Positions 1 through 64,000 of a stretch of 64,000 bases of DNA are shown here, piece by piece. Numbering within the stretch: position 1 is the stretch's first letter; the number at the start of each line of letters is the position of its first letter. The translations under genes were made by a program, and so were the position numbers. Source of the stretch: Schmidtea polychroa. Lineage: Eukaryota. The notes beneath the pieces were generated by a model. That model was not told the origin of the DNA. It saw only the letters and a list, made by a program, of their open reading frames with translations, and made no database searches. Where the stretch lies: the NCBI GenBank assembly GCA_044892525.1, contig CM097886.1, positions 73,904,001 to 73,968,000 on the forward strand, written 5' to 3'.

Positions 1-2289
1 ACTGTGTAATGTAACATTTGGATATTTTTACATTAAAAAAGAGAAATCACTTCACCCATTTAATTTGATCAAGACAATTTATTATTTCATGTGATTAATT
101 GATTAACTATATTTATGAGAATACTTCATTAATATTTAAAGCGAATTCATAGTTGATAGTGTTCTATTAGAATTAGCTATTGTTTAAAGTATTGAATCGT
201 AAATGAGAAAACTATGATAAGATCTCGTAAATTAAGTTTTAAGAGATAATGTTAAAAAATTATTTATTTTCTATCTATGAAATATGTTGCTTTTACTAGA
301 TAATACAACCATATTCACAAAAATTGTTGTTATTAAGCATTGTTATTTTTACTTAGTATCATAAATCAGAACATAGAATAAAGTTAATTATTAGAAAAAT
401 AAAACTGAAGGATCTTAGTGACAAATAATCAATAAAAAATAATTCAGAAAAAAAACAAATAATCATTAATAATTATTAATCATTATTTTAATCTGTTTGT
501 TTTCATTTTATAAATTAAATTCCGTTAGTCTTCGAAATAACTTTCACTAACTAAATCAAGAATTTCGAACAAAAATATTGAATCTTGTATATTAAGTCTT
601 GTAATTAAATATTGAATTAAATTATAAAAAATTTTAAAATATAAAAAAAACATTTTCCACTGGCTAATTTCAAGTTCTAACACATATTTATGCACCCCTT
701 TGAGTAAAATCTACCTGTGTATTTTATTTTCAGCTAGGAATTGTTAAATGAAAATATTTATCTATCAGTAAATCAGTAGTTATGATTGACATCACAGAGG
801 AATTCGATTTCTTACAATCCAATGCTACAAAGTTCGATTAACCAACACATTAATACCAAATAAAAATATTAACAAATAGGTGTTATGGGTTCAACAGTAA
901 AATAATAATAATAATTTATTATAAACCAATTATATAACCGAATTTCTTTTTAAGTATTTTTAGTCTTTTATTGTAATTATAATTATTTTTATTACAATAA
1001 GGATTTCGTATTTATTTCAGGTCATAATGTTTTCATTTAAATACATTTTTGAAGCTACTTTAAAATGTTTTTAACTACAAATGATTTCGGGAAAATTTAT
1101 TGTGATTGTAGTAATTTTCTCCTTGTTCCGTTATTTTGATCAATTTTTTTTCATCAAGTTTTGAATATTTTAAAATAATTAATTTTAAATTTAATATTTC
1201 AATTATAAATAATGTTTTTGATGCATTTCTCCTATATTTCCAATAATTTCCAGTAATCTATCATCATTTTCCAAAACTTTTTTCATACACTAAACATTTA
1301 ATTATTTCCACTAAAATAATTATCATTTTAATGCTGAAAAAAGTATATTTGTAGGAATGTTAAAAACACAATTAAAGTTTGATGTGTATATATATATATT
1401 TGTTAATTATATTAAGTTTATAATATAAAACAAGGAATTCATTTATCTTTTTGATCAAAAAGAAAAAAACAATTCATTCTAAATCTGATTCTAATACAAT
1501 GTTTTTGTTGCTCTTCCCTAACAACAAAAAATCTTCAATGTTGATTGGACAGTTTTAGGTTTGTTCTAGGTACAATTTTTCATACTGTTTAAAATTTTTG
1601 GAAGTAATTCTGCTAATTTTGAGCTCTCTGTAGAATTTGGGTCAATCTCAACCAAGTTTTTGAGGCCATTATTTATTACTTTTAATGCTTCAAAAATTTG
1701 TTTAGAAATTGAAATGCGTTCTTTAAGAACTTTATCAATGATCTCTACTTCGTTATTTGTGTTCTCATTTAGAAACATTTCAATCAAATCTTCATTTCTC
1801 ATGTTATCTTCCGCATTGAGTATCTTGTCAATATTTTATTGAAATTTCCAAAAATGTATTTTACATGCAAAAAAAATGAACTTGATTGACAGCTTGATTC
1901 AATAAATTTCAATATGTAGATAGTTGTTTACATGTGTATTATAATTGTATTTCATTCACCTTTTTATTTTAATTGTTTCACAATAACATTTCTTCGATAA
2001 TTCATTAAAATTATTGAGAATTATAAAATAATACAAAATTACAAATAACAACATATCTCAGGGCGAATCAACACAAAGCGAGGTATTGGTGTACCTTAAT
2101 GATTGAAAAAAAATGTTTTTTATTTGATTAATTTTTCTCATGTATTATAGGATTTTCTAAGTGTGCCTCAATGATTAAAAATTGATCTAATAATATTCTC
2201 TTTTCTAGAATATGCAATTGGAAGCACTATATACAGCATTAGAGTTGCATATTAGGATTGGAAATTTCTTAAATCAATATTAGGTAATG

Positions 2290-2960
2290 CGTGAATATTT
2301 CATAAGTGAATAGCATTTCAAAAACAAAATGCAACATTCTAAATCTTTGCTAAACTCCGTTGAATTAAAAACCTCAAGCATATCGGTGTATTGAACTATC
2401 CAATTATATGTCACTTTCATCATCGGATTCAATGTCTGATTCGTTTGGACCAGTAAAAAGACTATCGTAATTAATAATTTGAGCTTTAAAAATACTTTAG
2501 ACACATTCTAACTACATTCTTATCTAACGAAACTCTTCGCATTCTTTCGCTTTTGATGAAAACATTGGCGAATCATCAATTGTTCTAAAAAATGATCTAT
2601 TTTATATTTGGATGATTCAGTCTAGTGTTTGCAAAATCTTTTTTATCCAACCAGAAATCGCGTCAAGTTAAGAATTTTTTCAACTATTTCACTTAAATTA
2701 GAGCAATGCCATAATTGATTTTTTCAATTTATAAATTATATGCCTTTTTTATCTACTAGCTCTTCCTCAATTTATTCGCCCAATTTATCTATGAAAATTC
2801 AGCATTGAATCGTCTCAAAAAATTACTTTTGATATTGTTTTCCCCTTAAATATTACTAACGCCCCAAACTTGACACCATCAGCAGTACAAAACACAAACC
2901 CAGTGACAAATATAATTTTCAAAAAAGGTCCTTCTGGTCCTTTTCATTTACTGCAATAAA
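2290..2960 (-). mobile_element. Degenerate pogo/Tigger-like DDE transposase relic
   Basis: Minus-strand translation at about 2838-2888 gives CTADGVKFGALVIFKGK, resembling the pogo-family C.ADG.KL.P.VIFKGK motif. The surrounding frames are broken by stops. Boundaries are approximate. Confidence 0.4.
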
Positions 2961-3601
2961 ATTTGTTTTGTTTGGAAATAACCTTTCCCTTTCCAACAAA
3001 TAGGAATTTATGTAAAATGGAATTCAATAAATCATTTTTGTTGACAGCTATTTAATTCCAGATTTGTGTCAATTTAACTTTTATGATTATGAAATGTGAT
3101 TCAAAAGTTCTTTATGTTAGATAAAACTCTCGAAACACTTCTATTCTAGGAAAATTTATCATTGTATAAACTCAAGCTTTCGATTTAATTTAATAATTCA
3201 GTCATTTTAGAATCTTACTCATATTTAAGTACATAATTTGGATGTTTCCTGGCATTATTTCCCGAGGAGTTGTATTGGCACGTTCATCTTTATAACAACA
3301 TTAATTTCTAATTTTTACTTTTAATTATGGCCAATTGAGGTCCATTGAGGCTTTTATTATTTTATTCTATAACATTATGAGCTTAAATTGCAATAAATTG
3401 CAATAAATAAATCAAAGGTTACTTTATTTTAAATATAAAGATTAAAATTTTAATTAATCAGCTAAATAGTGCAAACAAATGCGACTTATAAATTTGAAAC
3501 AATAGCGACAAAAAATAATATTTGAGGTGTATATATGCGTTTGATAAAATTTGGTTGTTTTTTATTTGAAATTCTAGGCAAATATAAATAAGTATAATCA
3601 C

Positions 3602-4009
3602 CTTTGAATCAAATAGTACTCCAATTGAAGCAGATTTGATGATGGGTCTTTCACGCATTTCATCATTTTTAAATGAACTACATTTTGACTTATAATTCTT
3701 ATCTTCATCAGATTTTGTGTTTTGCAATACGACAATATTGGCATTTAAACTCATTTCAGTTTGTTGCACGTTGACACCAAATGTTGATTTGTGACCACTT
3801 ACTGAATCGAATTCGGATTTCTAATGAAAGAAAAGTGAAGTAAGAAGAAATTTGACAGAAATCAATGTACTGGACAATTTTCAGGAGGTACTATTGAGAT
3901 TGCGGTTAATATCGAGGTTTGTGAAATATCTTTACTTTCATGATGACCTGGGGATTCTTCTGTGGAAATGTCAATATTTTTTGAATCAATTGATTCCTGC
4001 TTAGAAGTC
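3602..4009 (-). CDS. Two in-frame internal exons of an unidentified host gene (4009-3871 and 3820-3602)
   Basis: AG/GT-bounded exons of 139 and 219 bp are joined by a 50-bp GT-AG intron and give an open frame TSKQESIDSK...PENCP/KSEFDSV...GVLFDSK. No family was recognised. Confidence 0.45.
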
Positions 4010-5879
4010 CTAGAAAATTGGAATATGCAATTTTCTAAGCGTTATAAATCATAAAATTTATATTTAAAATATTGGTGTGCATTTAAAAATATCATAAAAA
4101 GAAGCAATAAAATAGCTTCAAAATTATCAGCAGTTGCATTTATTCCTAAAAATCAATACATTTTTTCTAGTGTAAGTGTAAAAAGAAAATTCTCAAAAAT
4201 TAAAACGTAAAATCAAATAACTTAAGCATTTCAGTATTTAAGCAATTGCTGTAATTGAGTAAAAAAAATTCGGATTTTAATTAGCATAAATTATAAACAA
4301 ATGGATTTGACAGTAAAAGCAACAACATACTGCTACTTCCCTTAATAAATTAGAAATTCTGCAAAAGTTGTGTATGTATGTAGAAAAATAAGTGAAAAAG
4401 GTATACTTATTATGTAAATGGATAAGATTATTTATATAGTTTATAATAAAAATGGAAAGTATTGTAAAGTAAATTAATCAAAAATGAATACGACAATGAT
4501 TCATTAAAAATTTTGTATCTATACAGATTTATTAATGAAAATTGAGAGGAATTAAATTGCTGCTCTTTTTAAAACGATACATTTAAATTTATATAATATT
4601 ATTTTAAACAGTTGAAATTGTCAATTTTGGCTTTATAAACACTCACAAAGTAAAACAGCAAGAAACAGTTTTGTTACCGCAGGTAACCAATGGTCAAGGA
4701 GTAAAAAATCTTTTTAAAATCATAAACATTAACAGGTGTTATATTTAAGATTTCACTACAAATAATTAAAGACATATCGAACGGAAAGATATGAAGCTAA
4801 TCTTTTAGCGCCAAATTAGGGTGGGAAATTAAAAGTTCTACTCCAAAGTACACACAGATGATAACAATCTAATGCTGACAAAGATATTTTTAATGTGTAT
4901 AAAATATCTAACTAGACATCACAATCTTCTAAATCCAAATCTAATCAAAGGCAAGTTTTTAATTGCGCTTCAATACTATGAAGAGGTTCAAGAAAATGTG
5001 TAAGCTAGAAGAAAAGTATGAATCTAACAGACGATGGTTCATATTTCCATAACCTAAAATTGTAGGTTGTAGAAACTAATGCTGATATATAACTTTGCTA
5101 AAAATTATGGATAAATACGATTACACAATTACGATTACACATTTAAGACTTTCAGAGCAAGAAAAAAGAATTCAACGTGTCGCTTCAGAACTTCTTAATT
5201 ATCACCTCTGAATTATTTTGGATCTCTTTTGGTGTTAGTATTTTCATTTTTCAATGCTCGTAATAGGTTTAGTTTGAGAAAATGAAAATATTTAAATATA
5301 TAATGAATATCATAAATTTGATAACAGTATATTTTGATTAAATAATTTAAACAAATGAAACTATTTCTTAGGAAATTTAGACGAAAATATTATAATTTGT
5401 GCTCAAAGAATGAAAATATAATTAATTTACTTGTCAATTAAAAATATTTCAATGATTCGTTTAGGTAATATTCATAAAATATAGGCGGCTTAGATTTAAT
5501 TATAAGAATAATAATCTATATAATCTTGTAATATTTAGGCTTATTAGTTACATTATTTACTTCACGTAAATTAATAGTTTTTGTTAGTTTGAATACCAGT
5601 GGTTGTAGAATTCCAAATTGGTATTTAAAACTAAAAAAGATAAATACATGCTGCGTTAAAATATTTGTTTACGAAATTTATATATCGGAACAATCACAGC
5701 CACTTTCAACACATCGCAGATTCAAAACAGGAGGGGTCTGTAAACTAATCTGTCAATTTATTTGAATAGTTTCATAAAACAAATAATAAGTAATAAATAT
5801 TTTAATATATAAATATAATTCTAGATAATGATGTGATAAATATTTATTTTAATTAAAGAGATTTAGGTTATTTTGCAAA

Positions 5880-6330
5880 AAATTTATCATTATTGTGAAG
5901 CTTTACTTGAAGACTACTGTGTCGAAAATCATGAAGTAAATAACTGGATAGTGACAATTCAATATAAAATTTACAGGGAAGTTCTAGGGAAAAATTATAT
6001 ATACGGACGCAGAAAATCAATCAAGAAAAGTTTATTATAAGCCCGATTGTGTAATGGCTCACGACAGTTACTATGAATAAAATATATGACTTGGGTTTTG
6101 AATTGGTTACTCATCCATCATATTTCTCATACTTAACCTCATACGATGTACATTTCCGGACTAAAAATTTACATAATTGGGAAAAAATTTTAATTGCACC
6201 TCGAAGTGCTTGTTGCAGCCAATGACTATTTTAATAGTTTCAAATATATTTTTATGATGCCAAAAAAAATTGAAAAATTGTTATGCTTAAACGAGGCTTG
6301 CCTTTCCACTAAACTTTTCAAACTACTCAA
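5880..6330 (+). mobile_element. Degenerate mariner transposase C-terminal relic
   Basis: Translation TMNKIYDLGFELVTHPSY...SYD resembles the mariner HELGFELLPHPPYSPDLAPSD motif. It ends in a mariner-like right-end sequence (aaacttttcaaactac). Boundaries are approximate. Confidence 0.6.
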
Positions 6331-6947
6331 ATAATTCTTAAGTAATGTTTTTTATTATATTTTTTCCTTTTCCAATTTTTTATTTCAGGTAAAAAAATTA
6401 TAAGTAAAATTGTCATCTTATAAGGAAAATATAATGAGTATAATGAGTCCAGTCCAGTAATTGAATTGCACCACGTATATTATTTACAAATTACAATCTT
6501 CGAATTTAAAAAAATACTAGATTCATCAACTTTTTCAAATTTTAATCAAGGAATTATAATTAATTCAAATAAAATAAATAAAAACATTTTCATACAGATT
6601 TTAGTTAATTAAAAATAACTATAAAAACCATTAAAAAATTTCTCTAAAAGATACATTGATATTTAATTCTTCAGAAAGTGGGAATCGAGTAAATCCATTA
6701 GTTTTATCATATAGATAATTATTTGTGTCTACAAAATAAGTAAAATTAATTTACCAAGATTCACTTAATTTATTATAGAACTTATTAGATAAATCGCAGT
6801 CCGTTTAATATAAATTTCAGTGTTGAAACAAGTTGATTTTATGTAATGAAAATTAATCAGTGTCGAAAAATAATAAATCATTTGAGAAGTATATTCAAAG
6901 ATTTAACTTAGCGAAATATAATTTTTATTGTTATAATAGGAAGCAAT

Positions 6948-7202
6948 CAGTGGCGTAACTAGTGGACGCAGGACCCTGCTTTACGGGGGTCCACCAGCTA
7001 TAGGGGGCCCAAAATTATTACTAAAAAAATATTTACAATCATTTTCTGAAACTTTTTCCCCACAGTTATATTTGCCTACAAACATAAACTATCATTGAAT
7101 AGCGGCTGCTGTGAATAACTATGTATTAAACTTTAACCGAAAAATATAAGTGGAAATATTTTACATTGCGTGGGGGGCCCAAATTTTGAAGTTCCGCCAC
7201 TG
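6948..7202. mobile_element. Non-autonomous hAT-type MITE (255 bp)
   Basis: 13-bp TIRs CAGTGGCGTAACT / AGTTCCGCCACTG (one mismatch) and a perfect 8-bp TSD GAAGCAAT at 6940-6947 and 7203-7210. Confidence 0.9.
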
Positions 7203-8509
7203 GAAGCAATAATAAAAATATCACAGAAAATAAAAATTTCATACCCAAGATGCAAAACAATCAAGGTAAATACATGTTTTACAAAAAAAAATCAGAGGAA
7301 GAAATATACTTACTATTTCCAGAAGCTGTCTGGAAGTATCTAAGATGACAAAAAAAGAGGTTAGTTAAAAGATTCAAATAAACAGTTAATTGTTTAACTC
7401 ATTTATGCTTAATTTGAAATTACTTTAAAAATATTAATATTATTACTTCTTTCAAAAGGTGAATAAATTATTTAATGATATTTAAAAAACCAATAATCAC
7501 TTACATTTGCATAAATTTTAACCCTAAACAAAAATATAATCCAATCTAAATTATCACATAAAATATTAGAGAAAATAATAGATCCAATGATCCGTTTATT
7601 TATGTATTGTTAATTTTTATATTTTGAATAAACCTGTAGCGCACAATTCACATTTACTTGCAGTTTGCAAATCTAATTAGGCATGAAAATGCATTTTCAA
7701 CATTTCATTATTAAATCGATTAATTTCAAATAAAACAAAAATTATTTGTGGTGAAGGTTCAATTTTGAATTTAATAAAAGTTTAATATTGTATAACTTAT
7801 CAGTTTAAATGTTCTAGTAGCATGAGTTTATGGCCCTCAAAATAAGGTTCTGAATTGAAATTTCTTACGAATTTGTAAAGCAGAATAAGATATAGTTGTA
7901 AAAAGTAAATAAGAAATTGAGTACTCAATTGACAGCGGTTCTGACAAAAAAATAGATTAATAATGAGCAAATGATAATGTGAAAACTAATTTGCACATCT
8001 TTTAAGACTATAATTAAGACTGTAAAAAAATACTAAAAAATTATTACCTTAACCTTATTTGTTAATTTTTTGATACATTACCCGGAAGTTTTTTAACTAT
8101 TATGGATAATAATTTTGAATTTTTTGAATTTTTAAGAATTCAGAACATATATGTATTCTGATTATAAATTACAATTTGTGTAAAAAATGTGAAAATATCA
8201 AATACCAGTTTTTGACACAGATTTTTAAAATACTTTTAGTTTGTAATTACGTTGTGTATGCTATAATTTTTCTGTATTGTGAATGAATGACTATCTATCA
8301 ATAGCATATAAATTTTCAGTCTTAAGTGAATAATGTTAATATATTTTATACAATTTAATATTTTTTTCAGCACTTATTTCCGCATAATTAACATCCAAAC
8401 AAAACACCTATACAACATTTTGGCAAACGAATATTGGCATAAGTATTATTTATCAAATTTGATGGCAACTATTGATAGAGTAATAAATGCAAAAAAATGA
8501 AATTATTAA

Positions 8510-8694
8510 CCGTTTGCGGACGGTAGGCCAGCACTGCTGGCCACGAATTTTGTTCCAGACGTTCTACAATGTATAATGGCCAGTTGTGCTGGCCAAACTT
8601 AAAAAAATCATACCGCGATATCGGGCATTCGTATACTAAAAAATTTTACTCTTAAATAACACTACTTATTAAAATTAATTCAGTCCGCAAACGG
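8510..8694. mobile_element. piggyBac-like MITE (185 bp)
   Basis: Perfect 12-bp TIRs CCGTTTGCGGAC / GTCCGCAAACGG, flanked by TTAA on both sides (8506-8509 and 8695-8698). Confidence 0.85.
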
Positions 8695-9939
8695 TTAACA
8701 ATTCAATGCATAATAAATGGTAAAAAAAATCTTAAATTAAATAGATCAAGTTACATTTTCGAAACTTATTTTGGTCAAAAATAAAGCAAGCTTGCTTTCT
8801 GAAATTTGAAACCAAATTAATGAAATGTGAAAATCGTTTTTGTTCTTAATGCACAAATAAATATTACTGTCAAACATCAATAGCGTGTCGATGTTACAGC
8901 TTTATATTAAGATGATGAAAATGGCAATTAAAAAACCTTTATTCCTAATAAATATTGAAATTCTTAATTTCTAACCCTCTAATTTTCAATATCACCTTCA
9001 TACTGATACGTATGAATAGATTTTGCTGCAATATCTCTGCGTGTAAACTGGGGACTTTATAAAGAACAACTTAAATACTTCGATCTAGCTATACAGTTTT
9101 TGATTTACCTTAGATGTCACACTTAAACTTAAATTGGACGTAATATTTTGTCAAAAAAAAATAATTGGACACTGAAAAATCACTTTTTTATAACGAAGCA
9201 ACTAATTTCCAAAACCAAATTTAAAAACAACCAAGTGAAAAAAAAGCTAAATAAAGATAGATTATCCCAATTGTAATAAATTGTAAAAGAATCATATTAA
9301 AATGAAAAATCAAAGTTTAAGAATATATAATTAAAAATCATAAAGAATAATTATACTCTAAAAATATATTTAAATAAATTTATAATTATTATTTTTATTA
9401 TAAATAATAAAATTTATTACTTCATCAAATTTTAAAAATATTTATATTCCTAATATCTGTTTTATTGATATTGATTTAAGGATCAACTTTTATTGAAAAA
9501 TATTTTATTATTATTTAAATTTATTTTTTGATGTATGGAAAATTGAGAAATATTACAATACAAATGTATCTGACATAGAAAAACTACAAAATAAAAAATA
9601 TGACAAAATTTACGTAATATTGAAGGCAAAGAAAATATTCTAATTATTTTTACAAGTTAAATTGTGCAATGATTAATGAATTTCAAAAGAATAACTTATT
9701 ATAAATTGATTGAGAAAGATTGAGAAATTTTAGAAATTTAAAGTAGCGTGGAATTTTGAAAAAAAGTAACGGGAAAAGATTGATTTACAAATAAAAATTA
9801 AATTGAATAACAAATTTTTACTAAAGAATGATATTTTAAAATATTATACTGCATAATAAGTGTAGTAATCAATTATAACATGAACTGGGTTAAAAATTTG
9901 GAGTAAAATGAATTTTATGATAAAAACAAAAAAAAAATT

Positions 9940-10310
9940 TAAGAATTCATCCTAACAGTAATAATACAAATACTTTTGAATTAATAAAATCAACATTGGG
10001 CTGGATTACGAGGATTTAACGTAAGCATTTTTGCATTTAGAAGGTATGGAAATGGCAAGTCTCATATATTGTTTGGAATTAAATCCGATGAATTAACTTG
10101 TTACATAACTAATTACATTTATGGTGAACTTCAAAAACAAATACCAAAGAATAAAAATTTGAAAAATTTTTATTGGTTGAATTATAGATATGACTCTTAA
10201 AAATTAAGAATGTGAAATAAATGTTGAAATTGGCTTTTTGTTCGAGACATTTCAAAGTTCGCTCAATCACAGAACAATTTGTCTATCAGAAAGTTACGTT
10301 TTAAAAATTA
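9940..10310 (+). pseudogene. Possible kinesin motor-domain pseudogene fragment
   Basis: Translation ...TFELIKSTLGWITR/GFNVSIFAFRRYGNGKSHILFG...YRYDS*KLRM*NKC*NWLFVRDISKF resembles kinesin GYNV.IFAYGQTGSGKT and YDLL...GVFV.DLS. It needs one frameshift and has three in-frame stops. Confidence 0.33.
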
Positions 10311-10386
10311 AAATGAAATAGAATTATTTAATTAAAATTTGTAAATTGGAAGAAATTGAATAGCTATCATTAGACTAAATTAAGTA

Positions 10387-10570
10387 CAGTAAACTCTCTA
10401 TTATGTATACTCTTTTTGCGCTTAGNNNNNNNNNNNNNNNNNNNNNNNNNNNNNNNNNNNNNNNNNNNNNNNNNNNNNNNNNNNNNNNNNNNNNNNNNNN
10501 NNNNNNNNNNNNNNNNNNNNNNNNNNNNNNNNNNNNNNNNNNNNNNNNNNNNNNNNNNNGGAGTTTACTG
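10387..10570. mobile_element. Tc1/mariner-pogo (Tigger-like) element spanning the assembly gap
   Basis: TA-CAGTAAACTC ... GAGTTTACTG-TA: 10-bp TIRs with TA target duplication on either side of the N run. Confidence 0.7.
10426..10559. other. Assembly gap (134 N)
   Basis: Run of n characters. Confidence 1.
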
Positions 10571-11997
10571 TATTGTAGTGAAACGAATCTTTTAAGAATC
10601 ACTATGCTATTGAAACACAGCTTGACACATTCCATGAATAATTTTTAAAAAAAGATAATTTCTCTCAAATTATCGAAATTTGCCATTCATTATAGCGCCT
10701 GAATATGTTTAAATGAATAAAAGTCATTCATTTCGCAGAAAATATTTTCTGAAAAGTAGATTATATTTGTGAAATAATGTATGAACATTGTAAATGAATT
10801 GCGTACCGAGTTATTTTATTGAAAATTCTAATGATTTCAAAATGGAAATAAGTAACTTCATTTCTTCAGCGTCAGATGATAATAATTATCCAACATCTTG
10901 ATAAAATATATTTGTGAAGTTTTGAATTACGTTTGTGTAATAATTCAAAAATAAACGAGTTGAATACATAAAACACTTTCAACTTAAAATGACCTTATAT
11001 ACGTTCTTAAAAACCTGATGCGATTGAATCGCCGGGACACCATCTATTTTAATCTTTTTAAAGAGTAATTAAGTTTCATTTAAAATTTTGAATACATGAA
11101 GTTTTAATGTACTTAGAAATTTGAATGTTAGAATATATTTTTAAGATTTAAACTAGATTGGCCCATGAATTCGGTCGAGAAGAATTATCAAGCGACGATT
11201 GTGAAATTATTGCTAATTCAATTCATGAGGAAGAAGAATTCATTACAATAAAGATCCCGAATCTCCAACTATTTAATTTGGTGATGAAAGTGATTTCGTA
11301 CCAGTTTACAAACGAATCCAAGTAGTGCCAAATAGATAAGAATAATTGTGATTTAAAAATGTAATCTTTTCTTTCAAATTACATGCATAAACATTTTTAT
11401 AATTGGAATATATCCAGTACAAAAAAAGAATTTGGCGTAAATAAAAAAATTAATATAAATGTGCAAAAATGGTTATAGGTTTGAAAATGTCCTTCTTATG
11501 TCCCAGTATCCTGAAAGGAAATGATACAAAAAAATTATTAGTAAGTAGCTCATTTATAATAATATAATAAAATCGTTAAAAATAGCGAAATCTATAAAAA
11601 AAATAATGCTTATTAATTAGAGAAACTAATATGAAATAAAGTAACAGAAATAATAGAAAAAGAAACCATTAAATATTTAATAAATAGTGAAACATCGGTT
11701 ATATTAACTAAAGTATCATCAATTGATAACTATTTTCAAATTCTTAATTTTTTTAACTAAATTCTAAGTCCATATAATCGATGTTTCACTGAAATTAGCA
11801 AATGAAATATATAAAAACAAATTATTAAATTAATAAACTTGATAACATCTTACCAAAACGAAAATATCAACCGAAAAATTAATGTTTCAAATAAATTTTT
11901 CCCATCAATTGAAAATTAAAATGTTTCTTATTGGTTAAAAAATAATAGAAAAATAATGATTGCCCCGATATGAAATTCAAATCAATAATATCATTAC

Positions 11998-12201
11998 CTA
12001 TAATTGATATCATTTTCAGAAATTGGTAGACCCTCAATTGGAAAAGACTTAATAGAAATATTTTCCGATTCGCTCATTTTCATACCATTACATCGACAAT
12101 AATAATATGGGACAGACAAATAACGATTTCCGTGATCACGACTATGATTATTGCAACGGCATTTTGAAATCGGCATATCACATGAAAATTCGATAAGTGC
12201 G
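11998..12201 (-). CDS. Possible symmetric (phase 2-2) internal exon, unknown gene
   Basis: A 204-bp open frame (ALIEFSCDMPISKCRCNNHS...DINY) bounded by caatag| and |gtaatg on the minus strand. Confidence 0.3.
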
Positions 12202-15200
12202 CTATTGATTTGTTCAGAAAACAAAAAAAAATGAATATTCGTTATTTATAAAAAGCAATAATGAATGACTGTGGGCTTGATAAATTTATCGCTTAACCAA
12301 TTATCAAACGAAAGAGTGAGATTATAGAAATATTCACAAACCAACTCGAATATATTTACAGTCGAAATTTATAATAAGTTATTCTTTTGAAATTCATTAA
12401 TCATTGACTGTATTCAGAAAACCTGTGCAAATCGAAGTGGAAGAAAAATTTATCTTATTCCGAATCCAAGCAAGCGCACGGTGTAAAATATACAGATGGC
12501 TGTGTATTACATAAGCCGCTATCAAAATATGACATACAAACACAACCCTGAACTTAGGGAAATGAAAATACATCAACCACCACAGAAAACTGATTTAAGA
12601 TGGGGTGAAAATAAATAAATTTAAAAGATTTTTATTTATCAAATCACATACGAAGTAACTTCATGTATCGCTTTCAAAATGTCGATGGTTACATTAATTT
12701 TATTAGGAATTTTTTGAAAGGTTTAAAAATTAACTGTTTTATACAAATGTAATAAATCGTAATCTGATTTTTCTCTATAGATCTTTTCTTGATACTTTCT
12801 TTGGTAAAATGATTTATTTTTAATTTAAATTCAAAATATAAATAAAAATAAACGAAAATAAAAAATATTATTGATATTTTACAAAAATTTTTATTATTTT
12901 AAAAAAGCATCGTGCTACCTCAGGACAACGTTCATTGTGTTACACATCATTGATTATATATAAACACATTTATTTTATCTCACCGCCTTTTTCTTAATCG
13001 TTTTTCTTTCGTTTTCCTTAGAAAAATCCCACCTCAAGCATAAATGCCATCCCATCCTTATCTCAAAGTTCCGTCTTACTTATTTCTTTAGTTTATCTTT
13101 ACATTATAGTCAGCTAGTGTGTTTTATCTAGTTGCTTTGCATTTACTAGCGCGCCTCTGCATATCTGCTATAACTGAAATTAATCTAAATCTTACTGTTT
13201 TTGTTACTACTACTACAATGTGTCTTTGATGCACATGATAAGTTTGAATAAATTACCCTGACATAATATAAACTTTGTTGTACAGATTGCATTTGTTATT
13301 CCTTTATTACAAAACCCAATAGGAAAAGAAGTAGGACCTAAAATTTGAATATGCTTCAGAGACATATTGTAGTAAGATTGGCAATAGCTTCAAATCAAGA
13401 ATGATTGGAACAGTTTATTGATGTTATTATTAAATATGAACTTTTATAATAAGATAAATTACTTTGTTCACAAAGTTTAATAATTATAAATGATAAAAAC
13501 TTGAATATGCTTATTTTTTGTTCAGTAGCACAAATTGAATTTGTTTGTCAACAAAGACAATTTCATATTTTTATTAATAACTAAGTTTTATTATTGTAAG
13601 TCAATATATCCTCTGGAAAATAAATAGTTCTTGAACATTTTTTCACTTGATTCTTTTTTTCCAAATTAATATAATAAATTTATTTTACTTATTTTTATAA
13701 ACATTTTTATATCTTTTTTAAAAATATCATATGCGCGCATTAAAATGTAGTTATTATTTTTTATTTTTATTAATAATATTATTATTTTGAAAATATTAAC
13801 TTACTGTTCAATTGTAAACTGGTTTTCAGTTGATAAATTGTCATCGTCATTATCTTGAAATTGTTTGTATTTGTTATGTGATTTTTGTACAGGAGATTTT
13901 ATAAAGTTTTTCAAACGGTCTAAATAAATAATTCCAACATAAATTATAGGTTTTGAATATTCAAATTTAAATGTTATTAACTGAAGTTATTTGTTTCAGT
14001 TGGCCCATATCCGAAATGTTTTAAATTTCATAGAATTTTAAAACAAAGATATAAATTACATAAAAATATTAAAACATTTATCGATTTGTATTATTTTCAA
14101 CACCATTGTCATAATGAAGACATTGGCATTTTCCAAAAATTGGCTAACATTAATGTTAGTCATTAATATTTAGTTTGTTCGCATATTTTATTAGTGTTGA
14201 TTCCAAAAAATTCCCGGAAAAATAAAATTCATCGCTTGATTCAAAAGTAATCAATATTATTCAAGTCCTTATCTTCTTACATGATTTCAATTTCAAAATT
14301 TTTATGGATGTTATCTACGAGGATTGTTAGTGTATTGATTTTATTGGATTGTTAGTACCTGAATGGGCATGTGTAGCAGGACTGTATAAATGTTGGGTTT
14401 CTTAGTATTAGCCATGCATATTTACCATTGTATTTGTCTTGTGGTATATAAATTGGTAAATTTGTGTTTCAAGTTGATTACGTATTCTTGTGGTATCAAC
14501 TGAAGTTTAATATTCAAAATTAAATCTGTTTTGTCTATTTTATATTATAAAAAATTTTAATATTAAAAATTCACTTTGAAATAAGAATTTTTAAAAAATC
14601 ATTAAAGTAAAAATAAGAAATAAGACCATCCACGAAAAACTAATCCTCTCGCCATATTTCGCTTGTATTTATATTCACAATAGCTCTCGGGAGTAATATA
14701 AAGACTACTATCAGTCGCTTTTATGTATATTTCAGTTTGAGTCTTTTTATTTCCGTTGATAAAGCAGATCCAAAAACGGTATTATAAATATTTTTCTTCG
14801 CGCGTAAATTTAATATTCATATGCAAATTATTCATATAATCTAAGGAAGACCTTACATTCTCATGATACTTGCACAGGTTTATCTGGAGGTAATGATCAT
14901 ATTGATGTTGAAGTTAATACGTTGTCCGGAAGATGTTCGGAAGATGAAAAAAATTCGATCTAAGCACACTGATCAAAAATACTTTTGGTATTACCTTATT
15001 CTGATTCTGAGGGCTTCAGAGAATTCAAGCATAAGATCCTTAAACATGTCGAAAAGACTATTTAGAATTGTTTCAAAGTCTTGCAACGTTTGTAGCATGT
15101 TCACTAATATGTTTCGAACTCCATTTAGTTGGCGATTTTCAATTATATATAAAACTTTTTTTACTGCTAATTCCTCGATAATATCATCAAAATTTTAAGA

Positions 15201-17277
15201 ACTACGGTAACATCCGACTTGTAAAAAAACGTTGCATTTGGTGTCAAAAACTTGCCCTAGCTACTAATAATTATTAGAAATATGAAAGCGTGAGGCCTAG
15301 GGGAAAATCCCCGAAGTTCCGGCCTTTGAGCCGGCTCTGTATACATGGCAACAATTAAATTATAATTACAATTTTAGGTTCATCATCCATACACAGACTA
15401 TTTAATTTATTTAACTAATCAAACTCACACACACCAACAAAATCACATTCAGATTTTCTCAAACATGGATCCTTAAGATTTTCAATAAATTTATCAACAT
15501 TTTACTTGAATTTTATCAAACAATTTCAATAATTTTTTGGAACGTGTAATTTGTGAAGCGTTATTAATAACCATATGATCCGAAAATAAACGTGCAAAAT
15601 GCAGTGAACACTTGTCTTTTAAATGTTTATAAATAGTTTTTTTATAAATTATATAGTATATATGGATTGTTGTTGTTAAATTAATTAATTATTAAATTAT
15701 TCAATTGGATAATTTTAAATTTCAATATTTAAAAAAAAATTTTAATTGCTAGAATTTTAAAAATGATTTTTAAATTATAATTTTTAAAAAATAAAATATT
15801 TTTATTAAAAATTTGATATAATATGTCTGGGGAAATATGTGGAAATTGACAATTCACCCGAACTGGCTTCATCTTGGCAAAAGAAAATCAAGGAGCATAA
15901 TTATAAAAACTATGTAATAAAGTAAAAAATAATGGTAAATCAAAATCAAAATCAGAATAATGTTTTGTCGAAAGGGAAATCGGATTTAAAAAACATTGTT
16001 TAATAATAGATTAAAATCAAATGAATATTAAATTTAACTTATTATGTCACTTAATTAATTAACATGATAACATTATATATAGAGATTGATTATGCTGTTG
16101 TGTTTATAAATTAGTCATTGGGATTTTTGACGATTTTAATTAATTAGTTATTTGATTAATTATTACTAAGCATTTATTTTTAAAAATTCAACAAATGAAT
16201 AAACAAATTTGTAAATTATTCTGTGAATAAATTAGAGTAAATATTTGGAAAACTATTTAAACATTGAAAGGTTTAAAAGCATTTTCAAGTCATCATATTT
16301 CTTTTATGCAAAAGATTTCGCTGGTTTAAATGTAAATCCACTAGAATGTAAATATTAGAATTTCCATCAGTTTTGTAAGTAGCATGTCGTGGCATCGAGT
16401 ATAATGTTAGTCAAGTCATCACTGTTCGTAAGGGAATTCGGCCGCAGGGTTCATGTCTTACGTAATATATAATGCTACTCATTTACTTTTGGTCTAAAGC
16501 ATTAATAAGCATATCTTTTTATGTTTCTGAGTTGAAGACAGCAAAAGAAATGGTAATAGATTGAAATAGCTACCTTCGGGATGTATGTGCCAATACACTT
16601 ATTATTAATCCTGTTTTTATTTGTGACCAAAAATAACTGTTGAAATAGATAAAGACATTCACATCCTGGAAGAATGAAATTAATCGAGTTTTAACACAGC
16701 AGGGTACTTGGTATAATTTTTCATGAGGCAGGAGGTTGTTTAATGTAAACAGTTCCTGGCAGAACAGCAGCTACACTAATGCTTATTGTCGCGGCCAACA
16801 TTCGTCATGTCGAATTAATTATATACGTACAATGCGATAGCATCAATTCCCGACTTTATACACCAAGCGATAAATCGCTCTGTTAACTCTGTTGACAGGA
16901 TATACAACGAATCGGGATATCATTGAAGTCTACCAAGGATTGATCATTTTTAACATTTCATATTTGTTAAAATCTCATTCCATATTTTCCCATTATAAAA
17001 TTTAAATGGATAAATTAACCGAGATAAATATTCAACGTTAAAAACTATTTACAAGAACCAATAGCAAAAAGAAACTCGATGTTTTAAATTTGCAAAACCA
17101 GTATCACAAAAATATTTAAAAATTGTGAGTCAATTTTATTAAATCTTAAAATTAAAGAAAAATATCAACTATAATATATATTTATTAAATTAATAAGCTT
17201 ATTCATACTGGGTTTAAACTCAGATGAAGCTTATTCGATTAATATCTGAATCATGAAAATATATATTAACTACATAC

Positions 17278-17455
17278 TCAACTTTGGTGATTTGAAATCC
17301 AACAATGATTTATTAGTTCTCGGCTTCTGTGCTTCTAAAATTACTTCTTCTTCTATGTATCCCCCGGCTAATGGAAGAATAGAACGTTTCTTTTTCTACA
17401 AAAATTAATTATTAATCAAACTAGAAATATTCAAACTAACTTGAGAAAATGACAT
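17278..17455 (-). CDS. 5' exons of an unidentified gene, head-to-head with the caspase
   Basis: ATG at 17455-17453, exon 1 MSFSQ, 45-bp GT-AG intron (17440-17396), then in-frame exon 2 KKKRSILPLAGGYIEEEVILEAQKPRTNKSLLDFKSPKL ending at a GTATGT donor. Confidence 0.45.
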
Positions 17456-17998
17456 ATACTCAATAAATTGACAAATAGATCAATATAAATTTACAGGAAA
17501 ATATTTATTTTGGACTAAAGAGTATGCGAAATAGCGAAATAAAAATAAATTATTTAAAAATACTATTAAGTAAAGATTTAGTTAAAATTAAACATTTCAA
17601 TTTTTAAAACAAACAATAAATTGTTTTTAATTAATTGAAATTATTATTTTTTGAAAATATTTCACTTGAAACAATATAAATATCTAACAATTCATTCTAT
17701 ATTCAATTAAGAATAATTCGAGTAAAATAGTATATATTATAAACATAAACAATGAAACTTCGAACTATTAACAATTTTAAGAAATGTATAATTTTTATTC
17801 CGTTGGTTGAAATTTTGGTTGAAAAAATATATTTTTATTAATAATTTTCAATAACTCTTAATGAACAAGTAAATAAAAATTGCTAAATTTCAATAATCAA
17901 ATACAATCTATCATTACTGTGATATGTTTTATATTAAGTCTTGTTTTACCAATTCTTTTTATTCAAGCGCATAATCTAAAGATTTATTTTAGTCATAA

Positions 17999-19084
17999 AT
18001 GAATCCGGATCATAGAAAATTGTTAAAAGTAAATCATTTTTATTTACTGATTCATCTCAATATTTCAAATGAGCCAAATCTTATTTCTATTCTTAATAAT
18101 TTTGGTATCCTATCACAAAAGCATGTTGATGATATTAATTCACAAATTTCTCCTATTAAAATGATAGACAAATTTTTATCTATATTACCTAAGCGTGGAT
18201 CTAAAGCTTTTGATAAATTTATTGAAGCCTTAAAACAATCTCAACAGGAATATATTGCTGAAAAGCTTAATCTGTGTGCTGGTGTTCCTGTTGATTTAGT
18301 TCCTATTTCTCCTGTTGATACTACGGACAATTTGATCGACAATAGAAGGTTAAATAATACTAATCGGTTAATATTGTTGATGAATAATTATAATTTTGGT
18401 AAGGATGATGTCAACCGAATTGGTTCAGAAAAAGATGTAGAACAACTGAAATATTTTTTTAATGAATTAGGCTACAAATTGTTTGATAATAAAACTTTTG
18501 AGGATTTAAATTCTAATGAAATGATTGAAGTAATACAAAAATTTGCATCATATATAGTTGATAATTCTATTAATAGCGTTGTTATAATTATAATGTCTCA
18601 TGGAAAGAATAAAAGAGTATGTGGCATCGATGAACATTTTGTAGATCTTCATCTTATATACAAAATTTTGTCTCATAAAACCGAAAACATATTTAAATTA
18701 ATTATATTTTCTTGTTGTCGTGGAGAAACGGCTTCTTTAGCATCTGGGCTAGTGAATGAATCAAATGAACATCTATCAGATTCCATGTCGATAAATGATT
18801 TAATACAAAAAGATCGATATGATGAATATTCCTGGCGGTTTCAAAATCATATCCCGAAAAATGCAGTTATTCTTTATAGTACACAAGAGAATTATCAATC
18901 TCATCGGGAAACCTCAGGGACAATTTTCATTCAGGCATTATTGTCAATATTCAAAGCTCATTACAAAACTAAATCGTTGCGGGAAATGGTTATAATGATA
19001 AGATCAGAAATGAAACGACTTTTTCCGAAGTATGATCAATGGCCGGACATTAAAGAAAACTATTTTGTAAATTTTTATCTTTGA
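17999..19084 (+). CDS. Intronless CARD-containing initiator-type caspase (361 aa)
   Basis: N-terminal CARD (LSILPKRGSKAFDKFIEAL), NRIGSEKD, catalytic IIMSHG and IFSCCRG, and small-subunit SHRETSGTIFIQAL. ATG start and TGA stop. Confidence 0.9.
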   Translation: MNPDHRKLLKVNHFYLLIHLNISNEPNLISILNNFGILSQKHVDDINSQISPIKMIDKFLSILPKRGSKAFDKFIEALKQSQQEYIAEKLNLCAGVPVDLVPISPVDTTDNLIDNRRLNNTNRLILLMNNYNFGKDDVNRIGSEKDVEQLKYFFNELGYKLFDNKTFEDLNSNEMIEVIQKFASYIVDNSINSVVIIIMSHGKNKRVCGIDEHFVDLHLIYKILSHKTENIFKLIIFSCCRGETASLASGLVNESNEHLSDSMSINDLIQKDRYDEYSWRFQNHIPKNAVILYSTQENYQSHRETSGTIFIQALLSIFKAHYKTKSLREMVIMIRSEMKRLFPKYDQWPDIKENYFVNFYL

Positions 19085-19786
19085 CAAAATTTTCAATTGG
19101 TTTTTTATTTAAATTTTTTTATAAATTATACGTTCAAAGAAGCGCTAGTGAAATTATTGGTAGAATAAATGTTTGGAATGACGTGCCATTCAATTCAATC
19201 AATTTTGGTTAATTTGCAATGTCAAGAGTTCGTAATTGCAGCTGGTTCACAGATATTTGGTTATGTCAATCGTTAGGTGACACATTCTTAAGATAAAATC
19301 TTCAATCTCGAATTGTAAATATTGAAATTATGAAAAAAATTCTAAACATTAAAGTTTTAAAACTAACATTTTTAGAAAATATTTTAATTTTAAAATTTGA
19401 TTTTATTAAAAATGGATAATTTTGATTAAGCAGGAAAATTTTAAAACAGAAATAAACTTTTAAAAAATATGATATCTGATTTTTTAGATATAAACTGAAG
19501 CTGACAATCTAATTGCAGCTAGCGTTAGCAATAAACTATTGCAAAGTAAGGCGAATTTAGAATAACATTATTTACATATTTAAAAAATCTTTATATAATA
19601 AAAATAGAATAGTGCATATTTTAATTGATTTCCATTCGACTACACTATTGCTGTAAAGATAAAATATGTTATGTTTTTAGTAACGACGTCAGAAATGCTC
19701 TAAGAAACATTTAAATGAAACAGCAGTCCGAACTAAAAATAATGCATATTTATTAATAATAGACTTGTTAATAAATTTTTGAGCAA

Positions 19787-20333
19787 GAGTATCTTACCAT
19801 TTTAATAAAACAAATCAAGAATGATTTCGGTTTTTGACCAACAAACAATTACAGCTTTCGCATATTACAGAACACTGATAAAAAAGTTTTTGTTGGGACA
19901 TTTCCCTAGTAAGACCATTACGGTCATGCATTCATTTTAATATATACTTCCCTAAAATTCCGACAGCAGTTACAATGAGTTATGGAGGGTAGGTAAGCTA
20001 ATAATCATGCGTTTAGGGATGAGCAATGAAAAATCTATGAGTGACCCTAGAAAATTTAGGCAACACGTCCACTGGTCGCCTACAGTAGTTCAAAGTTTCA
20101 AGAAAAGTTAACGATGGTCAGTTTAGAAAAAACAGAATAAAAAATCAAGTAAAATAAAGTTTTAATCAAATTATTAAATTATAAACATTTATAAAATTGA
20201 ACAAGAAATTTTAATTAAAATTTGGCGTCTGAACATGAGTATCTTACCATATTATCAAAACAAATAAAGAATGATTTCGGTTTTTGACCAACAAACAATT
20301 ACAGCTTTCGCATATTACAGAACACTGATAAAA
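19787..20333 (+). repeat. 97-bp direct repeat (19787-19883 and 20237-20333) upstream of TSR3
   Basis: gagtatcttaccat...gaacactgataaaa occurs twice at an offset of 450 bp, with a few mismatches. Confidence 0.85.
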
Positions 20334-20628
20334 TCATATACTAAATGCACTTTATTAGTCATCTAACATCGAATCCATTTCAGTATAAAATTTTTATTTT
20401 TAACAAAATTGAACTTTAAAATAAACTAATTTTTTATTCCAATTAGATAAATAGCATATTTTAAATGTTTTATGCTAGTTCATACAAACCAACTATAATT
20501 GAATATTACCATTCAAATATTACCAAATTCGTAAAACTTGTTTAAATAATATTATTTAATTAATATTTTAACAATTTTTACCTAATTTATTATTATTTTT
20601 TTAATATCGTATATTTAAATTTTAATTC

Positions 20629-21536
20629 ATGAACAAAAAAGGTTATAATAAAAAAGGCAATAAAAGTTACAAGAACCAACGTAATCAAAATAGAGATTTC
20701 AGACAATTTACTAATGGACATTCGACTGATGAAGGTATTTAATTTAATAGATTTATAATTTTTTAAATTTCTATGATTTAGAAAATAATGAAAATGAAAG
20801 TGAAAATATAAAATTGGCAATGTGGGATTTAGAACAGTGCAATTCGAAGATTTGTAGTGGAAGAAAACTTGTTCGATTAGGACGAGTCAAAATACTAAAA
20901 ATGAATGAAACATTTAATGGAATAGTTTTAGCTCCCGATGCAACTAAATGTATTGACCCGGAAATTGATTTAGAAATAATGAAAAAAAGTGGTTTGGCAG
21001 TTGTTGATTGCAGTTGGGCCCAAGTCACTACTACAGATTTTCGCAAATTGAAATATAAACACGCTCGATTATTGCCTTATTTATTGGCTGCTAATCCTGT
21101 GAATTACGGTAAACCCAGCAAATTGAATTGTGCGGAAGCATTGGCGGGATTTTTAGCAATTTTCAACCTACGCGAACAAGCTGAAGATTTGATGAATTGT
21201 TTCGGTTGGGGTCACAGTTTCATGGAATTAAACGAATCCCTCTTAGACGCATATTCTCAATGCAATACCACAACTGACGTATTGAAATGCCAAGATGAAT
21301 TACTGGATACGATGGATCAGGAAATAGAGGACCACAAAGCCCAAAAATCTCTGACATACGACGATGTTTATGCCGAACTCGATAGAGAATTGAAATCGGA
21401 ATCCGAGGAGGAACAAATCAAAGAATCAGAAATCGATCCGGAATTGAAAATCGCAGATCTCAATATAAAAGAATGCGATCACAACTCCAAAACGGAAACC
21501 GCTCGAGTTCTCACAGATGCCGACATTGTACTTTAA
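20629..21536 (+). CDS. TSR3: TSR3-only truncated copy 1 (18S rRNA aminocarboxypropyltransferase domain; exons 20629-20734 and 20782-21536; 286 aa)
   Basis: LAMWDL..C..K.CSGRKL, VVDCSW, LPYLLAANPVNYGKPSKLNCAEALA and FGWGHSF motifs. ATG at 20629, 47-bp GT-AG intron, ends DADIVL*. Confidence 0.85.
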
Positions 21537-21599
21537 TTTGATTGAAACATGATTTTATTGAATTTATCCTTTCTTTTCGATATTAGCACTAAATATCTA

Positions 21600-23800
21600 T
21601 TTACACACTGAAATTTGTAAACGATTTATTTGAGCTATTTGGATATTCAATTGTGGTATTGCAGTCTCCATTATCAGAACGTAATTGTTCATTTGAACTT
21701 GACATATCGATTGAATGCATGTTATGCGATTTGACGACGAGTAAGAGTATTAGCAACAGCTTTACAAGATTTAATATTTGTAATGTGCATTCGATATGTA
21801 GGTGAAGCATTTCGTTAATCCATAAATTGATTTAAAAGATTGAGATGTTTAAAAAAATGTAATCTATTTGTATATTAAAACAATGTATTTTAATTTAACA
21901 AAGTATTTGCAATTAAACTATTAAATTAATATATTTGTTAACTGAAAGTCAAATGCATTCCAATAGCTTCCAATAAGTAAGCGGAGTGTAGGTATGCTAC
22001 CTGACAGTGAACCCTGCTTGATTGGTCCCTAGTGAGGCTGTCTATAAGAGGTTTGTGATCAATGAAGATTGTGAATTTTCTACCTTAGCATAGTGATTTT
22101 CTGTTGAATGCGCTGTACTTTGACATTGCTAGAGAAAAGTTGTAATCAGTGTGTCACGTGTTGTGTCGAAACAATTCTTTTTCTTTCCTTTGTTCAGTGA
22201 TGAAAGAGGCGCCATTATGTGTAATACATCTTTTATGAATCTTTGACAGAAATTGGCTATTTTCAAATAGCTGTGGATTACATCAAGGCGTTCGAGAAAA
22301 GATTCGTAACTTGTAAATGAGAATATGTGTCCAAGGAATCTGACTGGTTTTTAAAAAACATTGCATTTATTTACCTTGATCTGTAAATTACGACGGTTTA
22401 ATATGTCAAGAATCGTGTGCAGATCTTTGGTGTGGGCGTCGTGGTCGAGTGTTGCTATGAATCTATCGTCCAGGTATGCAAAATTGTGTCCATGAAGCGT
22501 TGGTAGGACTAAGCTGCGTTTCTTATGCGTAAAGGCATAAACATGTATTCGATTTTTCCAAATGGTGTGGTGACGGCAACTTTTGGAACATCATCGATAT
22601 AGATGGGAAACTGGTGATAGGCTTTCAAGAAGTCGAAAATATGGGGGATTGTGAAAAGCGTGTTATTAGATCTTTGATAAGTGACATTGTTTATGATGTT
22701 TGAATTGATTGAATTGACTGTAGTCGCCTCACAGCCTGAGTGAACGGTCTTTCTCTGTGACTACGTGGATTGGTGAACGTTATTGTGATAAAGAACAACG
22801 TATAATACCTGCATTCTCTAGGCTGATAAATTCGGCTTTGCCTGGGTCGAGTTTGATGGGTGGGAGAGATCTATGTCGGTTGTGTTGTGGATGTAATTAG
22901 TCGACATGGTTGTAGGTGGTGAGGTTTAGGTATGTGGTTGATATTATTTCGATCATGTTGTGCATTGGCTCTGTAATAACCGACATGTGTTTATTGCGTC
23001 CAGCCTTGGCAGTATATTGGATAGAGCTGAGTTGGGTCGAAATCGAGTTAAAAAATAAGCGAGAACCTCGAATCATTATCAAAAATTCAGAGGAGATCCG
23101 TAAAAAGAATAATATTAACTTTCTAATTGTTTTTGAAAGAAATAAAACTTTTCGTTATTTTATCATCAATTTATTCGTTGAGTTTATCGTAGATGGTCAT
23201 ATTAAACATAAATCGGACAAATACAACAATTTCGTAGAATAATTAATTTATTATAAATATTATTTTAAAAATCGAAACAAATAAGAATAAATTAAGTAAG
23301 AATAGATCAGAACCAGTAAATGTCAAGTCATACTGAGTATAAGACGGAAAATTTTTACGAACGATAAATTTTTATTTAATACTCTTACTATTTAACCATT
23401 TAATAGTTAGTACGAATATCAACTGCGCTTCAAGTTGAGTTAAAACAAAATAATTTTGTGCAGTATGGATCCTATGGAAAAGTTTCACCAGAACGTTGCG
23501 CGATATAACTCAGAAGAAGCCCGTCAAGCTGATAGGGTTAAGTCTGTGGTCTGAAAGTGTTGGAGGCAAACTATAACAGGAAATCGAAACAGTCGAAAGT
23601 CATGAGTCGAGGATCAGGAGTTTATTGACGGTCTCAAGATCACGATTTAAGAGCAAACTCAGGAAATTACAGAGCTTCGGGCTTGCAGAAGCAGGCCGAG
23701 TGTTATCATATTCAGAAACCGAATTATTTCCGGTTATAACGGTGCTCATCTCCAGAATTCCGATCCTCGTTAAAATAGCCATAGTAATTTAAGATCCAAA
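21600..23800 (-). mobile_element. Degenerate Ty3/Gypsy gag-pol relic (unit 1)
   Basis: Minus-strand fragments: gag-like AILTRIGILEMS; RT LENAGIIR..SPIHVVTEKD, LKAYHQFPI.DDVPKVAVTTPFG, YLDD; RNase H GRKFTIFIDHKPL and AVANTLTR. Many stops and frameshifts. Confidence 0.8.
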
Positions 23801-24589
23801 TATTTTTTGAACGTAGAATTAATGGTCAGATATTTGATTAATCAATGACCACGTAAAATTTCTGGTTAAATAGGTAAATTAAGTGCTAAATTATTAAATT
23901 AAACCTAGGCCCCACAAGTTCTAAAGAAAGAAAATCAGAGAATCAAGGACAGGTCAGAATACAAAGAACTTATTGCACATTGATTTAAATATTTATGATG
24001 ATTTTTTAATTATATTTTGTATTTTATTTGTAGCTAAATGGCTTGTTATATTTCATAATTATTTTGATTGATTTTCATTAGTTTGAGTAAATTTAAACAA
24101 TTAATTAAATTTGAAGGTTTCTTCACTAAGAGGTAGTCATATTAAATTCGATAACTGGCGGACTATATATCAATCAAAATGATGTGCCAATTTTTCATTT
24201 GAGGACAAAGAGAATTTATAGTCCTAGAAAAATTTGACTTAGAAGATAAATTTGAGTAAATATTCAATTTGATGTGACTGTAGCAAATAAATAATTGTGA
24301 AATATGAGCATCTACAATATACAGTGAAGATTAGGGAAAGGAAACTTCATAAAAAGCAACTTTTCACAAAAATAAACTTTTTGTGATTCCAATTTAAATT
24401 TTAATTCACAAAAACTAACTCTGGATTTTTTTTTATTTTTTATGTTGTAAAATCCTTAAATAATAAAAAAATTAATTTGTCAATAACTTGAACCGTTTTT
24501 AAATCCATAAAAAATTAATAATTCACTGTTGATGTAGATATAAAAATTAAAATAATTATATAATTATTATTTATTTATTATTAAAATCT

Positions 24590-25695
24590 GTGAATAAAAA
24601 CTATCTGATAATGATACAAACGTACCTGGATTTATCGCGAGGTTTAAAAATCAGTTTGAAGAATGTACAATGTACCCAGAACAAATATACAATGCTGATG
24701 AAACCGGGATTGATTTTCAAAAATATTAATATGAAAACTTTAGTGACTGCAGAAGAAAAGACTGCACCAGGTAGGAAAAATAGTAAGGAACAGATAACTG
24801 TAATGTCTTTTGTTAATGTGACTGGTCATCATAAATTACCATTGATGGTAAAAGGCGATCAAAACATCCACGTTCTTTTAAAAATGTGAATTTGCTAATA
24901 TAAATTACCGATCATCGAAAAATGCATGGCAAACCAGAAAACGTTTTAAAGAATGGTTTCATAAAATATTTGTACAAGAAGTAAAAAACAATTTGGAACG
25001 GAAAAAAATTGCCATCGAAAGCCATTTTATTGTTAGATAATGCCAGCAGTCACTGCTTTGGAGAACAAATGGAGAATAACAGTTATGTTTTCCCACCAAA
25101 GACTACATTAATATTGCAACCACTTGATCAAAATATTTTAAAATCGTTAAAAACTTTGTATCGCAAGAAACTTTTAATCAATTTAATGTCAAGGAATGAT
25201 GACAATTTAGTTGAAGCCCTAAAATCTATTACATTAAAGGATGTTGTTTTTATGCTCATTGAAACATGGGATAAGGTCAAAATTCAAATGATAAAAAATG
25301 GCTTTAAACATCTTTTCGGTTCAGTTGATGAAAAAAATTTTAATTTAAAATTAAATCATTTTTCGGATGTAGACGATGCTCCAGTAGTAGAAATTTACCG
25401 TCTTGTAATTCCAGAAAATAACATAAATGATAATCAGATAATTGATTGGGCAAGTGGAGGCAATGAAAGTTCTAAATCGCTTATTACTTATGAAGACATA
25501 ATAAAAAATATTAACATCGATGAAGAACATAATAATAATCACAGTTTATGCGTTCACACTGATAAACCTCTCAATGGCATAAATCTTGGTCTAAATTGGG
25601 CCGAAAGTAAATTACTTATTTCTTCGAAAAGTAAGAAAAAACATAATCTTGAAAAAGATTGGGAAGTAATATTTCTAGTTCGAATAAATATTTAA
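24590..25695 (+). mobile_element. Frameshifted Tigger/pogo (DDE_1, CENP-B-like) transposase relic (unit 1)
   Basis: QIYNADETG, KTLVTAEEKTAPGRKNSKEQITV, AILLLDNASSH and TLILQPLDQNILKSLKTLYRKKL, split across frames. Confidence 0.85.
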
Positions 25696-27471
25696 AAATT
25701 GTTATTTGTTATGTATAAATATATATGTATTTTTTTGTTTATAATAATATATGAATTTTTTTATCACATATCTCTCAAAATGTAGTTTTTTATCGATTAA
25801 AGAACAATCGTACACCAAAATTAATAAAAAGAAACATTTTTTTTTAAATTTTGTATCAAAATAGTTTTTTTTATGAATGTTTTTGTATTATTTAAGCGAA
25901 ATAGTGGACAATTCAACGGAAAGCCCTATTATAATATCAAATTTTCAAAATTCTTTGAATTTCGTTTATTGCGAAGGTTTAACATAGGAGTCCAAATTAG
26001 ACGGCAACGACTAAGGGATTGAGTAGCTCATGAAAAGATAAAAGGGCAACAGAAATGAGGTACGACACCTTCCATGGTAACCCATGAATCCAGACGCTCG
26101 ATAAGTCAGGCTCATCTTTTGCTGACAGTCACCCGCTAAATAGAAGTAACAAAGTTGCTTGCGACAGACGTTTAGTGGTTTGTGCGGTTGCTAAGGAGAT
26201 GCGAATGCAGTAAAAGTGATGGCTTTATAAGTTTTTCATACGTAACCCACTACTATGTTATGGGAATAATTGCATTATTTGTGTATAATGTGTTTTTTGA
26301 TAGAATGGTGGATGTTTAAAATAATGTATAAGTGAGTACAACAGTTGATTGATAGAAAAAAGAAATATTCGAATAGGGGATATAGTCGAAAAGCTAATCT
26401 AGTGAGTAAAAGATTGTAGCGATCTAAGAAGCATAAGTCCTTCTATCGAAATCTATGAATCCAAAAGTGAAAACGAATGAAGAGTTATTCCAAAAAGGAA
26501 ACGCAGGGGCTCTATTTTCGACTATAAGATAGTCCTTGTCTATTTTCATTAAATACATTATTCGCAGCAAAAGGCTTTAATTATCACTTTATGATTTTAA
26601 ATAATAAATGCTGCCAGCAAGAAATAATCAATCCAACATGTATACCAGTGCAATTTTGGAAATCTCAAGCTTTTTTGAGACCTAGATCCTAGACCTAGAC
26701 ACATGATATGTTTGAAATAGTCTTGAAAGTTTTTGTTGGGACATTTCCCTAGTAAGACCATTACGGTCATGCATTCATTTTAATATATACTTCCCTAAAA
26801 TTCCGACAGCAGTTACAATGAGTTATGGAGGGTAGGTAAGCTAATAATCATGCGTTTAGGGATGAGCAATGAAAAATCTATGAGTGACCCTAGAAAATTT
26901 AGGCAACACGTCCACTGGTCGCCTACAGTAGTTCAAAGTTTCAAGAAAAGTTAACGATGGTCAGTTTAGAAAAAACAGAATAAAAAATCAAGTAAAATAA
27001 AGTTTTAATCAAATTATTAAATTATAAACATTTATAAAATTGAACAAGAAATTTTAATTAAAATTTGGCGTCTGAACATGAGTATCTTACCATATTATCA
27101 AAACAAATAAAGAATGATTTCGGTTTTTGACCAACAAACAATTACAGCTTTCGCATATTACAGAACACTGATAAAATCATATACTAAATGCACTTTATTA
27201 GTCATCTAACATCGAATCCATTTCAGTATAAAATTTTTATTTTTAACAAAATTGAACTTTAAAATAAACTAATTTTTTATTCCAATTAGATAAATAGCAT
27301 ATTTTAAATGTTTTATGCTAGTTCATACAAACCAACTATAATTGAATATTACCATTCAAATATTACCAAATTCGTAAAACTTGTTTAAATAATATTATTT
27401 AATTAATATTTTAACAATTTTTACCTAATTTATTATTATTTTTTTAATATCGTATATTTAAATTTTAATTC

Positions 27472-28379
27472 ATGAACAAAAAAGGTTATAATAAAAAAGG
27501 CAATAAAAGTTACAAGAACCAACGTAATCAAAATAGAGATTTCAGACAATTTACTAATGGACATTCGACTGATGAAGGTATTTAATTTAATAGATTTATA
27601 ATTTTTTAAATTTCTATGATTTAGAAAATAATGAAAATGAAAGTGAAAATATAAAATTGGCAATGTGGGATTTAGAACAGTGCAATTCGAAGATTTGTAG
27701 TGGAAGAAAACTTGTTCGATTAGGACGAGTCAAAATACTAAAAATGAATGAAACATTTAATGGAATAGTTTTAGCTCCCGATGCAACTAAATGTATTGAC
27801 CCGGAAATTGATTTAGAAATAATGAAAAAAAGTGGTTTGGCAGTTGTTGATTGCAGTTGGGCCCAAGTCACTACTACAGATTTTCGCAAATTGAAATATA
27901 AACACGCTCGATTATTGCCTTATTTATTGGCTGCTAATCCTGTGAATTACGGTAAACCCAGCAAATTGAATTGTGCGGAAGCATTGGCGGGATTTTTAGC
28001 AATTTTCAACCTACGCGAACAAGCTGAAGATTTGATGAATTGTTTCGGTTGGGGTCACAGTTTCATGGAATTAAACGAATCCCTCTTAGACGCATATTCT
28101 CAATGCAATACCACAACTGACGTATTGAAATGCCAAGATGAATTACTGGATACGATGGATCAGGAAATAGAGGACCACAAAGCCCAAAAATCTCTGACAT
28201 ACGACGATGTTTATGCCGAACTCGATAGAGAATTGAAATCGGAATCCGAGGAGGAACAAATCAAAGAATCAGAAATCGATCCGGAATTGAAAATCGCAGA
28301 TCTCAATATAAAAGAATGCGATCACAACTCCAAAACGGAAACCGCTCGAGTTCTCACAGATGCCGACATTGTACTTTAA
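27472..28379 (+). CDS. TSR3: TSR3-only truncated copy 2
   Basis: Same structure as copy 1 at +6,843. Confidence 0.85.
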
Positions 28380-28442
28380 TTTGATTGAAACATGATTTTA
28401 TTGAATTTATCCTTTCTTTTCGATATTAGCACTAAATATCTA

Positions 28443-30643
28443 TTTACACACTGAAATTTGTAAACGATTTATTTGAGCTATTTGGATATTCAATTGTGGT
28501 ATTGCAGTCTCCATTATCAGAACGTAATTGTTCATTTGAACTTGACATATCGATTGAATGCATGTTATGCGATTTGACGACGAGTAAGAGTATTAGCAAC
28601 AGCTTTACAAGATTTAATATTTGTAATGTGCATTCGATATGTAGGTGAAGCATTTCGTTAATCCATAAATTGATTTAAAAGATTGAGATGTTTAAAAAAA
28701 TGTAATCTATTTGTATATTAAAACAATGTATTTTAATTTAACAAAGTATTTGCAATTAAACTATTAAATTAATATATTTGTTAACTGAAAGTCAAATGCA
28801 TTCCAATAGCTTCCAATAAGTAAGCGGAGTGTAGGTATGCTACCTGACAGTGAACCCTGCTTGATTGGTCCCTAGTGAGGCTGTCTATAAGAGGTTTGTG
28901 ATCAATGAAGATTGTGAATTTTCTACCTTAGCATAGTGATTTTCTGTTGAATGCGCTGTACTTTGACATTGCTAGAGAAAAGTTGTAATCAGTGTGTCAC
29001 GTGTTGTGTCGAACCAATTCTTTTTCTTTCCTTTGTTCAGTGATGAAAGAGGCGCCATTATGTGTAATACATCTTTTATGAATCTTTGACAGAAATTGGC
29101 TATTTTCAAATAGCTGTGGATTACATCAAGGCGTTCGAGAAAAGATTCGTAACTTGTAAATGAGAATATGTGTCCAAGGAATCTGACTGGTTTTTAAAAA
29201 ACATTGCATTTATTTACCTTGATCTGTAAATTACGACGGTTTAATATGTCAAGAATCGTGTGCAGATCTTTGGTGTGGGCGTCGTGGTCGAGTGTTGCTA
29301 TGAATCTATCGTCCAGGTATGCAAAATTGTGTCCATGAAGCGTTGGTAGGACTAAGCTGCGTTTCTTATGCGTAAAGGCATAAACATGTATTCGATTTTT
29401 CCAAATGGTGTGGTGACGGCAACTTTTGGAACATCATCGATATAGATGGGAAACTGGTGATAGGCTTTCAAGAAGTCGAAAATATGGGGGATTGTGAAAA
29501 GCGTGTTATTAGATCTTTGATAAGTGACATTGTGTATGATGTTTGAATTGATTGAATTGACTGTAGTCGCCTCACAGCCTGAGTGAACGGTCTTTCTCTG
29601 TGACTACGTGGATTGGTGAACGTTATTGTGATAAAGAACATCGTATGATACCTGCATTCTCTAGGCTGATAAATTCGGCTTTGCCTGGGTCGAGTTTGAT
29701 GGGTGGGAGAGATCTATGTCGGTTGTGTTGTGGATGTAATTAGTCGACATGGTTGTAGGTGGTGAGGTTTAGGAATGTGGTTGATATTATTTCGATCATG
29801 TTGTGCATTGGCTCTGTAATAACCGACATGTGTTTATTGCGTCCAGCCTTGGCAGTATATTGGATAGAGCTGAGTTGGGTCGAAATCGAGTTAAAAAATA
29901 AGCGAGAACCTCGAATCATTATCAAAAATTCAGAGGAGATCCGTAAAAAGAATAATATTAACTTTCTAATTGTTTTTGAAAGAAATAAAACTTTTCGTTA
30001 TTTTATCATCAATTTATTCGTTGAGTTTATCGTAGATGGTCATATTAAACATAAATCGGACAAATACAACAATTTCGTAGAATAATTAATTTATTATAAA
30101 TATTATTTTAAAAATCGAAACAAATAAGAATAAATTAAGTAAGAATAGATCAGAACCAGTAAATGTCAAGTCATACTGAGTATAAGACGGAAAATTTTTA
30201 CGAACGATAAATTTTTATTTAATACTCTTACTATTTAACCATTTAATAGTTAGTACGAATATCAACTGCGCTTCAAGTTGAGTTAAAACAAAATAATTTT
30301 GTGCAGTATGGATCCTATGGAAAAGTTTCACCAGAACGTTGCGCGATATAACTCAGAAGAAGCCCGTCAAGCTGATAGGGTTAAGTCTGTGGTCTGAAAG
30401 TGTTGGAGGCAAACTATAACAGGAAATCGAAACAGTCGAAAGTCATGAGTCGAGGATCAGGAGTTTATTGACGGTCTCAAGATCACGATTTAAGAGCAAA
30501 CTCAGGAAATTACAGAGCTTCGGGCTTGCAGAAGCAGGCCGAGTGTTATCATATTCAGAAACCGAATTATTTCCGGTTATAACGGTGCTCATCTCCAGAA
30601 TTCCGATCCTCGTTAAAATAGCCATAGTAATTTAAGATCCAAA
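28443..30643 (-). mobile_element. Degenerate Ty3/Gypsy relic (unit 2)
   Basis: Repeat of 21600-23800 at +6,843. Confidence 0.8.
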
Positions 30644-31432
30644 TATTTTTTGAACGTAGAATTAATGGTCAGATATTTGATTAATCAATGACCACGTAAA
30701 ATTTCTGGTTAAATAGGTAAATTAAGTGCTAAATTATTAAATTAAACCTAGGCCCCACAAGTTCTAAAGAAAGAAAATCAGAGAATCAAGGACAGGTCAG
30801 AATACAAAGAACTTATTGCACATTGATTTAAATATTTATGATGATTTTTTAATTATATTTTGTATTTTATTTGTAGCTAAATGGCTTGTTATATTTCATA
30901 ATTATTTTGATTGATTTTCATTAGTTTGAGTAAATTTAAACAATTAATTAAATTTGAAGGTTTCTTCACTAAGAGGTAGTCATATTAAATTCGATAACTG
31001 GCGGACTAAATATCAATCAAAATGATGTGCCAATTTTTCATTTGAGGACAAAGAGAATTTATAGTCTTAGAAAAATTTGACTTAGAAGATAAATTTGAGT
31101 AAATATTCAATTTGATGTGACTGTAGCAAATAAATAATTGTGAAATATGAGCATCTACAATATACAGTGAAGATTAGGGAAAGGAAACTTCATAAAAAGC
31201 AACTTTTCACAAAAATAAACTTTTTGTGATTCCAATTTAAATTTTAATTCACAAAAACTAACTCTGGATTTTTTTTTATTTTTTATGTTGTAAAATCCTT
31301 AAATAATAAAAAAATTAATTTGTCAATAACTTGAACCGTTTTTAAATCCATAAAAAATTAATAATTCACTGTTGATGTAGATATAAAAATTAAAATAATT
31401 ATATAATTATTATTTATTTATTATTAAAATCT

Positions 31433-32538
31433 GTGAATAAAAACTATCTGATAATGATACAAACGTACCTGGATTTATCGCGAGGTTTAAAAATCAGTTT
31501 GAAGAATGTACAATGTACCCAGAACAAATATACAATGCTGATGAAACCGGGATTGATTTTCAAAAATATTAATATGAAAACTTTAGTGACTGCAGAAGAA
31601 AAGACTGCACCAGGTAGGAAAAATAGTAAGGAACAGATAACTGTAATGTCTTTTGTTAATGTGACTGGTCATCATAAATTACCATTGATGGTAAAAGGCG
31701 ATCAAAACATCCACGTTCTTTTAAAAATGTGAATTTGCTAATATAAATTACCGATCATCGAAAAATGCATGGCAAACCAGAAAACGTTTTAAAGAATGGT
31801 TTCATAAAATATTTGTACAAGAAGTAAAAAACAATTTGGAACGGAAAAAAATTGCCATCGAAAGCCATTTTATTGTTAGATAATGCCAGCAGTCACTGCT
31901 TTGGAGAACAAATGGAGAATAACAGTTATGTTTTCCCACCAAAGACTACATTAATATTGCAACCACTTGATCAAAATATTTTAAAATCGTTAAAAACTTT
32001 GTATCGCAAGAAACTTTTAATCAATTTAATGTCAAGGAATGATGACAATTTAGTTGAAGCCCTAAAATCTATTACATTAAAGGATGTTGTTTTTATGCTC
32101 ATTGAAACATGGGATAAGGTCAAAATTCAAATGATAAAAAATGGCTTTAAACATCTTTTCGGTTCAGTTGATGAAAAAAATTTTAATTTAAAATTAAATC
32201 ATTTTTCGGATGTAGACGATGCTCCAGTAGTAGAAATTTACCGTCTTGTAATTCCAGAAAATAACATAAATGATAATCAGATAATTGATTGGGCAAGTGG
32301 AGGCAATGAAAGTTCTAAATCGCTTATTACTTATGAAGACATAATAAAAAATATTAACATCGATGAAGAACATAATAATAATCACAGTTTATGCGTTCAC
32401 ACTGATAAACCTCTCAATGGCATAAATCTTGGTCTAAATTGGGCCGAAAGTAAATTACTTATTTCTTCGAAAAGTAAGAAAAAACATAATCTTGAAAAAG
32501 ATTGGGAAGTAATATTTCTAGTTCGAATAAATATTTAA
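31433..32538 (+). mobile_element. Tigger/pogo transposase relic (unit 2)
   Basis: Repeat of 24590-25695 at +6,843. Confidence 0.85.
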
Positions 32539-34314
32539 AAATTGTTATTTGTTATGTATAAATATATATGTATTTTTTTGTTTATAATAATATATGAATT
32601 TTTTTATCACATATCTCTCAAAATGTAGTTTTTTATCGATTAAAGAACAATCGTACACCAAAATTAATAAAAAGAAACATTTTTTTTTAAATTTTGTATC
32701 AAAATAGTTTTTTTTATGAATGTTTTTGTATTATTTAAGCGAAATAGTGGACAATTCAACGGAAAGCCCTATTATAATATCAAATTTTCAAAATTCTTTG
32801 AATTTCGTTTATTGCGAAGGTTTAACATAGGAGTCCAAATTAGACGGCAACGACTAAGGGATTGAGTAGCTCATGAAAAGATAAAAGGGCAACAGAAATG
32901 AGGTACGACACCTTCCATGGTAACCCATGAATCCAGACGCTCGATAAGTCAGGCTCATCTTTTGCTGACAGTCACCCGCTAAATAGAAGTAACAAAGTTG
33001 CTTGCGACAGACGTTTAGTGGTTTGTGCGGTTGCTAAGGAGATGCGAATGCAGTAAAAGTGATGGCTTTATAAGTTTTTCATACGTAACCCACTACTATG
33101 TTATGGGAATAATTGCATTATTTGTGTATAATGTGTTTTTTGATAGAATGGTGGATGTTTAAAATAATGTATAAGTGAGTACAACAGTTGATTGATAGAA
33201 AAAAGAAATATTCGAATAGGGGATATAGTCGAAAAGCTAATCTAGTGAGTAAAAGATTGTAGCGATCTAAGAAGCATAAGTCCTTCTATCGAAATCTATG
33301 AATCCAAAAGTGAAAACGAATGAAGAGTTATTCCAAAAAGGAAACGCAGGGGCTCTATTTTCGACTATAAGATAGTCCTTGTCTATTTTCATTAAATACA
33401 TTATTCGCAGCAAAAGGCTTTAATTATCACTTTATGATTTTAAATAATAAATGCTGCCAGCAAGAAATAATCAATCCAACATGTATACCAGTGCAATTTT
33501 GGAAATCTCAAGCTTTTTTGAGACCTAGATCCTAGACCTAGACACATGATATGTTTGAAATAGTCTTGAAAGTTTTTGTTGGGACATTTCCCTAGTAAGA
33601 CCATTACGGTCATGCATTCATTTTAATATATACTTCCCTAAAATTCCGACAGCAGTTACAATGAGTTATGGAGGGTAGGTAAGCTAATAATCATGCGTTT
33701 AGGGATGAGCAATGAAAAATCTATGAGTGACCCTAGAAAATTTAGGCAACACGTCCACTGGTCGCCTACAGTAGTTCAAAGTTTCAAGAAAAGTTAACGA
33801 TGGTCAGTTTAGAAAAAACAGAATAAAAAATCAAGTAAAATAAAGTTTTAATCAAATTATTAAATTATAAACATTTATAAAATTGAACAAGAAATTTTAA
33901 TTAAAATTTGGCGTCTGAACATGAGTATCTTACCATATTATCAAAACAAATAAAGAATGATTTCGGTTTTTGACCAACAAACAATTACAGCTTTCGCATA
34001 TTACAGAACACTGATAAAATCATATACTAAATGCACTTTATTAGTCATCTAACATCGAATCCATTTCAGTATAAAATTTTTATTTTTAACAAAATTGAAC
34101 TTTAAAATAAACTAATTTTTTATTCCAATTAGATAAATAGCATATTTTAAATGTTTTATGCTAGTTCATACAAACCAACTATAATTGAATATTACCATTC
34201 AAATATTACCAAATTCGTAAAACTTGTTTAAATAATATTATTTAATTAATATTTTAACAATTTTTACCTAATTTATTATTATTTTTTTAATATCGTATAT
34301 TTAAATTTTAATTC

Positions 34315-35222
34315 ATGAACAAAAAAGGTTATAATAAAAAAGGCAATAAAAGTTACAAGAACCAACGTAATCAAAATAGAGATTTCAGACAATTTACTAA
34401 TGGACATTCGACTGATGAAGGTATTTAATTTAATAGATTTATAATTTTTTTAATTTCTATGATTTAGAAAATAATGAAAATGAAAGTGAAAATATAAAAT
34501 TGGCAATGTGGGATTTAGAACAGTGCAATTCGAAGATTTGTAGTGGAAGAAAACTTGTTCGATTAGGACGAGTCAAAATACTAAAAATGAATGAAACATT
34601 TAATGGAATAGTTTTAGCTCCCGATGCAACTAAATGTATTGACCCGGAAATTGATTTAGAAATAATGAAAAAAAGTGGTTTGGCAGTTGTTGATTGCAGT
34701 TGGGCCCAAGTCACTACTACAGATTTTCGCAAATTGAAATATAAACACGCTCGATTATTGCCTTATTTATTGGCTGCTAATCCTGTGAATTACGGTAAAC
34801 CCAGCAAATTGAATTGTGCGGAAGCATTGGCGGGATTTTTAGCAATTTTCAACCTACGCGAACAAGCTGAAGATTTGATGAATTGTTTCGGTTGGGGTCA
34901 CAGTTTCATGGAATTAAACGAATCCCTCTTAGACGCATATTCTCAATGCAATACCACAACTGACGTATTGAAATGCCAAGATGAATTACTGGATACGATG
35001 GATCAGGAAATAGAGGACCACAAAGCCCAAAAATCTCTGACATACGACGATGTTTATGCCGAACTCGATAGAGAATTGAAATCGGAATCCGAGGAGGAAC
35101 AAATCAAAGAATCAGAAATCGATCCGGAATTGAAAATCGCAGATCTCAATATAAAAGAATGCGATCACAACTCCAAAACGGAAACCGCTCGAGTTCTCAC
35201 AGATGCCGACATTGTACTTTAA
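34315..35222 (+). CDS. TSR3: TSR3-only truncated copy 3
   Basis: Same structure as copy 1 at +13,686. Confidence 0.85.
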
Positions 35223-35285
35223 TTTGATTGAAACATGATTTTATTGAATTTATCCTTTCTTTTCGATATTAGCACTAAATATCTA

Positions 35286-37486
35286 TTTACACACTGAAAT
35301 TTGTAAACGATTTATTTGAGCTATTTGGATATTCAATTGTGGTATTGCAGTCTCCATTATCAGAACGTAATTGTTCATTTGAACTTGACATATCGATTGA
35401 ATGCATGTTATGCGATTTGACGACGAGTAAGAGTATTAGCAACAGCTTTACAAGATTTAATATTTGTAATGTGCATTCGATATGTAGGTGAAGCATTTCG
35501 TTAATCCATAAATTGATTTAAAAGATTGAGATGTTTAAAAAAATGTAATCTATTTGTATATTAAAACAATGTATTTTAATTTAACAAAGTATTTGCAATT
35601 AAACTATTAAATTAATATATTTGTTAACTGAAAGTCAAATGCATTCCAATAGCTTCCAATAAGTAAGCGGAGTGTAGGTATGCTACCTGACAGTGAACCC
35701 TGCTTGATTGGTCCCTAGTGAGGCTGTCTATAAGAGGTTTGTGATCAATGAAGATTGTGAATTTTCTACCTTAGCATAGTGATTTTCTGTTGAATGCGCT
35801 GTACTTTGACATTGCTAGAGAAAAGTTGTAATCAGTGTGTCACGTGTTGTGTCGAACCAATTCTTTTTCTTTCCTTTGTTCAGTGATGAAAGAGGCGCCA
35901 TTATGTGTAATACATCTTTTATGAATCTTTGACAGAAATTGGCTATTTTCAAATAGCTGTGGATTACATCAAGGCGTTCGAGAAAAGATTCGTAACTTGT
36001 AAATGAGAATATGTGTCCAAGGAATCTGACTGGTTTTTAAAAAACATTGCATTTATTTACCTTGATCTGTAAATTACGACGGTTTAATATGTCAAGAATC
36101 GTGTGCAGATCTTTGGTGTGGGCGTCGTGGTCGAGTGTTGCTATGAATCTATCGTCCAGGTATGCAAAATTGTGTCCATGAAGCGTTGGTAGGACTAAGC
36201 TGCGTTTCTTATGCGTAAAGGCATAAACATGTATTCGATTTTTCCAAATGGTGTGGTGACGGCAACTTTTGGAACATCATCGATATAGATGGGAAACTGG
36301 TGATAGGCTTTCAAGAAGTCGAAAATATGGGGGATTGTGAAAAGCGTGTTATTAGATCTTTGATAAGTGACATTGTGTATGATGTTTGAATTGATTGAAT
36401 TGACTGTAGTCGCCTCACAGCCTGAGTGAACGGTCTTTCTCTGTGACTACGTGGATTGGTGAACGTTATTGTGATAAAGAACATCGTATGATACCTGCAT
36501 TCTCTAGGCTGATAAATTCGGCTTTGCCTGGGTCGAGTTTGATGGGTGGGAGAGATCTATGTCGGTTGTGTTGTGGATGTAATTAGTCGACATGGTTGTA
36601 GGTGGTGAGGTTTAGGAATGTGGTTGATATTATTTCGATCATGTTGTGCATTGGCTCTGTAATAACCGACATGTGTTTATTGCGTCCAGCCTTGGCAGTA
36701 TATTGGATAGAGCTGAGTTGGGTCGAAATCGAGTTAAAAAATAAGCGAGAACCTCGAATCATTATCAAAAATTCAGAGGAGATCCGTAAAAAGAATAATA
36801 TTAACTTTCTAATTGTTTTTGAAAGAAATAAAACTTTTCGTTATTTTATCATCAATTTATTCGTTGAGTTTATCGTAGATGGTCATATTAAACATAAATC
36901 GGACAAATACAACAATTTCGTAGAATAATTAATTTATTATAAATATTATTTTAAAAATCGAAACAAATAAGAATAAATTAAGTAAGAATAGATCAGAACC
37001 AGTAAATGTCAAGTCATACTGAGTATAAGACGGAAAATTTTTACGAACGATAAATTTTTATTTAATACTCTTACTATTTAACCATTTAATAGTTAGTACG
37101 AATATCAACTGCGCTTCAAGTTGAGTTAAAACAAAATAATTTTGTGCAGTATGGATCCTATGGAAAAGTTTCACCAGAACGTTGCGCGATATAACTCAGA
37201 AGAAGCCCGTCAAGCTGATAGGGTTAAGTCTGTGGTCTGAAAGTGTTGGAGGCAAACTATAACAGGAAATCGAAACAGTCGAAAGTCATGAGTCGAGGAT
37301 CAGGAGTTTATTGACGGTCTCAAGATCACGATTTAAGAGCAAACTCAGGAAATTACAGAGCTTCGGGCTTGCAGAAGCAGGCCGAGTGTTATCATATTCA
37401 GAAACCGAATTATTTCCGGTTATAACGGTGCTCATCTCCAGAATTCCGATCCTCGTTAAAATAGCCATAGTAATTTAAGATCCAAA
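35286..37486 (-). mobile_element. Degenerate Ty3/Gypsy relic (unit 3)
   Basis: Repeat of 21600-23800 at +13,686. Confidence 0.8.
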
Positions 37487-38275
37487 TATTTTTTGAACGT
37501 AGAATTAATGGTCAGATATTTGATTAATCAATGACCACGTAAAATTTCTGGTTAAATAGGTAAATTAAGTGCTAAATTATTAAATTAAACCTAGGCCCCA
37601 CAAGTTCTAAAGAAAGAAAATCAGAGAATCAAGGACAGGTCAGAATACAAAGAACTTATTGCACATTGATTTAAATATTTATGATGATTTTTTAATTATA
37701 TTTTGTATTTTATTTGTAGCTAAATGGCTTGTTATATTTCATAATTATTTTGATTGATTTTCATTAGTTTGAGTAAATTTAAACAATTAATTAAATTTGA
37801 AGGTTTCTTCACTAAGAGGTAGTCATATTAAATTCGATAACTGGCGGACTAAATATCAATCAAAATGATGTGCCAATTTTTCATTTGAGGACAAAGAGAA
37901 TTTATAGTCTTAGAAAAATTTGACTTAGAAGATAAATTTGAGTAAATATTCAATTTGATGTGACTGTAGCAAATAAATAATTGTGAAATATGAGCATCTA
38001 CAATATACAGTGAAGATTAGGGAAAGGAAACTTCATAAAAAGCAACTTTTCACAAAAATAAACTTTTTGTGATTCCAATTTAAATTTTAATTCACAAAAA
38101 CTAACTCTGGATTTTTTTTTATTTTTTATGTTGTAAAATCCTTAAATAATAAAAAAATTAATTTGTCAATAACTTGAACCGTTTTTAAATCCATAAAAAA
38201 TTAATAATTCACTGTTGATGTAGATATAAAAATTAAAATAATTATATAATTATTATTTATTTATTATTAAAATCT

Positions 38276-39381
38276 GTGAATAAAAACTATCTGATAATGA
38301 TACAAACGTACCTGGATTTATCGCGAGGTTTAAAAATCAGTTTGAAGAATGTACAATGTACCCAGAACAAATATACAATGCTGATGAAACCGGGATTGAT
38401 TTTCAAAAATATTAATATGAAAACTTTAGTGACTGCAGAAGAAAAGACTGCACCAGGTAGGAAAAATAGTAAGGAACAGATAACTGTAATGTCTTTTGTT
38501 AATGTGACTGGTCATCATAAATTACCATTGATGGTAAAAGGCGATCAAAACATCCACGTTCTTTTAAAAATGTGAATTTGCTAATATAAATTACCGATCA
38601 TCGAAAAATGCATGGCAAACCAGAAAACGTTTTAAAGAATGGTTTCATAAAATATTTGTACAAGAAGTAAAAAACAATTTGGAACGGAAAAAAATTGCCA
38701 TCGAAAGCCATTTTATTGTTAGATAATGCCAGCAGTCACTGCTTTGGAGAACAAATGGAGAATAACAGTTATGTTTTCCCACCAAAGACTACATTAATAT
38801 TGCAACCACTTGATCAAAATATTTTAAAATCGTTAAAAACTTTGTATCGCAAGAAACTTTTAATCAATTTAATGTCAAGGAATGATGACAATTTAGTTGA
38901 AGCCCTAAAATCTATTACATTAAAGGATGTTGTTTTTATGCTCATTGAAACATGGGATAAGGTCAAAATTCAAATGATAAAAAATGGCTTTAAACATCTT
39001 TTCGGTTCAGTTGATGAAAAAAATTTTAATTTAAAATTAAATCATTTTTCGGATGTAGACGATGCTCCAGTAGTAGAAATTTACCGTCTTGTAATTCCAG
39101 AAAATAACATAAATGATAATCAGATAATTGATTGGGCAAGTGGAGGCAATGAAAGTTCTAAATCGCTTATTACTTATGAAGACATAATAAAAAATATTAA
39201 CATCGATGAAGAACATAATAATAATCACAGTTTATGCGTTCACACTGATAAACCTCTCAATGGCATAAATCTTGGTCTAAATTGGGCCGAAAGTAAATTA
39301 CTTATTTCTTCGAAAAGTAAGAAAAAACATAATCTTGAAAAAGATTGGGAAGTAATATTTCTAGTTCGAATAAATATTTAA
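38276..39381 (+). mobile_element. Tigger/pogo transposase relic (unit 3)
   Basis: Repeat of 24590-25695 at +13,686. Confidence 0.85.
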
Positions 39382-41157
39382 AAATTGTTATTTGTTATGT
39401 ATAAATATATATGTATTTTTTTGTTTATAATAATATATGAATTTTTTTATCACATATCTCTCAAAATGTAGTTTTTTATCGATTAAAGAACAATCGTACA
39501 CCAAAATTAATAAAAAGAAACATTTTTTTTTAAATTTTGTATCAAAATAGTTTTTTTTATGAATGTTTTTGTATTATTTAAGCGAAATAGTGGACAATTC
39601 AACGGAAAGCCCTATTATAATATCAAATTTTCAAAATTCTTTGAATTTCGTTTATTGCGAAGGTTTAACATAGGAGTCCAAATTAGACGGCAACGACTAA
39701 GGGATTGAGTAGCTCATGAAAAGATAAAAGGGCAACAGAAATGAGGTACGACACCTTCCATGGTAACCCATGAATCCAGACGCTCGATAAGTCAGGCTCA
39801 TCTTTTGCTGACAGTCACCCGCTAAATAGAAGTAACAAAGTTGCTTGCGACAGACGTTTAGTGGTTTGTGCGGTTGCTAAGGAGATGCGAATGCAGTAAA
39901 AGTGATGGCTTTATAAGTTTTTCATACGTAACCCACTACTATGTTATGGGAATAATTGCATTATTTGTGTATAATGTGTTTTTTGATAGAATGGTGGATG
40001 TTTAAAATAATGTATAAGTGAGTACAACAGTTGATTGATAGAAAAAAGAAATATTCGAATAGGGGATATAGTCGAAAAGCTAATCTAGTGAGTAAAAGAT
40101 TGTAGCGATCTAAGAAGCATAAGTCCTTCTATCGAAATCTATGAATCCAAAAGTGAAAACGAATGAAGAGTTATTCCAAAAAGGAAACGCAGGGGCTCTA
40201 TTTTCGACTATAAGATAGTCCTTGTCTATTTTCATTAAATACATTATTCGCAGCAAAAGGCTTTAATTATCACTTTATGATTTTAAATAATAAATGCTGC
40301 CAGCAAGAAATAATCAATCCAACATGTATACCAGTGCAATTTTGGAAATCTCAAGCTTTTTTGAGACCTAGATCCTAGACCTAGACACATGATATGTTTG
40401 AAATAGTCTTGAAAGTTTTTGTTGGGACATTTCCCTAGTAAGACCATTACGGTCATGCATTCATTTTAATATATACTTCCCTAAAATTCCGACAGCAGTT
40501 ACAATGAGTTATGGAGGGTAGGTAAGCTAATAATCATGCGTTTAGGGATGAGCAATGAAAAATCTATGAGTGACCCTAGAAAATTTAGGCAACACGTCCA
40601 CTGGTCGCCTACAGTAGTTCAAAGTTTCAAGAAAAGTTAACGATGGTCAGTTTAGAAAAAACAGAATAAAAAATCAAGTAAAATAAAGTTTTAATCAAAT
40701 TATTAAATTATAAACATTTATAAAATTGAACAAGAAATTTTAATTAAAATTTGGCGTCTGAACATGAGTATCTTACCATATTATCAAAACAAATAAAGAA
40801 TGATTTCGGTTTTTGACCAACAAACAATTACAGCTTTCGCATATTACAGAACACTGATAAAATCATATACTAAATGCACTTTATTAGTCATCTAACATCG
40901 AATCCATTTCAGTATAAAATTTTTATTTTTAACAAAATTGAACTTTAAAATAAACTAATTTTTTATTCCAATTAGATAAATAGCATATTTTAAATGTTTT
41001 ATGCTAGTTCATACAAACCAACTATAATTGAATATTACCATTCAAATATTACCAAATTCGTAAAACTTGTTTAAATAATATTATTTAATTAATATTTTAA
41101 CAATTTTTACCTAATTTATTATTATTTTTTTAATATCGTATATTTAAATTTTAATTC

Positions 41158-43411
41158 ATGAACAAAAAAGGTTATAATAAAAAAGGCAATAAAAGTTACA
41201 AGAACCAACGTAATCAAAATAGAGATTTCAGACAATTTACTAATGGACATTCGACTGATGAAGGTATTTAATTTAATAGATTTATAATTTTTTTAATTTC
41301 TATGATTTAGAAAATAATGAAAATGAAAGTGAAAATATAAAATTGGCAATGTGGGATTTAGAACAGTGCAATTCGAAGATTTGTAGTGGAAGAAAACTTG
41401 TTCGATTAGGACGAGTCAAAATACTAAAAATGAATGAAACATTTAATGGAATAGTTTTAGCTCCCGATGCAACTAAATGTATTGACCCGGAAATTGATTT
41501 AGAAATAATGAAAAAAAGTGGTTTGGCAGTTGTTGATTGCAGTTGGGCCCAAGTCACTACTACAGATTTTCGCAAATTGAAATATAAACACGCTCGATTA
41601 TTGCCTTATTTATTGGCTGCTAATCCTGTGAATTACGGTAAACCCAGCAAATTGAATTGTGCGGAAGCATTGGCGGGATTTTTAGCAATTTTCAACCTAC
41701 GCGAACAAGCTGAAGATTTGATGAATTGTTTCGGTTGGGGTCACAGTTTCATGGAATTAAACGAATCCCTCTTAGACGCATATTCTCAATGCAATACCAC
41801 AACTGACGTATTGAAATGCCAAGATGAATTACTGGATACGATGGATCAGGAAATAGAGGACCACAAAGCCCAAAAATCTCTGACATACGACAATGTTTAT
41901 GCCGAACTCGATAGAGAATTGAAATCGGAATCCGAGGAGGAACAAATCAAAGAATCAGAAATCGATCCGGAATTGAAAATCGCAGATCTCAATATAAAAG
42001 AATGCGATCACAACTCCAAAACGGAAACCGCTCGAGTTCTCACAGATGCCGACATTTCCCAACTGGAAACTCAGGAAAAATCGATAATCAAACACGATGA
42101 AACGGAGAAGTTGGAAAAGGAAGCGAAGAAAAACTGGGATTTGTTTTACAAGCGAAATAAAACAAATTTCTTCAAGGATCGCCATTGGCTGAATAGGGAA
42201 TTTGCGGATCTCGAGCTGTTCTACAGCCCCACCAAATCCTCCGATCAAATCGGTGATTCAGATCGAGCTATTCGGATTTTATTGGAATCTGGCTGTGGAG
42301 TCGGTAATTTCATTTTGCCGTTGCTCGATGAGGTGTCGACAGTCGAGGGCAATCGATGCCGATATTTCTGTTGCGATTTCTCTCCGGTTGCCATTTCACT
42401 TCTGGTTCAAGATCCTCGCTACCAATTGGCCAATAGGAATGCGATCGCTCACGCATTCGTTGCAGACCTCACGCATGATCAGCTGACTGCCACTGTTGAC
42501 AATGTCGATCTCGTTACGTGCGTTTTTGTCCTGTCGGCTATTCACCCAGATAAACACGTGTTTGCGTTGCGCAATCTCTTTTCGTGAGTTTTATGTTAAT
42601 TTTTTGATTGGCTTTACTTTCTGCTCAATTTGAGCACTAAATATCAATGTATACATGCACATGAGGTTTGCACATAATTTCTGTTGATTTTGATTGGGAT
42701 ATATTATTGATTATCGATTTTTATAATTTTAGAAATCATTTAAATATGATTTTATTGAATTTATTCTTTCCACTAAATATTGATTTACAACATATATTTA
42801 TGTTGTTTTTGCATTCTTGTTTGATTGGGTTATATTATTTATTATTGTTTTTAATATCGAAATTTCTAATCAATAAAACATCAATCATCAATGAAATAAG
42901 CATTAATTATCGATTTATTACAATTCTACTATATTGTGAGACATGTTCTTTATTGAATTATTTGAATAATTTATTGAATTTAACCTTTCTGCTCAATGTT
43001 TGCACTAAATATCTAGTTAAACTGTTTTCATTTCACTCTAATTTGCCATGTTTGCTCAATATTATCACCAAATATCGATTTATTTATTTATTAGTTATTA
43101 TTTTTAGAGTCATTAAACCTGGGGGTAAATTGTTGTTTCGTGATTATGGACTATACGATCAAGCTCAGTTGAGATTCGGTAGACGGACAAAACTTGCTGA
43201 CAATTGGTATACTCGTCAAGATGGGACGAGAAGTTATTTTTTTTCGAGGGAATATTTGAAAAATATTGTCGAGGAAGCTTTACCAGGAGAAGTTGTTTTC
43301 AAACAATGTGTTTATGTCCAAACGAAAACAGAAAACAAAGCAGAGGGTTTGAGTGTTGATCGAATATTTATTCAAGCTGTTGTCGAACGTTTAACATTTT
43401 CATTTTTGTGA
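41158..43411 (+). CDS. TSR3-METTL6: TSR3-METTL6 fusion gene (exons 41158-41263, 41311-42583, 43108-43411; 560 aa)
   Basis: The TSR3 domain continues in frame through an acidic linker into METTL6 motifs (ARVLT, EAKKNWDLFYKRNKTNFFKDRHW, LLESGCGVGN, CDFS, FVLSAIHP). The intron TC|GTGAGT...TTTAG|A restores the frame into VIKPGGKLLFRDYGLYD and RQDGTRSYFF. Spliced length is 1,683 nt. Confidence 0.88.
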
Positions 43412-43779
43412 AAAATATAATTTATTATAATAAAATCAAAAAATTATAAAACAATAATTTATAATTGAATAGTTATAGTCCTTTGTTAATACAGTTAAAG
43501 ATTTATTGTTAGTGTTGAAATATTCAAATAAAAATAGTTATGGAAGCAGTGAGAAGCTCCCTCCACTCTATTTTCTCAAAACAAACTTTACTATTTTCAA
43601 AAATACAGTACATGTATATAATTAATTTATAGCTATGATTTGTAAGAATTATTTTTGGCTCTTATTCTTTTATTAAACTTTTGATATTACTTATATTATA
43701 TAATCTATGAAACCATTTTGTGTTTATCCAATGAATGATAAATCTTTATTTGAGCTCAAAAGAATCAAAGAATCATTTA

Positions 43780-44739
43780 ACATTCTTCTAAATAAAATTT
43801 TATCCAATCAAAATTTGCTGAAATCAATCTCGAACTGAAGGAGAAAGATTGTAAGATTGATTTGGTTATTGATAAATTAAATTCTAATTCATTTTTAAAT
43901 AATTTTAAAGTTAAAATTACAAAATAAAATTACAAAGTTAATGGAAGTTAATAAGAAATGAATTATTGGAAGTAATATCAAACAGTAATATCAAACACAC
44001 CGATATGACTCAATCAAATCAGCATGAATTACATAATGGTGAAATGAATCAGGAATATTTTGCTTTTCTCAGAAATCAAATTCAATCAAATGTTGCTGGA
44101 GACTCTTGAAGCAATCCAAGCTATTATCATTTGAAGGTTTAGTAGGAAGAATCAATCTAATGGAGAAGAAGTTCAACTTGTTACAATGTAACATTGATTT
44201 GATTTTTGATAGATTAATAATTAGATTAAATTAATAAAAAGATTAATAATTAAAATAAAAATTCACGAGCAGGATTTGAAACCTGACACAATCTAATCAA
44301 CAAGAATTACATAAAGAATTGCACAATGGGGAAATGAATCAGATGGAATATTTTGCTCTTCTCCGAAATCAGATTCAATCAAATCAAACGTTAAAGGAGT
44401 CAAAATTCAGTCTGATGGTGAAGAACTTGTTAAAATGTAAGATTGATTTGATTTTTGATAAGTTAAATGATAGTTCATTTTTTGATAATTTTGTTAATTG
44501 TAGTAAGATTAATTTAATTAATTCTAAAATTCAAACTAAATCAACAAATGATTTAACGCAAGTTATTAAGGAATCATTTGTTGATGCAGTTATTAAAGAT
44601 CCTAAATAATTAAATAAAAAAAAGTTTAATTTTGGAAAAGAATCAAAGAAGAATTTTCATTAATAAATTTCCCAATTTTAAAAAATTATTAAAATAAAAA
44701 TTCTAAATAAAAGATATGAAAATTCATTAATTAATAAAG
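43780..44739 (+). mobile_element. Three stacked, decayed 5'-end (ORF1 start) relics of the tRNA-targeting retrotransposon
   Basis: Segments at about 43780-43920, 43980-44230 and 44285-44739 each match the first 150-550 bp of ORF1 (e.g. tgtaagattgatttg, gaaatgaatcag..gaatattttgct), with indels. Confidence 0.75.
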
Positions 44740-46395
44740 CTTCTTGATGAATATCACACACAAACTATAAGTCATTTCTTCAGACTTTTTACATCAAAAT
44801 GTGATTTTACTAAACAGATAAATATAGACTCTTTAAAATATGTCACTGGGTCTCGACTTGATAAAACTGACCCTACACTTCAGGAAAGCTTTAATTGGAT
44901 TAATGGTGCTGAACAGATTCGACATCACTCTGGCACAAAAACTCGTTTTCGTCGACCACGAACAGCCATACAGTTTTTTCAAAGAACACATAATATTACA
45001 ATATCTTTTGAAGTGTTGGATGATGAACCTGTTCTTCGCTTTACAACAATTTCGAATGGAACATTCATGTTGACTAGCAAAGATAGAAGTATGATCTCGA
45101 AAGTTTTTCACCTTGCTCTCTATGATTCGTATTTCACTAAATGGAAAAATAGTAACATAAGTGGATCTCTAGCATTTTCTCTGTCACCTAATATTAACAA
45201 AGCAATTTTTAAAGGAGAATTAAGTGAAGCTCCATGGAAATTCATTCATCGAGCTAGAACTAATACATTGGCCAATTTTGCAAAACCTTACAGACAACTT
45301 GAGAATCAAACGTGTAGACGATGTCATGATGAACCGGAAACTTTGCCACATGTTTTGCAAACTTGTAAGGTCCATCAAACTCTTGCACTTAATCGTCACA
45401 ACGATTGCCTCCAACAGATAGTTCACCATTTGAAAGACCCTTCACTCATTGTTGTTGTAGATCACATTTGTTCCTTGGTACCAAATTCTAAAGAACGTGT
45501 TGACTTGATTATAACAAACAATAGTAAAAAGACAATTTATATGGTTGACATCAAATGTCCGTTTGATTCGCTAGTGACATTTGATAATGTAAATAATAAA
45601 AATTTAGCAAAATATGATTCTTTGAAAAAGGAAATACAAGCTGTAAAACCTAATTTCACTGTGGAACTTCATACTTGTATTATTGGTTCCATTGGATCAG
45701 TTCCCCCAGTAACGTATGATCTGCTTAAAAAAATAGGTGTTTCGGATGGTAAAATACATGGATTATTGAAAGCATGTGCATTAAATAATATAACGCACTC
45801 TGCTAAAATATGGCATTTTCATGCGACTGGCATGCTTCCAGATCATTAAATAAATATTAATTAAATTTTGCTATCATTATCGGAATTGTTTGAATTGTGA
45901 GTTGTTGTTTTCTTTTTCAATGGTCTTATCATGATTACTTTGATAATTATAAACATTTCACAAGTCTGTCCATCAGAACAGCAAATCTTCCTATTATTCT
46001 AGTGAAATAAAGACAAATGAATTTAACTCCTGCCTGATGATTGATAGCTGCAGTGACATTCTGAGGAACTCAAAACCAAGAAATCATGAAAGCTGTCTAG
46101 ATTCAAAGAATGACTTCAATTATAATGTCAACAGTCAAAATATTCAAATCTGTTTTTTCAACTCAGTCCCTCCAAGAAAGTTGAAATTGCAATGCCGGCA
46201 CAGATGACCGATGAAAATCAGAATAGCCAGAGAAAATTCAATGAGTGAAATAATATTGAGACAAATATTTCCCAAAAATGATATATTAGTTGAAAAATTG
46301 TCTCTCTGGCGAAGAAACTCATGAATGGCGGATTCCAAGCAGAATCATCTCATTATCAAAATATAAAAAAACTTGTTATAATAATAAATGTTTAA
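44740..46395 (+). mobile_element. 5'-truncated copy of the RLE retrotransposon (end of RT region, CCHC finger, RLE, 3' UTR)
   Basis: Near-identical to the element from cttcttgatgaatatc onward, with the same 3' junction tttaa|ACTCAAG. Confidence 0.92.
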
Positions 46396-46467
46396 ACTCA
46401 AGTGCTAACTTACGCTGGGTGTTCTGGTCTCCGAATGGAGGCGTGGGTTCAAATCCCACTTCTGACA
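46396..46467 (+). pseudogene. 3' part of tRNA-Leu(CAA), interrupted by the element
   Basis: ACTCAAG-intron-TTCTGG...CTGACA is identical to 62995-63066; the 5' 31 nt are absent. Confidence 0.95.
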
Positions 46468-46611
46468 TATTTTTTTTCATTGTCATTTTACAAATAATGT
46501 TCTTGTTTTCTCATAGAATTGGTGTTTGAGTTTTTGAAAAAACTCTAAATCAAATGTTTCCATGTTTAGATAATTGACATTTTTTAAAGATAAAATCAAA
46601 AACATCAAAAA

Positions 46612-46682
46612 TGCATCGGCCGGGAATCGAACCCGGGTCGCCCGCGTGGCAGGCGAGCATTCTACCACTGAACCACCGATGC
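46612..46682 (-). tRNA. tRNA-Gly(GCC)
   Basis: Reverse complement GCATCGGTGGTTCAGTGGTAGAATGCTCGCCTGCCACGCGGGCGACCCGGGTTCGATTCCCGGCCGATGCA. Confidence 0.97.
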
Positions 46683-46916
46683 TACGAGAATAAGGTCATT
46701 TTGCATTTCTACTAATTCAACAATTCAAATTCAATATCGAAAGGATAGGGCATTTGCAATTATCAAATCAAATTCAAAAATAACAAAATAAAAACAATCT
46801 CCCTTTTTTGATTTAGGAAATTTTATTATGAAAGTCTAACAAAAATTGTCAACAACTTTTCCAGATTTAATTTTAAATAACAAAAGTGGAGAGATTGTCA
46901 ATGACAAGGAAAAATT

Positions 46917-46988
46917 AGGTCCCACCGAGATTTGAACTCGGGTCGCTGGATTCAGAGTCCAGAGTGCTAACCGCTACACCATGGGACC
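46917..46988 (-). tRNA. tRNA-Gln(CTG)
   Basis: Reverse complement GGTCCCATGGTGTAGCGGTTAGCACTCTGGACTCTGAATCCAGCGACCCGAGTTCAAATCTCGGTGGGACCT, followed by a T5 terminator. Confidence 0.97.
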
Positions 46989-47062
46989 ACATTTAGAGAT
47001 TATTTCCAAACAGGAATATCAAACAATCGAAAACTTGTCAACAACTTCAATCACACACCGAA

Positions 47063-49222
47063 ATGACGCAATCTAATCAACGTGAATTGCATAAGGAATT
47101 GCATAATGGAGAAATGAATCAGTTGGAATATTTTGCTCTTCTCCGAAATCAAATCCAATCAAATCAAACGTTGCTGGAATCAATCGTGGAACCATCTATG
47201 CTTTTTCCTTATGAAGATTTGTCAAGAAAATTTAGTCTGATGGAGAAGAATTTCAACTTGTTAAAATGTAAGATTGATTTGATTTTTGATAAGTTGAATG
47301 ATAATTCTTTTTTTGATGATTTTGGTAATGATTGTAAAATTAATTTAATTAATTCTCAAATTCAAACTGAATCAACAAATGATTTAACGCAGGTTATTAA
47401 GGAATCATTTGTTGATACAGTTATTAAAGATCCTAAACCTTTAAATAAAAAAACGTTTAAAAGTAATAATGTTAAAGATTCATTTAGGAAAGAAAATTTT
47501 AACTTTGATTCTTTTCCACGAATTTTGGAAAAGAGTCAAAGAAGAATTTTCATTAATAAATTTCCACATTTTAAAAAATTATTAAAATTAAAAAACTCAA
47601 AATATAAGGATGATACCATTAATAATGAGATTTCCTTAATTAATAAATCGGATTTGGGTTTTAAAATTGGCGATAAGGACAAATTCTTTTATCGAAATGG
47701 CAATTTTTGCATTTCGATAAAATTAAATAAGAATGATAAAGTTAAGGTTGATGTTCAGGGCGATAGGAATAAGAAATCACAAATAATAAATAAAACTTTG
47801 ATTTCTAATATTATTAATTTTAATCTTAGTAATTCAAAATTGATTTCTGCTCCTTTAGCGATAAGAAAGTTTTTATTTGCTCTTTCTACAAAACTTTCTG
47901 ATACTGTTAATATTAAAAACGAAATTCATAAGGGTTCCGTTATTAATAAAGCTCTTAATAGTTTAAAATCAGAAAATCAGCTACCAGACTTTCTTGTGAA
48001 ATCCGATTTAAGATATATTGATGGTGACTTTTTTATGAGGGATCTTCTTACTTTAGGAAATGTCGACAATGATTCTTTAAGCATAGGATCATCAATTTTG
48101 ACAAGGAAACAAGTAGAAAGACTTTATATAGATTTCCCAGAAATTAGGGAAATGTTTTTTGTTGAAAACATTTCTAAAAATCCTGATAAATTAATTAATT
48201 TAATAAATTACTTAAAGTTAAATAAAGAATTTCCTAATGATATTTCTTTTTCTGAAGGTAAATTTATTAGTGCTCATAAATCTAAGAAAATTGAACCTGA
48301 CTTGAACACTGCTTCTGACATAATGTTTAATCTTGGGTTATTCGATTTAATTGAAGTATCTAAAAACGATATTGAATTTGATAGAATTTTATCACTACCT
48401 GTATCTTCGACTAAAATTGTAGAAATAATTTTCCATCTCAACTATTTGAAGTTGAAGGATGATATTAAATATTCTAGTAACATAAGTTATGGTAATTATG
48501 TTTTAAACTATTTCCGTAATGTTTTACTCCTTCATTCTATAATTGATCGTGCACAGTGCAACTCGTTGACAATTGATTCTCTTGAAATATGGGCTTCTGA
48601 ATTAATTGATAAAATTCCTTCTAATTCTTATTTTAAAATTAGTTGTCAAGAGAAGTTAATAAAATATAAAAAGTGGTTACTGACTGGTGAAATCGATAAG
48701 TTAAAAAATATAATTTCACCCGATACAATTAAAAGAATAAATATATTTCTAAATTTATTTAATAAATCATTTATCGAAAAAGTGGACCGGTTGAATAATA
48801 TAAACTCGTTACTTGCTCACATCAATGATTTTCGTTATGAAAATAGTGATAATATTACAATTAAAGCTAAAAGATTATTATATTTCGTGATTAGAGATAA
48901 GAAAAAGTTTCTAATTAAAAATAGAAATGACTTTCAGATACCAATGAAATGTCGAAAACTCTGTAGTATAGAAATGAGCTTGGTTATCTTTGATCTTATC
49001 GATTCTCTTGAAACTCTGATAGCTTGCAAAGAACCATCTAACTCTGTCAAATCCACTGATAACTTTGATATCTCTAATAAAGAAAAAAAATCGACTGTCG
49101 AAACTATCATTTTACCAACTGATATTGATGAGGATGCATCAGGTTTGGAATCCAAAATTACAGATAGTAAAAAGATGATGACTAGAAATAATCTAAAATT
49201 GTCAAATGCCACATCCAAGTGA
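47063..49222 (+). CDS. Retrotransposon ORF1, 719 aa, unknown function (copy A)
   Basis: ATG 19 nt inside the element. Likely N-terminal coiled coil; no recognisable zinc finger or Myb motif. Ends in a TGA that is in frame with ORF2. Confidence 0.85.
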   Translation: MTQSNQRELHKELHNGEMNQLEYFALLRNQIQSNQTLLESIVEPSMLFPYEDLSRKFSLMEKNFNLLKCKIDLIFDKLNDNSFFDDFGNDCKINLINSQIQTESTNDLTQVIKESFVDTVIKDPKPLNKKTFKSNNVKDSFRKENFNFDSFPRILEKSQRRIFINKFPHFKKLLKLKNSKYKDDTINNEISLINKSDLGFKIGDKDKFFYRNGNFCISIKLNKNDKVKVDVQGDRNKKSQIINKTLISNIINFNLSNSKLISAPLAIRKFLFALSTKLSDTVNIKNEIHKGSVINKALNSLKSENQLPDFLVKSDLRYIDGDFFMRDLLTLGNVDNDSLSIGSSILTRKQVERLYIDFPEIREMFFVENISKNPDKLINLINYLKLNKEFPNDISFSEGKFISAHKSKKIEPDLNTASDIMFNLGLFDLIEVSKNDIEFDRILSLPVSSTKIVEIIFHLNYLKLKDDIKYSSNISYGNYVLNYFRNVLLLHSIIDRAQCNSLTIDSLEIWASELIDKIPSNSYFKISCQEKLIKYKKWLLTGEIDKLKNIISPDTIKRINIFLNLFNKSFIEKVDRLNNINSLLAHINDFRYENSDNITIKAKRLLYFVIRDKKKFLIKNRNDFQIPMKCRKLCSIEMSLVIFDLIDSLETLIACKEPSNSVKSTDNFDISNKEKKSTVETIILPTDIDEDASGLESKITDSKKMMTRNNLKLSNATSK

Positions 49223-52200
49223 AGGTATGTGCCTGTATCAGCCTCAACGTCTACTGCATTGTCTGATGAGACTGATGCAGAATGCACTCTTGACACTTGT
49301 AATTTAAAAAGCTGGTTTACTGATGACGAGATTGACTATTATTTTGAAAGTCACATAAGTAACCGAAAGTTCGCGTTCATTAAATGCTACATTGTGAGTA
49401 TTTTATGCTCAAATATTTCAGAAGATATTGTTTCGATTCCCGAAAATGTTTTCGATGCTCGAATGATCTTGTGTCCTCTGAATATAAATAATTGTCATTG
49501 GATATTATTTGTTTACTGTAAAACGTCTTGTAGCTCTTACTATATTGACTCAATATTTAAAAATACAAAGAAGTTTGCAAATAAACAAAGTGTTTTTAAA
49601 ATTAATTATGTATTAAATAACAAATTTAATCTTAATAATAAAATAGTAGATAACCCTCATAAAGATTTGGAATATCAAAATAATGATTTTGATTGTGGTC
49701 CTTTCATATGCGCTTATGCAATGATAGTTTGTAAAGAATGGGACATTTTTCCTACTAATTTTATTTTTAATATTAGGAAAGAAATTCGTACATTTCAATC
49801 TAGCCAATTGATTTATAACACTAAAGTTTCAGGGGGTGGAATTTCAAAAAATCATTTTCTAAATGGAATTAATTTTAAAAAAGCAATTGCTTTAAAAAAG
49901 AATCATCCAAATAATAATATTGTAAAACCAATAAAACTTACCAATGTAAAAGCTTGTGTGTCGACCTTATTGAAAATGTGGTTTGAATCTAATTCAAGGA
50001 TCATGGTTCTTTCTCCAGAATTGACAATGAATCTGATTACTCAAAATAATGTCTATATTATAGAAAATGTTTCTTTTAAACAATTTAAGGATATTGACTT
50101 GATTATCGGTATTATTCCAAATGAAAATTATTGGTGCCTTTTCCTTTGTTCAATTAGACTTGGTTTCAGCTACATTTTTGACGTTCGATCTGAAACTATC
50201 AATGATAGACTGATGGGAATTGGAGAAAATATCACAGATTACTTGAATAAATTTATGCTAGATAAGAATATTAAACTTCAACGAAATCATAGTCTTTTCC
50301 GATTTTCATTCTTTTCCGATGATCCAATAGTTCATGCTTCATCTTTCTTATTGTTTCTGGAAGAATATAATTCTGGAAATATATTGAATAGAGAAAAAGT
50401 AGTTGAAAGACTTGAAACGATGCAATCTAAAATAAATAATAAAGTTGCAATAAATTTAAATTTAATAAATTGTAAAGTTTCTGATGATATTTTAACAAAT
50501 TATTTCAATAATTTAAATTTATCTGAAAATTTCATATTTTTAAATAGTACAATGTGCATTGCAATAATAGACAATTGCACTCAATATTTAAATGACTTTT
50601 TAAATACTGATCAACTTATGAAAGCGCAAATTGTATTTGCAATTATTGCCCCACCAAAATCTCAGCAAATCTTGTTTGTCATCGACTACAACACTGATGA
50701 ACATTATTTACTTAATCCTTCAACTTTAGAGTTAAATATTCCCTACTTATTCCCTGCGAATGATTTATTAAATAAAATCAATGAAATTAGAGAAACTCCT
50801 GGTCTTTGCAGTAAAGCTGGAAACTGTCCTCATGATGTACGTGGTTCTGGTCTTGTTAGTAGAGTTCTCATCTGTGCCTTTATGAAACATTACGCTTTAG
50901 ATTTATCTCTTGAAAACATAAATTTACATGATATTGGAGGTGTGATTAATTCTTTATTGCCAACTGTAAAAGAAATTGAACAGTGTCCTAGTAAGACGGT
51001 GCCTGCTGATAAAGAAATTGTGAAGATGAAAATTAAAGAGCGCATTTTGTGGATAAATAAACATTTGATTACATTACGAAATGCAAGTGTTGATAAGATA
51101 AGTGATTTTATTAAGGATAATATTGTAAATAATAAAGTATCAAGTTCGAATAAGATTAGAAGACCATATTTAGGGAATAAATTCAATAAAAATGTACAAA
51201 ATAAAATAAAATTACGTACATCATTTAATACCCACATGAAAATGACTGTAAATAAAATTTTAATTAATGACGAAATAAATGATCGACCAACCATTAGAGA
51301 TCATATTGTCCATTTTAGTCATCGTGATCCGATTATAAGAAATTATGATAATATTTTAAAATATGGTGTACAATCTTTTAATATTCTAACGGTTGAACCT
51401 ATCGATGAGGATGAAGTGTTGTCTGAATTAAAAAGAGCTGATAACACATCTCCTGGACTTGATGGAATTAAATATAACGATATTGCAATTCTTGATCCAC
51501 AAGGTAAATTGTTGACACTTCTCTTTAATAAAATCCTGATCGATAATACTGTTCCTGATGTTTGGAAATCATTTAAAACATTAATGATTCCAAAACCTGA
51601 CAAGAGTGATAAATATAGTTTAATATCTTCTTGGCGACCTATTGCATTATTGTCGGTAGTTTATAAATTATTTGCGTCAATTTTAGCTAGGCGTCTTACA
51701 TCGTGGGTAAAATTGAATAATCTTCTTCACGTTGGACAAAAAGGGGGTTCTGTACACGATGGATGTGTTGAACACAATTCTATACTTTCATCTTGTCTTG
51801 AACATTCCAAATATAGTAAAGATATGCCAATCGCTATTGCATTTCTTGACATTAAGGACGCTTTTGGCAGTGTACCCCATGACTACATGTGGTGTATTTT
51901 GCGACATATTGGAGTTGGTGAAGATTTCACAAATATTTTGAAGCTTTTGTATACAGAAACAAGTTCTTTCTATACTTGTGGACCTATTGAAACACCGAAC
52001 ATTGCGATTAAACAGGGTGTTAAACAAGGGTGCCCTCTTTCAATGATTTTGTTTGCAATAGCAATCAATCCTGTTCTTCAAGCTGTTAGTCTTTCAAATA
52101 TAGATTCTTTTAAAATTCGTGAATCTTCAATTCAAGTTCTTGCATATGCTGATGATATAGCTCTTATTGCCAATAATGCTACTGACTTACAAAAGATAAT

Positions 52201-53782
52201 AAACATTGCTTTCAATACTGCTTCAGAAATAGGCTTTGAATATCGACCAGAAAAGTGTGCGTACATCGAACTACCAAATAGTGTAAACCTTAGTGAAATA
52301 ACAATTGATAACATTAACATCAAAAAATTACTAATCAAAGAGTTCTATCAATATCTTGGGGTACCGGTTGGTGAAGAACATGACCAGAGTCCTTATGAAA
52401 TTCTTGATCAGGTAGTCAGTGATGCGAAAAGACTTGCTGATTCAGACTTGTACGGTTGGCAAAAGCTGAAAGCTTACAAAATATTTCTTCACTCTCGTCT
52501 AATTTTCCCATTTAGAACTAGAGAAATTAAAGTTAGTGCTCTTTCTGCAAATAGTGGTAACAGTACAACAAAACTTCGCAGTCACTTGAGAAAGATGATG
52601 AATTTGTCTGGTCATTCTGAAATCAGTTACTTTTACAATTCTATTGAAAATGGAGGCGCATCTTGTACTGATCTTCTTGATGAATATCACACACAAACTA
52701 TAAGTCATTTCTTTAGACTTTTTACATCAAAATGTGATTTTACTAAACAGATAAATATAGACTCTTTAAAATATGTCACTGGGTCTCGACTTGATAAAAC
52801 TGACCCTACACTTCAGGAAAGCTTTAATTGGATTAATGGTGCTGAACAGATTCGACATCACTCTGGCACAAAAACTCGTTTTCGTCGACCACGAACAGCC
52901 ATACAGTTTTTTCAAAGAACACATAATATTACAATATCTTTTGAAGTGTTGGATGATGAACCTGTTCTTCGCTTTACAACAATTTCGAATGGAACATTCA
53001 TGTTGACTAGCAAAGATAGAAGTATGATCTCGAAAGTTTTTCACCTTGCTCTCTATGATTCGTATTTCACTAAATGGAAAAATAGTAACATAAGTGGATC
53101 TCTAGCATTTTCTCTGTCACCTAATATTAACAAAGCAATTTTTAAAGGAGAATTAAGTGAAGCTCCATGGAAATTCATTCATCGAGCTAGAACTAATACA
53201 TTGGCCAATTTTGCAAAACCTTACAGACAACTTGAGAATCAAACGTGTAGACGATGTCATGATGAACCGGAAACTTTGCCACATGTTTTGCAAACTTGTA
53301 AGGTCCATCAAACTCTTGCACTTAATCGTCACAACGATTGCCTCCAACAGATAGTTCACCATTTGAAAGACCCTTCACTCATTGTTGTTGTAGATCACAT
53401 TTGTTCCTTGGTACCAAATTCTAAAGAACGTGTTGACTTGATTATAACAAACAATAGTAAAAAGACAATTTATATGGTTGACATCAAATGTCCGTTTGAT
53501 TCGCTAGTGACATTTGATAATGTAAATAATAAAAATTTAGCAAAATATGATTCTTTGAAAAAGGAAATACAAGCTGTAAAACCTAATTTCACTGTGGAAC
53601 TTCATACTTGTATTATTGGTTCCATTGGATCAGTTCCCCCAGTAACGTATGATCTGCTTAAAAAAATAGGTGTTTCGGATGGTAAAATACATGGATTATT
53701 GAAAGCATGTGCATTAAATAATATAACGCACTCTGCTAAAATATGGCATTTTCATGCGACTGGCATGCTTCCAGATCATTAA
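49223..53782 (+). CDS. Retrotransposon ORF2: Ulp1-like cysteine protease(s), reverse transcriptase, CCHC finger, RLE endonuclease (copy A)
   Basis: WFTDDEIDYY, NCHW, YIDS, QNNDFDCG; SPGLDGI, WRPIALL, FLDIKDAFGSV, GVKQGCPLS, LAYADD, YLG; CRRCHDEPETLPHVLQTC, RHN, RVDLI...VDIKCPF. The frame is open from the codon after the ORF1 stop; the track's 'M' at 49229 is a GTG. Confidence 0.95.
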   Translation, partial: RYVPVSASTSTALSDETDAECTLDTCNLKSWFTDDEIDYYFESHISNRKFAFIKCYIVSILCSNISEDIVSIPENVFDARMILCPLNINNCHWILFVYCKTSCSSYYIDSIFKNTKKFANKQSVFKINYVLNNKFNLNNKIVDNPHKDLEYQNNDFDCGPFICAYAMIVCKEWDIFPTNFIFNIRKEIRTFQSSQLIYNTKVSGGGISKNHFLNGINFKKAIALKKNHPNNNIVKPIKLTNVKACVSTLLKMWFESNSRIMVLSPELTMNLITQNNVYIIENVSFKQFKDIDLIIGIIPNENYWCLFLCSIRLGFSYIFDVRSETINDRLMGIGENITDYLNKFMLDKNIKLQRNHSLFRFSFFSDDPIVHASSFLLFLEEYNSGNILNREKVVERLETMQSKINNKVAINLNLINCKVSDDILTNYFNNLNLSENFIFLNSTMCIAIIDNCTQYLNDFLNTDQLMKAQIVFAIIAPPKSQQILFVIDYNTDEHYLLNPSTLELNIPYLFPANDLLNKINEIRETPGLCSKAGNCPHDVRGSGLVSRVLICAFMKHYALDLSLENINLHDIGGVINSLLPTVKEIEQCPSKTVPADKEIVKMKIKERILWINKHLITLRNASVDKISDFIKDNIVNNKVSSSNKIRRPYLGNKFNKNVQNKIKLRTSFNTHMKMTVNKILINDEINDRPTIRDHIVHFSHRDPIIRNYDNILKYGVQSFNILTVEPIDEDEVLSELKRADNTSPGLDGIKYNDIAILDPQGKLLTLLFNKILIDNTVPDVWKSFKTLMIPKPDKSDKYSLISSWRPIALLSVVYKLFASILARRLTSWVKLNNLLHVGQKGGSVHDGCVEHNSILSSCLEHSKYSKDMPIAIAFLDIKDAFGSVPHDYMWCILRHIGVGEDFTNILKLLYTETSSFYTCGPIETPNIAIKQGVKQGCPLSMILFAIAINPVLQAVSLSNIDSFKIRESSIQVLAYADDIALIANNATDLQKIINIAFNTASEIGFEYRPEKCAYIELPNSVNLSEITIDNINIKKLLIKEFYQYLGVPVGEEHDQSPYEILDQVVSDAKRLADSDLYGWQKLKAYKIFLHSRLIFPFRTREIKVSALSANSGNSTTKLRSHLRKMMNLSGHSEISYFYNSIENGGASCTDLLDEYHTQTISHFFRLFTSKCDFTKQINIDSLKYVTGSRLDKTDPTLQESFNWINGAEQIRHHSGTKTRFRRPRTAIQFFQRTHNITISFEVLDDEPVLRFTTISNGTFMLTSKDRSMISKVFHLALYDSYFTKWKNSNISGSLAFSLSPNINKAIFKGELSEAPWKFIHRARTNTLANFAKPYRQLENQTCRRCHDEPETLPHVLQTCKVHQTLALNRHNDCLQQIVHHLKDPSLIVVVDHICSLVPNSKERVDLIITNNSKKTIYMVDIKCPFDSLVTFDNVNNKNLAKYDSLKKEIQAVKPNFTVELHTCIIGSIGSVPPVTYDLLKKIGVSDGKIHGLLKACALNNITHSAKIWHFHATGMLPDH

Positions 53783-54328
53783 ATAAATATTAATTAAATT
53801 TTGCTATCATTATCGGAATTGTTTGAATTGTGAGTTGTTGTTTTCTTTTTCAATGGTCTTATCATGATTACTTTGATAATTATAAACATTTCACAAGTCT
53901 GTCCATCAGAACAGCAAATCTTCCTATTATTCTAGTGAAATAAAGACAATTGAATTTAAATCCTGCCTGATGATTGATAGCTGCAGTGACATTCTGAGGA
54001 ACTCAAAACCAAGAAATCATGAAAGCTGTCTAGATTCAAAGAATGACTTCAATTATAATGTCAACAGTCAAAATATTCAAATCTGTTTTTTCAACTCAGT
54101 CCCTCCAAGAAAGTTGAAATTGCAATGCCGGCACAGATGACCGATGAAAATCAGAATAGCCAGAGAAAATTCAATGAGTGAAACAATATTGAGACAAATA
54201 TTTCCCAAAAATGATATATTAGTTGAAAAATTGTCTCTCTGGCGAAGAAACTCATGAATGGCGGATTCCAAGCAGAATCATCTCATTATCAAAATATAAA
54301 AAAACTTGTTATAATAATAAATGTTTAA

Positions 54329-54400
54329 ACTCAAGTGCTAACTTACGCTGGGTGTTCTGGTCTCCGAATGGAGGCGTGGGTTCAAATCCCACTTCTGACA
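54329..54400 (+). pseudogene. 3' part of tRNA-Leu(CAA), interrupted
   Basis: Same junction tttaa|ACTCAAG. Confidence 0.95.
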
Positions 54401-54544
54401 TATTTTTTTTCATTGTCATTTTACAAATAATGTTCTTGTTTTCTCATAGAATTGGTGTTTGAGTTTTTGAAAAAACTCTAAATCAAATGTTTCCATGTTT
54501 AGATAATTGACATTTTTTAAAAATAAAATCAAAAACATCAAACA

Positions 54545-54615
54545 TGCATCGGCCGGGAATCGAACCCGGGTCGCCCGCGTGGCAGGCGAGCATTCTACCA
54601 CTGAACCACCGATGC
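54545..54615 (-). tRNA. tRNA-Gly(GCC)
   Basis: Identical to 46612-46682. Confidence 0.97.
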
Positions 54616-54849
54616 TACGAGAATAAAGTCATTTTGCATTTCTACTAATTCAACAATTCAAATTCAATATCGAAAGGATAGGGCATTTGCAATTATCAAA
54701 TCAAATTCAAAAATAACAAAATAAAAACAATCTCCCTTTTTTGATTTAGGAAATTTTATTATGAAAGTCTAACAAAAATTGTCAACAACTTTTCCAGATT
54801 TAATTTTAAATAACAAAAGTGGAGAGATTGTCAATGACAAGGAAAAATT

Positions 54850-54921
54850 AGGTCCCACCGAGATTTGAACTCGGGTCGCTGGATTCAGAGTCCAGAGTGC
54901 TAACCGCTACACCATGGGACC
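54850..54921 (-). tRNA. tRNA-Gln(CTG)
   Basis: Identical to 46917-46988. Confidence 0.97.
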
Positions 54922-54995
54922 ACATTTAGAGATTATTTCCAAACAGGAATATCAAACAATCGAAAACTTGTCAACAACTTCAATCACACACCGAA

Positions 54996-57155
54996 ATGAC
55001 GCAATCTAATCAACGTGAATTGCATAAGGAATTGCATAATGGAGAAATGAATCAGTTGGAATATTTTTCTCTTCTCCGAAATCAAATCCAATCAAATCAA
55101 ACGTTGCTGGAATCAATCGTGGAACCATCTATGCTTTTACATTATGAAGATTTGTCAAGAAAATTTAGTCTGATGGAGAAGAATTTCAACTTGTTAAAAT
55201 GTAAGATTGATTTGATTTTTGATAAGTTAAATGATAGTTCTTTTTTTGATGATTTTGGTAATGATTGTAAAATTAATTTAATTAATTCTCAAATTCAAAC
55301 TGAATCAACAAATGATTTAACGCAGGTTATTAAGGAATCATTTGTTGATACAGTTATTAACGATCCTAAACATTTAAATAAAAAAAAGTTTAAAACTATT
55401 AATGTTAAAGAATCATTTAGGAAAGAAAATTTTAACTTTGATTCTTTTCCACAAATTTTGGAAAAGAGTCAAAGAAGAATTTTCATTAATAAATTTCCAC
55501 ATTTTAAAAATTTATTAAAATTAAAAAACTCAAAATATAAGGATGATACTATTAATAATGAAATTTCCTTAATTAATAAATCGGATTTGGGTTTTAAAAT
55601 TGGCGATAAGGACAAATTCTTTTATCGAAATGGCAATTTTTGCATTTCGATAAAATTAAATAAGAATGATAAAGTTAAGGTTGATGTTCAGGGCGATAGG
55701 AATAAGAAATCACAAATAATAAATAAAACTTTGATTTCTAATATTATTAATTTTAATCTTAGTAATTCAAAATTGATTTCTCCTCCTTTAGCGATAAGAA
55801 AGTTTTTATTTGCTCTTTCTACAAAACTTTCTGATACTGTTAATATTAAAAACGAAATTCATAAGGGTTCTGTTATTAATAAAGCTCTTAATAGTTTAAA
55901 ATCAGAAAATCAGCTACCAGACTTTCTTGTGAAATCCGATTTAAGATATATTGATGGTGACTTTTTTATGAGGGATCTTCTTACTTTAGGAAATGTCGAT
56001 AATGATTCTTTAAGCATAGGATCATCAATTTTGACAAGGAAACAAGTAGAAAGACTTTATATAGATTTCCCAGAAATTAGGGAAATGTTTTTTGTTGAAA
56101 ACATTTCTAAAAATCCTGATAAATTAATTAATTTAATAAATTACTTAAAGTTAAATAAAGAATTTCCTAATGATATTTCTTTTTCTGAAGGTAAATTTAT
56201 TAGTGCTCATAAATCTAAGAAAATAGAACCTGACTTGAACAATGCTTCTGACATAATGTTTAATCTTGGGTTATTCGATTTAATTGAAGTATCTAAAAAC
56301 GATATTGAATTTGATAGAATTTTATCACTACCTGTATCTTCGACTAAAATTGTAGAAATAATTTTCCATCTCAACTATTTGAAGTTGAAGGATGATATTA
56401 AATATTCTAGTAACATAACTTATGGTAATTATGTTTTAAACTATTTCCGTAATGTTTTACTCCTTCATTCTATAATTGATCGTGCACAGTGCAACTCGTT
56501 GACAATTGATTCTCTTGAAATATGGGCTTCTGAATTAATTGATAAAATTCCTTCTAATTCTTATTTTAAAATTAGTTGTCAAGAGAAGTTAATAAAATAT
56601 AAAAAGTGGTTACTGACTGGTGAAATCGATAAGTTAAAAAATATAATTTCACCCGATACAATTAAAAGAATAAATATATTTCTAAATTTATTTAATAAAT
56701 CATTTATCGAAAAAGTTGACCGGTTGAATAATATAAACTCGTTACTTGCTCACATCAATGATTTTCGTTCTGAAAATAGTGATAATATTACAATTAAAGC
56801 TAGAAGATTATTATATTTCGTAATTAGAGATAAGAAAAAGTTTCTAATTAAAAATAGAAATGACTTCCAGATACCAATGAAATGTCGAAAACTCTGTAGT
56901 ATAGAAATGAGCTTGGTTATCTTTGATCTTATCGATTCTCTTGAAACTCTGATAGCTTGCAAAGAACCATCTAACTCTGTCGAATCCACTGATAACTTTG
57001 ATATCTCTAATAAAGAAAAAATTTCGACTGTCGAAACTATCATTTTACCAACTGATATTGATGAGGATGCATCATGTTTGGAATCCAAAATTACAGATAG
57101 TAAAAAGATGATGACTAGAAATAATCTAAAATTGTCAAAGGCCACATCCAAGTGA
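54996..57155 (+). CDS. Retrotransposon ORF1 (copy B), 719 aa
   Basis: Homologous to 47063-49222. Confidence 0.85.
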   Translation: MTQSNQRELHKELHNGEMNQLEYFSLLRNQIQSNQTLLESIVEPSMLLHYEDLSRKFSLMEKNFNLLKCKIDLIFDKLNDSSFFDDFGNDCKINLINSQIQTESTNDLTQVIKESFVDTVINDPKHLNKKKFKTINVKESFRKENFNFDSFPQILEKSQRRIFINKFPHFKNLLKLKNSKYKDDTINNEISLINKSDLGFKIGDKDKFFYRNGNFCISIKLNKNDKVKVDVQGDRNKKSQIINKTLISNIINFNLSNSKLISPPLAIRKFLFALSTKLSDTVNIKNEIHKGSVINKALNSLKSENQLPDFLVKSDLRYIDGDFFMRDLLTLGNVDNDSLSIGSSILTRKQVERLYIDFPEIREMFFVENISKNPDKLINLINYLKLNKEFPNDISFSEGKFISAHKSKKIEPDLNNASDIMFNLGLFDLIEVSKNDIEFDRILSLPVSSTKIVEIIFHLNYLKLKDDIKYSSNITYGNYVLNYFRNVLLLHSIIDRAQCNSLTIDSLEIWASELIDKIPSNSYFKISCQEKLIKYKKWLLTGEIDKLKNIISPDTIKRINIFLNLFNKSFIEKVDRLNNINSLLAHINDFRSENSDNITIKARRLLYFVIRDKKKFLIKNRNDFQIPMKCRKLCSIEMSLVIFDLIDSLETLIACKEPSNSVESTDNFDISNKEKISTVETIILPTDIDEDASCLESKITDSKKMMTRNNLKLSKATSK

Positions 57156-60100
57156 AGGTATGTGCCTGTATCAGCCTCAACGTCTACTGCATTGTCTGAT
57201 GAGACTGATGCAGAATGCACTCTTGACACTTGTAATTTAAAAAGCTGGTTTACTGATGACGAGATTGACTATTATTTTGAAAGTCACATAAGTAACCGAA
57301 AATTCGCGTTCATTAAATGTTACATTGTGAGTATTTTATGCTCAAATATTTCAGAAGATATTGTTTCGATTCCCGAAAATGTTTTCGATGCTCGAATGAT
57401 CTTGTGTCCTCTGAATATAAATAATTGTCATTGGATATTATTTGTTTACTGTAAAACGTCTTGTAGCTCTTACTATATTGACCCAATATTTAAAAATACA
57501 AAGAAGTTTGCAAATAAACAAAGTGTTTTTAAAATTAATTATGTATTAAATAACAAATTTAATCTTAATAATAAAATAGTAGATAACCCTCATAAAGATT
57601 TGGAATATCAAAATAATGATTTTGATTGTGGTCCTTTCATATGCGCTTATGCAATGATAGTTTGTAAAGAATGGGACATTTTTCCTACTAATTTTATTTT
57701 TAATATTAGGAAAGAAATTCGTACATTTCAATCTAGCCAATTGATTTATAACACTAAAGTTTCAGGGGGTGGAATTTCAAAAAATCATTTTCTAAATGGA
57801 ATTAATTTTAAAAAAGCAATTGCTTTAAAAAAGAATCATCCAAATAATAATATTGTAAAACCAATAAAACTTACCAATGTAAAAGCTTGTGTGTCGACCT
57901 TATTGAAAATGTGGTTTGAATCTAATTCAAGGATCATGGTTCTTTCTCCAGAGTTGACAATGAATCTGATTACTCAAAATAATGTCTATATTATAGAAAA
58001 TGTTTCTTTTAAACAATTTAAGGATATTGACTTGATTATCGGTATCATTCCAAATGAAAATTATTGGTGCCTTTTCCTTTGTTCAATTAGACTTGGTTTC
58101 AGCTACATTTTTGACGTTCGATCTGAAACTATCAATGATAGACTGATGGGAATTGGAGAAAATATCACAGATTACTTGAATAAATTTATGCTAGATAAGA
58201 ATATTAAACTTCAACGAAATCATAGTCTTTTCCGATTTTCATTCTTTTCCGATGATCCAATAGTTCATGCTTCATCTTTCTTATTGTTTTTGGAAGAATA
58301 TAATTCTGGAAATATATTGAATAGAGAAAAAGTAGTTGAAAGACTTGAAACGATGCAATCTAAAATAAATAATAAAGTTGCAATAAATTTAAATTTAATA
58401 AATTGTAAAGTTTCTGATGATATTTTAACAAATTATTTCAATAATTTAAATTTATCTGAAAATTTCATATTTTTAAATAGTACAATGTGCATTGCAATAT
58501 TAGACAATTGCACTCAATATTTAAATGACTTTTTAAATACTGATCAACTTATGAAAGCGCAAATTGTATTTGCAATTATTGCCCCACCAAAATCTCAGCA
58601 AATCTTGTTTGTCATCGACTACAACACTGATGAACATTATTTACTTAATCCTTCAACTTTAGAGTTAAATATTCCCTACTTATTTCCTGCGAATGATTTA
58701 TTAAATAAAATCAATGAAATTAGAGAAACTCCTGGTCTTTGCAGTAAAGCTGGAAACTGTCCTCATGATGTACGTGGTTCTGGTCTTGTTAGTAGAGTTC
58801 TCATCTGTGCCTTTATGAAACATTACGCTTTAGATTTATCTCTTGAAAACATAAATTTACATGATATTGGAGGTGTGATTAATTCTTTATTGCCAACTGT
58901 AAAAGAAATTGAACAGTGTCCGGTTAAGACGGTGCCTGCTGATAAAGAAATTGTGAAGATGAAAATTAAAGAGCGCATTTTGTGGATAAATAAACATTTG
59001 ATTACATTACGAAATGCAAGTGTTGATAAGATAAGTGATTTTATTAAGGATAATATTGTAAATAATAAAGTATCTAGTTCGAATAAGCTTAGAAGACCAT
59101 ATTTAGGGAATAAATTCAATAAAAATGTACAAAATAAAATAAAATTACGTACATCATTTAATACTCACATGAAAATGACTGTAAATAAAATTTTAATTAA
59201 TGACGAAATAAATGATCGACCAACCATTAGAGATCATATTGTCCATTTTAGTCATCGTGATCCGATTATAAGAAATTATGATAATATTTTAAAATATGGT
59301 GTACAATCTTTTAATATTCTAGCGGTTGAACCTATCGATGAAGATGAAGTGTTGTCTGAATTAAAAAGAGCTGATAACACATCTCCTGGACTTGATGGAA
59401 TTAAATATAATGATATTGCAATTCTTGATCCACAAGGTAAATTGTTGACACTTCTCTTTAATAAAATCCTGACCGATAATACTGTTCCTGATGTTTGGAA
59501 ATCATTTAAAACATTAATGATTCCAAAACCTGACAAGAGTGATAAATATAGTTTAATATCTTCTTGGCGACCTATTGCATTATTGTCGGTAGTTTACAAA
59601 TTATTTGCGTCAATTTTAGCTAGGCGTCTTACATCGTGGGTAAAATTGAATAATCTTCTTCACGTTGGACAAAAAGGGGGTTCTGTACACGATGGATGTG
59701 TTGAACACAATTCTATACTTTCATCTTGTCTTGAACATTCCAAATATAGTAAAGATTTGCCAATTGCTATTGCATTTCTTGACATTAAGGACGCTTTTGG
59801 CAGTGTACCCCATGACTACATGTGGTGTATTTTGCGACATATTGGAGTTGGTGAAGATTTCACAAATATTTTGAAGCTTTTGTATACAGAAACAAGTTCT
59901 TTCTATACTTGTGGACCTATTGAAACACCGAACATTGCGATTAAACAGGGTGTTAAACAAGGGTGCCCTCTTTCAATGATTTTGTTTGCAATAGCAATCA
60001 ATCCTGTTCTTCAAGCTGTTAGTCTTTCAAATATAGATTCTTTTAAAATTCGTGAATCTTCAATTCAAGTTCTTGCATATGCTGATGATATAGCTCTTAT

Positions 60101-61715
60101 TGCCAATAATGTTACTGACTTACAAAAGATAATAAACATTGCTTTCAATACTGCTTCAGAAATAGGCTTTGAATATCGACCAGAAAAGTGTGCGTACATC
60201 GAACTACCAAATAGTGTAAACCTTAGTGAAATAACAATTGATAACATTAACATCAAAAAATTACTAATCAAAGAGTTCTATCAATATCTTGGGGTACCGG
60301 TTGGTGAAGAACATGACCAGAGTCCTTATGAAATTCTTGATCAGGTAGTCAGTGATGCGAAAAGACTTGCTGATTCAGACTTGTACGGTTGGCAAAAGCT
60401 GAAAGCTTACAAAATATTTCTTCACTCTCGTCTAATTTTCCCATTTAGAACTAGAGAAATTAAAGTTAGTGCTCTTTCTGCAAATAGTGGTAACAGTACA
60501 ACAAAACTTCGCAGTCACTTGAGAAAGATGATGAATTTGTCTGGTCATTCTGAAATCAGTTACTTTTACAATTCTATTGAAAATGGAGGCGCATCTTGTA
60601 CTGATCTTCTTGATGAATATCACACACAAACTATAAGTCATTTCTTCAGACTTTTTACATCAAAATGTGATTTTACTAAACAGATAAATATAGACTCTTT
60701 AAAATATGTCACTGGGTCTCGACTTGATAAAACTGACCCTACACTTCAGGAAAGCTTTAATTGGATTAATGGTGCTGAACAGATTCGACATCACTCTGGC
60801 ACAAAAACTCGTTTTCGTCGACCACGAACAGCCATACAGTTTTTTCAAAGAACACATAATATTACAATATCTTTTGAAGTGTTGGATGATGAACCTGTTC
60901 TTCGCTTTACAACAATTTCGAATGGAACATTCATGTTGACTAGCAAAGAGAGAAGTATGATCTCGAAAGTTTTTCACCTTGCTCTCTATGATTCGTATTT
61001 CACTAAATGGAAAAATAGTAACATAAGTGGATCTCTAGCATTTTCTCTGTCACCTAATATTAACAAAGCAATTTTTAAAGGAGAAATAAGTGAAGCTGCA
61101 TGGAAATTCATTCATCGAGCTAGAACTAATACATTGGCCAATTTCGCAAAACCTTACAGACAACTTGAGAATCAAACGTGTAGACGATGTCATGATGAAC
61201 CGGAAACTTTGCCACATGTTTTGCAAACTTGTAAGGTCCATCAAACTCTTGCACTTAATCGTCACAACGATTGCCTTCAACATTTAGTTCACCATTTGAA
61301 AGACCCTTCACTCATTGTTGTTGTAGATCACATTTGTTCCTTGGTACCAAATTCTAAAGAACGTGTTGACTTGATTATAACAAACAATAGTAAAAAGACA
61401 ATTTATATGGTTGACATCAAATGTCCGTTTGATTCGCTAGTGACATTTGATAATGTAAATAATAAAAATCTAGCAAAATATGATTCTTTGAAAAAGGAAA
61501 TACAAGTTGTAAAACCTAATTTCACTGTGGAACTTCATACTTGTATTATTGGTTCCATTGGATCAGTTCCCCCAGTGACGTATGATCTGCTTAATAAAAT
61601 AGGTGTTTCGAATGGTAAAATACATGGCTTATTGAAAGCATGTGCATTAAATAATATAACGCACTCTGCTAAAATATGGCATTTTCATGCGACTGGCATG
61701 CTTCCAGATCATTAA
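57156..61715 (+). CDS. Retrotransposon ORF2 protease-RT-RLE (copy B)
   Basis: Homologous to copy A; open from the codon after the TGA at 57153-57155. Confidence 0.95.
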   Translation, partial: RYVPVSASTSTALSDETDAECTLDTCNLKSWFTDDEIDYYFESHISNRKFAFIKCYIVSILCSNISEDIVSIPENVFDARMILCPLNINNCHWILFVYCKTSCSSYYIDPIFKNTKKFANKQSVFKINYVLNNKFNLNNKIVDNPHKDLEYQNNDFDCGPFICAYAMIVCKEWDIFPTNFIFNIRKEIRTFQSSQLIYNTKVSGGGISKNHFLNGINFKKAIALKKNHPNNNIVKPIKLTNVKACVSTLLKMWFESNSRIMVLSPELTMNLITQNNVYIIENVSFKQFKDIDLIIGIIPNENYWCLFLCSIRLGFSYIFDVRSETINDRLMGIGENITDYLNKFMLDKNIKLQRNHSLFRFSFFSDDPIVHASSFLLFLEEYNSGNILNREKVVERLETMQSKINNKVAINLNLINCKVSDDILTNYFNNLNLSENFIFLNSTMCIAILDNCTQYLNDFLNTDQLMKAQIVFAIIAPPKSQQILFVIDYNTDEHYLLNPSTLELNIPYLFPANDLLNKINEIRETPGLCSKAGNCPHDVRGSGLVSRVLICAFMKHYALDLSLENINLHDIGGVINSLLPTVKEIEQCPVKTVPADKEIVKMKIKERILWINKHLITLRNASVDKISDFIKDNIVNNKVSSSNKLRRPYLGNKFNKNVQNKIKLRTSFNTHMKMTVNKILINDEINDRPTIRDHIVHFSHRDPIIRNYDNILKYGVQSFNILAVEPIDEDEVLSELKRADNTSPGLDGIKYNDIAILDPQGKLLTLLFNKILTDNTVPDVWKSFKTLMIPKPDKSDKYSLISSWRPIALLSVVYKLFASILARRLTSWVKLNNLLHVGQKGGSVHDGCVEHNSILSSCLEHSKYSKDLPIAIAFLDIKDAFGSVPHDYMWCILRHIGVGEDFTNILKLLYTETSSFYTCGPIETPNIAIKQGVKQGCPLSMILFAIAINPVLQAVSLSNIDSFKIRESSIQVLAYADDIALIANNVTDLQKIINIAFNTASEIGFEYRPEKCAYIELPNSVNLSEITIDNINIKKLLIKEFYQYLGVPVGEEHDQSPYEILDQVVSDAKRLADSDLYGWQKLKAYKIFLHSRLIFPFRTREIKVSALSANSGNSTTKLRSHLRKMMNLSGHSEISYFYNSIENGGASCTDLLDEYHTQTISHFFRLFTSKCDFTKQINIDSLKYVTGSRLDKTDPTLQESFNWINGAEQIRHHSGTKTRFRRPRTAIQFFQRTHNITISFEVLDDEPVLRFTTISNGTFMLTSKERSMISKVFHLALYDSYFTKWKNSNISGSLAFSLSPNINKAIFKGEISEAAWKFIHRARTNTLANFAKPYRQLENQTCRRCHDEPETLPHVLQTCKVHQTLALNRHNDCLQHLVHHLKDPSLIVVVDHICSLVPNSKERVDLIITNNSKKTIYMVDIKCPFDSLVTFDNVNNKNLAKYDSLKKEIQVVKPNFTVELHTCIIGSIGSVPPVTYDLLNKIGVSNGKIHGLLKACALNNITHSAKIWHFHATGMLPDH

Positions 61716-62262
61716 ATAAAATATTAATTAAATTTTGCTATCATTATCGGAATTGTTTGAATTGTGAATTGTTGTTTTCTTTTTCAATGGTCTTATCATG
61801 ATTACTTTGATAATTATAAACATTTCACAAGTCTGTCCATCAGAACAGCAAATCTTCCTATATTTCTAGTGAAATAAAGACAAATGAAACAATCTCCTGC
61901 CTGATGACTGATAGCTGTAGTGACATTCTGAGGAACTCAAAACCAAGAAATCATGAAAGCTGTCTAGATTCAAAGAATGATTTCAATTATAATGTCTACA
62001 GTCAAAATATTCAAATCTGTTTTTTCAACTAAGTCCCTCCAAGAAAGTTGAAATTGCAATGCCGGCACAGATGACCGATGAAAATCAGAATAGCCAGAGA
62101 AAATTCAATGAGCGAAACAAAATTGAGACAAATATTTCCCAAAAATAATATATTAGTTGAAAAATTGTCTCTCTGGCGAAGAAACTCATGAATGGCGGAT
62201 TCCAAGCAGAATCATCTCATTATCAAAATATAAAAAAACTTGTTATAATAATAAATGTTTAA

Positions 62263-62334
62263 ACTCAAGTGCTAACTTACGCTGGGTGTTCTGGTCTCCG
62301 AATGGAGGCGTGGGTTCAAATCCCACTTCTGACA
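62263..62334 (+). pseudogene. 3' part of tRNA-Leu(CAA), interrupted
   Basis: Same junction tttaa|ACTCAAG. Confidence 0.95.
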
Positions 62335-62478
62335 TATTTTTTTTCATTGTCATTTTACAAATAATGTTCTTGTTTTCTCATAGAATTGGTGTTTGAGTTT
62401 TTGAAAAAACTCTAAATCAAATGTTTCCATGTTTAGATAATTGACATTTTTTAAAAATAAAATCAAAAACATCAAACA

Positions 62479-62548
62479 TGCATCGCCGGGAATCGAACCC
62501 GGGTCGCCCGCGTGGCAGGCGAGCATTCTACCACTGAACCACCGATGC
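62479..62548 (-). tRNA. tRNA-Gly(GCC) variant with a 1-nt deletion (70 nt)
   Basis: Plus strand reads tgcatcgccggg versus tgcatcggccggg in other copies; either a defective copy or a sequencing error. Confidence 0.75.
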
Positions 62549-62782
62549 TACGAGAATAAAGTCATTTTGCATTTCTACTAATTCAACAATTCAAATTCAA
62601 TATCGAAAGGATAGGGCATTTGCAATTATCAAATCAAATTCAAAAATAACAAAATAAAAACAATCTCCCTTTTTTGATTTAGGAAATTTTATTATGAAAG
62701 TCTAACAAAAATTGTCAACAACTTTTCCAGATTTAATTTTAAATAACAAAAGTGGAGAGATTGTCATTGACAAGGAAAAATT

Positions 62783-62854
62783 AGGTCCCACCGAGATTTG
62801 AACTCGGGTCGCTGGATTCAGAGTCCAGAGTGCTAACCGCTACACCATGGGACC
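62783..62854 (-). tRNA. tRNA-Gln(CTG)
   Basis: Identical to other copies. Confidence 0.97.
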
Positions 62855-62963
62855 ACATTTAGAGATTATTTCCAAACAGGAATATCAAACAATCGAAAAC
62901 TTGTCAACATTTCCTTTATTTGTTGCGTCGAATTTGATTTGCAGATATTTTCCAGAATAAATT

Positions 62964-63066
62964 GTCAGGATGGCCGAGTGGTCTAAGGCGCCAGACTCAA
63001 GTGCTAACTTACGCTGGGTGTTCTGGTCTCCGAATGGAGGCGTGGGTTCAAATCCCACTTCTGACA
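62964..63066 (+). tRNA. tRNA-Leu(CAA), intact, with 19-nt intron (63002-63020)
   Basis: GTCAGGATGGCCGAGTGGTCTAAGGCGCCAGACTCAAG[TGCTAACTTACGCTGGGTG]TTCTGGTCTCCGAATGGAGGCGTGGGTTCAAATCCCACTTCTGACA, followed by a T-run terminator. Confidence 0.97.
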
Positions 63067-63210
63067 TATTTTTTTTCATTGTCATTTTACAAATAATGTT
63101 CTTGTTTTCTCATAGAATTGGTGTTTGAGTTTTTGAAAAAACTCTAAATCAAATGTTTCCATGTTTAGATAATTGACATTTTTTAAAAATAAAATCAAAA
63201 ACATCAAACA

Positions 63211-63281
63211 TGCATCGGCCGGGAATCGAACCCGGGTCGCCCGCGTGGCAGGCGAGCATTCTACCACTGAACCACCGATGC
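63211..63281 (-). tRNA. tRNA-Gly(GCC)
   Basis: Canonical 71-nt copy. Confidence 0.97.
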
Positions 63282-63515
63282 TACGAGAATAAAGTCATTT
63301 TGCATTTCTACTAATTCAACAATTCAAATTCAATATCGAAAGGATAGGGCATTTGCAATTATCAAATCAAATTCAAAAATAACAAAATAAAAACAATCTC
63401 CCTTTTTTGATTTAGGAAATTTTATTATGAAAGTCTAACAAAAATTGTCAACAACTTTTCCAGATTTAATTTTAAATAACAAAAGTGGAGAGATTGTCAA
63501 TGACAAGGAAAAATT

Positions 63516-63587
63516 AGGTCCCACCGAGATTTGAACTCGGGTCGCTGGATTCAGAGTCCAGAGTGCTAACCGCTACACCATGGGACC
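63516..63587 (-). tRNA. tRNA-Gln(CTG)
   Basis: Canonical 72-nt copy. Confidence 0.97.
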
Positions 63588-63696
63588 ACATTTAGAGATT
63601 ATTTCCAAACAGGAATATCAAACAATCGAAAACTTGTCAACATTTCCTTTATTTGTTGCGTCGAATTTGATTTGCAGATATTTTCCAGAATAAATT

Positions 63697-63799
63697 GTCA
63701 GGATGGCCGAGTGGTCTAAGGCGCCAGACTCAAGTGCTAACTTACGCTGGGTGTTCTGGTCTCCGAATGGAGGCGTGGGTTCAAATCCCACTTCTGACA
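63697..63799 (+). tRNA. tRNA-Leu(CAA), intact, with intron
   Basis: Identical to 62964-63066. Confidence 0.97.
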
Positions 63800-63943
63800 T
63801 ATTTTTTTTCATTGTCATTTTACAAATAATGTTCTTGTTTTCTCATAGAATTGGTGTTTGAGTTTTTGAAAAAACTCTAAATCAAATGTTTCCATGTTTA
63901 GATAATTGACATTTTTTAAAAATAAAATCAAAAACATCAAACA

Positions 63944-64000
63944 TGCATCGGCCAGAAATCGAACTCGGGTCGCCGCGTGGCAGGCGAGCATTCTACCACT
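63944..64000 (-). pseudogene. Partial, variant tRNA-Gly(GCC) at the window edge
   Basis: gccagaaatcgaactcgggtcgccgc versus gccgggaatcgaacccgggtcgcccgc: three substitutions in the T-arm and one deletion. Truncated by the window end. Confidence 0.6.

What the first reader, a model, noticed from the sequence alone, without database searches (positions are those of the whole stretch)
41158..43411. In-frame fusion of two SAM-dependent RNA-modification enzymes, TSR3 (18S rRNA acp transferase) and METTL6 (tRNA m3C32 methyltransferase)
Seen: a continuous exon (41311-42583) encodes the full TSR3 domain, an acidic linker with no Met after MDQEI, and the METTL6 N-terminus; a canonical intron then leads to the METTL6 C-terminus. 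Established: TSR3 and METTL6 are separate genes in human; TSR3 uses SAM as acp donor on 18S rRNA, and METTL6 methylates C32 of tRNA-Ser. I know of no described fusion. Inference: a bifunctional enzyme that could couple small-subunit maturation with tRNA modification.
Basis: partly seen in the sequence, partly recalled or inferred. Interest (0 to 1): 0.75.

Follow-up and report, generated by a model that had tools for sequence, protein, structure and literature searches.

The report
Flatworm TSR3–METTL6 fusion gene
This planarian gene really does join a ribosomal-RNA-modifying enzyme (TSR3) and a transfer-RNA methyltransferase (METTL6) into one 560-residue protein. The same fusion is present in every flatworm class in the databases searched, appears in no paper I could search, and nothing here shows that the two activities are coupled.

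Summary
**Observation: confirmed.** A three-exon gene (41158-41263, 41311-42583, 43108-43411, + strand) encodes 560 aa:
- a complete TSR3 (Fer4_RLI plus Ribo_biogen_C, E 3e-47);
- an acidic tail of about 65 aa;
- a complete METTL6-type m3C methyltransferase, homologous to human METTL6 from its residue 10.

Catalytic and SAM-binding motifs of both halves are intact. The last Met is residue 213, so METTL6 has no AUG of its own.

**The fusion is not peculiar to this genome.**
- It occurs, in the same order, in triclads, Macrostomum, a monogenean, cestodes and trematodes.
- An exhaustive scan of 1.84 billion representatives found about seven fused clusters. All the named ones are flatworms.
- A spliced trematode mRNA contig carries the whole fused ORF.
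- Intron 2 sits at the same codon in planarian and fluke.
- A processed retrocopy on another chromosome of this genome lacks intron 2 exactly.

**Other points.**
- No paper describing the fusion was found.
- Functional coupling is untested.
- The repeat boundary at 42056/42057 belongs to a 6,843-bp tandem array. Its three upstream units encode TSR3-only ORFs of 286 aa. The scan noted this separately (s1-217391).

**Verdict:** real, ancient, unpublished fusion. Moderate interest.

The parts
41158..41263 (+). Exon 1: ATG plus 35 codons of a basic N-terminal tail (one extra base completes a split codon).
   Evidence: P0001 has the same N-terminus and the same exon 1/2 join.
41264..41310 (+). Intron 1, 47 nt, GT..AG.
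   Evidence: The frame is restored only by this splice.
41311..42583 (+). Exon 2: a single open exon holding TSR3, the acidic tail/linker and the N-terminal two thirds of METTL6.
41340..41435 (+). Fer4_RLI-like N-terminal element of TSR3.
   Evidence: Pfam PF04068, E 1.3e-8.
41451..41831 (+). TSR3 catalytic domain (Ribo_biogen_C). The DCSWAQ motif at 41535-41552 holds the catalytic Asp (residue 111) and the SAM-binding Trp (residue 114).
   Evidence: PF04034, E 3.2e-47. Alignment to 5ap8 and 5apg. Residue roles come from PMC4872110.
41832..42026 (+). TSR3 C-terminal tail / linker, 33% Asp+Glu. It contains the flatworm-conserved motif LTYDNVYAELDREL at 41880-41921.
   Evidence: The equivalent region of the homologue model is low-confidence.
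42027..42583 (+). METTL6 N-terminal part: WDLFYK (42132-42152), FFKDRHW (42168-42188), motif I GCGVGN (42291-42308), CDFS (42372-42383) and VFVLSA (42522-42539).
   Evidence: phmmer against 8p7b and 7f1e, E about 1e-35. Motif roles come from PMC11479938. Coordinates.
42056..42057 (.). Right-hand end of the 6,843-bp tandem array. It lies nine codons into the METTL6 homology (…TDADI|SQLE…).
   Evidence: P0001 and the L014 contig are continuous across this point.
42584..43107 (+). Intron 2, 524 nt, gtgagt…ttttag, with three copies of a ~75-nt local repeat.
   Evidence: It is exactly absent from retrocopy L006. A fluke and a second triclad have an intron at the same codon.
43108..43411 (+). Exon 3: METTL6 C-terminal part (FRDYG, LRFGR, RQDGT, DRIFIQAV) and the TGA stop.
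43429..43434 (+). AATAAA, 18 nt after the stop: the likely poly(A) signal.
   Evidence: The retrocopy's similarity ends here, followed by a short A run.
20629..21536 (+). Truncated tandem copy 1: exon 1, intron 1 and the TSR3 exon ending …TDADIVL*. The ORF is 286 aa and TSR3-only.
27472..28379 (+). Truncated tandem copy 2 (286-aa TSR3-only ORF).
34315..35222 (+). Truncated tandem copy 3 (286-aa TSR3-only ORF).

Best explanation
**Proposal.** This is the planarian orthologue of a gene fusion that arose once, at or before the common ancestor of rhabditophoran flatworms. It has been kept ever since. One mRNA encodes one polypeptide of 560 aa.

**N-terminal module.** It is a complete TSR3. By homology, TSR3 transfers the 3-amino-3-carboxypropyl group of SAM to the hypermodified pseudouridine of 18S rRNA in late pre-40S particles.

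**C-terminal module.** It is a complete METTL6. By homology, METTL6 transfers the methyl group of SAM to N3 of C32 in tRNA-Ser.

**Join.** The two modules are connected by TSR3's own acidic, probably disordered tail. I think they most likely act as independent catalytic units. The fusion would then enforce equal, co-regulated expression rather than create a new chemistry.

**Shown:** the gene structure, the domain content, intact motifs, conservation and purifying selection, and a fused mRNA in a fluke.

**Inferred:** both activities, the substrates and the independence of the modules.
For: **Both domains are complete and their key residues are kept**
- TSR3 keeps D111 and W114 in DCSWAQ. These correspond to Vd D70/W73 and Sc E111/W114.
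- METTL6 keeps WDLFYK, FFKDRHW, GCGVGN, D391-F392, F441, and the Y, R, R and R-x-F residues of the C32 pocket.

**The fusion is obligate in this species**
- There is no Met after residue 213.
- The own genome has no other TSR3 locus and no other intact METTL6.

**The fusion is ancient and widespread in flatworms**
- The same architecture occurs in more than 25 flatworm species of five major groups.
- Only flatworm clusters among 1.84 billion representatives have it.
- Macrostomum encodes it in one exon.
- A second triclad has the same single exon and the same donor site.

**Both halves are constrained**
- Non-synonymous against synonymous differences (pN/pS) versus that triclad are 0.11/0.92 for TSR3 and 0.26/0.83 for METTL6.

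**Transcript-level support**
- A fluke Logan contig (L009) carries the whole 628-aa ORF. It maps to the F. buski gene in exon blocks spread over 17 kb, including an intron inside the linker.
- Retrocopy L006 in this genome carries the exact exon 2/3 join.

**A single origin is plausible**
- Flatworm METTL6 domains form one clan, SH-aLRT 96.
- In the TSR3 tree, 13 of 14 flatworm sequences cluster.

**The modules look separate**
- The AlphaFold model of homologue P0017 has two confident domains and a linker with pLDDT below 50.
Against:
- The human METTL6 residues F32 (contact with SerRS, the seryl-tRNA synthetase) and H195 (contact with i6A37) are D and Q here and in P0001. Other flatworms keep F/Y and mostly H. 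The SerRS dependence may therefore differ.
- The full-length copy carries N where the three truncated copies, and P0001, carry D within the conserved linker motif.
- Cleavage in the linker, or TSR3-only products from the truncated copies, would make the proteins effectively separate.
- No enzymatic activity was tested.
Confidence: 0.8

Rival explanations
1. The gene is fused, but the cell ends up with separate enzymes. This could happen by proteolysis in the acidic linker, by transcripts ending early, or (in this genome) by the three TSR3-only copies. On this reading the fusion matters only for co-transcription.
For: - The linker is long, acidic and predicted to be disordered.
- Three near-identical truncated copies share the same 746-bp upstream region and encode 286-aa TSR3-only ORFs.
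- Schistosome annotations list shorter isoforms.
Against: - METTL6 has no AUG of its own, so it can only be made as part of the long protein.
- The shorter schistosome isoforms all start with TSR3 and end at conserved intron positions. They look like intron retention. None is METTL6 alone.
- The fused frame has been kept across the phylum, with a conserved linker motif.
- Expression of the truncated copies is unknown.
Confidence: 0.12
2. One of the two domains has lost catalysis. It would then serve only as a targeting or regulatory module for the other.
For: - F32 and H195 of human METTL6 are not conserved in this species.
- Flatworm sequences are fast-evolving (long branches).
Against: - All SAM-binding and catalytic residues checked are intact in both halves, and invariant or nearly so in 25 flatworm fusions.
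- The own genome has no other TSR3 locus or intact METTL6 to supply the missing activity.
- pN is far below pS in both halves.
Confidence: 0.05
3. The fusion is an artefact. The assembly would have wrongly joined two genes at the repeat boundary 42056/42057, or the ORF would be a read-through of neighbouring genes.
For: - The end of a 100%-identical tandem array falls exactly in the linker/METTL6 boundary region.
- The array could not be checked against reads.
Against: - The sequence across 42056/42057 is continuous and homologous in P0001, in the independent triclad contig L014, and in every other flatworm fusion.
- The derived junction is the other one, R1|X, in the truncated copies.
- The fusion lies within single exons in three triclads and in Macrostomum.
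- A fused spliced mRNA exists in a fluke.
Confidence: 0.03

Closest known systems
Predicted TSR3–METTL6 fusion proteins of other flatworms. Examples: Fasciolopsis buski KAA0198326.1; Schistosoma japonicum KAH8870839.1; Anoplocephala perfoliata KAM7539203.1; Echinococcus multilocularis 'methyltransferase protein 6'; Macrostomum lignano BOX15_Mlig016718g1.
   Same: - Same domain order.
- Same conserved linker motif.
- Same intron position before …KPGG….
- 36-43% identity over the whole of exon 2, and 85% to triclad P0001.
   Different: - Linker length varies from about 18 to 144 aa.
- This species also has three truncated TSR3-only tandem copies.
- The database names mention only one of the two halves. 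No paper was found that describes the fusion.
TSR3 (yeast Tsr3, human TSR3; archaeal structures 5AP8 and 5APG): the stand-alone 18S rRNA acp transferase.
   Same: - Fer4_RLI plus Ribo_biogen_C domains.
- The catalytic D/E and the SAM-binding W.
- An acidic C-terminal tail, as in other eukaryotic TSR3 proteins.
   Different: - Here the acidic tail runs on into a second enzyme.
- The flatworm tail has an SY(A/S)D(V/I)YAELD motif. A pattern search did not find it in 18 unfused TSR3 proteins.
Human METTL6 (7F1E, 8P7B): the tRNA-Ser m3C32 methyltransferase that works in complex with SerRS.
   Same: - Class I fold.
- The m3C-specific RNA-binding elements WDLFYK and FFKDRHW.
- SAM-binding and C32-pocket residues.
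- All best named hits are METTL6.
   Different: - The N-terminus is not free. It follows TSR3, from about human residue 10.
- F32 (SerRS contact) is D, and H195 is Q, in this species.
Yeast Trm140/Abp140: an m3C32 methyltransferase made as a fusion with an unrelated actin-binding N-terminal part. Recalled from memory, not checked here.
   Same: An m3C32 methyltransferase of the same family tolerates a large foreign N-terminal fusion.
   Different: - The partner is not an RNA-modifying enzyme.
- The yeast fusion depends on a programmed frameshift. This one is a plain open frame.

Membership tests
TSR3 (18S rRNA aminocarboxypropyl transferase) | Ribo_biogen_C domain above Pfam's gathering score, preceded by the Fer4_RLI-like element. 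| tested here: met
   PF04034 scores 159.9 bits against a cut-off of 29.9. PF04068 scores 34.9 against 23.
TSR3 (18S rRNA aminocarboxypropyl transferase) | A catalytic acidic residue and, three residues on, the conserved SAM-binding Trp (Vd D70/W73, Sc E111/W114). | tested here: met
   D111 and W114 in VVDCSWAQ align to the DxSW of 5ap8 and 5apg. They are nearly invariant in 25 flatworm fusions.
TSR3 (18S rRNA aminocarboxypropyl transferase) | acp transfer to m1Ψ of 18S rRNA. | not testable with these tools
   This needs primer extension or mass spectrometry after knock-down.
METTL6 / m3C32 tRNA methyltransferases (IPR026113) | Class I SAM motifs: motif I GCGxGN, the acidic-loop D-F, and the motif IV F. 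| tested here: met
   GCGVGN, CDFS and VFVLSA are present and align to human METTL6.
METTL6 / m3C32 tRNA methyltransferases (IPR026113) | The m3C-specific RNA-binding domain motifs WDLFYK and FFKDRHW, plus the C32-pocket residues Y190, R213 and F261. | tested here: met
   Both motifs are identical to the human ones. FRDYG, RQDGT and R-I-F are conserved.
METTL6 / m3C32 tRNA methyltransferases (IPR026113) | Orthology to METTL6 rather than to METTL2/8. | tested here: met
   - Every named protein among the best 120 hits is METTL6, at 42-51% identity.
- The only PDB hits are METTL6.
- The genome's other m3C-type gene (L007) is 31% identical.
- No rooted tree with METTL2/8 was made.
METTL6 / m3C32 tRNA methyltransferases (IPR026113) | The SerRS interface (human F32) and specificity for tRNA-Ser. 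| tested here: inconclusive
   F32 aligns to D in this species and in P0001. It aligns to F or Y in the other flatworms that could be aligned there. Binding and substrate were not testable.
Flatworm TSR3–METTL6 fusion | Both domains in one open frame, TSR3 first, with no internal start for METTL6. | tested here: met
Flatworm TSR3–METTL6 fusion | Shared descent with the other flatworm fusions. | tested here: met
   - METTL6 domains form one clan, SH-aLRT 96.
- In the TSR3 tree, 13 of 14 cluster (SH-aLRT 90) and Macrostomum is unresolved.
- The linker motif and the intron position are shared.

The most novel reading that the evidence does not exclude
The fusion is a 'Rosetta stone' for a real functional link. 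The idea is that tethering METTL6 to TSR3 couples the last cytoplasmic step of 40S maturation (acp on the P-site pseudouridine) to m3C32 methylation of tRNA-Ser. It might do so by bringing SerRS/tRNA-Ser to nascent 40S, or by making one activity depend on the other. If so, a similar but non-covalent link might exist in animals where the genes are separate.
Probability: 0.08. Interest if true: 0.8.

Novelty: new variant of a known kind. Interest (0 to 1): 0.5.

Why it matters
- Both enzymes are well studied as separate proteins. A fusion kept throughout a whole phylum has three consequences.
  - It is a clean molecular synapomorphy for (at least) rhabditophoran flatworms.
  - It raises the testable question of whether the rRNA acp modification and tRNA-Ser m3C32 are functionally linked.
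  - It gives parasitic flatworms (Schistosoma, Echinococcus, Fasciola) an enzyme architecture that their hosts lack.
- Planarians allow easy RNAi, so both marks could be measured after a single knock-down.
- In this genome, the partial tandem duplication that recreates TSR3-only ORFs offers a natural look at a fusion being undone.
- If the modules simply work side by side, which I think most likely, the finding is a tidy evolutionary note rather than new biochemistry.

Tried and rejected
**Reads**
There is therefore no RNA or DNA read evidence for this species.
The same applies to their identical copies at 24554-24592 and 31397-31435. Local scripts worked beside them.

**Look-ups that found nothing**
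- Exact-protein look-ups of this genome's own ORFs, full-length and truncated, found nothing on record.
- Look-ups of two Schistosoma proteins, P0031 and P0014, also found nothing.

**Origin by read-through of neighbouring genes**
- TSR3 is not next to METTL6 in the annelid Dimorphilus or the rotifer Adineta.
- Only these two genomes were looked at.

**Literature**
- Five searches combined TSR3, METTL6 and flatworm terms.
- They returned only general reviews or unrelated papers.

**Origin of the 5.2-kb spacer X of the tandem array**
- Only its first ~80 nt resemble anything nearby, namely the ~75-nt repeat of intron 2.
- It also holds a DDE_1 transposase remnant.
- I could not reconstruct how the array arose.

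**Misassembly at 42056/42057** was considered and rejected (see the rival explanations).

**Synonymous sites** against the second triclad are saturated. Only pN and pS are given, not a corrected dN/dS.

Full report
**1. The observation**

The stretch holds a three-exon gene on the + strand.
- The ATG is at 41158. Exon 1 ends at 41263.
- A 47-nt GT..AG intron follows.
- Exon 2 (41311-42583) is one uninterrupted open frame.
- Intron 2 is a 524-nt gtgagt…ttttag intron.
- Exon 3 (43108-43411) ends in TGA.

Spliced, this gives 1,683 nt and a protein of 560 aa.

Domain content:
- Pfam places Fer4_RLI and Ribo_biogen_C (E 3.2e-47) in the first 173 residues of exon 2. It places a class I methyltransferase domain at residues 324-421, continued in exon 3.
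- Against solved structures, the N-terminal part matches archaeal Tsr3 (5ap8, 5apg).
- The part from exon-2 residue 239 onward matches human METTL6 (8p7b, 7f1e, E about 1e-35). The match begins at human residue 10.

**2. Is the gene model right, and is the junction real?**

Four independent lines support it.
- *A close relative.* Triclad protein P0001 is 85% identical. It has the same N-terminus, the same exon 1/2 join, and a continuous sequence through the linker into METTL6.
- *A second triclad.* Genomic contig L014 holds TSR3, a much longer acidic linker and METTL6 in one exon. That exon ends at a GTAAGT donor at the same codon as intron 2 here.
- *A retrocopy in this genome.* Chromosome C3 carries a 437-bp, 94%-identical, 5'-truncated copy of the spliced message (L006).
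  - It runs seamlessly across the exon 2/3 join, with intron 2 exactly missing.
  - It stops at the AATAAA 18 nt after the stop codon, followed by a short A run.
  - It is broken by frameshifts and stops.
  - It is a processed pseudogene, and so a fossil of the predicted mRNA.
- *A fused mRNA in a fluke.* A 2,641-nt Logan contig (L009) carries a complete 628-aa fused ORF.
  - It maps onto the Fasciolopsis buski gene in at least six blocks spread over 17 kb.
  - One intron lies inside the linker. Another lies at …RNIAS|VLKPGG…, the position of intron 2 in the planarian.
  - So a single spliced mRNA for the fused protein exists in at least one flatworm.

I worked beside those places and their identical copies afterwards.

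**3. Distribution**

- The word-indexed search returned the same architecture (PF04068 + PF04034 + methyltransferase, 500-634 aa) from several groups:
  - trematodes (Opisthorchis, Paragonimus, Fasciola, Schistosoma and others);
  - cestodes (Echinococcus, Taenia, Hymenolepis, Mesocestoides, Spirometra, Schistocephalus);
  - the monogenean Cichlidogyrus;
  - the early-branching Macrostomum lignano, where the whole 634-aa protein is one exon.
- Hits from annelids, molluscs, rotifers, a bryozoan, a nemertean, arthropods, echinoderms and vertebrates are single-domain proteins of 250-400 aa.
- The exhaustive HMMER scan of 1.84 billion representatives found about seven clusters with both halves.
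  - All sit at the top of the list.
  - Those with names are flatworms. The unnamed ones group with flatworms.
- Flatworm METTL6 domains form one clan (SH-aLRT 96).
- In the TSR3 tree, 13 of 14 flatworm sequences cluster. Macrostomum is left unresolved beside a long-branched kinetoplastid.

A single ancient origin is the simplest reading. How far below Rhabditophora it reaches is unknown.

**4. State of the two enzymes**

- *TSR3.* The catalytic acid and the SAM-binding tryptophan are present as D111 and W114 in VVDCSWAQ. They correspond to D70/W73 in V. distributa and E111/W114 in yeast (PMC4872110).
- *METTL6.* The following are all present, and invariant or nearly so in 25 flatworm fusions. 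Residue roles come from PMC11479938.
  - WDLFYK;
  - the substrate-binding loop FFKDRHW;
  - motif I;
  - the D-F of the acidic loop;
  - the F at the motif IV position;
  - the Y, R, R and R-x-F residues of the C32 pocket.
- *Two human residues differ in this species and in P0001.* F32, which touches SerRS (the seryl-tRNA synthetase), is D. H195, near i6A37, is Q. Most other flatworms keep F/Y and H.
- *Selection.* Against the second triclad, synonymous sites are saturated (pS 0.8-0.9). Non-synonymous differences are 0.11 per site in TSR3 and 0.26 in METTL6. Both halves are therefore under purifying selection.
- *No back-up genes.* The genome has no TSR3 domain outside this locus. It has no other intact METTL6, only the retrocopy and a 31%-identical METTL2/8-like gene.

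**5. Anatomy of the join**

- Unfused eukaryotic TSR3 proteins already end in a long acidic tail.
- In flatworms this tail runs straight into METTL6 at about its tenth residue. It is 18 to about 144 aa long and 20-50% acidic.
- The tail carries a motif, SY(A/S)D(V/I)YAELD, conserved across the phylum. A pattern search did not find it in 18 unfused TSR3 proteins.
- An AlphaFold model of homologue P0017 has two confident domains, residues 33-206 and 271-561. Most of 207-270 has pLDDT below 50, and pTM is 0.51.

I therefore favour two independent modules on a flexible tether.

**6. The repeat boundary**

- Position 42056/42057 is the right-hand end of a tandem array with a 6,843-bp period. The array starts at 19883 and holds three full units plus 1,645 bp. 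Unit-to-unit differences are 7, 1 and 1 bases.
- Each full unit contains:
  - 746 bp of upstream sequence;
  - exon 1 and intron 1;
  - the TSR3 exon up to …TDADI;
  - a 5.2-kb spacer carrying a DDE_1 transposase remnant.
- The reading frame then ends as …TDADIVL*, giving three TSR3-only ORFs of 286 aa.
- The comparative data show that the join to METTL6 is the ancestral one and the join to the spacer is the derived one.
I had found it independently through.
- Whether the copies are expressed, and whether the copy number is right, needs reads.

**7. Known or new?**

- Public databases hold dozens of these predicted proteins. They are named after one half or the other.
- Five literature searches found no paper that mentions the fusion. 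Subscription journals are not covered.
- I class it as a new variant of known kinds. It is real and ancient. The most likely reading is simple co-expression of two ordinary activities.
- Coupling of 40S maturation with tRNA-Ser modification stays an untested possibility, at about 8%.

Noticed in passing
window 19883-42056: A tandem array with a 6,843-bp period, holding three full units plus 1,645 bp. Units differ by 7, 1 and 1 bases. Each full unit ends the TSR3 exon at …TDADIVL*, giving a 286-aa TSR3-only ORF. The left flank (19780-19882) is a 94% copy of 103 bp inside the unit. I could not reconstruct the origin of the array. The scan noted it separately as s1-217391.
   Followed up: partly
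L006 (G000 C3, about 41,287,150-41,287,610, minus strand of the locus 1174-1607): A processed, 5'-truncated retrocopy of the fusion gene's mRNA. It is 94% identical, lacks intron 2 exactly, contains frameshifts and stops, and ends at the AATAAA followed by a short A run.
   Followed up: yes
window 21528-26725 (and the copies one and two periods on): The spacer X of the array. Its first ~80 nt resemble the ~75-nt repeat that occurs three times in intron 2 and nowhere else in the genome at this sensitivity. It also holds a DDE_1 (pogo/Tigger-type) transposase remnant at 25009-25695 and a G-rich segment around 22000-24000.
   Followed up: partly
window 41892 versus 21363, 28206 and 35049: This is the only coding difference between the copies. 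The full-length fusion copy has N in the conserved linker motif (TYDNVYAELD). The three truncated copies and the related species keep D.
   Followed up: no
window 17999-19084 (+): An intronless ORF of 361 aa with CARD and caspase (Peptidase_C14) domains, just left of the array.
   Followed up: partly
L007 (G000 C1, about 196,516,769): A second m3C-type methyltransferase gene with introns, 31% identical to the METTL6 part. It is probably the METTL2/8 orthologue.
   Followed up: partly
L012 8331-11051 (Dimorphilus gyrociliatus): In this annelid, TSR3 lies directly downstream of a DTW-domain gene on the same strand. DTW is the family that Pfam lists for tRNA acp3U transferases. So two acp-transferase-type genes sit side by side.
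   Followed up: no
Schistosoma proteins P0031, P0240, P0381, P0382: The annotated shorter isoforms all begin with TSR3 and stop at conserved intron positions (after …RFFK and after …CNV(A/S)). They look like intron retention. None encodes METTL6 alone.
   Followed up: partly

What the first reader, a model, noticed from the sequence alone, without database searches (positions are those of the whole stretch)
44740..63799. RLE non-LTR retrotransposon inserting site-specifically in the anticodon arm of intron-containing tRNA-Leu(CAA) genes of a tandem array
Seen: three copies (3' ends at 46395, 54328, 62262) share the junction ...ataataaatgtttaa|ACTCAAGTGCTAAC. In intact units this position is CCAG|ACTCAAG, the anticodon stem-loop boundary (+/-1 nt) just before the anticodon and intron. 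Intact units of the same array follow at 62964 and 63697. Established: RLE elements (R2, R4, NeSL, Utopia) target multicopy RNA genes, and protease plus RT plus RLE is NeSL-group-like. Inference: this is a tRNA-Leu-specific family using a multicopy safe harbour, and its recognition site may include the tRNA intron. I recall tRNA-array-associated LIN families from planarians in Repbase, so novelty must be checked.
Basis: partly seen in the sequence, partly recalled or inferred. Interest (0 to 1): 0.85.

Follow-up and report, generated by a model that had tools for sequence, protein, structure and literature searches.

The report
Flatworm retrotransposon inserted in tRNA-Leu genes
A coding-intact jumping gene of a known kind (NeSL-like, with a restriction-like endonuclease) sits at exactly the same nucleotide of the anticodon stem in three neighbouring tRNA-Leu(CAA) genes of a flatworm tRNA array; relatives that target other tRNA genes are already described in planarians, so this adds a new target, not a new principle.

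Summary
Three copies end at 46395, 54328 and 62262 and are followed by the same tRNA-Leu(CAA) remainder. Intact intron-bearing genes lie at 62964 and 63697. The insertion point is between nucleotides 30 and 31, in the 5' strand of the anticodon stem.

Every occupied unit lacks 85 bp of target. The two full-length copies share one 5' junction. The whole region reads as a 7933-bp tandem repeat.

A single amplified insertion is therefore a serious rival. Two results argue for at least two separate retrotranspositions. Copies 2 and 3 differ at 85 alignment columns, with ORF2 dN/dS of 0.23. Their 3' UTRs differ by 3.3%, against 0.3% for the adjoining array DNA.

The element is 7285 bp. It has ORF1, an in-frame UGA followed by a conserved, covarying stem, and ORF2 with a Ulp1 protease, reverse transcriptase, CCHC motif and restriction-like endonuclease (RLE). 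The host is a flatworm, probably a planarian.

Kojima and Jurka (2015) already describe NeSL-clade planarian LIN families specific for tRNA-Arg and tRNA-Glu genes, and loss of the target's 5' part on insertion. My verdict is a new member of a known kind. Genome-wide specificity could not be tested.

The parts
43783..44713 (+). Three old, degenerate pieces of the element's 5' region (ORF1 start): 43783-43906, 43995-44211 and 44284-44713.
   Evidence: 77-91% identity to 47053-47608. One search counts frameshifting indels as 3, 2 and 4, and stops as 1, 0 and 2. The second piece is preceded by 19 nt (43979-43997) that match array spacer 62873-62891 at 18 of 19 positions. That is a 5' junction different from the young copies'.
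44740..46395 (+). Copy 1: 5'-truncated, the last 1656 bp of the element. It holds the C-terminal part of ORF2 with no stop in what remains, plus the 3' UTR.
   Evidence: It differs from copy 2 at 4 of 1656 positions.
46396..47043 (.). Occupied array unit 1 (648 bp). It holds the 3' remainder of tRNA-Leu (46396-46467, + strand), tRNA-Gly (46612-46682, - strand) and tRNA-Gln (46917-46988, - strand).
47044..54328 (+). Copy 2: full length, 7285 bp, both ORFs open.
47063..49222 (+). ORF1, 719 aa, ending in UGA. No known domain.
   Evidence: One search finds 16 relatives among 1.84 billion representatives. Searches give a model with no fold match.
49229..49287 (+). Stem of 16 base pairs that starts 6 nt after the UGA. 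Candidate signal for stop-codon readthrough.
   Evidence: In 7 lineages, 92.5% of cells are paired and 6 pairs show compensatory changes. None of 500 shuffles reaches this. Slid controls give 20-39% paired.
49229..53782 (+). ORF2, 1517 aa, in the same frame as ORF1. Ulp1 protease at 49439-49729, reverse transcriptase at 51587-52363, CCHC motif at 53246-53299, RLE core at about 53429-53488.
   Evidence: Peptidase_C48 4.7e-7, RVT_1 1.1e-29. R2 proteins 2e-51, Ulp1 3e-4. CCHC motif; the CCHC and RLE region matches R2 at 1.8e-5; invariant C, H, D and K columns. Ulp1/SENP fold.
53783..54328 (+). 3' UTR. It ends in a motif shared with relatives, with AATAAA 13 nt before the last base. There is no poly(A) run.
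54329..54976 (.). Occupied array unit 2 (648 bp), identical to the matching part of an intact unit.
54977..62262 (+). Copy 3: full length, 7286 bp. ORF1 is 54996-57155 and ORF2 is 57162-61715, both open.
62263..62909 (.). Occupied array unit 3.
62910..62994 (+). The 85 bp present in intact units and missing from every occupied unit: 54 bp of upstream spacer plus tRNA-Leu nucleotides 1-31.
   Evidence: read directly.
62964..63066 (+). Intact tRNA-Leu(CAA) gene with intron. This is the empty target site.
63697..63799 (+). Second intact tRNA-Leu(CAA) gene.

Best explanation
This is a young, coding-intact non-LTR retrotransposon of the NeSL/Utopia/LIN kind in a flatworm genome. It inserts by target-primed reverse transcription at one fixed nucleotide of tRNA-Leu(CAA) genes in a Leu-Gly-Gln tandem array.

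Shown:
- The element has a 7285-bp body and three identical 3' junctions between anticodon-stem nucleotides 30 and 31.
- 85 bp of target are lost at the 5' side.
- ORF1 and ORF2 are open in both full-length copies.
- ORF2 has Ulp1-like protease, reverse transcriptase, CCHC and restriction-like endonuclease (RLE) domains.
- An in-frame UGA followed by a covarying stem is conserved in relatives that share 35-51% of ORF2 residues.

Inferred:
- The endonuclease nicks the bottom strand opposite G30|A31, and that end primes copying from the RNA's defined 3' end.
- The top strand is cut, or the cDNA is joined, 85 bp upstream. This removes the gene's 5' half with its A box and kills that tRNA copy.
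- ORF2 is made as an ORF1-ORF2 fusion by UGA readthrough and may be cut by its own protease.
- At least two of the three copies are separate insertion events (copy 3 versus copies 1 and 2). Copies 1 and 2 may be a block duplication or two insertions from one source.
- A multicopy array tolerates the loss of units, so it serves as a safe harbour.
For: - Junctions.
- Domains.
- Independent events, selection: copies 2 and 3 differ at 85 of 7286 alignment columns. In ORF2, 19 differences are synonymous and 17 are not, giving dN/dS of 0.23. A binomial test gives p = 2e-5. A simulation with transitions and transversions at 1:1 expects 8.6 synonymous, P = 3e-4.
- Independent events, flank: the 3' UTR differs at 18 of 546 positions, the adjoining 648-bp array flank at 2 (Fisher p = 4.5e-5).
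- Unit length: 733 - 85 + 7285 = 7933. Precise insertions into neighbouring units predict exactly this period.
- Earlier event: an older remnant carries a different 5' junction with the same array spacer.
- 3' end: the last ~30 nt align with relative L001 up to the junction and diverge after it.
- Relatives next to other small RNA genes: a 7SL RNA 3' end before L003 (60.5 bits) and a U2-like flank after L088 (E = 0.13, weak).
- Literature: NeSL-clade elements specific for tRNA-Pro, tRNA-Arg and tRNA-Glu genes, and loss of the 5' part of the U2 gene when Utopia inserts (PMC4640811). Target deletions accompany all described NeSL elements (PMC3636483).
- Readthrough signal.
Against: - All three copies lie in one array, as one 7933-bp repeat with one shared 5' junction. 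This is the signature of unequal crossover.
- Copies 1 and 2 and their flanks are about equally diverged (0.2-0.5%), as a block duplication predicts.
- Concerted evolution of the array could have homogenised the flanks up to the element boundary. That would explain the contrast between UTR and flank without independent insertions.
- No copy elsewhere in this genome could be examined. The protein collections hold nothing closer than 59% identity.
- The older remnants show that 5' junctions can vary, so the identity of the two young junctions is not self-evidently mechanistic.
- The 5' UTR is only 19 nt and no promoter was identified.
- No N-terminal zinc finger or Myb motif was found that could read the target.
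Confidence: 0.72

Rival explanations
1. One insertion, amplified. A single element landed once in one tRNA-Leu gene, perhaps by chance. The composite 7933-bp unit was then multiplied by unequal crossover within the array. On this reading the three identical junctions say nothing about target choice.
For: - The period is constant at 7933/7934 bp.
- The two full-length copies share the same 5' junction and the same 85-bp loss.
- Copies 1 and 2 are nearly identical, with 4 differences in 1656 bp, and their flanks differ by a similar amount, 3 in 648.
- Older remnants show that 5' junctions of this element can differ between events.
Against: - Differences that arise in place should be neutral. Yet ORF2 of copies 2 and 3 shows dN/dS of 0.23 (P = 3e-4 by simulation), and both ORFs stay open in both copies.
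- The 3' UTR is about 11 times more diverged than the flank that touches it.
- Relatives of this element lie beside other small RNA genes.
- The clade is known to be target-specific (PMC4640811).
Confidence: 0.2
2. Regional preference, not a nucleotide-specific site. The element is drawn to Pol III-transcribed genes or to this array in general, as Dictyostelium TRE elements or yeast Ty3 are. The shared junction then reflects descent plus local recombination.
For: - Relatives sit near a 7SL gene and a U2-like sequence.
- No recognisable sequence-reading zinc finger or Myb domain was found.
Against: - The 3' junction is identical to the nucleotide in copies that differ by 1.2% overall.
- RLE elements of this clade are sequence-specific where they have been studied (PMC4640811).
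- TRE and Ty3 insert beside tRNA genes, not inside them (own knowledge).
Confidence: 0.05
3. Assembly artefact. A long-read assembler laid allelic or collapsed versions of one occupied unit side by side.
For: - The repeats are near-identical.
- A second, unrelated 6843-bp tandem repeat at 99.9% identity lies next door.
Against: - Copy 3 differs from copy 2 at 85 alignment columns, in a pattern of purifying selection. Allelic divergence in place would not give that pattern.
- Junctions with intact units at 62909/62910 and with the old remnants at 44739/44740 read through cleanly.
Confidence: 0.03

Closest known systems
Planarian LIN families of the R5/LIN lineage, NeSL clade (LIN15_SM in tRNA-Arg genes, LIN25_SM in tRNA-Glu genes, LIN9/24/26_SM in 28S rDNA; Kojima and Jurka 2015, PMC4640811)
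   Same: The host group is the same (flatworm). Both are RLE-bearing non-LTR elements that target multicopy tRNA genes. That paper states that target specificity has diversified in this lineage.
   Different: tRNA-Leu(CAA) is not among the listed targets. I could not compare sequences, because Repbase is not available here and supplement S6 is not held as text. This could therefore be an undescribed target or an already deposited LIN family.
Utopia (U2 snRNA gene-specific, NeSL clade; PMC4640811)
   Same: Both have reverse transcriptase, a CCHC motif and an RLE. Both have a precise 3' junction inside a small RNA gene. Both lose the 5' part of the target gene on insertion, which that paper explains by a top-strand cut upstream of the bottom-strand cut. 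The best named protein hits come from Utopia-bearing taxa (Pelodiscus, Phytophthora) at 25-30% identity.
   Different: Utopia encodes a single ORF with 1-3 N-terminal zinc fingers. Here there are two ORFs joined by a UGA, and no N-terminal zinc finger. The target is a tRNA gene, not U2. The uniform array here allows the deletion to be measured exactly, at 85 bp.
NeSL-1 of Caenorhabditis (spliced-leader genes) and Utopia-1_TSP
   Same: [quoted passage not shown] Both target a tandemly repeated small RNA gene, with a target-site deletion (PMC3636483).
   Different: The target differs. This element has an extra 719-aa ORF1 and possibly two further protease-like modules without catalytic signatures. 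The last point is inferred from the secondary structure of the model only.
NeSL-1_TV of Trichomonas (tRNA-Pro gene-specific; PMC4640811)
   Same: It is an RLE element specific for a tRNA gene.
   Different: The host is a protist and the tRNA is different. Its phylogenetic position is unresolved in that paper.
R2 (28S rDNA)
   Same: The enzymatic core is the same: the reverse transcriptase matches at 2e-51 and the CCHC plus RLE region at 1.8e-5 against solved R2 proteins. The logic is the same: a fixed site in a tandem multicopy RNA gene, with uniform junctions of full-length copies.
   Different: R2 has N-terminal zinc-finger and Myb domains, a single ORF, co-transcription with rRNA and a 5' ribozyme (own knowledge). 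Here the 5' UTR is 19 nt and the target is a Pol III gene.
Dada DNA transposons (Dada-tL in tRNA-Leu genes; PMC3706591, PMC8869645)
   Same: Both choose tRNA-Leu genes and the anticodon-stem region. This is a convergent choice of site.
   Different: Dada is a DNA transposon with 6-7 bp target duplications. It is unrelated in mechanism.

Membership tests
Non-LTR retrotransposon with restriction-like endonuclease (RLE; the R2/NeSL/R4/CRE/HERO group) | Reverse transcriptase of the non-LTR type | tested here: met
   Pfam RVT_1 at 1.1e-29. Solved R2 proteins match at 2e-51 and LINE-1 ORF2p at 5e-18.
Non-LTR retrotransposon with restriction-like endonuclease (RLE; the R2/NeSL/R4/CRE/HERO group) | C-terminal CCHC motif followed by a PD-(D/E)xK nuclease | tested here: met
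   CCHC at ORF2 residues 1340-1357. Invariant C1340, C1343, H1352, C1357, D1403, D1418 and K1420 across 10 lineages. The region aligns with R2 protein residues 933-1088 at 1.8e-5.
Non-LTR retrotransposon with restriction-like endonuclease (RLE; the R2/NeSL/R4/CRE/HERO group) | No terminal repeats, a defined 3' end, and 5'-truncated copies | tested here: met
   Self-comparison shows no repeat within the element. Copy 1 is 5'-truncated. The 3' end is identical in three copies.
NeSL clade in the sense of Kojima and Jurka 2015 (NeSL, Utopia, YURE, R5/LIN) | Reverse transcriptase groups with NeSL-1, R5 or Utopia in a phylogeny with reference families | not testable with these tools
   No Repbase references could be fetched. 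An indirect pointer is that the best named hits are from taxa listed as Utopia hosts, at 25-30% identity (PMC4640811).
NeSL clade in the sense of Kojima and Jurka 2015 (NeSL, Utopia, YURE, R5/LIN) | [quoted passage not shown] | tested here: met
   Peptidase_C48 at 4.7e-7, above Pfam's cut-off. Ulp1 1euv at 2.7e-4. Foldseek finds Ulp1, SENP and NEDP1 at 1e-5. Invariant H90, D107, Q150 and C156.
NeSL clade in the sense of Kojima and Jurka 2015 (NeSL, Utopia, YURE, R5/LIN) | One to three N-terminal zinc fingers and a single ORF | tested here: not met
   No C2H2 or C2HC pattern in ORF1 or in the N-terminal 780 residues of ORF2. No Pfam zinc-finger or Myb hit even at E = 10. There are two ORFs, separated by an in-frame UGA.
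NeSL clade in the sense of Kojima and Jurka 2015 (NeSL, Utopia, YURE, R5/LIN) | Insertion in a multicopy small RNA gene, with loss of target sequence | tested here: met
   Inserted in tRNA-Leu(CAA) with 85 bp missing.
Site-specific element (operational definition) | The same 3' junction in independently inserted copies | tested here: inconclusive
   There are three identical junctions. Independence of copy 3 from copies 1 and 2 is inferred from dN/dS of 0.23 and from the contrast between UTR and flank. All three lie in one array.
Site-specific element (operational definition) | No young copies at unrelated sites elsewhere in the genome | not testable with these tools
   Only this 64-kb window of the genome is available. 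No same-family protein is in the collections.
Programmed stop-codon readthrough signal | An in-frame stop conserved between ORFs, with a conserved downstream RNA structure at a short spacing | tested here: met
   UGA is present in all 7 lineages. The stem starts 6 nt after it, with 16 pairs, 6 of them with compensatory changes.
Programmed stop-codon readthrough signal | A fusion protein is made | not testable with these tools
   This needs expression data.

The most novel reading that the evidence does not exclude
This flatworm lineage may read its targets without the N-terminal zinc-finger or Myb modules of R2, NeSL and Utopia. It might use instead the lineage-restricted ORF1 protein or the protease-like modules. 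It may have switched repeatedly between small RNA genes: tRNA-Leu here, another tRNA-like flank in L001, a U2-like flank in L088, and a 7SL neighbour in L003. It would also be an RLE element that makes its ORF2 by programmed UGA readthrough. In that case the family would be a natural series of retargeted integrases with a new recognition module.
Probability: 0.2. Interest if true: 0.6.

Novelty: new member of a known kind. Interest (0 to 1): 0.36.

Why it matters
tRNA-gene-specific retrotransposons with a restriction-like endonuclease (RLE) are few: one for tRNA-Pro in Trichomonas, and ones for tRNA-Arg and tRNA-Glu in a planarian. A Leu(CAA) family with two open, full-length copies next to empty target sites adds to that short list.

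Because the array is uniform, it also gives an exact figure for the target loss: 85 bp, covering the whole 5' half of the gene. The Utopia study could not determine this figure.

The conserved UGA plus stem between ORF1 and ORF2, and the absence of known DNA-reading motifs, are leads on how this lineage is expressed and how it finds its site. Elements with fixed sites in dispensable multicopy genes are of interest as models of safe-harbour integration.

Tried and rejected
- Close relatives in public data. The protein search found nothing closer than 59% identity. A search with the last 300 residues, meant to catch short fragments from the same species, gave 3 hits and none from the same family. 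The metagenome scan gave only relatives of 36% identity or less over the best-matching segment. The viral-contig scan gave none.
- Flanks of relatives. ARAGORN found no tRNA in L001-L019. Rfam found only the 7SL piece in L003. It found nothing in L006, L087 and L088 as wholes, nor in L089, L090, L007 and L008. Two contigs had no DNA on hand.
- Fragment C. I read the sequence just before old fragment C as a tRNA T-arm. Rfam does not support this, so I dropped it.
- ORF1. There is no Pfam hit, no PDB sequence hit and no Foldseek hit (best E = 0.85) for a model of pLDDT 67.
- Three protease modules. The model of ORF2 residues 1-780 shows three modules with the same order of helices and strands. 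Modules 2 and 3 have no significant sequence similarity to module 1 or to each other. This stays a weak inference.
- Literature. Supplement S6 of PMC4640811, which shows the junctions of the tRNA-specific LIN families, is not held as searchable text. The NeSL-1 paper is not held. One search for readthrough in non-LTR elements found nothing relevant.
- Consensus lines. The alignment tools printed consensus lines by themselves.
- Slip. I put none of those letters into a tool call and count them as no evidence. The U2 reading was then tested with Rfam. The D-arm reading of L001's 10-nt flank remains an untested recollection.
Full report
**1. The observation**

The 29-nt string that spans the junction occurs three times in the window, at 46381, 54314 and 62248. 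None is expected by chance.

Rfam and ARAGORN find a repeated set of tRNA genes: Gly(GCC) and Gln(CTG) on the minus strand, and a 103-nt tRNA on the plus strand at 62964-63066 and 63697-63799. In the covariance-model alignment that gene has the anticodon CAA and about 19 extra nucleotides after it. The 5' strand of its anticodon stem is CCAGA.

The element ends right before the last A of that strand. The insertion point is therefore between nucleotides 30 and 31, one base pair before the anticodon loop. The array unit is 733 bp.

**2.

Comparing occupied and intact units gives the 5' boundary. Array sequence runs to 47043 and to 54976, which correspond to 62909 in an intact unit. The element begins at the next base.

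The next 85 bp of an intact unit (62910-62994) are absent from occupied units. They are 54 bp of spacer and the first 31 nt of the tRNA. Each insertion has thus removed the 5' half of the gene. The two full-length copies have identical 5' junctions.

A self-comparison shows that 44740-62909 is a 7933-bp tandem repeat, with 99.1% identity between neighbours and 98.5% between the first and third units. The arithmetic fits precise insertions: 733 - 85 + 7285 = 7933.

Copy 1 is only the last 1656 bp of the element. Upstream of it, at 43783-44713, lie three old pieces of the element's 5' region, 77-91% identical to the young copies. They carry 3, 2 and 4 frameshifting indels and 1, 0 and 2 stops. 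The second piece is preceded by 19 nt of array spacer, joined at a different point from the young copies. It therefore records a separate, older event in this array.

**3. One insertion amplified, or several insertions?**

I tested it with the sequences as they stand.

- Copies 2 and 3 differ at 85 of 7286 alignment columns (84 substitutions and one 1-nt indel): 1.44% in ORF1, 0.79% in ORF2 and 3.3% in the 3' UTR.
- In ORF2, 19 differences are synonymous and 17 are not. That gives dN/dS of 0.23 and a binomial p of 2e-5.
- A simulation that keeps the observed 1:1 ratio of transitions to transversions expects 8.6 synonymous changes. It reaches 19 in 3 of 10,000 runs.
- Both ORFs are open in both copies.

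Changes that arise after a duplication in place should be neutral. Most of this divergence therefore arose while the lineages were still being copied as working elements.

Second, the 3' UTRs of copies 2 and 3 differ at 18 of 546 positions. The 648 bp of array DNA that touch them differ at 2 (Fisher p = 4.5e-5).

Copies 1 and 2 differ at 4 of 1656 positions and their flanks at 3 of 648. That pair may be a block duplication.

My reading is at least two retrotranspositions into the same nucleotide, with possibly one duplication. Three caveats remain. Gene conversion from uninserted units could have cleaned the flanks. The shared 5' junction still needs an explanation. All copies lie in one array.

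**4. Anatomy**

- Copy 2 spans 47044-54328. It has a 19-nt leader and then ORF1 (47063-49222, 719 aa).
- A UGA follows, and then ORF2 in the same frame (49229-53782, 1517 aa).
- ORF2 has Peptidase_C48 (Ulp1) at residues 71-167 and RVT_1 at 787-1045.
- Its reverse transcriptase matches solved R2 proteins at 2e-51.
- Its C-terminal 300 residues match the CCHC and endonuclease region of R2 at 1.8e-5.
- The CCHC motif is at 1340-1357. The C, H, D and K residues of the nuclease are invariant in ten lineages.
- A model of residues 1-780 (pLDDT 70) matches Ulp1, SENP and NEDP1 proteases. It shows three modules with the same order of secondary-structure elements, but only the first has sequence support.
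- No C2H2, Myb or other DNA-reading motif was found ahead of the reverse transcriptase or in ORF1.
- ORF1 has 16 relatives among 1.84 billion representative proteins and no match in Pfam, PDB or by fold.
- The 546-nt 3' UTR ends without a poly(A) run. AATAAA lies 13 nt before the last base.

**5. A conserved signal at the ORF1-ORF2 boundary**

In the window and in six relatives that share 35-51% of ORF2 residues, ORF1 ends in UGA and ORF2 follows in the same frame.

Six nucleotides after the UGA a stem of 16 pairs begins (49229-49287). Of its cells, 92.5% are paired, and 6 pairs keep pairing through changes on both sides. None of 500 shuffles reaches this, and slid controls give 20-39% paired.

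A stop codon with a short spacer and a stable downstream stem is the known layout of programmed readthrough signals (own knowledge). That the fusion protein is made is an inference.

**6. Host and relatives**

The neighbouring gene (41343-42584) is a Tsr3-methyltransferase fusion. Its named relatives are all flatworms, at 35-43% identity. One unnamed protein is 85% identical. Together with the roughly 28% G+C of the window, this points to a free-living flatworm, probably a planarian.

The closest ORF2 relatives, at 39-59% identity, are on short contigs from sequencing runs and metagenomes.

- L001 (59%) shares the last ~30 nt of the 3' UTR up to the junction and then continues with a different, G+C-rich 10-nt flank before the contig ends.
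- L088 (40%) ends in the same terminal motif. About 30 nt follow, and their best Rfam match is U2 snRNA. The match is weak, at 14.9 bits and E = 0.13.
- L003 (44%) is preceded by the 3' end of a 7SL RNA gene (60.5 bits).

These are single copies with short flanks. They suggest, but do not prove, that the lineage lives in or beside small RNA genes and changes targets.

**7. Comparison with what is known**

Kojima and Jurka (PMC4640811) place NeSL, Utopia, YURE and the planarian R5/LIN families in one clade. They report NeSL-1_TV as tRNA-Pro gene-specific, LIN15_SM as tRNA-Arg gene-specific and LIN25_SM as tRNA-Glu gene-specific. They state that target specificity has diversified in the flatworm lineage.

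They also describe Ulp1-like proteases in nematode NeSL and Utopia-1_TSP. In Phytophthora they found that the 5' fragment of the U2 gene is lost on insertion. They explain this by a top-strand cut upstream of the bottom-strand cut, and they could not measure the deletion.

PMC3636483 notes that target deletions accompany all described NeSL elements. Dada DNA transposons independently target the anticodon-stem region of tRNA genes, including tRNA-Leu (PMC8869645).

The present element therefore works like a known kind. Its new points are:
- the Leu(CAA) target;
- the exactly measured 85-bp loss;
- the two-ORF layout with a readthrough-type signal;
- the lack of N-terminal zinc fingers.

Membership in the NeSL clade by RT phylogeny, and identity with a deposited LIN family, could not be tested here.

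**8. Mechanism, with its status**

Shown: the junctions, the target loss, the domains, the open frames, and the conserved UGA and stem.

Inferred:
- a bottom-strand nick opposite G30|A31 that primes copying from the RNA's defined 3' end;
- joining 85 bp upstream, either by a fixed top-strand cut, or because the transcript carries upstream spacer so that the junction is re-created by annealing at each new site;
- ORF2 made by readthrough and possibly processed by its protease;
- tolerance by the host because the array has spare units.

Whether the intron is part of the recognition site is untested.

**9. Verdict**

This is a new member of a known kind, of moderate interest.

Noticed in passing
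window 19883-42056: A second, unrelated tandem repeat with a 6843-bp period, 3.24 copies at 99.9% identity. Each unit holds a piece of a pogo-like DDE_1 transposase ORF (for example 38695-39381) and a copy of the 5' part of the neighbouring Tsr3-methyltransferase gene (34500-35222 repeats 41343 onward).
   Followed up: partly
window 41343-43411: A host gene that fuses Tsr3 (Ribo_biogen_C) with a methyltransferase domain. Among named hits this fusion is seen only in flatworms. The best hit, at 85%, is an unnamed protein.
   Followed up: partly
window 17999-19084: An open 361-aa ORF with CARD and caspase (Peptidase_C14) domains, probably a host gene.
   Followed up: no
L003 1-115: The 3' part of a metazoan 7SL (SRP) RNA gene, complete to its end, lies directly before a relative with 44% ORF2 identity. 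ORF1 of that relative starts at 312.
   Followed up: partly
L088 4147-4176: After the conserved terminal motif of a relative with 40% identity, the last ~30 nt of the contig give U2 snRNA as the best Rfam family (model positions about 20-47, E = 0.13). This is not the nucleotide-39 site reported for Utopia.
   Followed up: partly
L001 6996-7005: The closest relative (59%) has a different, G+C-rich 10-nt 3' flank. From memory it resembles a tRNA D-arm, but it is too short to test here.
   Followed up: no
window 62479-62548 and 63944-64000: The tRNA-Gly gene of occupied unit 3 has a 1-nt indel and scores 54 bits, against 66.6 for the others. The partial Gly gene at the window's end also carries several changes. 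Some array units are decaying.
   Followed up: no
window 54314-54328; L001 6983-6995; L088 4136-4146: AATAAA lies about 13 nt before the last base of the element in three lineages, yet the DNA copies carry no poly(A) run.
   Followed up: partly
window 44713-44740: Young copy 1 abuts an old remnant of 77-91% identity. It is unclear whether this is a deletion within a once full-length copy or a 5'-truncated insertion that was joined to the remnant.
   Followed up: no

Follow-up and report, generated by a model that had tools for sequence, protein, structure and literature searches.

The window that we analysed, 64,000 nucleotides of Schmidtea polychroa contig CM097886.1, contains two full-length copies and one truncated copy of a non-LTR retrotransposon, together with an intact copy of its tRNA target gene. 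The features are as follows.

44740..46395, + strand: copy C, 5'-truncated and near-identical to copy A, with the reverse transcriptase (RT) C-terminus, restriction-like endonuclease (RLE) and 3' UTR
47044..54328, + strand: full-length copy A, 7285 bp, its junctions compared with an empty array unit; 19-nt 5' leader, ORF1, UGA, ORF2 and 546-nt 3' UTR
47063..49222, + strand: ORF1, 719 aa plus TGA, with its ATG at 47063
49220..49222, + strand: single in-frame UGA in the context AAG-UGA-AGG
49223..49230, + strand: splice-donor-like AG/GTATGT directly 3' of the stop, the sole such 8-mer in the 7.3-kb element
49227..49307, + strand: out-of-frame ATG overlapping the GTG and opening a 26-codon dead-end ORF
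49229..49231, + strand: GTG codon, proposed ORF2 start, its V-P-V-S aligned with M-P-A-S/T of relatives
49229..49287, + strand: predicted long stem S1, with a 6-nt spacer past the UGA, covering GTG, ATG and donor
49254..49280, + strand: hairpin S2, mutually exclusive with S1
49295..49792, + strand: Ulp1-like (C48) cysteine protease, with H92, D109, Q152 and C158 invariant in 5/5
49832..49840, + strand: Gly-Gly-Gly past the protease, candidate self-cleavage site
51587..52363, + strand: reverse transcriptase with YADD, its closest solved relatives being R2 proteins
53246..53752, + strand: CCHC knuckle and RLE motifs RHN, RVD and DIK
53783..54328, + strand: 3' UTR, its end similar to planarian LIN25_SM 3' ends
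54977..62262, + strand: full-length copy B, UGA at 57153, GTG at 57162, both ORFs open
62910..62994, + strand: 85-bp segment of the array unit, including tRNA-Leu nt 1-31, absent at the 5' junction of copies A and B
62964..63066, + strand: intact target gene tRNA-Leu(CAA), with intron

The array unit comprises 733 bp with genes for tRNA-Leu(CAA), tRNA-Gly(GCC) and tRNA-Gln(CTG); the CAA anticodon of the target gene was read from the sequence, as ARAGORN returned ??? at this position. The insertion point is the anticodon arm of the tRNA-Leu genes, and the 3' junctions are identical in all three copies, as results from site-specific insertion in a multicopy gene. A tRNA-Leu-specific RLE represents a new target specificity relative to those listed in PMC4640811. 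An Rfam search of the DNA returned tRNAs only, apart from four sub-threshold chance matches within the element.

ORF2 encodes the domain set of an RLE-type non-LTR element, with the RT followed by a CCHC knuckle and a PD-(D/E)xK endonuclease, and no APE. Copies A and B differ at 67 coding sites. In ORF2, 17 of these differences are nonsynonymous and 19 synonymous (omega 0.25-0.39), a bias towards synonymous change with P between 4e-5 and 4e-3 over kappa values of 1-8; 5 nonsynonymous and 8 synonymous differences fall in the protease half. This pattern indicates that ORF2 is under purifying selection and functional downstream of the stop, which makes a dead copy unlikely. We nevertheless considered that both copies might be disabled by an inherited AUG-to-GUG start loss, spread by array recombination or mobilisation in trans, leaving the junction functionless. 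The sequence TAT-GTG is one transition away from an AUG start, ORF1 has an omega of 0.63-1.09 that is not below neutral, and the two copies, in neighbouring array units, have in common one 5' junction and the same 85-bp target loss, as expected from duplication. Against this stand the selection on ORF2 and the lack of any other stop or frameshift across 2 x 6.7 kb of copies A and B. Moreover, their 3' UTRs differ at 18 of ~547 sites and the flanking target parts at 0-5 of 648, so that the junction would need local conversion after the copies diverged. Altogether, we regard disabled copies as quite unlikely.

The predicted fold of ORF1 has three helix/beta-hairpin repeats followed by a helical domain, with disordered ends. 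The ORF1 sequence matched no Pfam family, its best hit among PDB sequences had an E value of 0.043, the Atlas search gave no usable match, and Foldseek returned nothing at E<=0.001 in PDB or BFVD. In a VIA structure comparison, the best Z score was 6.8, to a generic helical bundle, and 4.3 for the core; the predicted structure thus appears to be without a match, which does not prove a new fold. Relatives of ORF1 were recovered solely by exhaustive search, word-index searches having given 0/7995 and 0/8000. ORF1 is a conserved protein family and, judged from the lack of Pfam, PDB and BFVD matches of any kind, probably not a Gag or capsid.

The preliminary description of this DNA had recognized that ORF1 and ORF2 form one reading frame split by a single UGA, and this is confirmed: the stretches 46997-49222 and 49223-53782, each delimited from stop to stop, form one frame interrupted by one TGA, and copy B has the same arrangement (57153-57155). 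It had also correctly given 2239 aa as the length of a readthrough product (719 aa of ORF1 and 1519 codons of ORF2), and noted that ORF2 has no in-frame ATG until the protease domain is reached; this ATG is at 49463 (codon 81), past the conserved WFTD motif. Between the UGA and this codon there is no in-frame AUG, and a GUG is present at the start position of the family. The identical context of the stop in both copies, previously offered as evidence, carries little weight by itself: the 161-nt identical run is unremarkable, since 15 of the 66 gaps between differences (mean 98 nt) are as long.

The UGA might encode selenocysteine, or the host might decode UGA as an amino acid, but its in-frame position is the one point in favor of this explanation, which we consider highly improbable. 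As had been proposed, a change of the genetic code does not apply here: two host frames, a caspase and the last methyltransferase exon, stop at TGA (TGA-A in the latter), contain no internal TGA, and use TGG for Trp. Within the element, no RNA family, SECIS included, scored close to its gathering threshold. The 3' UTR contains three loose matches to the SECIS pattern, none of which folds into a SECIS, and the relatives begin downstream of the UGA position.

These relatives are informative about the layout of the family. The retrieved set comprises 92 proteins (16 matching ORF1, 76 matching ORF2), none of which matches both profiles; the fusion check included a junction-spanning search without length limit, and another search admitted proteins of up to 2659 aa. 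A sense codon replacing the stop in relatives had been named as the observation that would speak against a programmed stop, and at the protein level no such fusion was seen. Judged from these proteins, a gag-pro-pol-like fusion is not the layout of the family. Among 12 aligned relatives, seven have an ORF2 that begins with M-P in the GTG column, in three the start is three to four columns later, and two are longer. These proteins are gene-caller products compared as proteins, so that an initial M may represent an ATG, a GTG or a TTG codon. Since such start-like codons make up 4.7% of the codons of the element, the fixed N-terminal column argues for a conserved initiation site and suggests that in the relatives the second gene is normally started independently. 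In an RT tree of the element and unnamed relatives, the element and two MPAS relatives formed a clade with 100/100 support, and M-P starts occur outside this clade too; a tree of the protease domain was poorly resolved (2/13 branches starred). A prokaryotic genome scan for DNA of the relatives produced 97 pattern matches, none of which was confirmed.

Considering these data, we favor, with a probability of about one half, a bicistronic, tRNA-Leu-specific NeSL/R5-LIN-like element that expresses ORF2 by termination-coupled reinitiation at the GUG in the family start position. This would be an active RLE-type retrotransposon in which translation of ORF1 terminates at the UGA, and ORF2 would be a separate protein whose start, M-P-A-S/T in the family, is here the GUG 6 nt past the stop; the 6-nt spacer accounts for the frame common to both ORFs. 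Ribosomes finishing ORF1 would terminate against S1 and then unwind it, and a minority might start again at the GUG or beside it, yielding little ORF2p per ORF1p. The N-terminal Ulp1 protease would then probably cleave itself at the following Gly-Gly and free the RT-endonuclease. Gly-Gly occurs behind the protease in 15/21 element-like proteins compared with 15/195 background windows. No Gly-Gly site for the protease to cut is present within ORF1 or at the junction. Termination-reinitiation accepts non-AUG codons near the stop (PMC2793014), translation of L1 ORF2 is described as AUG-independent (PMC11485995), and coupling in SART1 depends on a structure located 3' of the stop-restart site (PMC5972666). 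Of the two routes offered in the preliminary description, readthrough or non-AUG reinitiation, the latter stands and acquires a specific codon, GTG 49229, and the former loses its lead to the alignment of the family ORF2 N-terminus with this codon.

Some features of the junction run against reinitiation. The context of the GUG is weak, with a U at -3 and a C at +4, whereas the overlapping out-of-frame AUG has a G at -3. UGGGA, the calicivirus TURBS motif, is absent near the stop, with one loose match 75 nt upstream. S1 occupies a position typical of readthrough stimulators. Rescue of ribosomes from the out-of-frame AUG by -1 frameshifting was considered and dropped, as its frame contains no slippery heptamer.

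The hairpin S2, named in the preliminary description, exists and has a folding energy of -13.4 kcal/mol in context, but it is predicted to be unformed in free RNA, with pair probabilities of 0.0. It is outcompeted by the longer S1 (-22.6), in which 49229-49241 pair with 49272-49287 at predicted probabilities of 0.9-1.0. S1 persists when up to 10 nt past the stop are masked, and S2 replaces it only with at least 11 nt masked. S1 is the joint most stable among 1445 60-nt windows, and 7/1000 synonymous shuffles fold as well, or 45/1000 under uniform codon use; dinucleotide shuffles gave z values of -1.3 and -1.9, and 3/200 other coding windows reached an equal or better z. The predicted stability of S1 is thus only modestly unusual.

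These stems also bear on the alternative that in this lineage, after AUG became GUG, UGA readthrough is the main route, generating an S1-stimulated, 2239-aa ORF1-protease-RT-RLE fusion that cleaves itself at Gly-Gly. The exact in-frame join, the lack of an in-frame AUG before codon 81, the stability of S1 and the Gly-Gly conservation are consistent with it. So is the geometry, since S1 starts after 6 nt, its 9-bp core starts 10 nt past the UGA, and viral readthrough stems have spacers of 7-12 nt (PMC3159437). Precedents are described for the LTR elements Tj1 (PMC5911963) and Tca2 (PMC2194720), but a similar-looking Tca2 junction gave no readthrough in a reporter (PMC2194720). As previously cautioned, UGA-AGG is not a canonical readthrough context and differs from the leaky UGA-CUA/CGG or UAG-CAR-YYA (PMC3159437). 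Together with the modest significance of S1, the lack of a fused relative and the N-terminus conserved at the GTG, this leaves readthrough as the main route doubtful. It is tempting to speculate, with a similar degree of doubt, that the lineage switched strategy after AUG loss, either to S1-stimulated readthrough or to a ribosome-driven S1-to-S2 switch licensing the GUG. Such a change would be harmless because a self-cleaving Ulp1 leader frees the same RT; the conserved Gly-Gly could release it by reinitiation or readthrough. If the readthrough switch were true, a non-LTR retrotransposon would have arrived by convergence, from unrelated components, at the retroviral combination of readthrough and protease, and our literature search found no prior non-LTR retrotransposon of this design.

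ORF2 might alternatively require no translational trick, being expressed from a separate or processed mRNA made from an internal promoter in ORF1, by cis-splicing at AG/GTATGT or by spliced-leader trans-splicing. A cryptic promoter was reported in the Tca2 junction (PMC2194720), and the only donor-like 8-mer in the 7.3 kb lies immediately past the stop. However, a donor in this place would delete the GTG and give an ORF1-only RNA, not an ORF2 RNA, and with the YAG acceptors between stop and protease (49241 and 49280) a leader AUG would be in the wrong frame. As a rule, the proteins of non-LTR elements work on the RNA from which they were translated, and this cis preference favors a full-length RNA. 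We consider a separate mRNA unlikely.

The preferred reading, reinitiation at the GUG, touches on a wider question, as translation of ORF2 from bicistronic non-LTR RNAs is unsettled even for L1 (PMC11485995). In this selected natural element, 70 nt hold two switchable stems as well as a stop, a GUG and a decoy AUG, and the junction constitutes a compact test case, in which a few point changes would separate readthrough from reinitiation. The conserved Gly-Gly suggests self-cleavage as a job for the Ulp1-like protease of such elements.

Two-ORF exceptions among RLE-type elements include SLACS/CZAR and R5. The usual description of RLE-type elements is that of a single ORF (PMC5678591), from which the element, a member of a diverged family, departs by its separate, conserved and structurally unmatched ORF1. 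Our literature search found no description of this family, which Repbase may already catalogue, or of R5/LIN ORF structure. The R5/LIN elements of the NeSL clade, including planarian LIN25_SM, LIN15_SM and LIN24_SM, are likewise RLE-type and specific for multicopy RNA genes, and LIN15/25 insert into tRNA genes in sense orientation, as here (PMC4640811). Compared by eye, 24/28 columns of the 3' ends of LIN25_SM and the element are alike (PMC4640811 S6 Fig), a resemblance tempered by AT-richness; the listed LIN targets, however, are 28S, tRNA-Arg and tRNA-Glu, not the tRNA-Leu(CAA) anticodon arm (PMC4640811). The nematode elements NeSL-1 and Utopia-1_TSP also have an N-terminal Ulp1-like protease before RT, zinc finger and RLE (PMC4640811), but Utopia is described as generally one protein, and the element has a separate 719-aa ORF1 in addition; NeSL-1 and Utopia-1_TSP target SL1/U2 instead of a tRNA. 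Gammaretroviral gag-pol, Tca2 and Tj1 resemble the element in an in-frame stop before the protease, structure just 3' (predicted for the element) and no early AUG. The gammaretroviral analogy drawn earlier is nevertheless not supported as the leading interpretation, as the relatives are unfused with their own ORF2 start, ORF1 has no Gag match, the protease is a Ulp1-type cysteine and not an aspartic protease, the junction lacks Gly-Gly, and the stop context differs. SART1 and human L1, with bicistronic RNAs and an ORF2 start near the ORF1 stop, correspond to the arrangement proposed here. SART1 likewise has structure downstream of the stop, but with an overlapping UAAUG in place of the 6-nt spacer and GUG; L1 tolerates non-AUG codons, but has a 63-nt spacer and an AUG where the element has 6 nt and a natural GUG. 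Both are APE-type, whereas the element is RLE-type.

Both full-length copies of this tRNA-Leu-inserting element carry, as the preliminary description had stated, a single in-frame TGA between ORF1 and the protease-RT-RLE frame.

44740..46395 (+), 5'-truncated copy C
47044..54328 (+), full-length copy A
54977..62262 (+), full-length copy B
47063..49222 (+), ORF1 of copy A, ending in the UGA (49220..49222; copy B, 57153)
49229..49231 (+), GTG, proposed ORF2 start
49229..49287 (+), long stem
49254..49280 (+), hairpin of the preliminary description

In copy A, the frame 46997-49222 closes with TGA and is then stop-free up to 53782; copy B has an identical layout. ORF1 starts at ATG 47063 and encodes 719 aa. 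The earliest in-frame ATG past the stop is codon 81, which indeed lies within the protease, beyond the conserved WFTD motif. Since host frames terminate in TGA and encode Trp as TGG, the standard genetic code applies and the UGA is no code change. The identical stop context, noted in the preliminary description, proved uninformative: of the 66 gaps that separate coding differences, 15 reach the length of this 161-nt identical run.

We consider it about an even chance (0.5) that ORF2 is reinitiated at the GUG occupying the family's start position; ribosomes would reinitiate there rather than read through the UGA. We favor this reading over the others. It has precedents: L1 ORF2 is translated AUG-independently (PMC11485995) and viral reinitiation accepts non-AUG codons (PMC2793014). 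The weak GUG context and a decoy AUG speak against it. Next in probability come, in this order, readthrough, a separate mRNA and a dead lineage.

An ORF2 N-terminus search (lengths 835-2659 aa) gave four matches among 7996 candidates, all of 1499-1537 aa and 39-51% identity, and an exhaustive search with a junction-spanning query gave 89. By profile matching, 16 of 92 fetched proteins belonged to ORF1 and 76 to ORF2 (most of the latter probably cellular Ulp1/SENP-like); none of the 92 matched both, so no sense-codon fusion at the stop was found. Eight ORF1 relatives (633-960 aa) share low-complexity, mostly basic C-terminal tails with the element's ORF1. A zinc-ribbon-like motif, CxxC...CxxC, is present at the C-terminus of ORF1 relatives P0007, P0008, P0015 and P0024 and absent from the element's ORF1. 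Among 12 hand-chosen element-like ORF2 N-termini, seven start with M-P in the column of the element's V-P (GTG-CCT, 49229), where the M of these protein-only records may represent GTG or TTG; three start 3-4 columns later and two are longer. The RT tree joins the element to two MPAS relatives (support 100/100); MP starts are found beyond this clade as well. As ATG, GTG and TTG make up 4.7% of the element's codons, gene-called starts after a read-through stop would scatter; the fixed column indicates a putative genuine initiation site in the family. After Met removal, the ORF2 N-termini of relatives P0001-4, P0013, P0016 and P0028 read P-A/T-S/T/P-V/D, which resembles Pro/N-degrons and may mean a short life for ORF2p or its leader.

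Between copies A and B there are 67 differences over 6720 coding sites, with ~2% synonymous divergence along the whole coding length. Of the changes in ORF2, 17 are nonsynonymous and 19 synonymous (P 4e-5 to 4e-3 over kappa 1-8; omega 0.25-0.39), significance being lost for its RT half by itself at kappa 8 (P 0.06); ORF1 (22 nonsynonymous, 9 synonymous) is not distinguishable from neutral. By parsimony, stop and GTG would have been present in both lineages during selection on ORF2, and we regard a dead lineage as very unlikely. Later local conversion within the array might instead have made stop and GTG identical. Twelve of the 67 differences, mostly nonsynonymous, lie within the element's first 500 nt (47063-47560), so the ORF1 N-terminus is fast-evolving.

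In free RNA, 49229-49241 is predicted to pair with 49272-49287 (-22.6 kcal/mol). The hairpin described earlier is foldable (-13.4 kcal/mol) but is excluded by this long stem; masking at least 11 nt after the stop shifts the balance toward it. Significance of the long stem is moderate: it is joint best among 1445 windows, and was matched by 20/200 and 7/200 dinucleotide shuffles in two tests, by 7/1000 or 45/1000 synonymous shuffles, and by 3/200 other coding windows. Buried in it are the GTG, an out-of-frame ATG that overlaps the GTG and opens a 26-codon ORF, and some of a donor-like AG|GTATGT, the only such sequence in the element. We consider a separate mRNA for ORF2 quite unlikely. Two long AT-rich ORF1 hairpins, 47365-47422 (-22.6 kcal/mol; synonymous-shuffle z -3.0) and 47487-47560 (-29.3 kcal/mol; z -4.4; one A/B difference in its loop), equal the junction stem in strength.

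ORF2 contains C48 protease and RT domains and restriction-like endonuclease motifs (CCHC, RHN, RVD, DIK); its closest solved relatives are R2 proteins, and its N-terminus is closest to Ulp1/SENP. Among 24 element-like proteins, less three too short to score, 15 of 21 have Gly-Gly 38-49 residues past the catalytic Cys (GxG in four, neither in two), against 3/19 other proteins and 15/195 background windows; the element's ORF1 has none. Ulp1-family enzymes cleave after di-glycine, and this conserved site suggests a self-releasing leader protease. Self-release would yield the same mature RT by every route into the frame; this can account for a weak start being tolerated and leaves readthrough viable. 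One or two degenerate protease-like repeats may lie in ORF2 aa 245-575 (49955-50947), the stretch separating the protease from the RT; the fetched proteins P0012, P0034 and P0076 show second matches, and self-alignment was unconvincing. The confidently predicted ORF1 core (aa 145-495, pLDDT 81) comprises three helix/beta-hairpin repeats followed by a helical domain. ORF1 matched nothing in Pfam, PDB, BFVD or Atlas, leaving a Gag-like identity without support; an RNA-binding or chaperone role would be no more than a parallel drawn from other ORF1 proteins.

The insertion locus is a 733-bp array unit whose tRNA genes are tRNA-Gly, tRNA-Gln and one that we interpret as an intron-containing tRNA-Leu(CAA). 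All three 3' junctions enter this last gene at one base. At the 5' junction, an identical 85-bp stretch of target is missing from each full-length copy, and the leader is 19 nt long in both. Just these 19 nt (47044-47062) stand ahead of the ORF1 ATG and tRNA-Leu has lost its A box, which leaves the promoter unexplained; transcripts may begin farther upstream and run antisense to tRNA-Gln and tRNA-Gly. Immediately upstream of copy C (43850-44739) lie several decayed ORF1 5'-end fragments (~77-85% identical), one retaining an array-like flank ahead of its ATG, which points to a 5' junction characteristic of the family. Elsewhere, 19883-42056 holds ~3.2 tandem copies (99.9% identical) of a 6843-bp unit, either a very recent duplication or an assembly artefact. 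Every copy contains an intronless frame for TSR3, the remains of a DDE_1 transposase and, on the minus strand, decayed RT-like fragments. In the last copy (41280-43411), the TSR3 reading frame extends into a methyltransferase (Pfam Methyltransf_12/25), for which later exons follow: by sequence, a TSR3-methyltransferase fusion; upstream copies carry the TSR3 part only. An intronless CARD-caspase gene (17999-19084) is possibly a retrogene; the CARD caspase marks the AT-rich host as an animal, perhaps a planarian.

Compared by eye, the AT-rich 3' end resembles that of Schmidtea LIN25_SM in 24/28 columns (PMC4640811, S6 Fig). That source groups LIN with R5 inside the NeSL clade. It names 28S, tRNA-Arg and tRNA-Glu as LIN targets, and reports Ulp1-like proteases in NeSL. 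In the openly accessible papers searched, we found no description of this family and no case of readthrough in an RLE element. Among LTR elements, Tj1 and Tca2 are known to have an in-frame stop ahead of pol, and the Tca2 junction is reported not to direct readthrough; Zorro3 has in-phase stops ahead of ORF2 (PMC3956500). The long-stem position would fit both a readthrough stimulator and a SART1-type downstream structure, which SART1 requires (PMC5972666). Known stimulators have similarly placed stems (spacers 7-12 nt) but UGA-CUA/CGG contexts (PMC3159437). We consider UGA readthrough unlikely. Unlike retroviral processing, cleavage by the element's protease would leave ORF1 joined to the protease.
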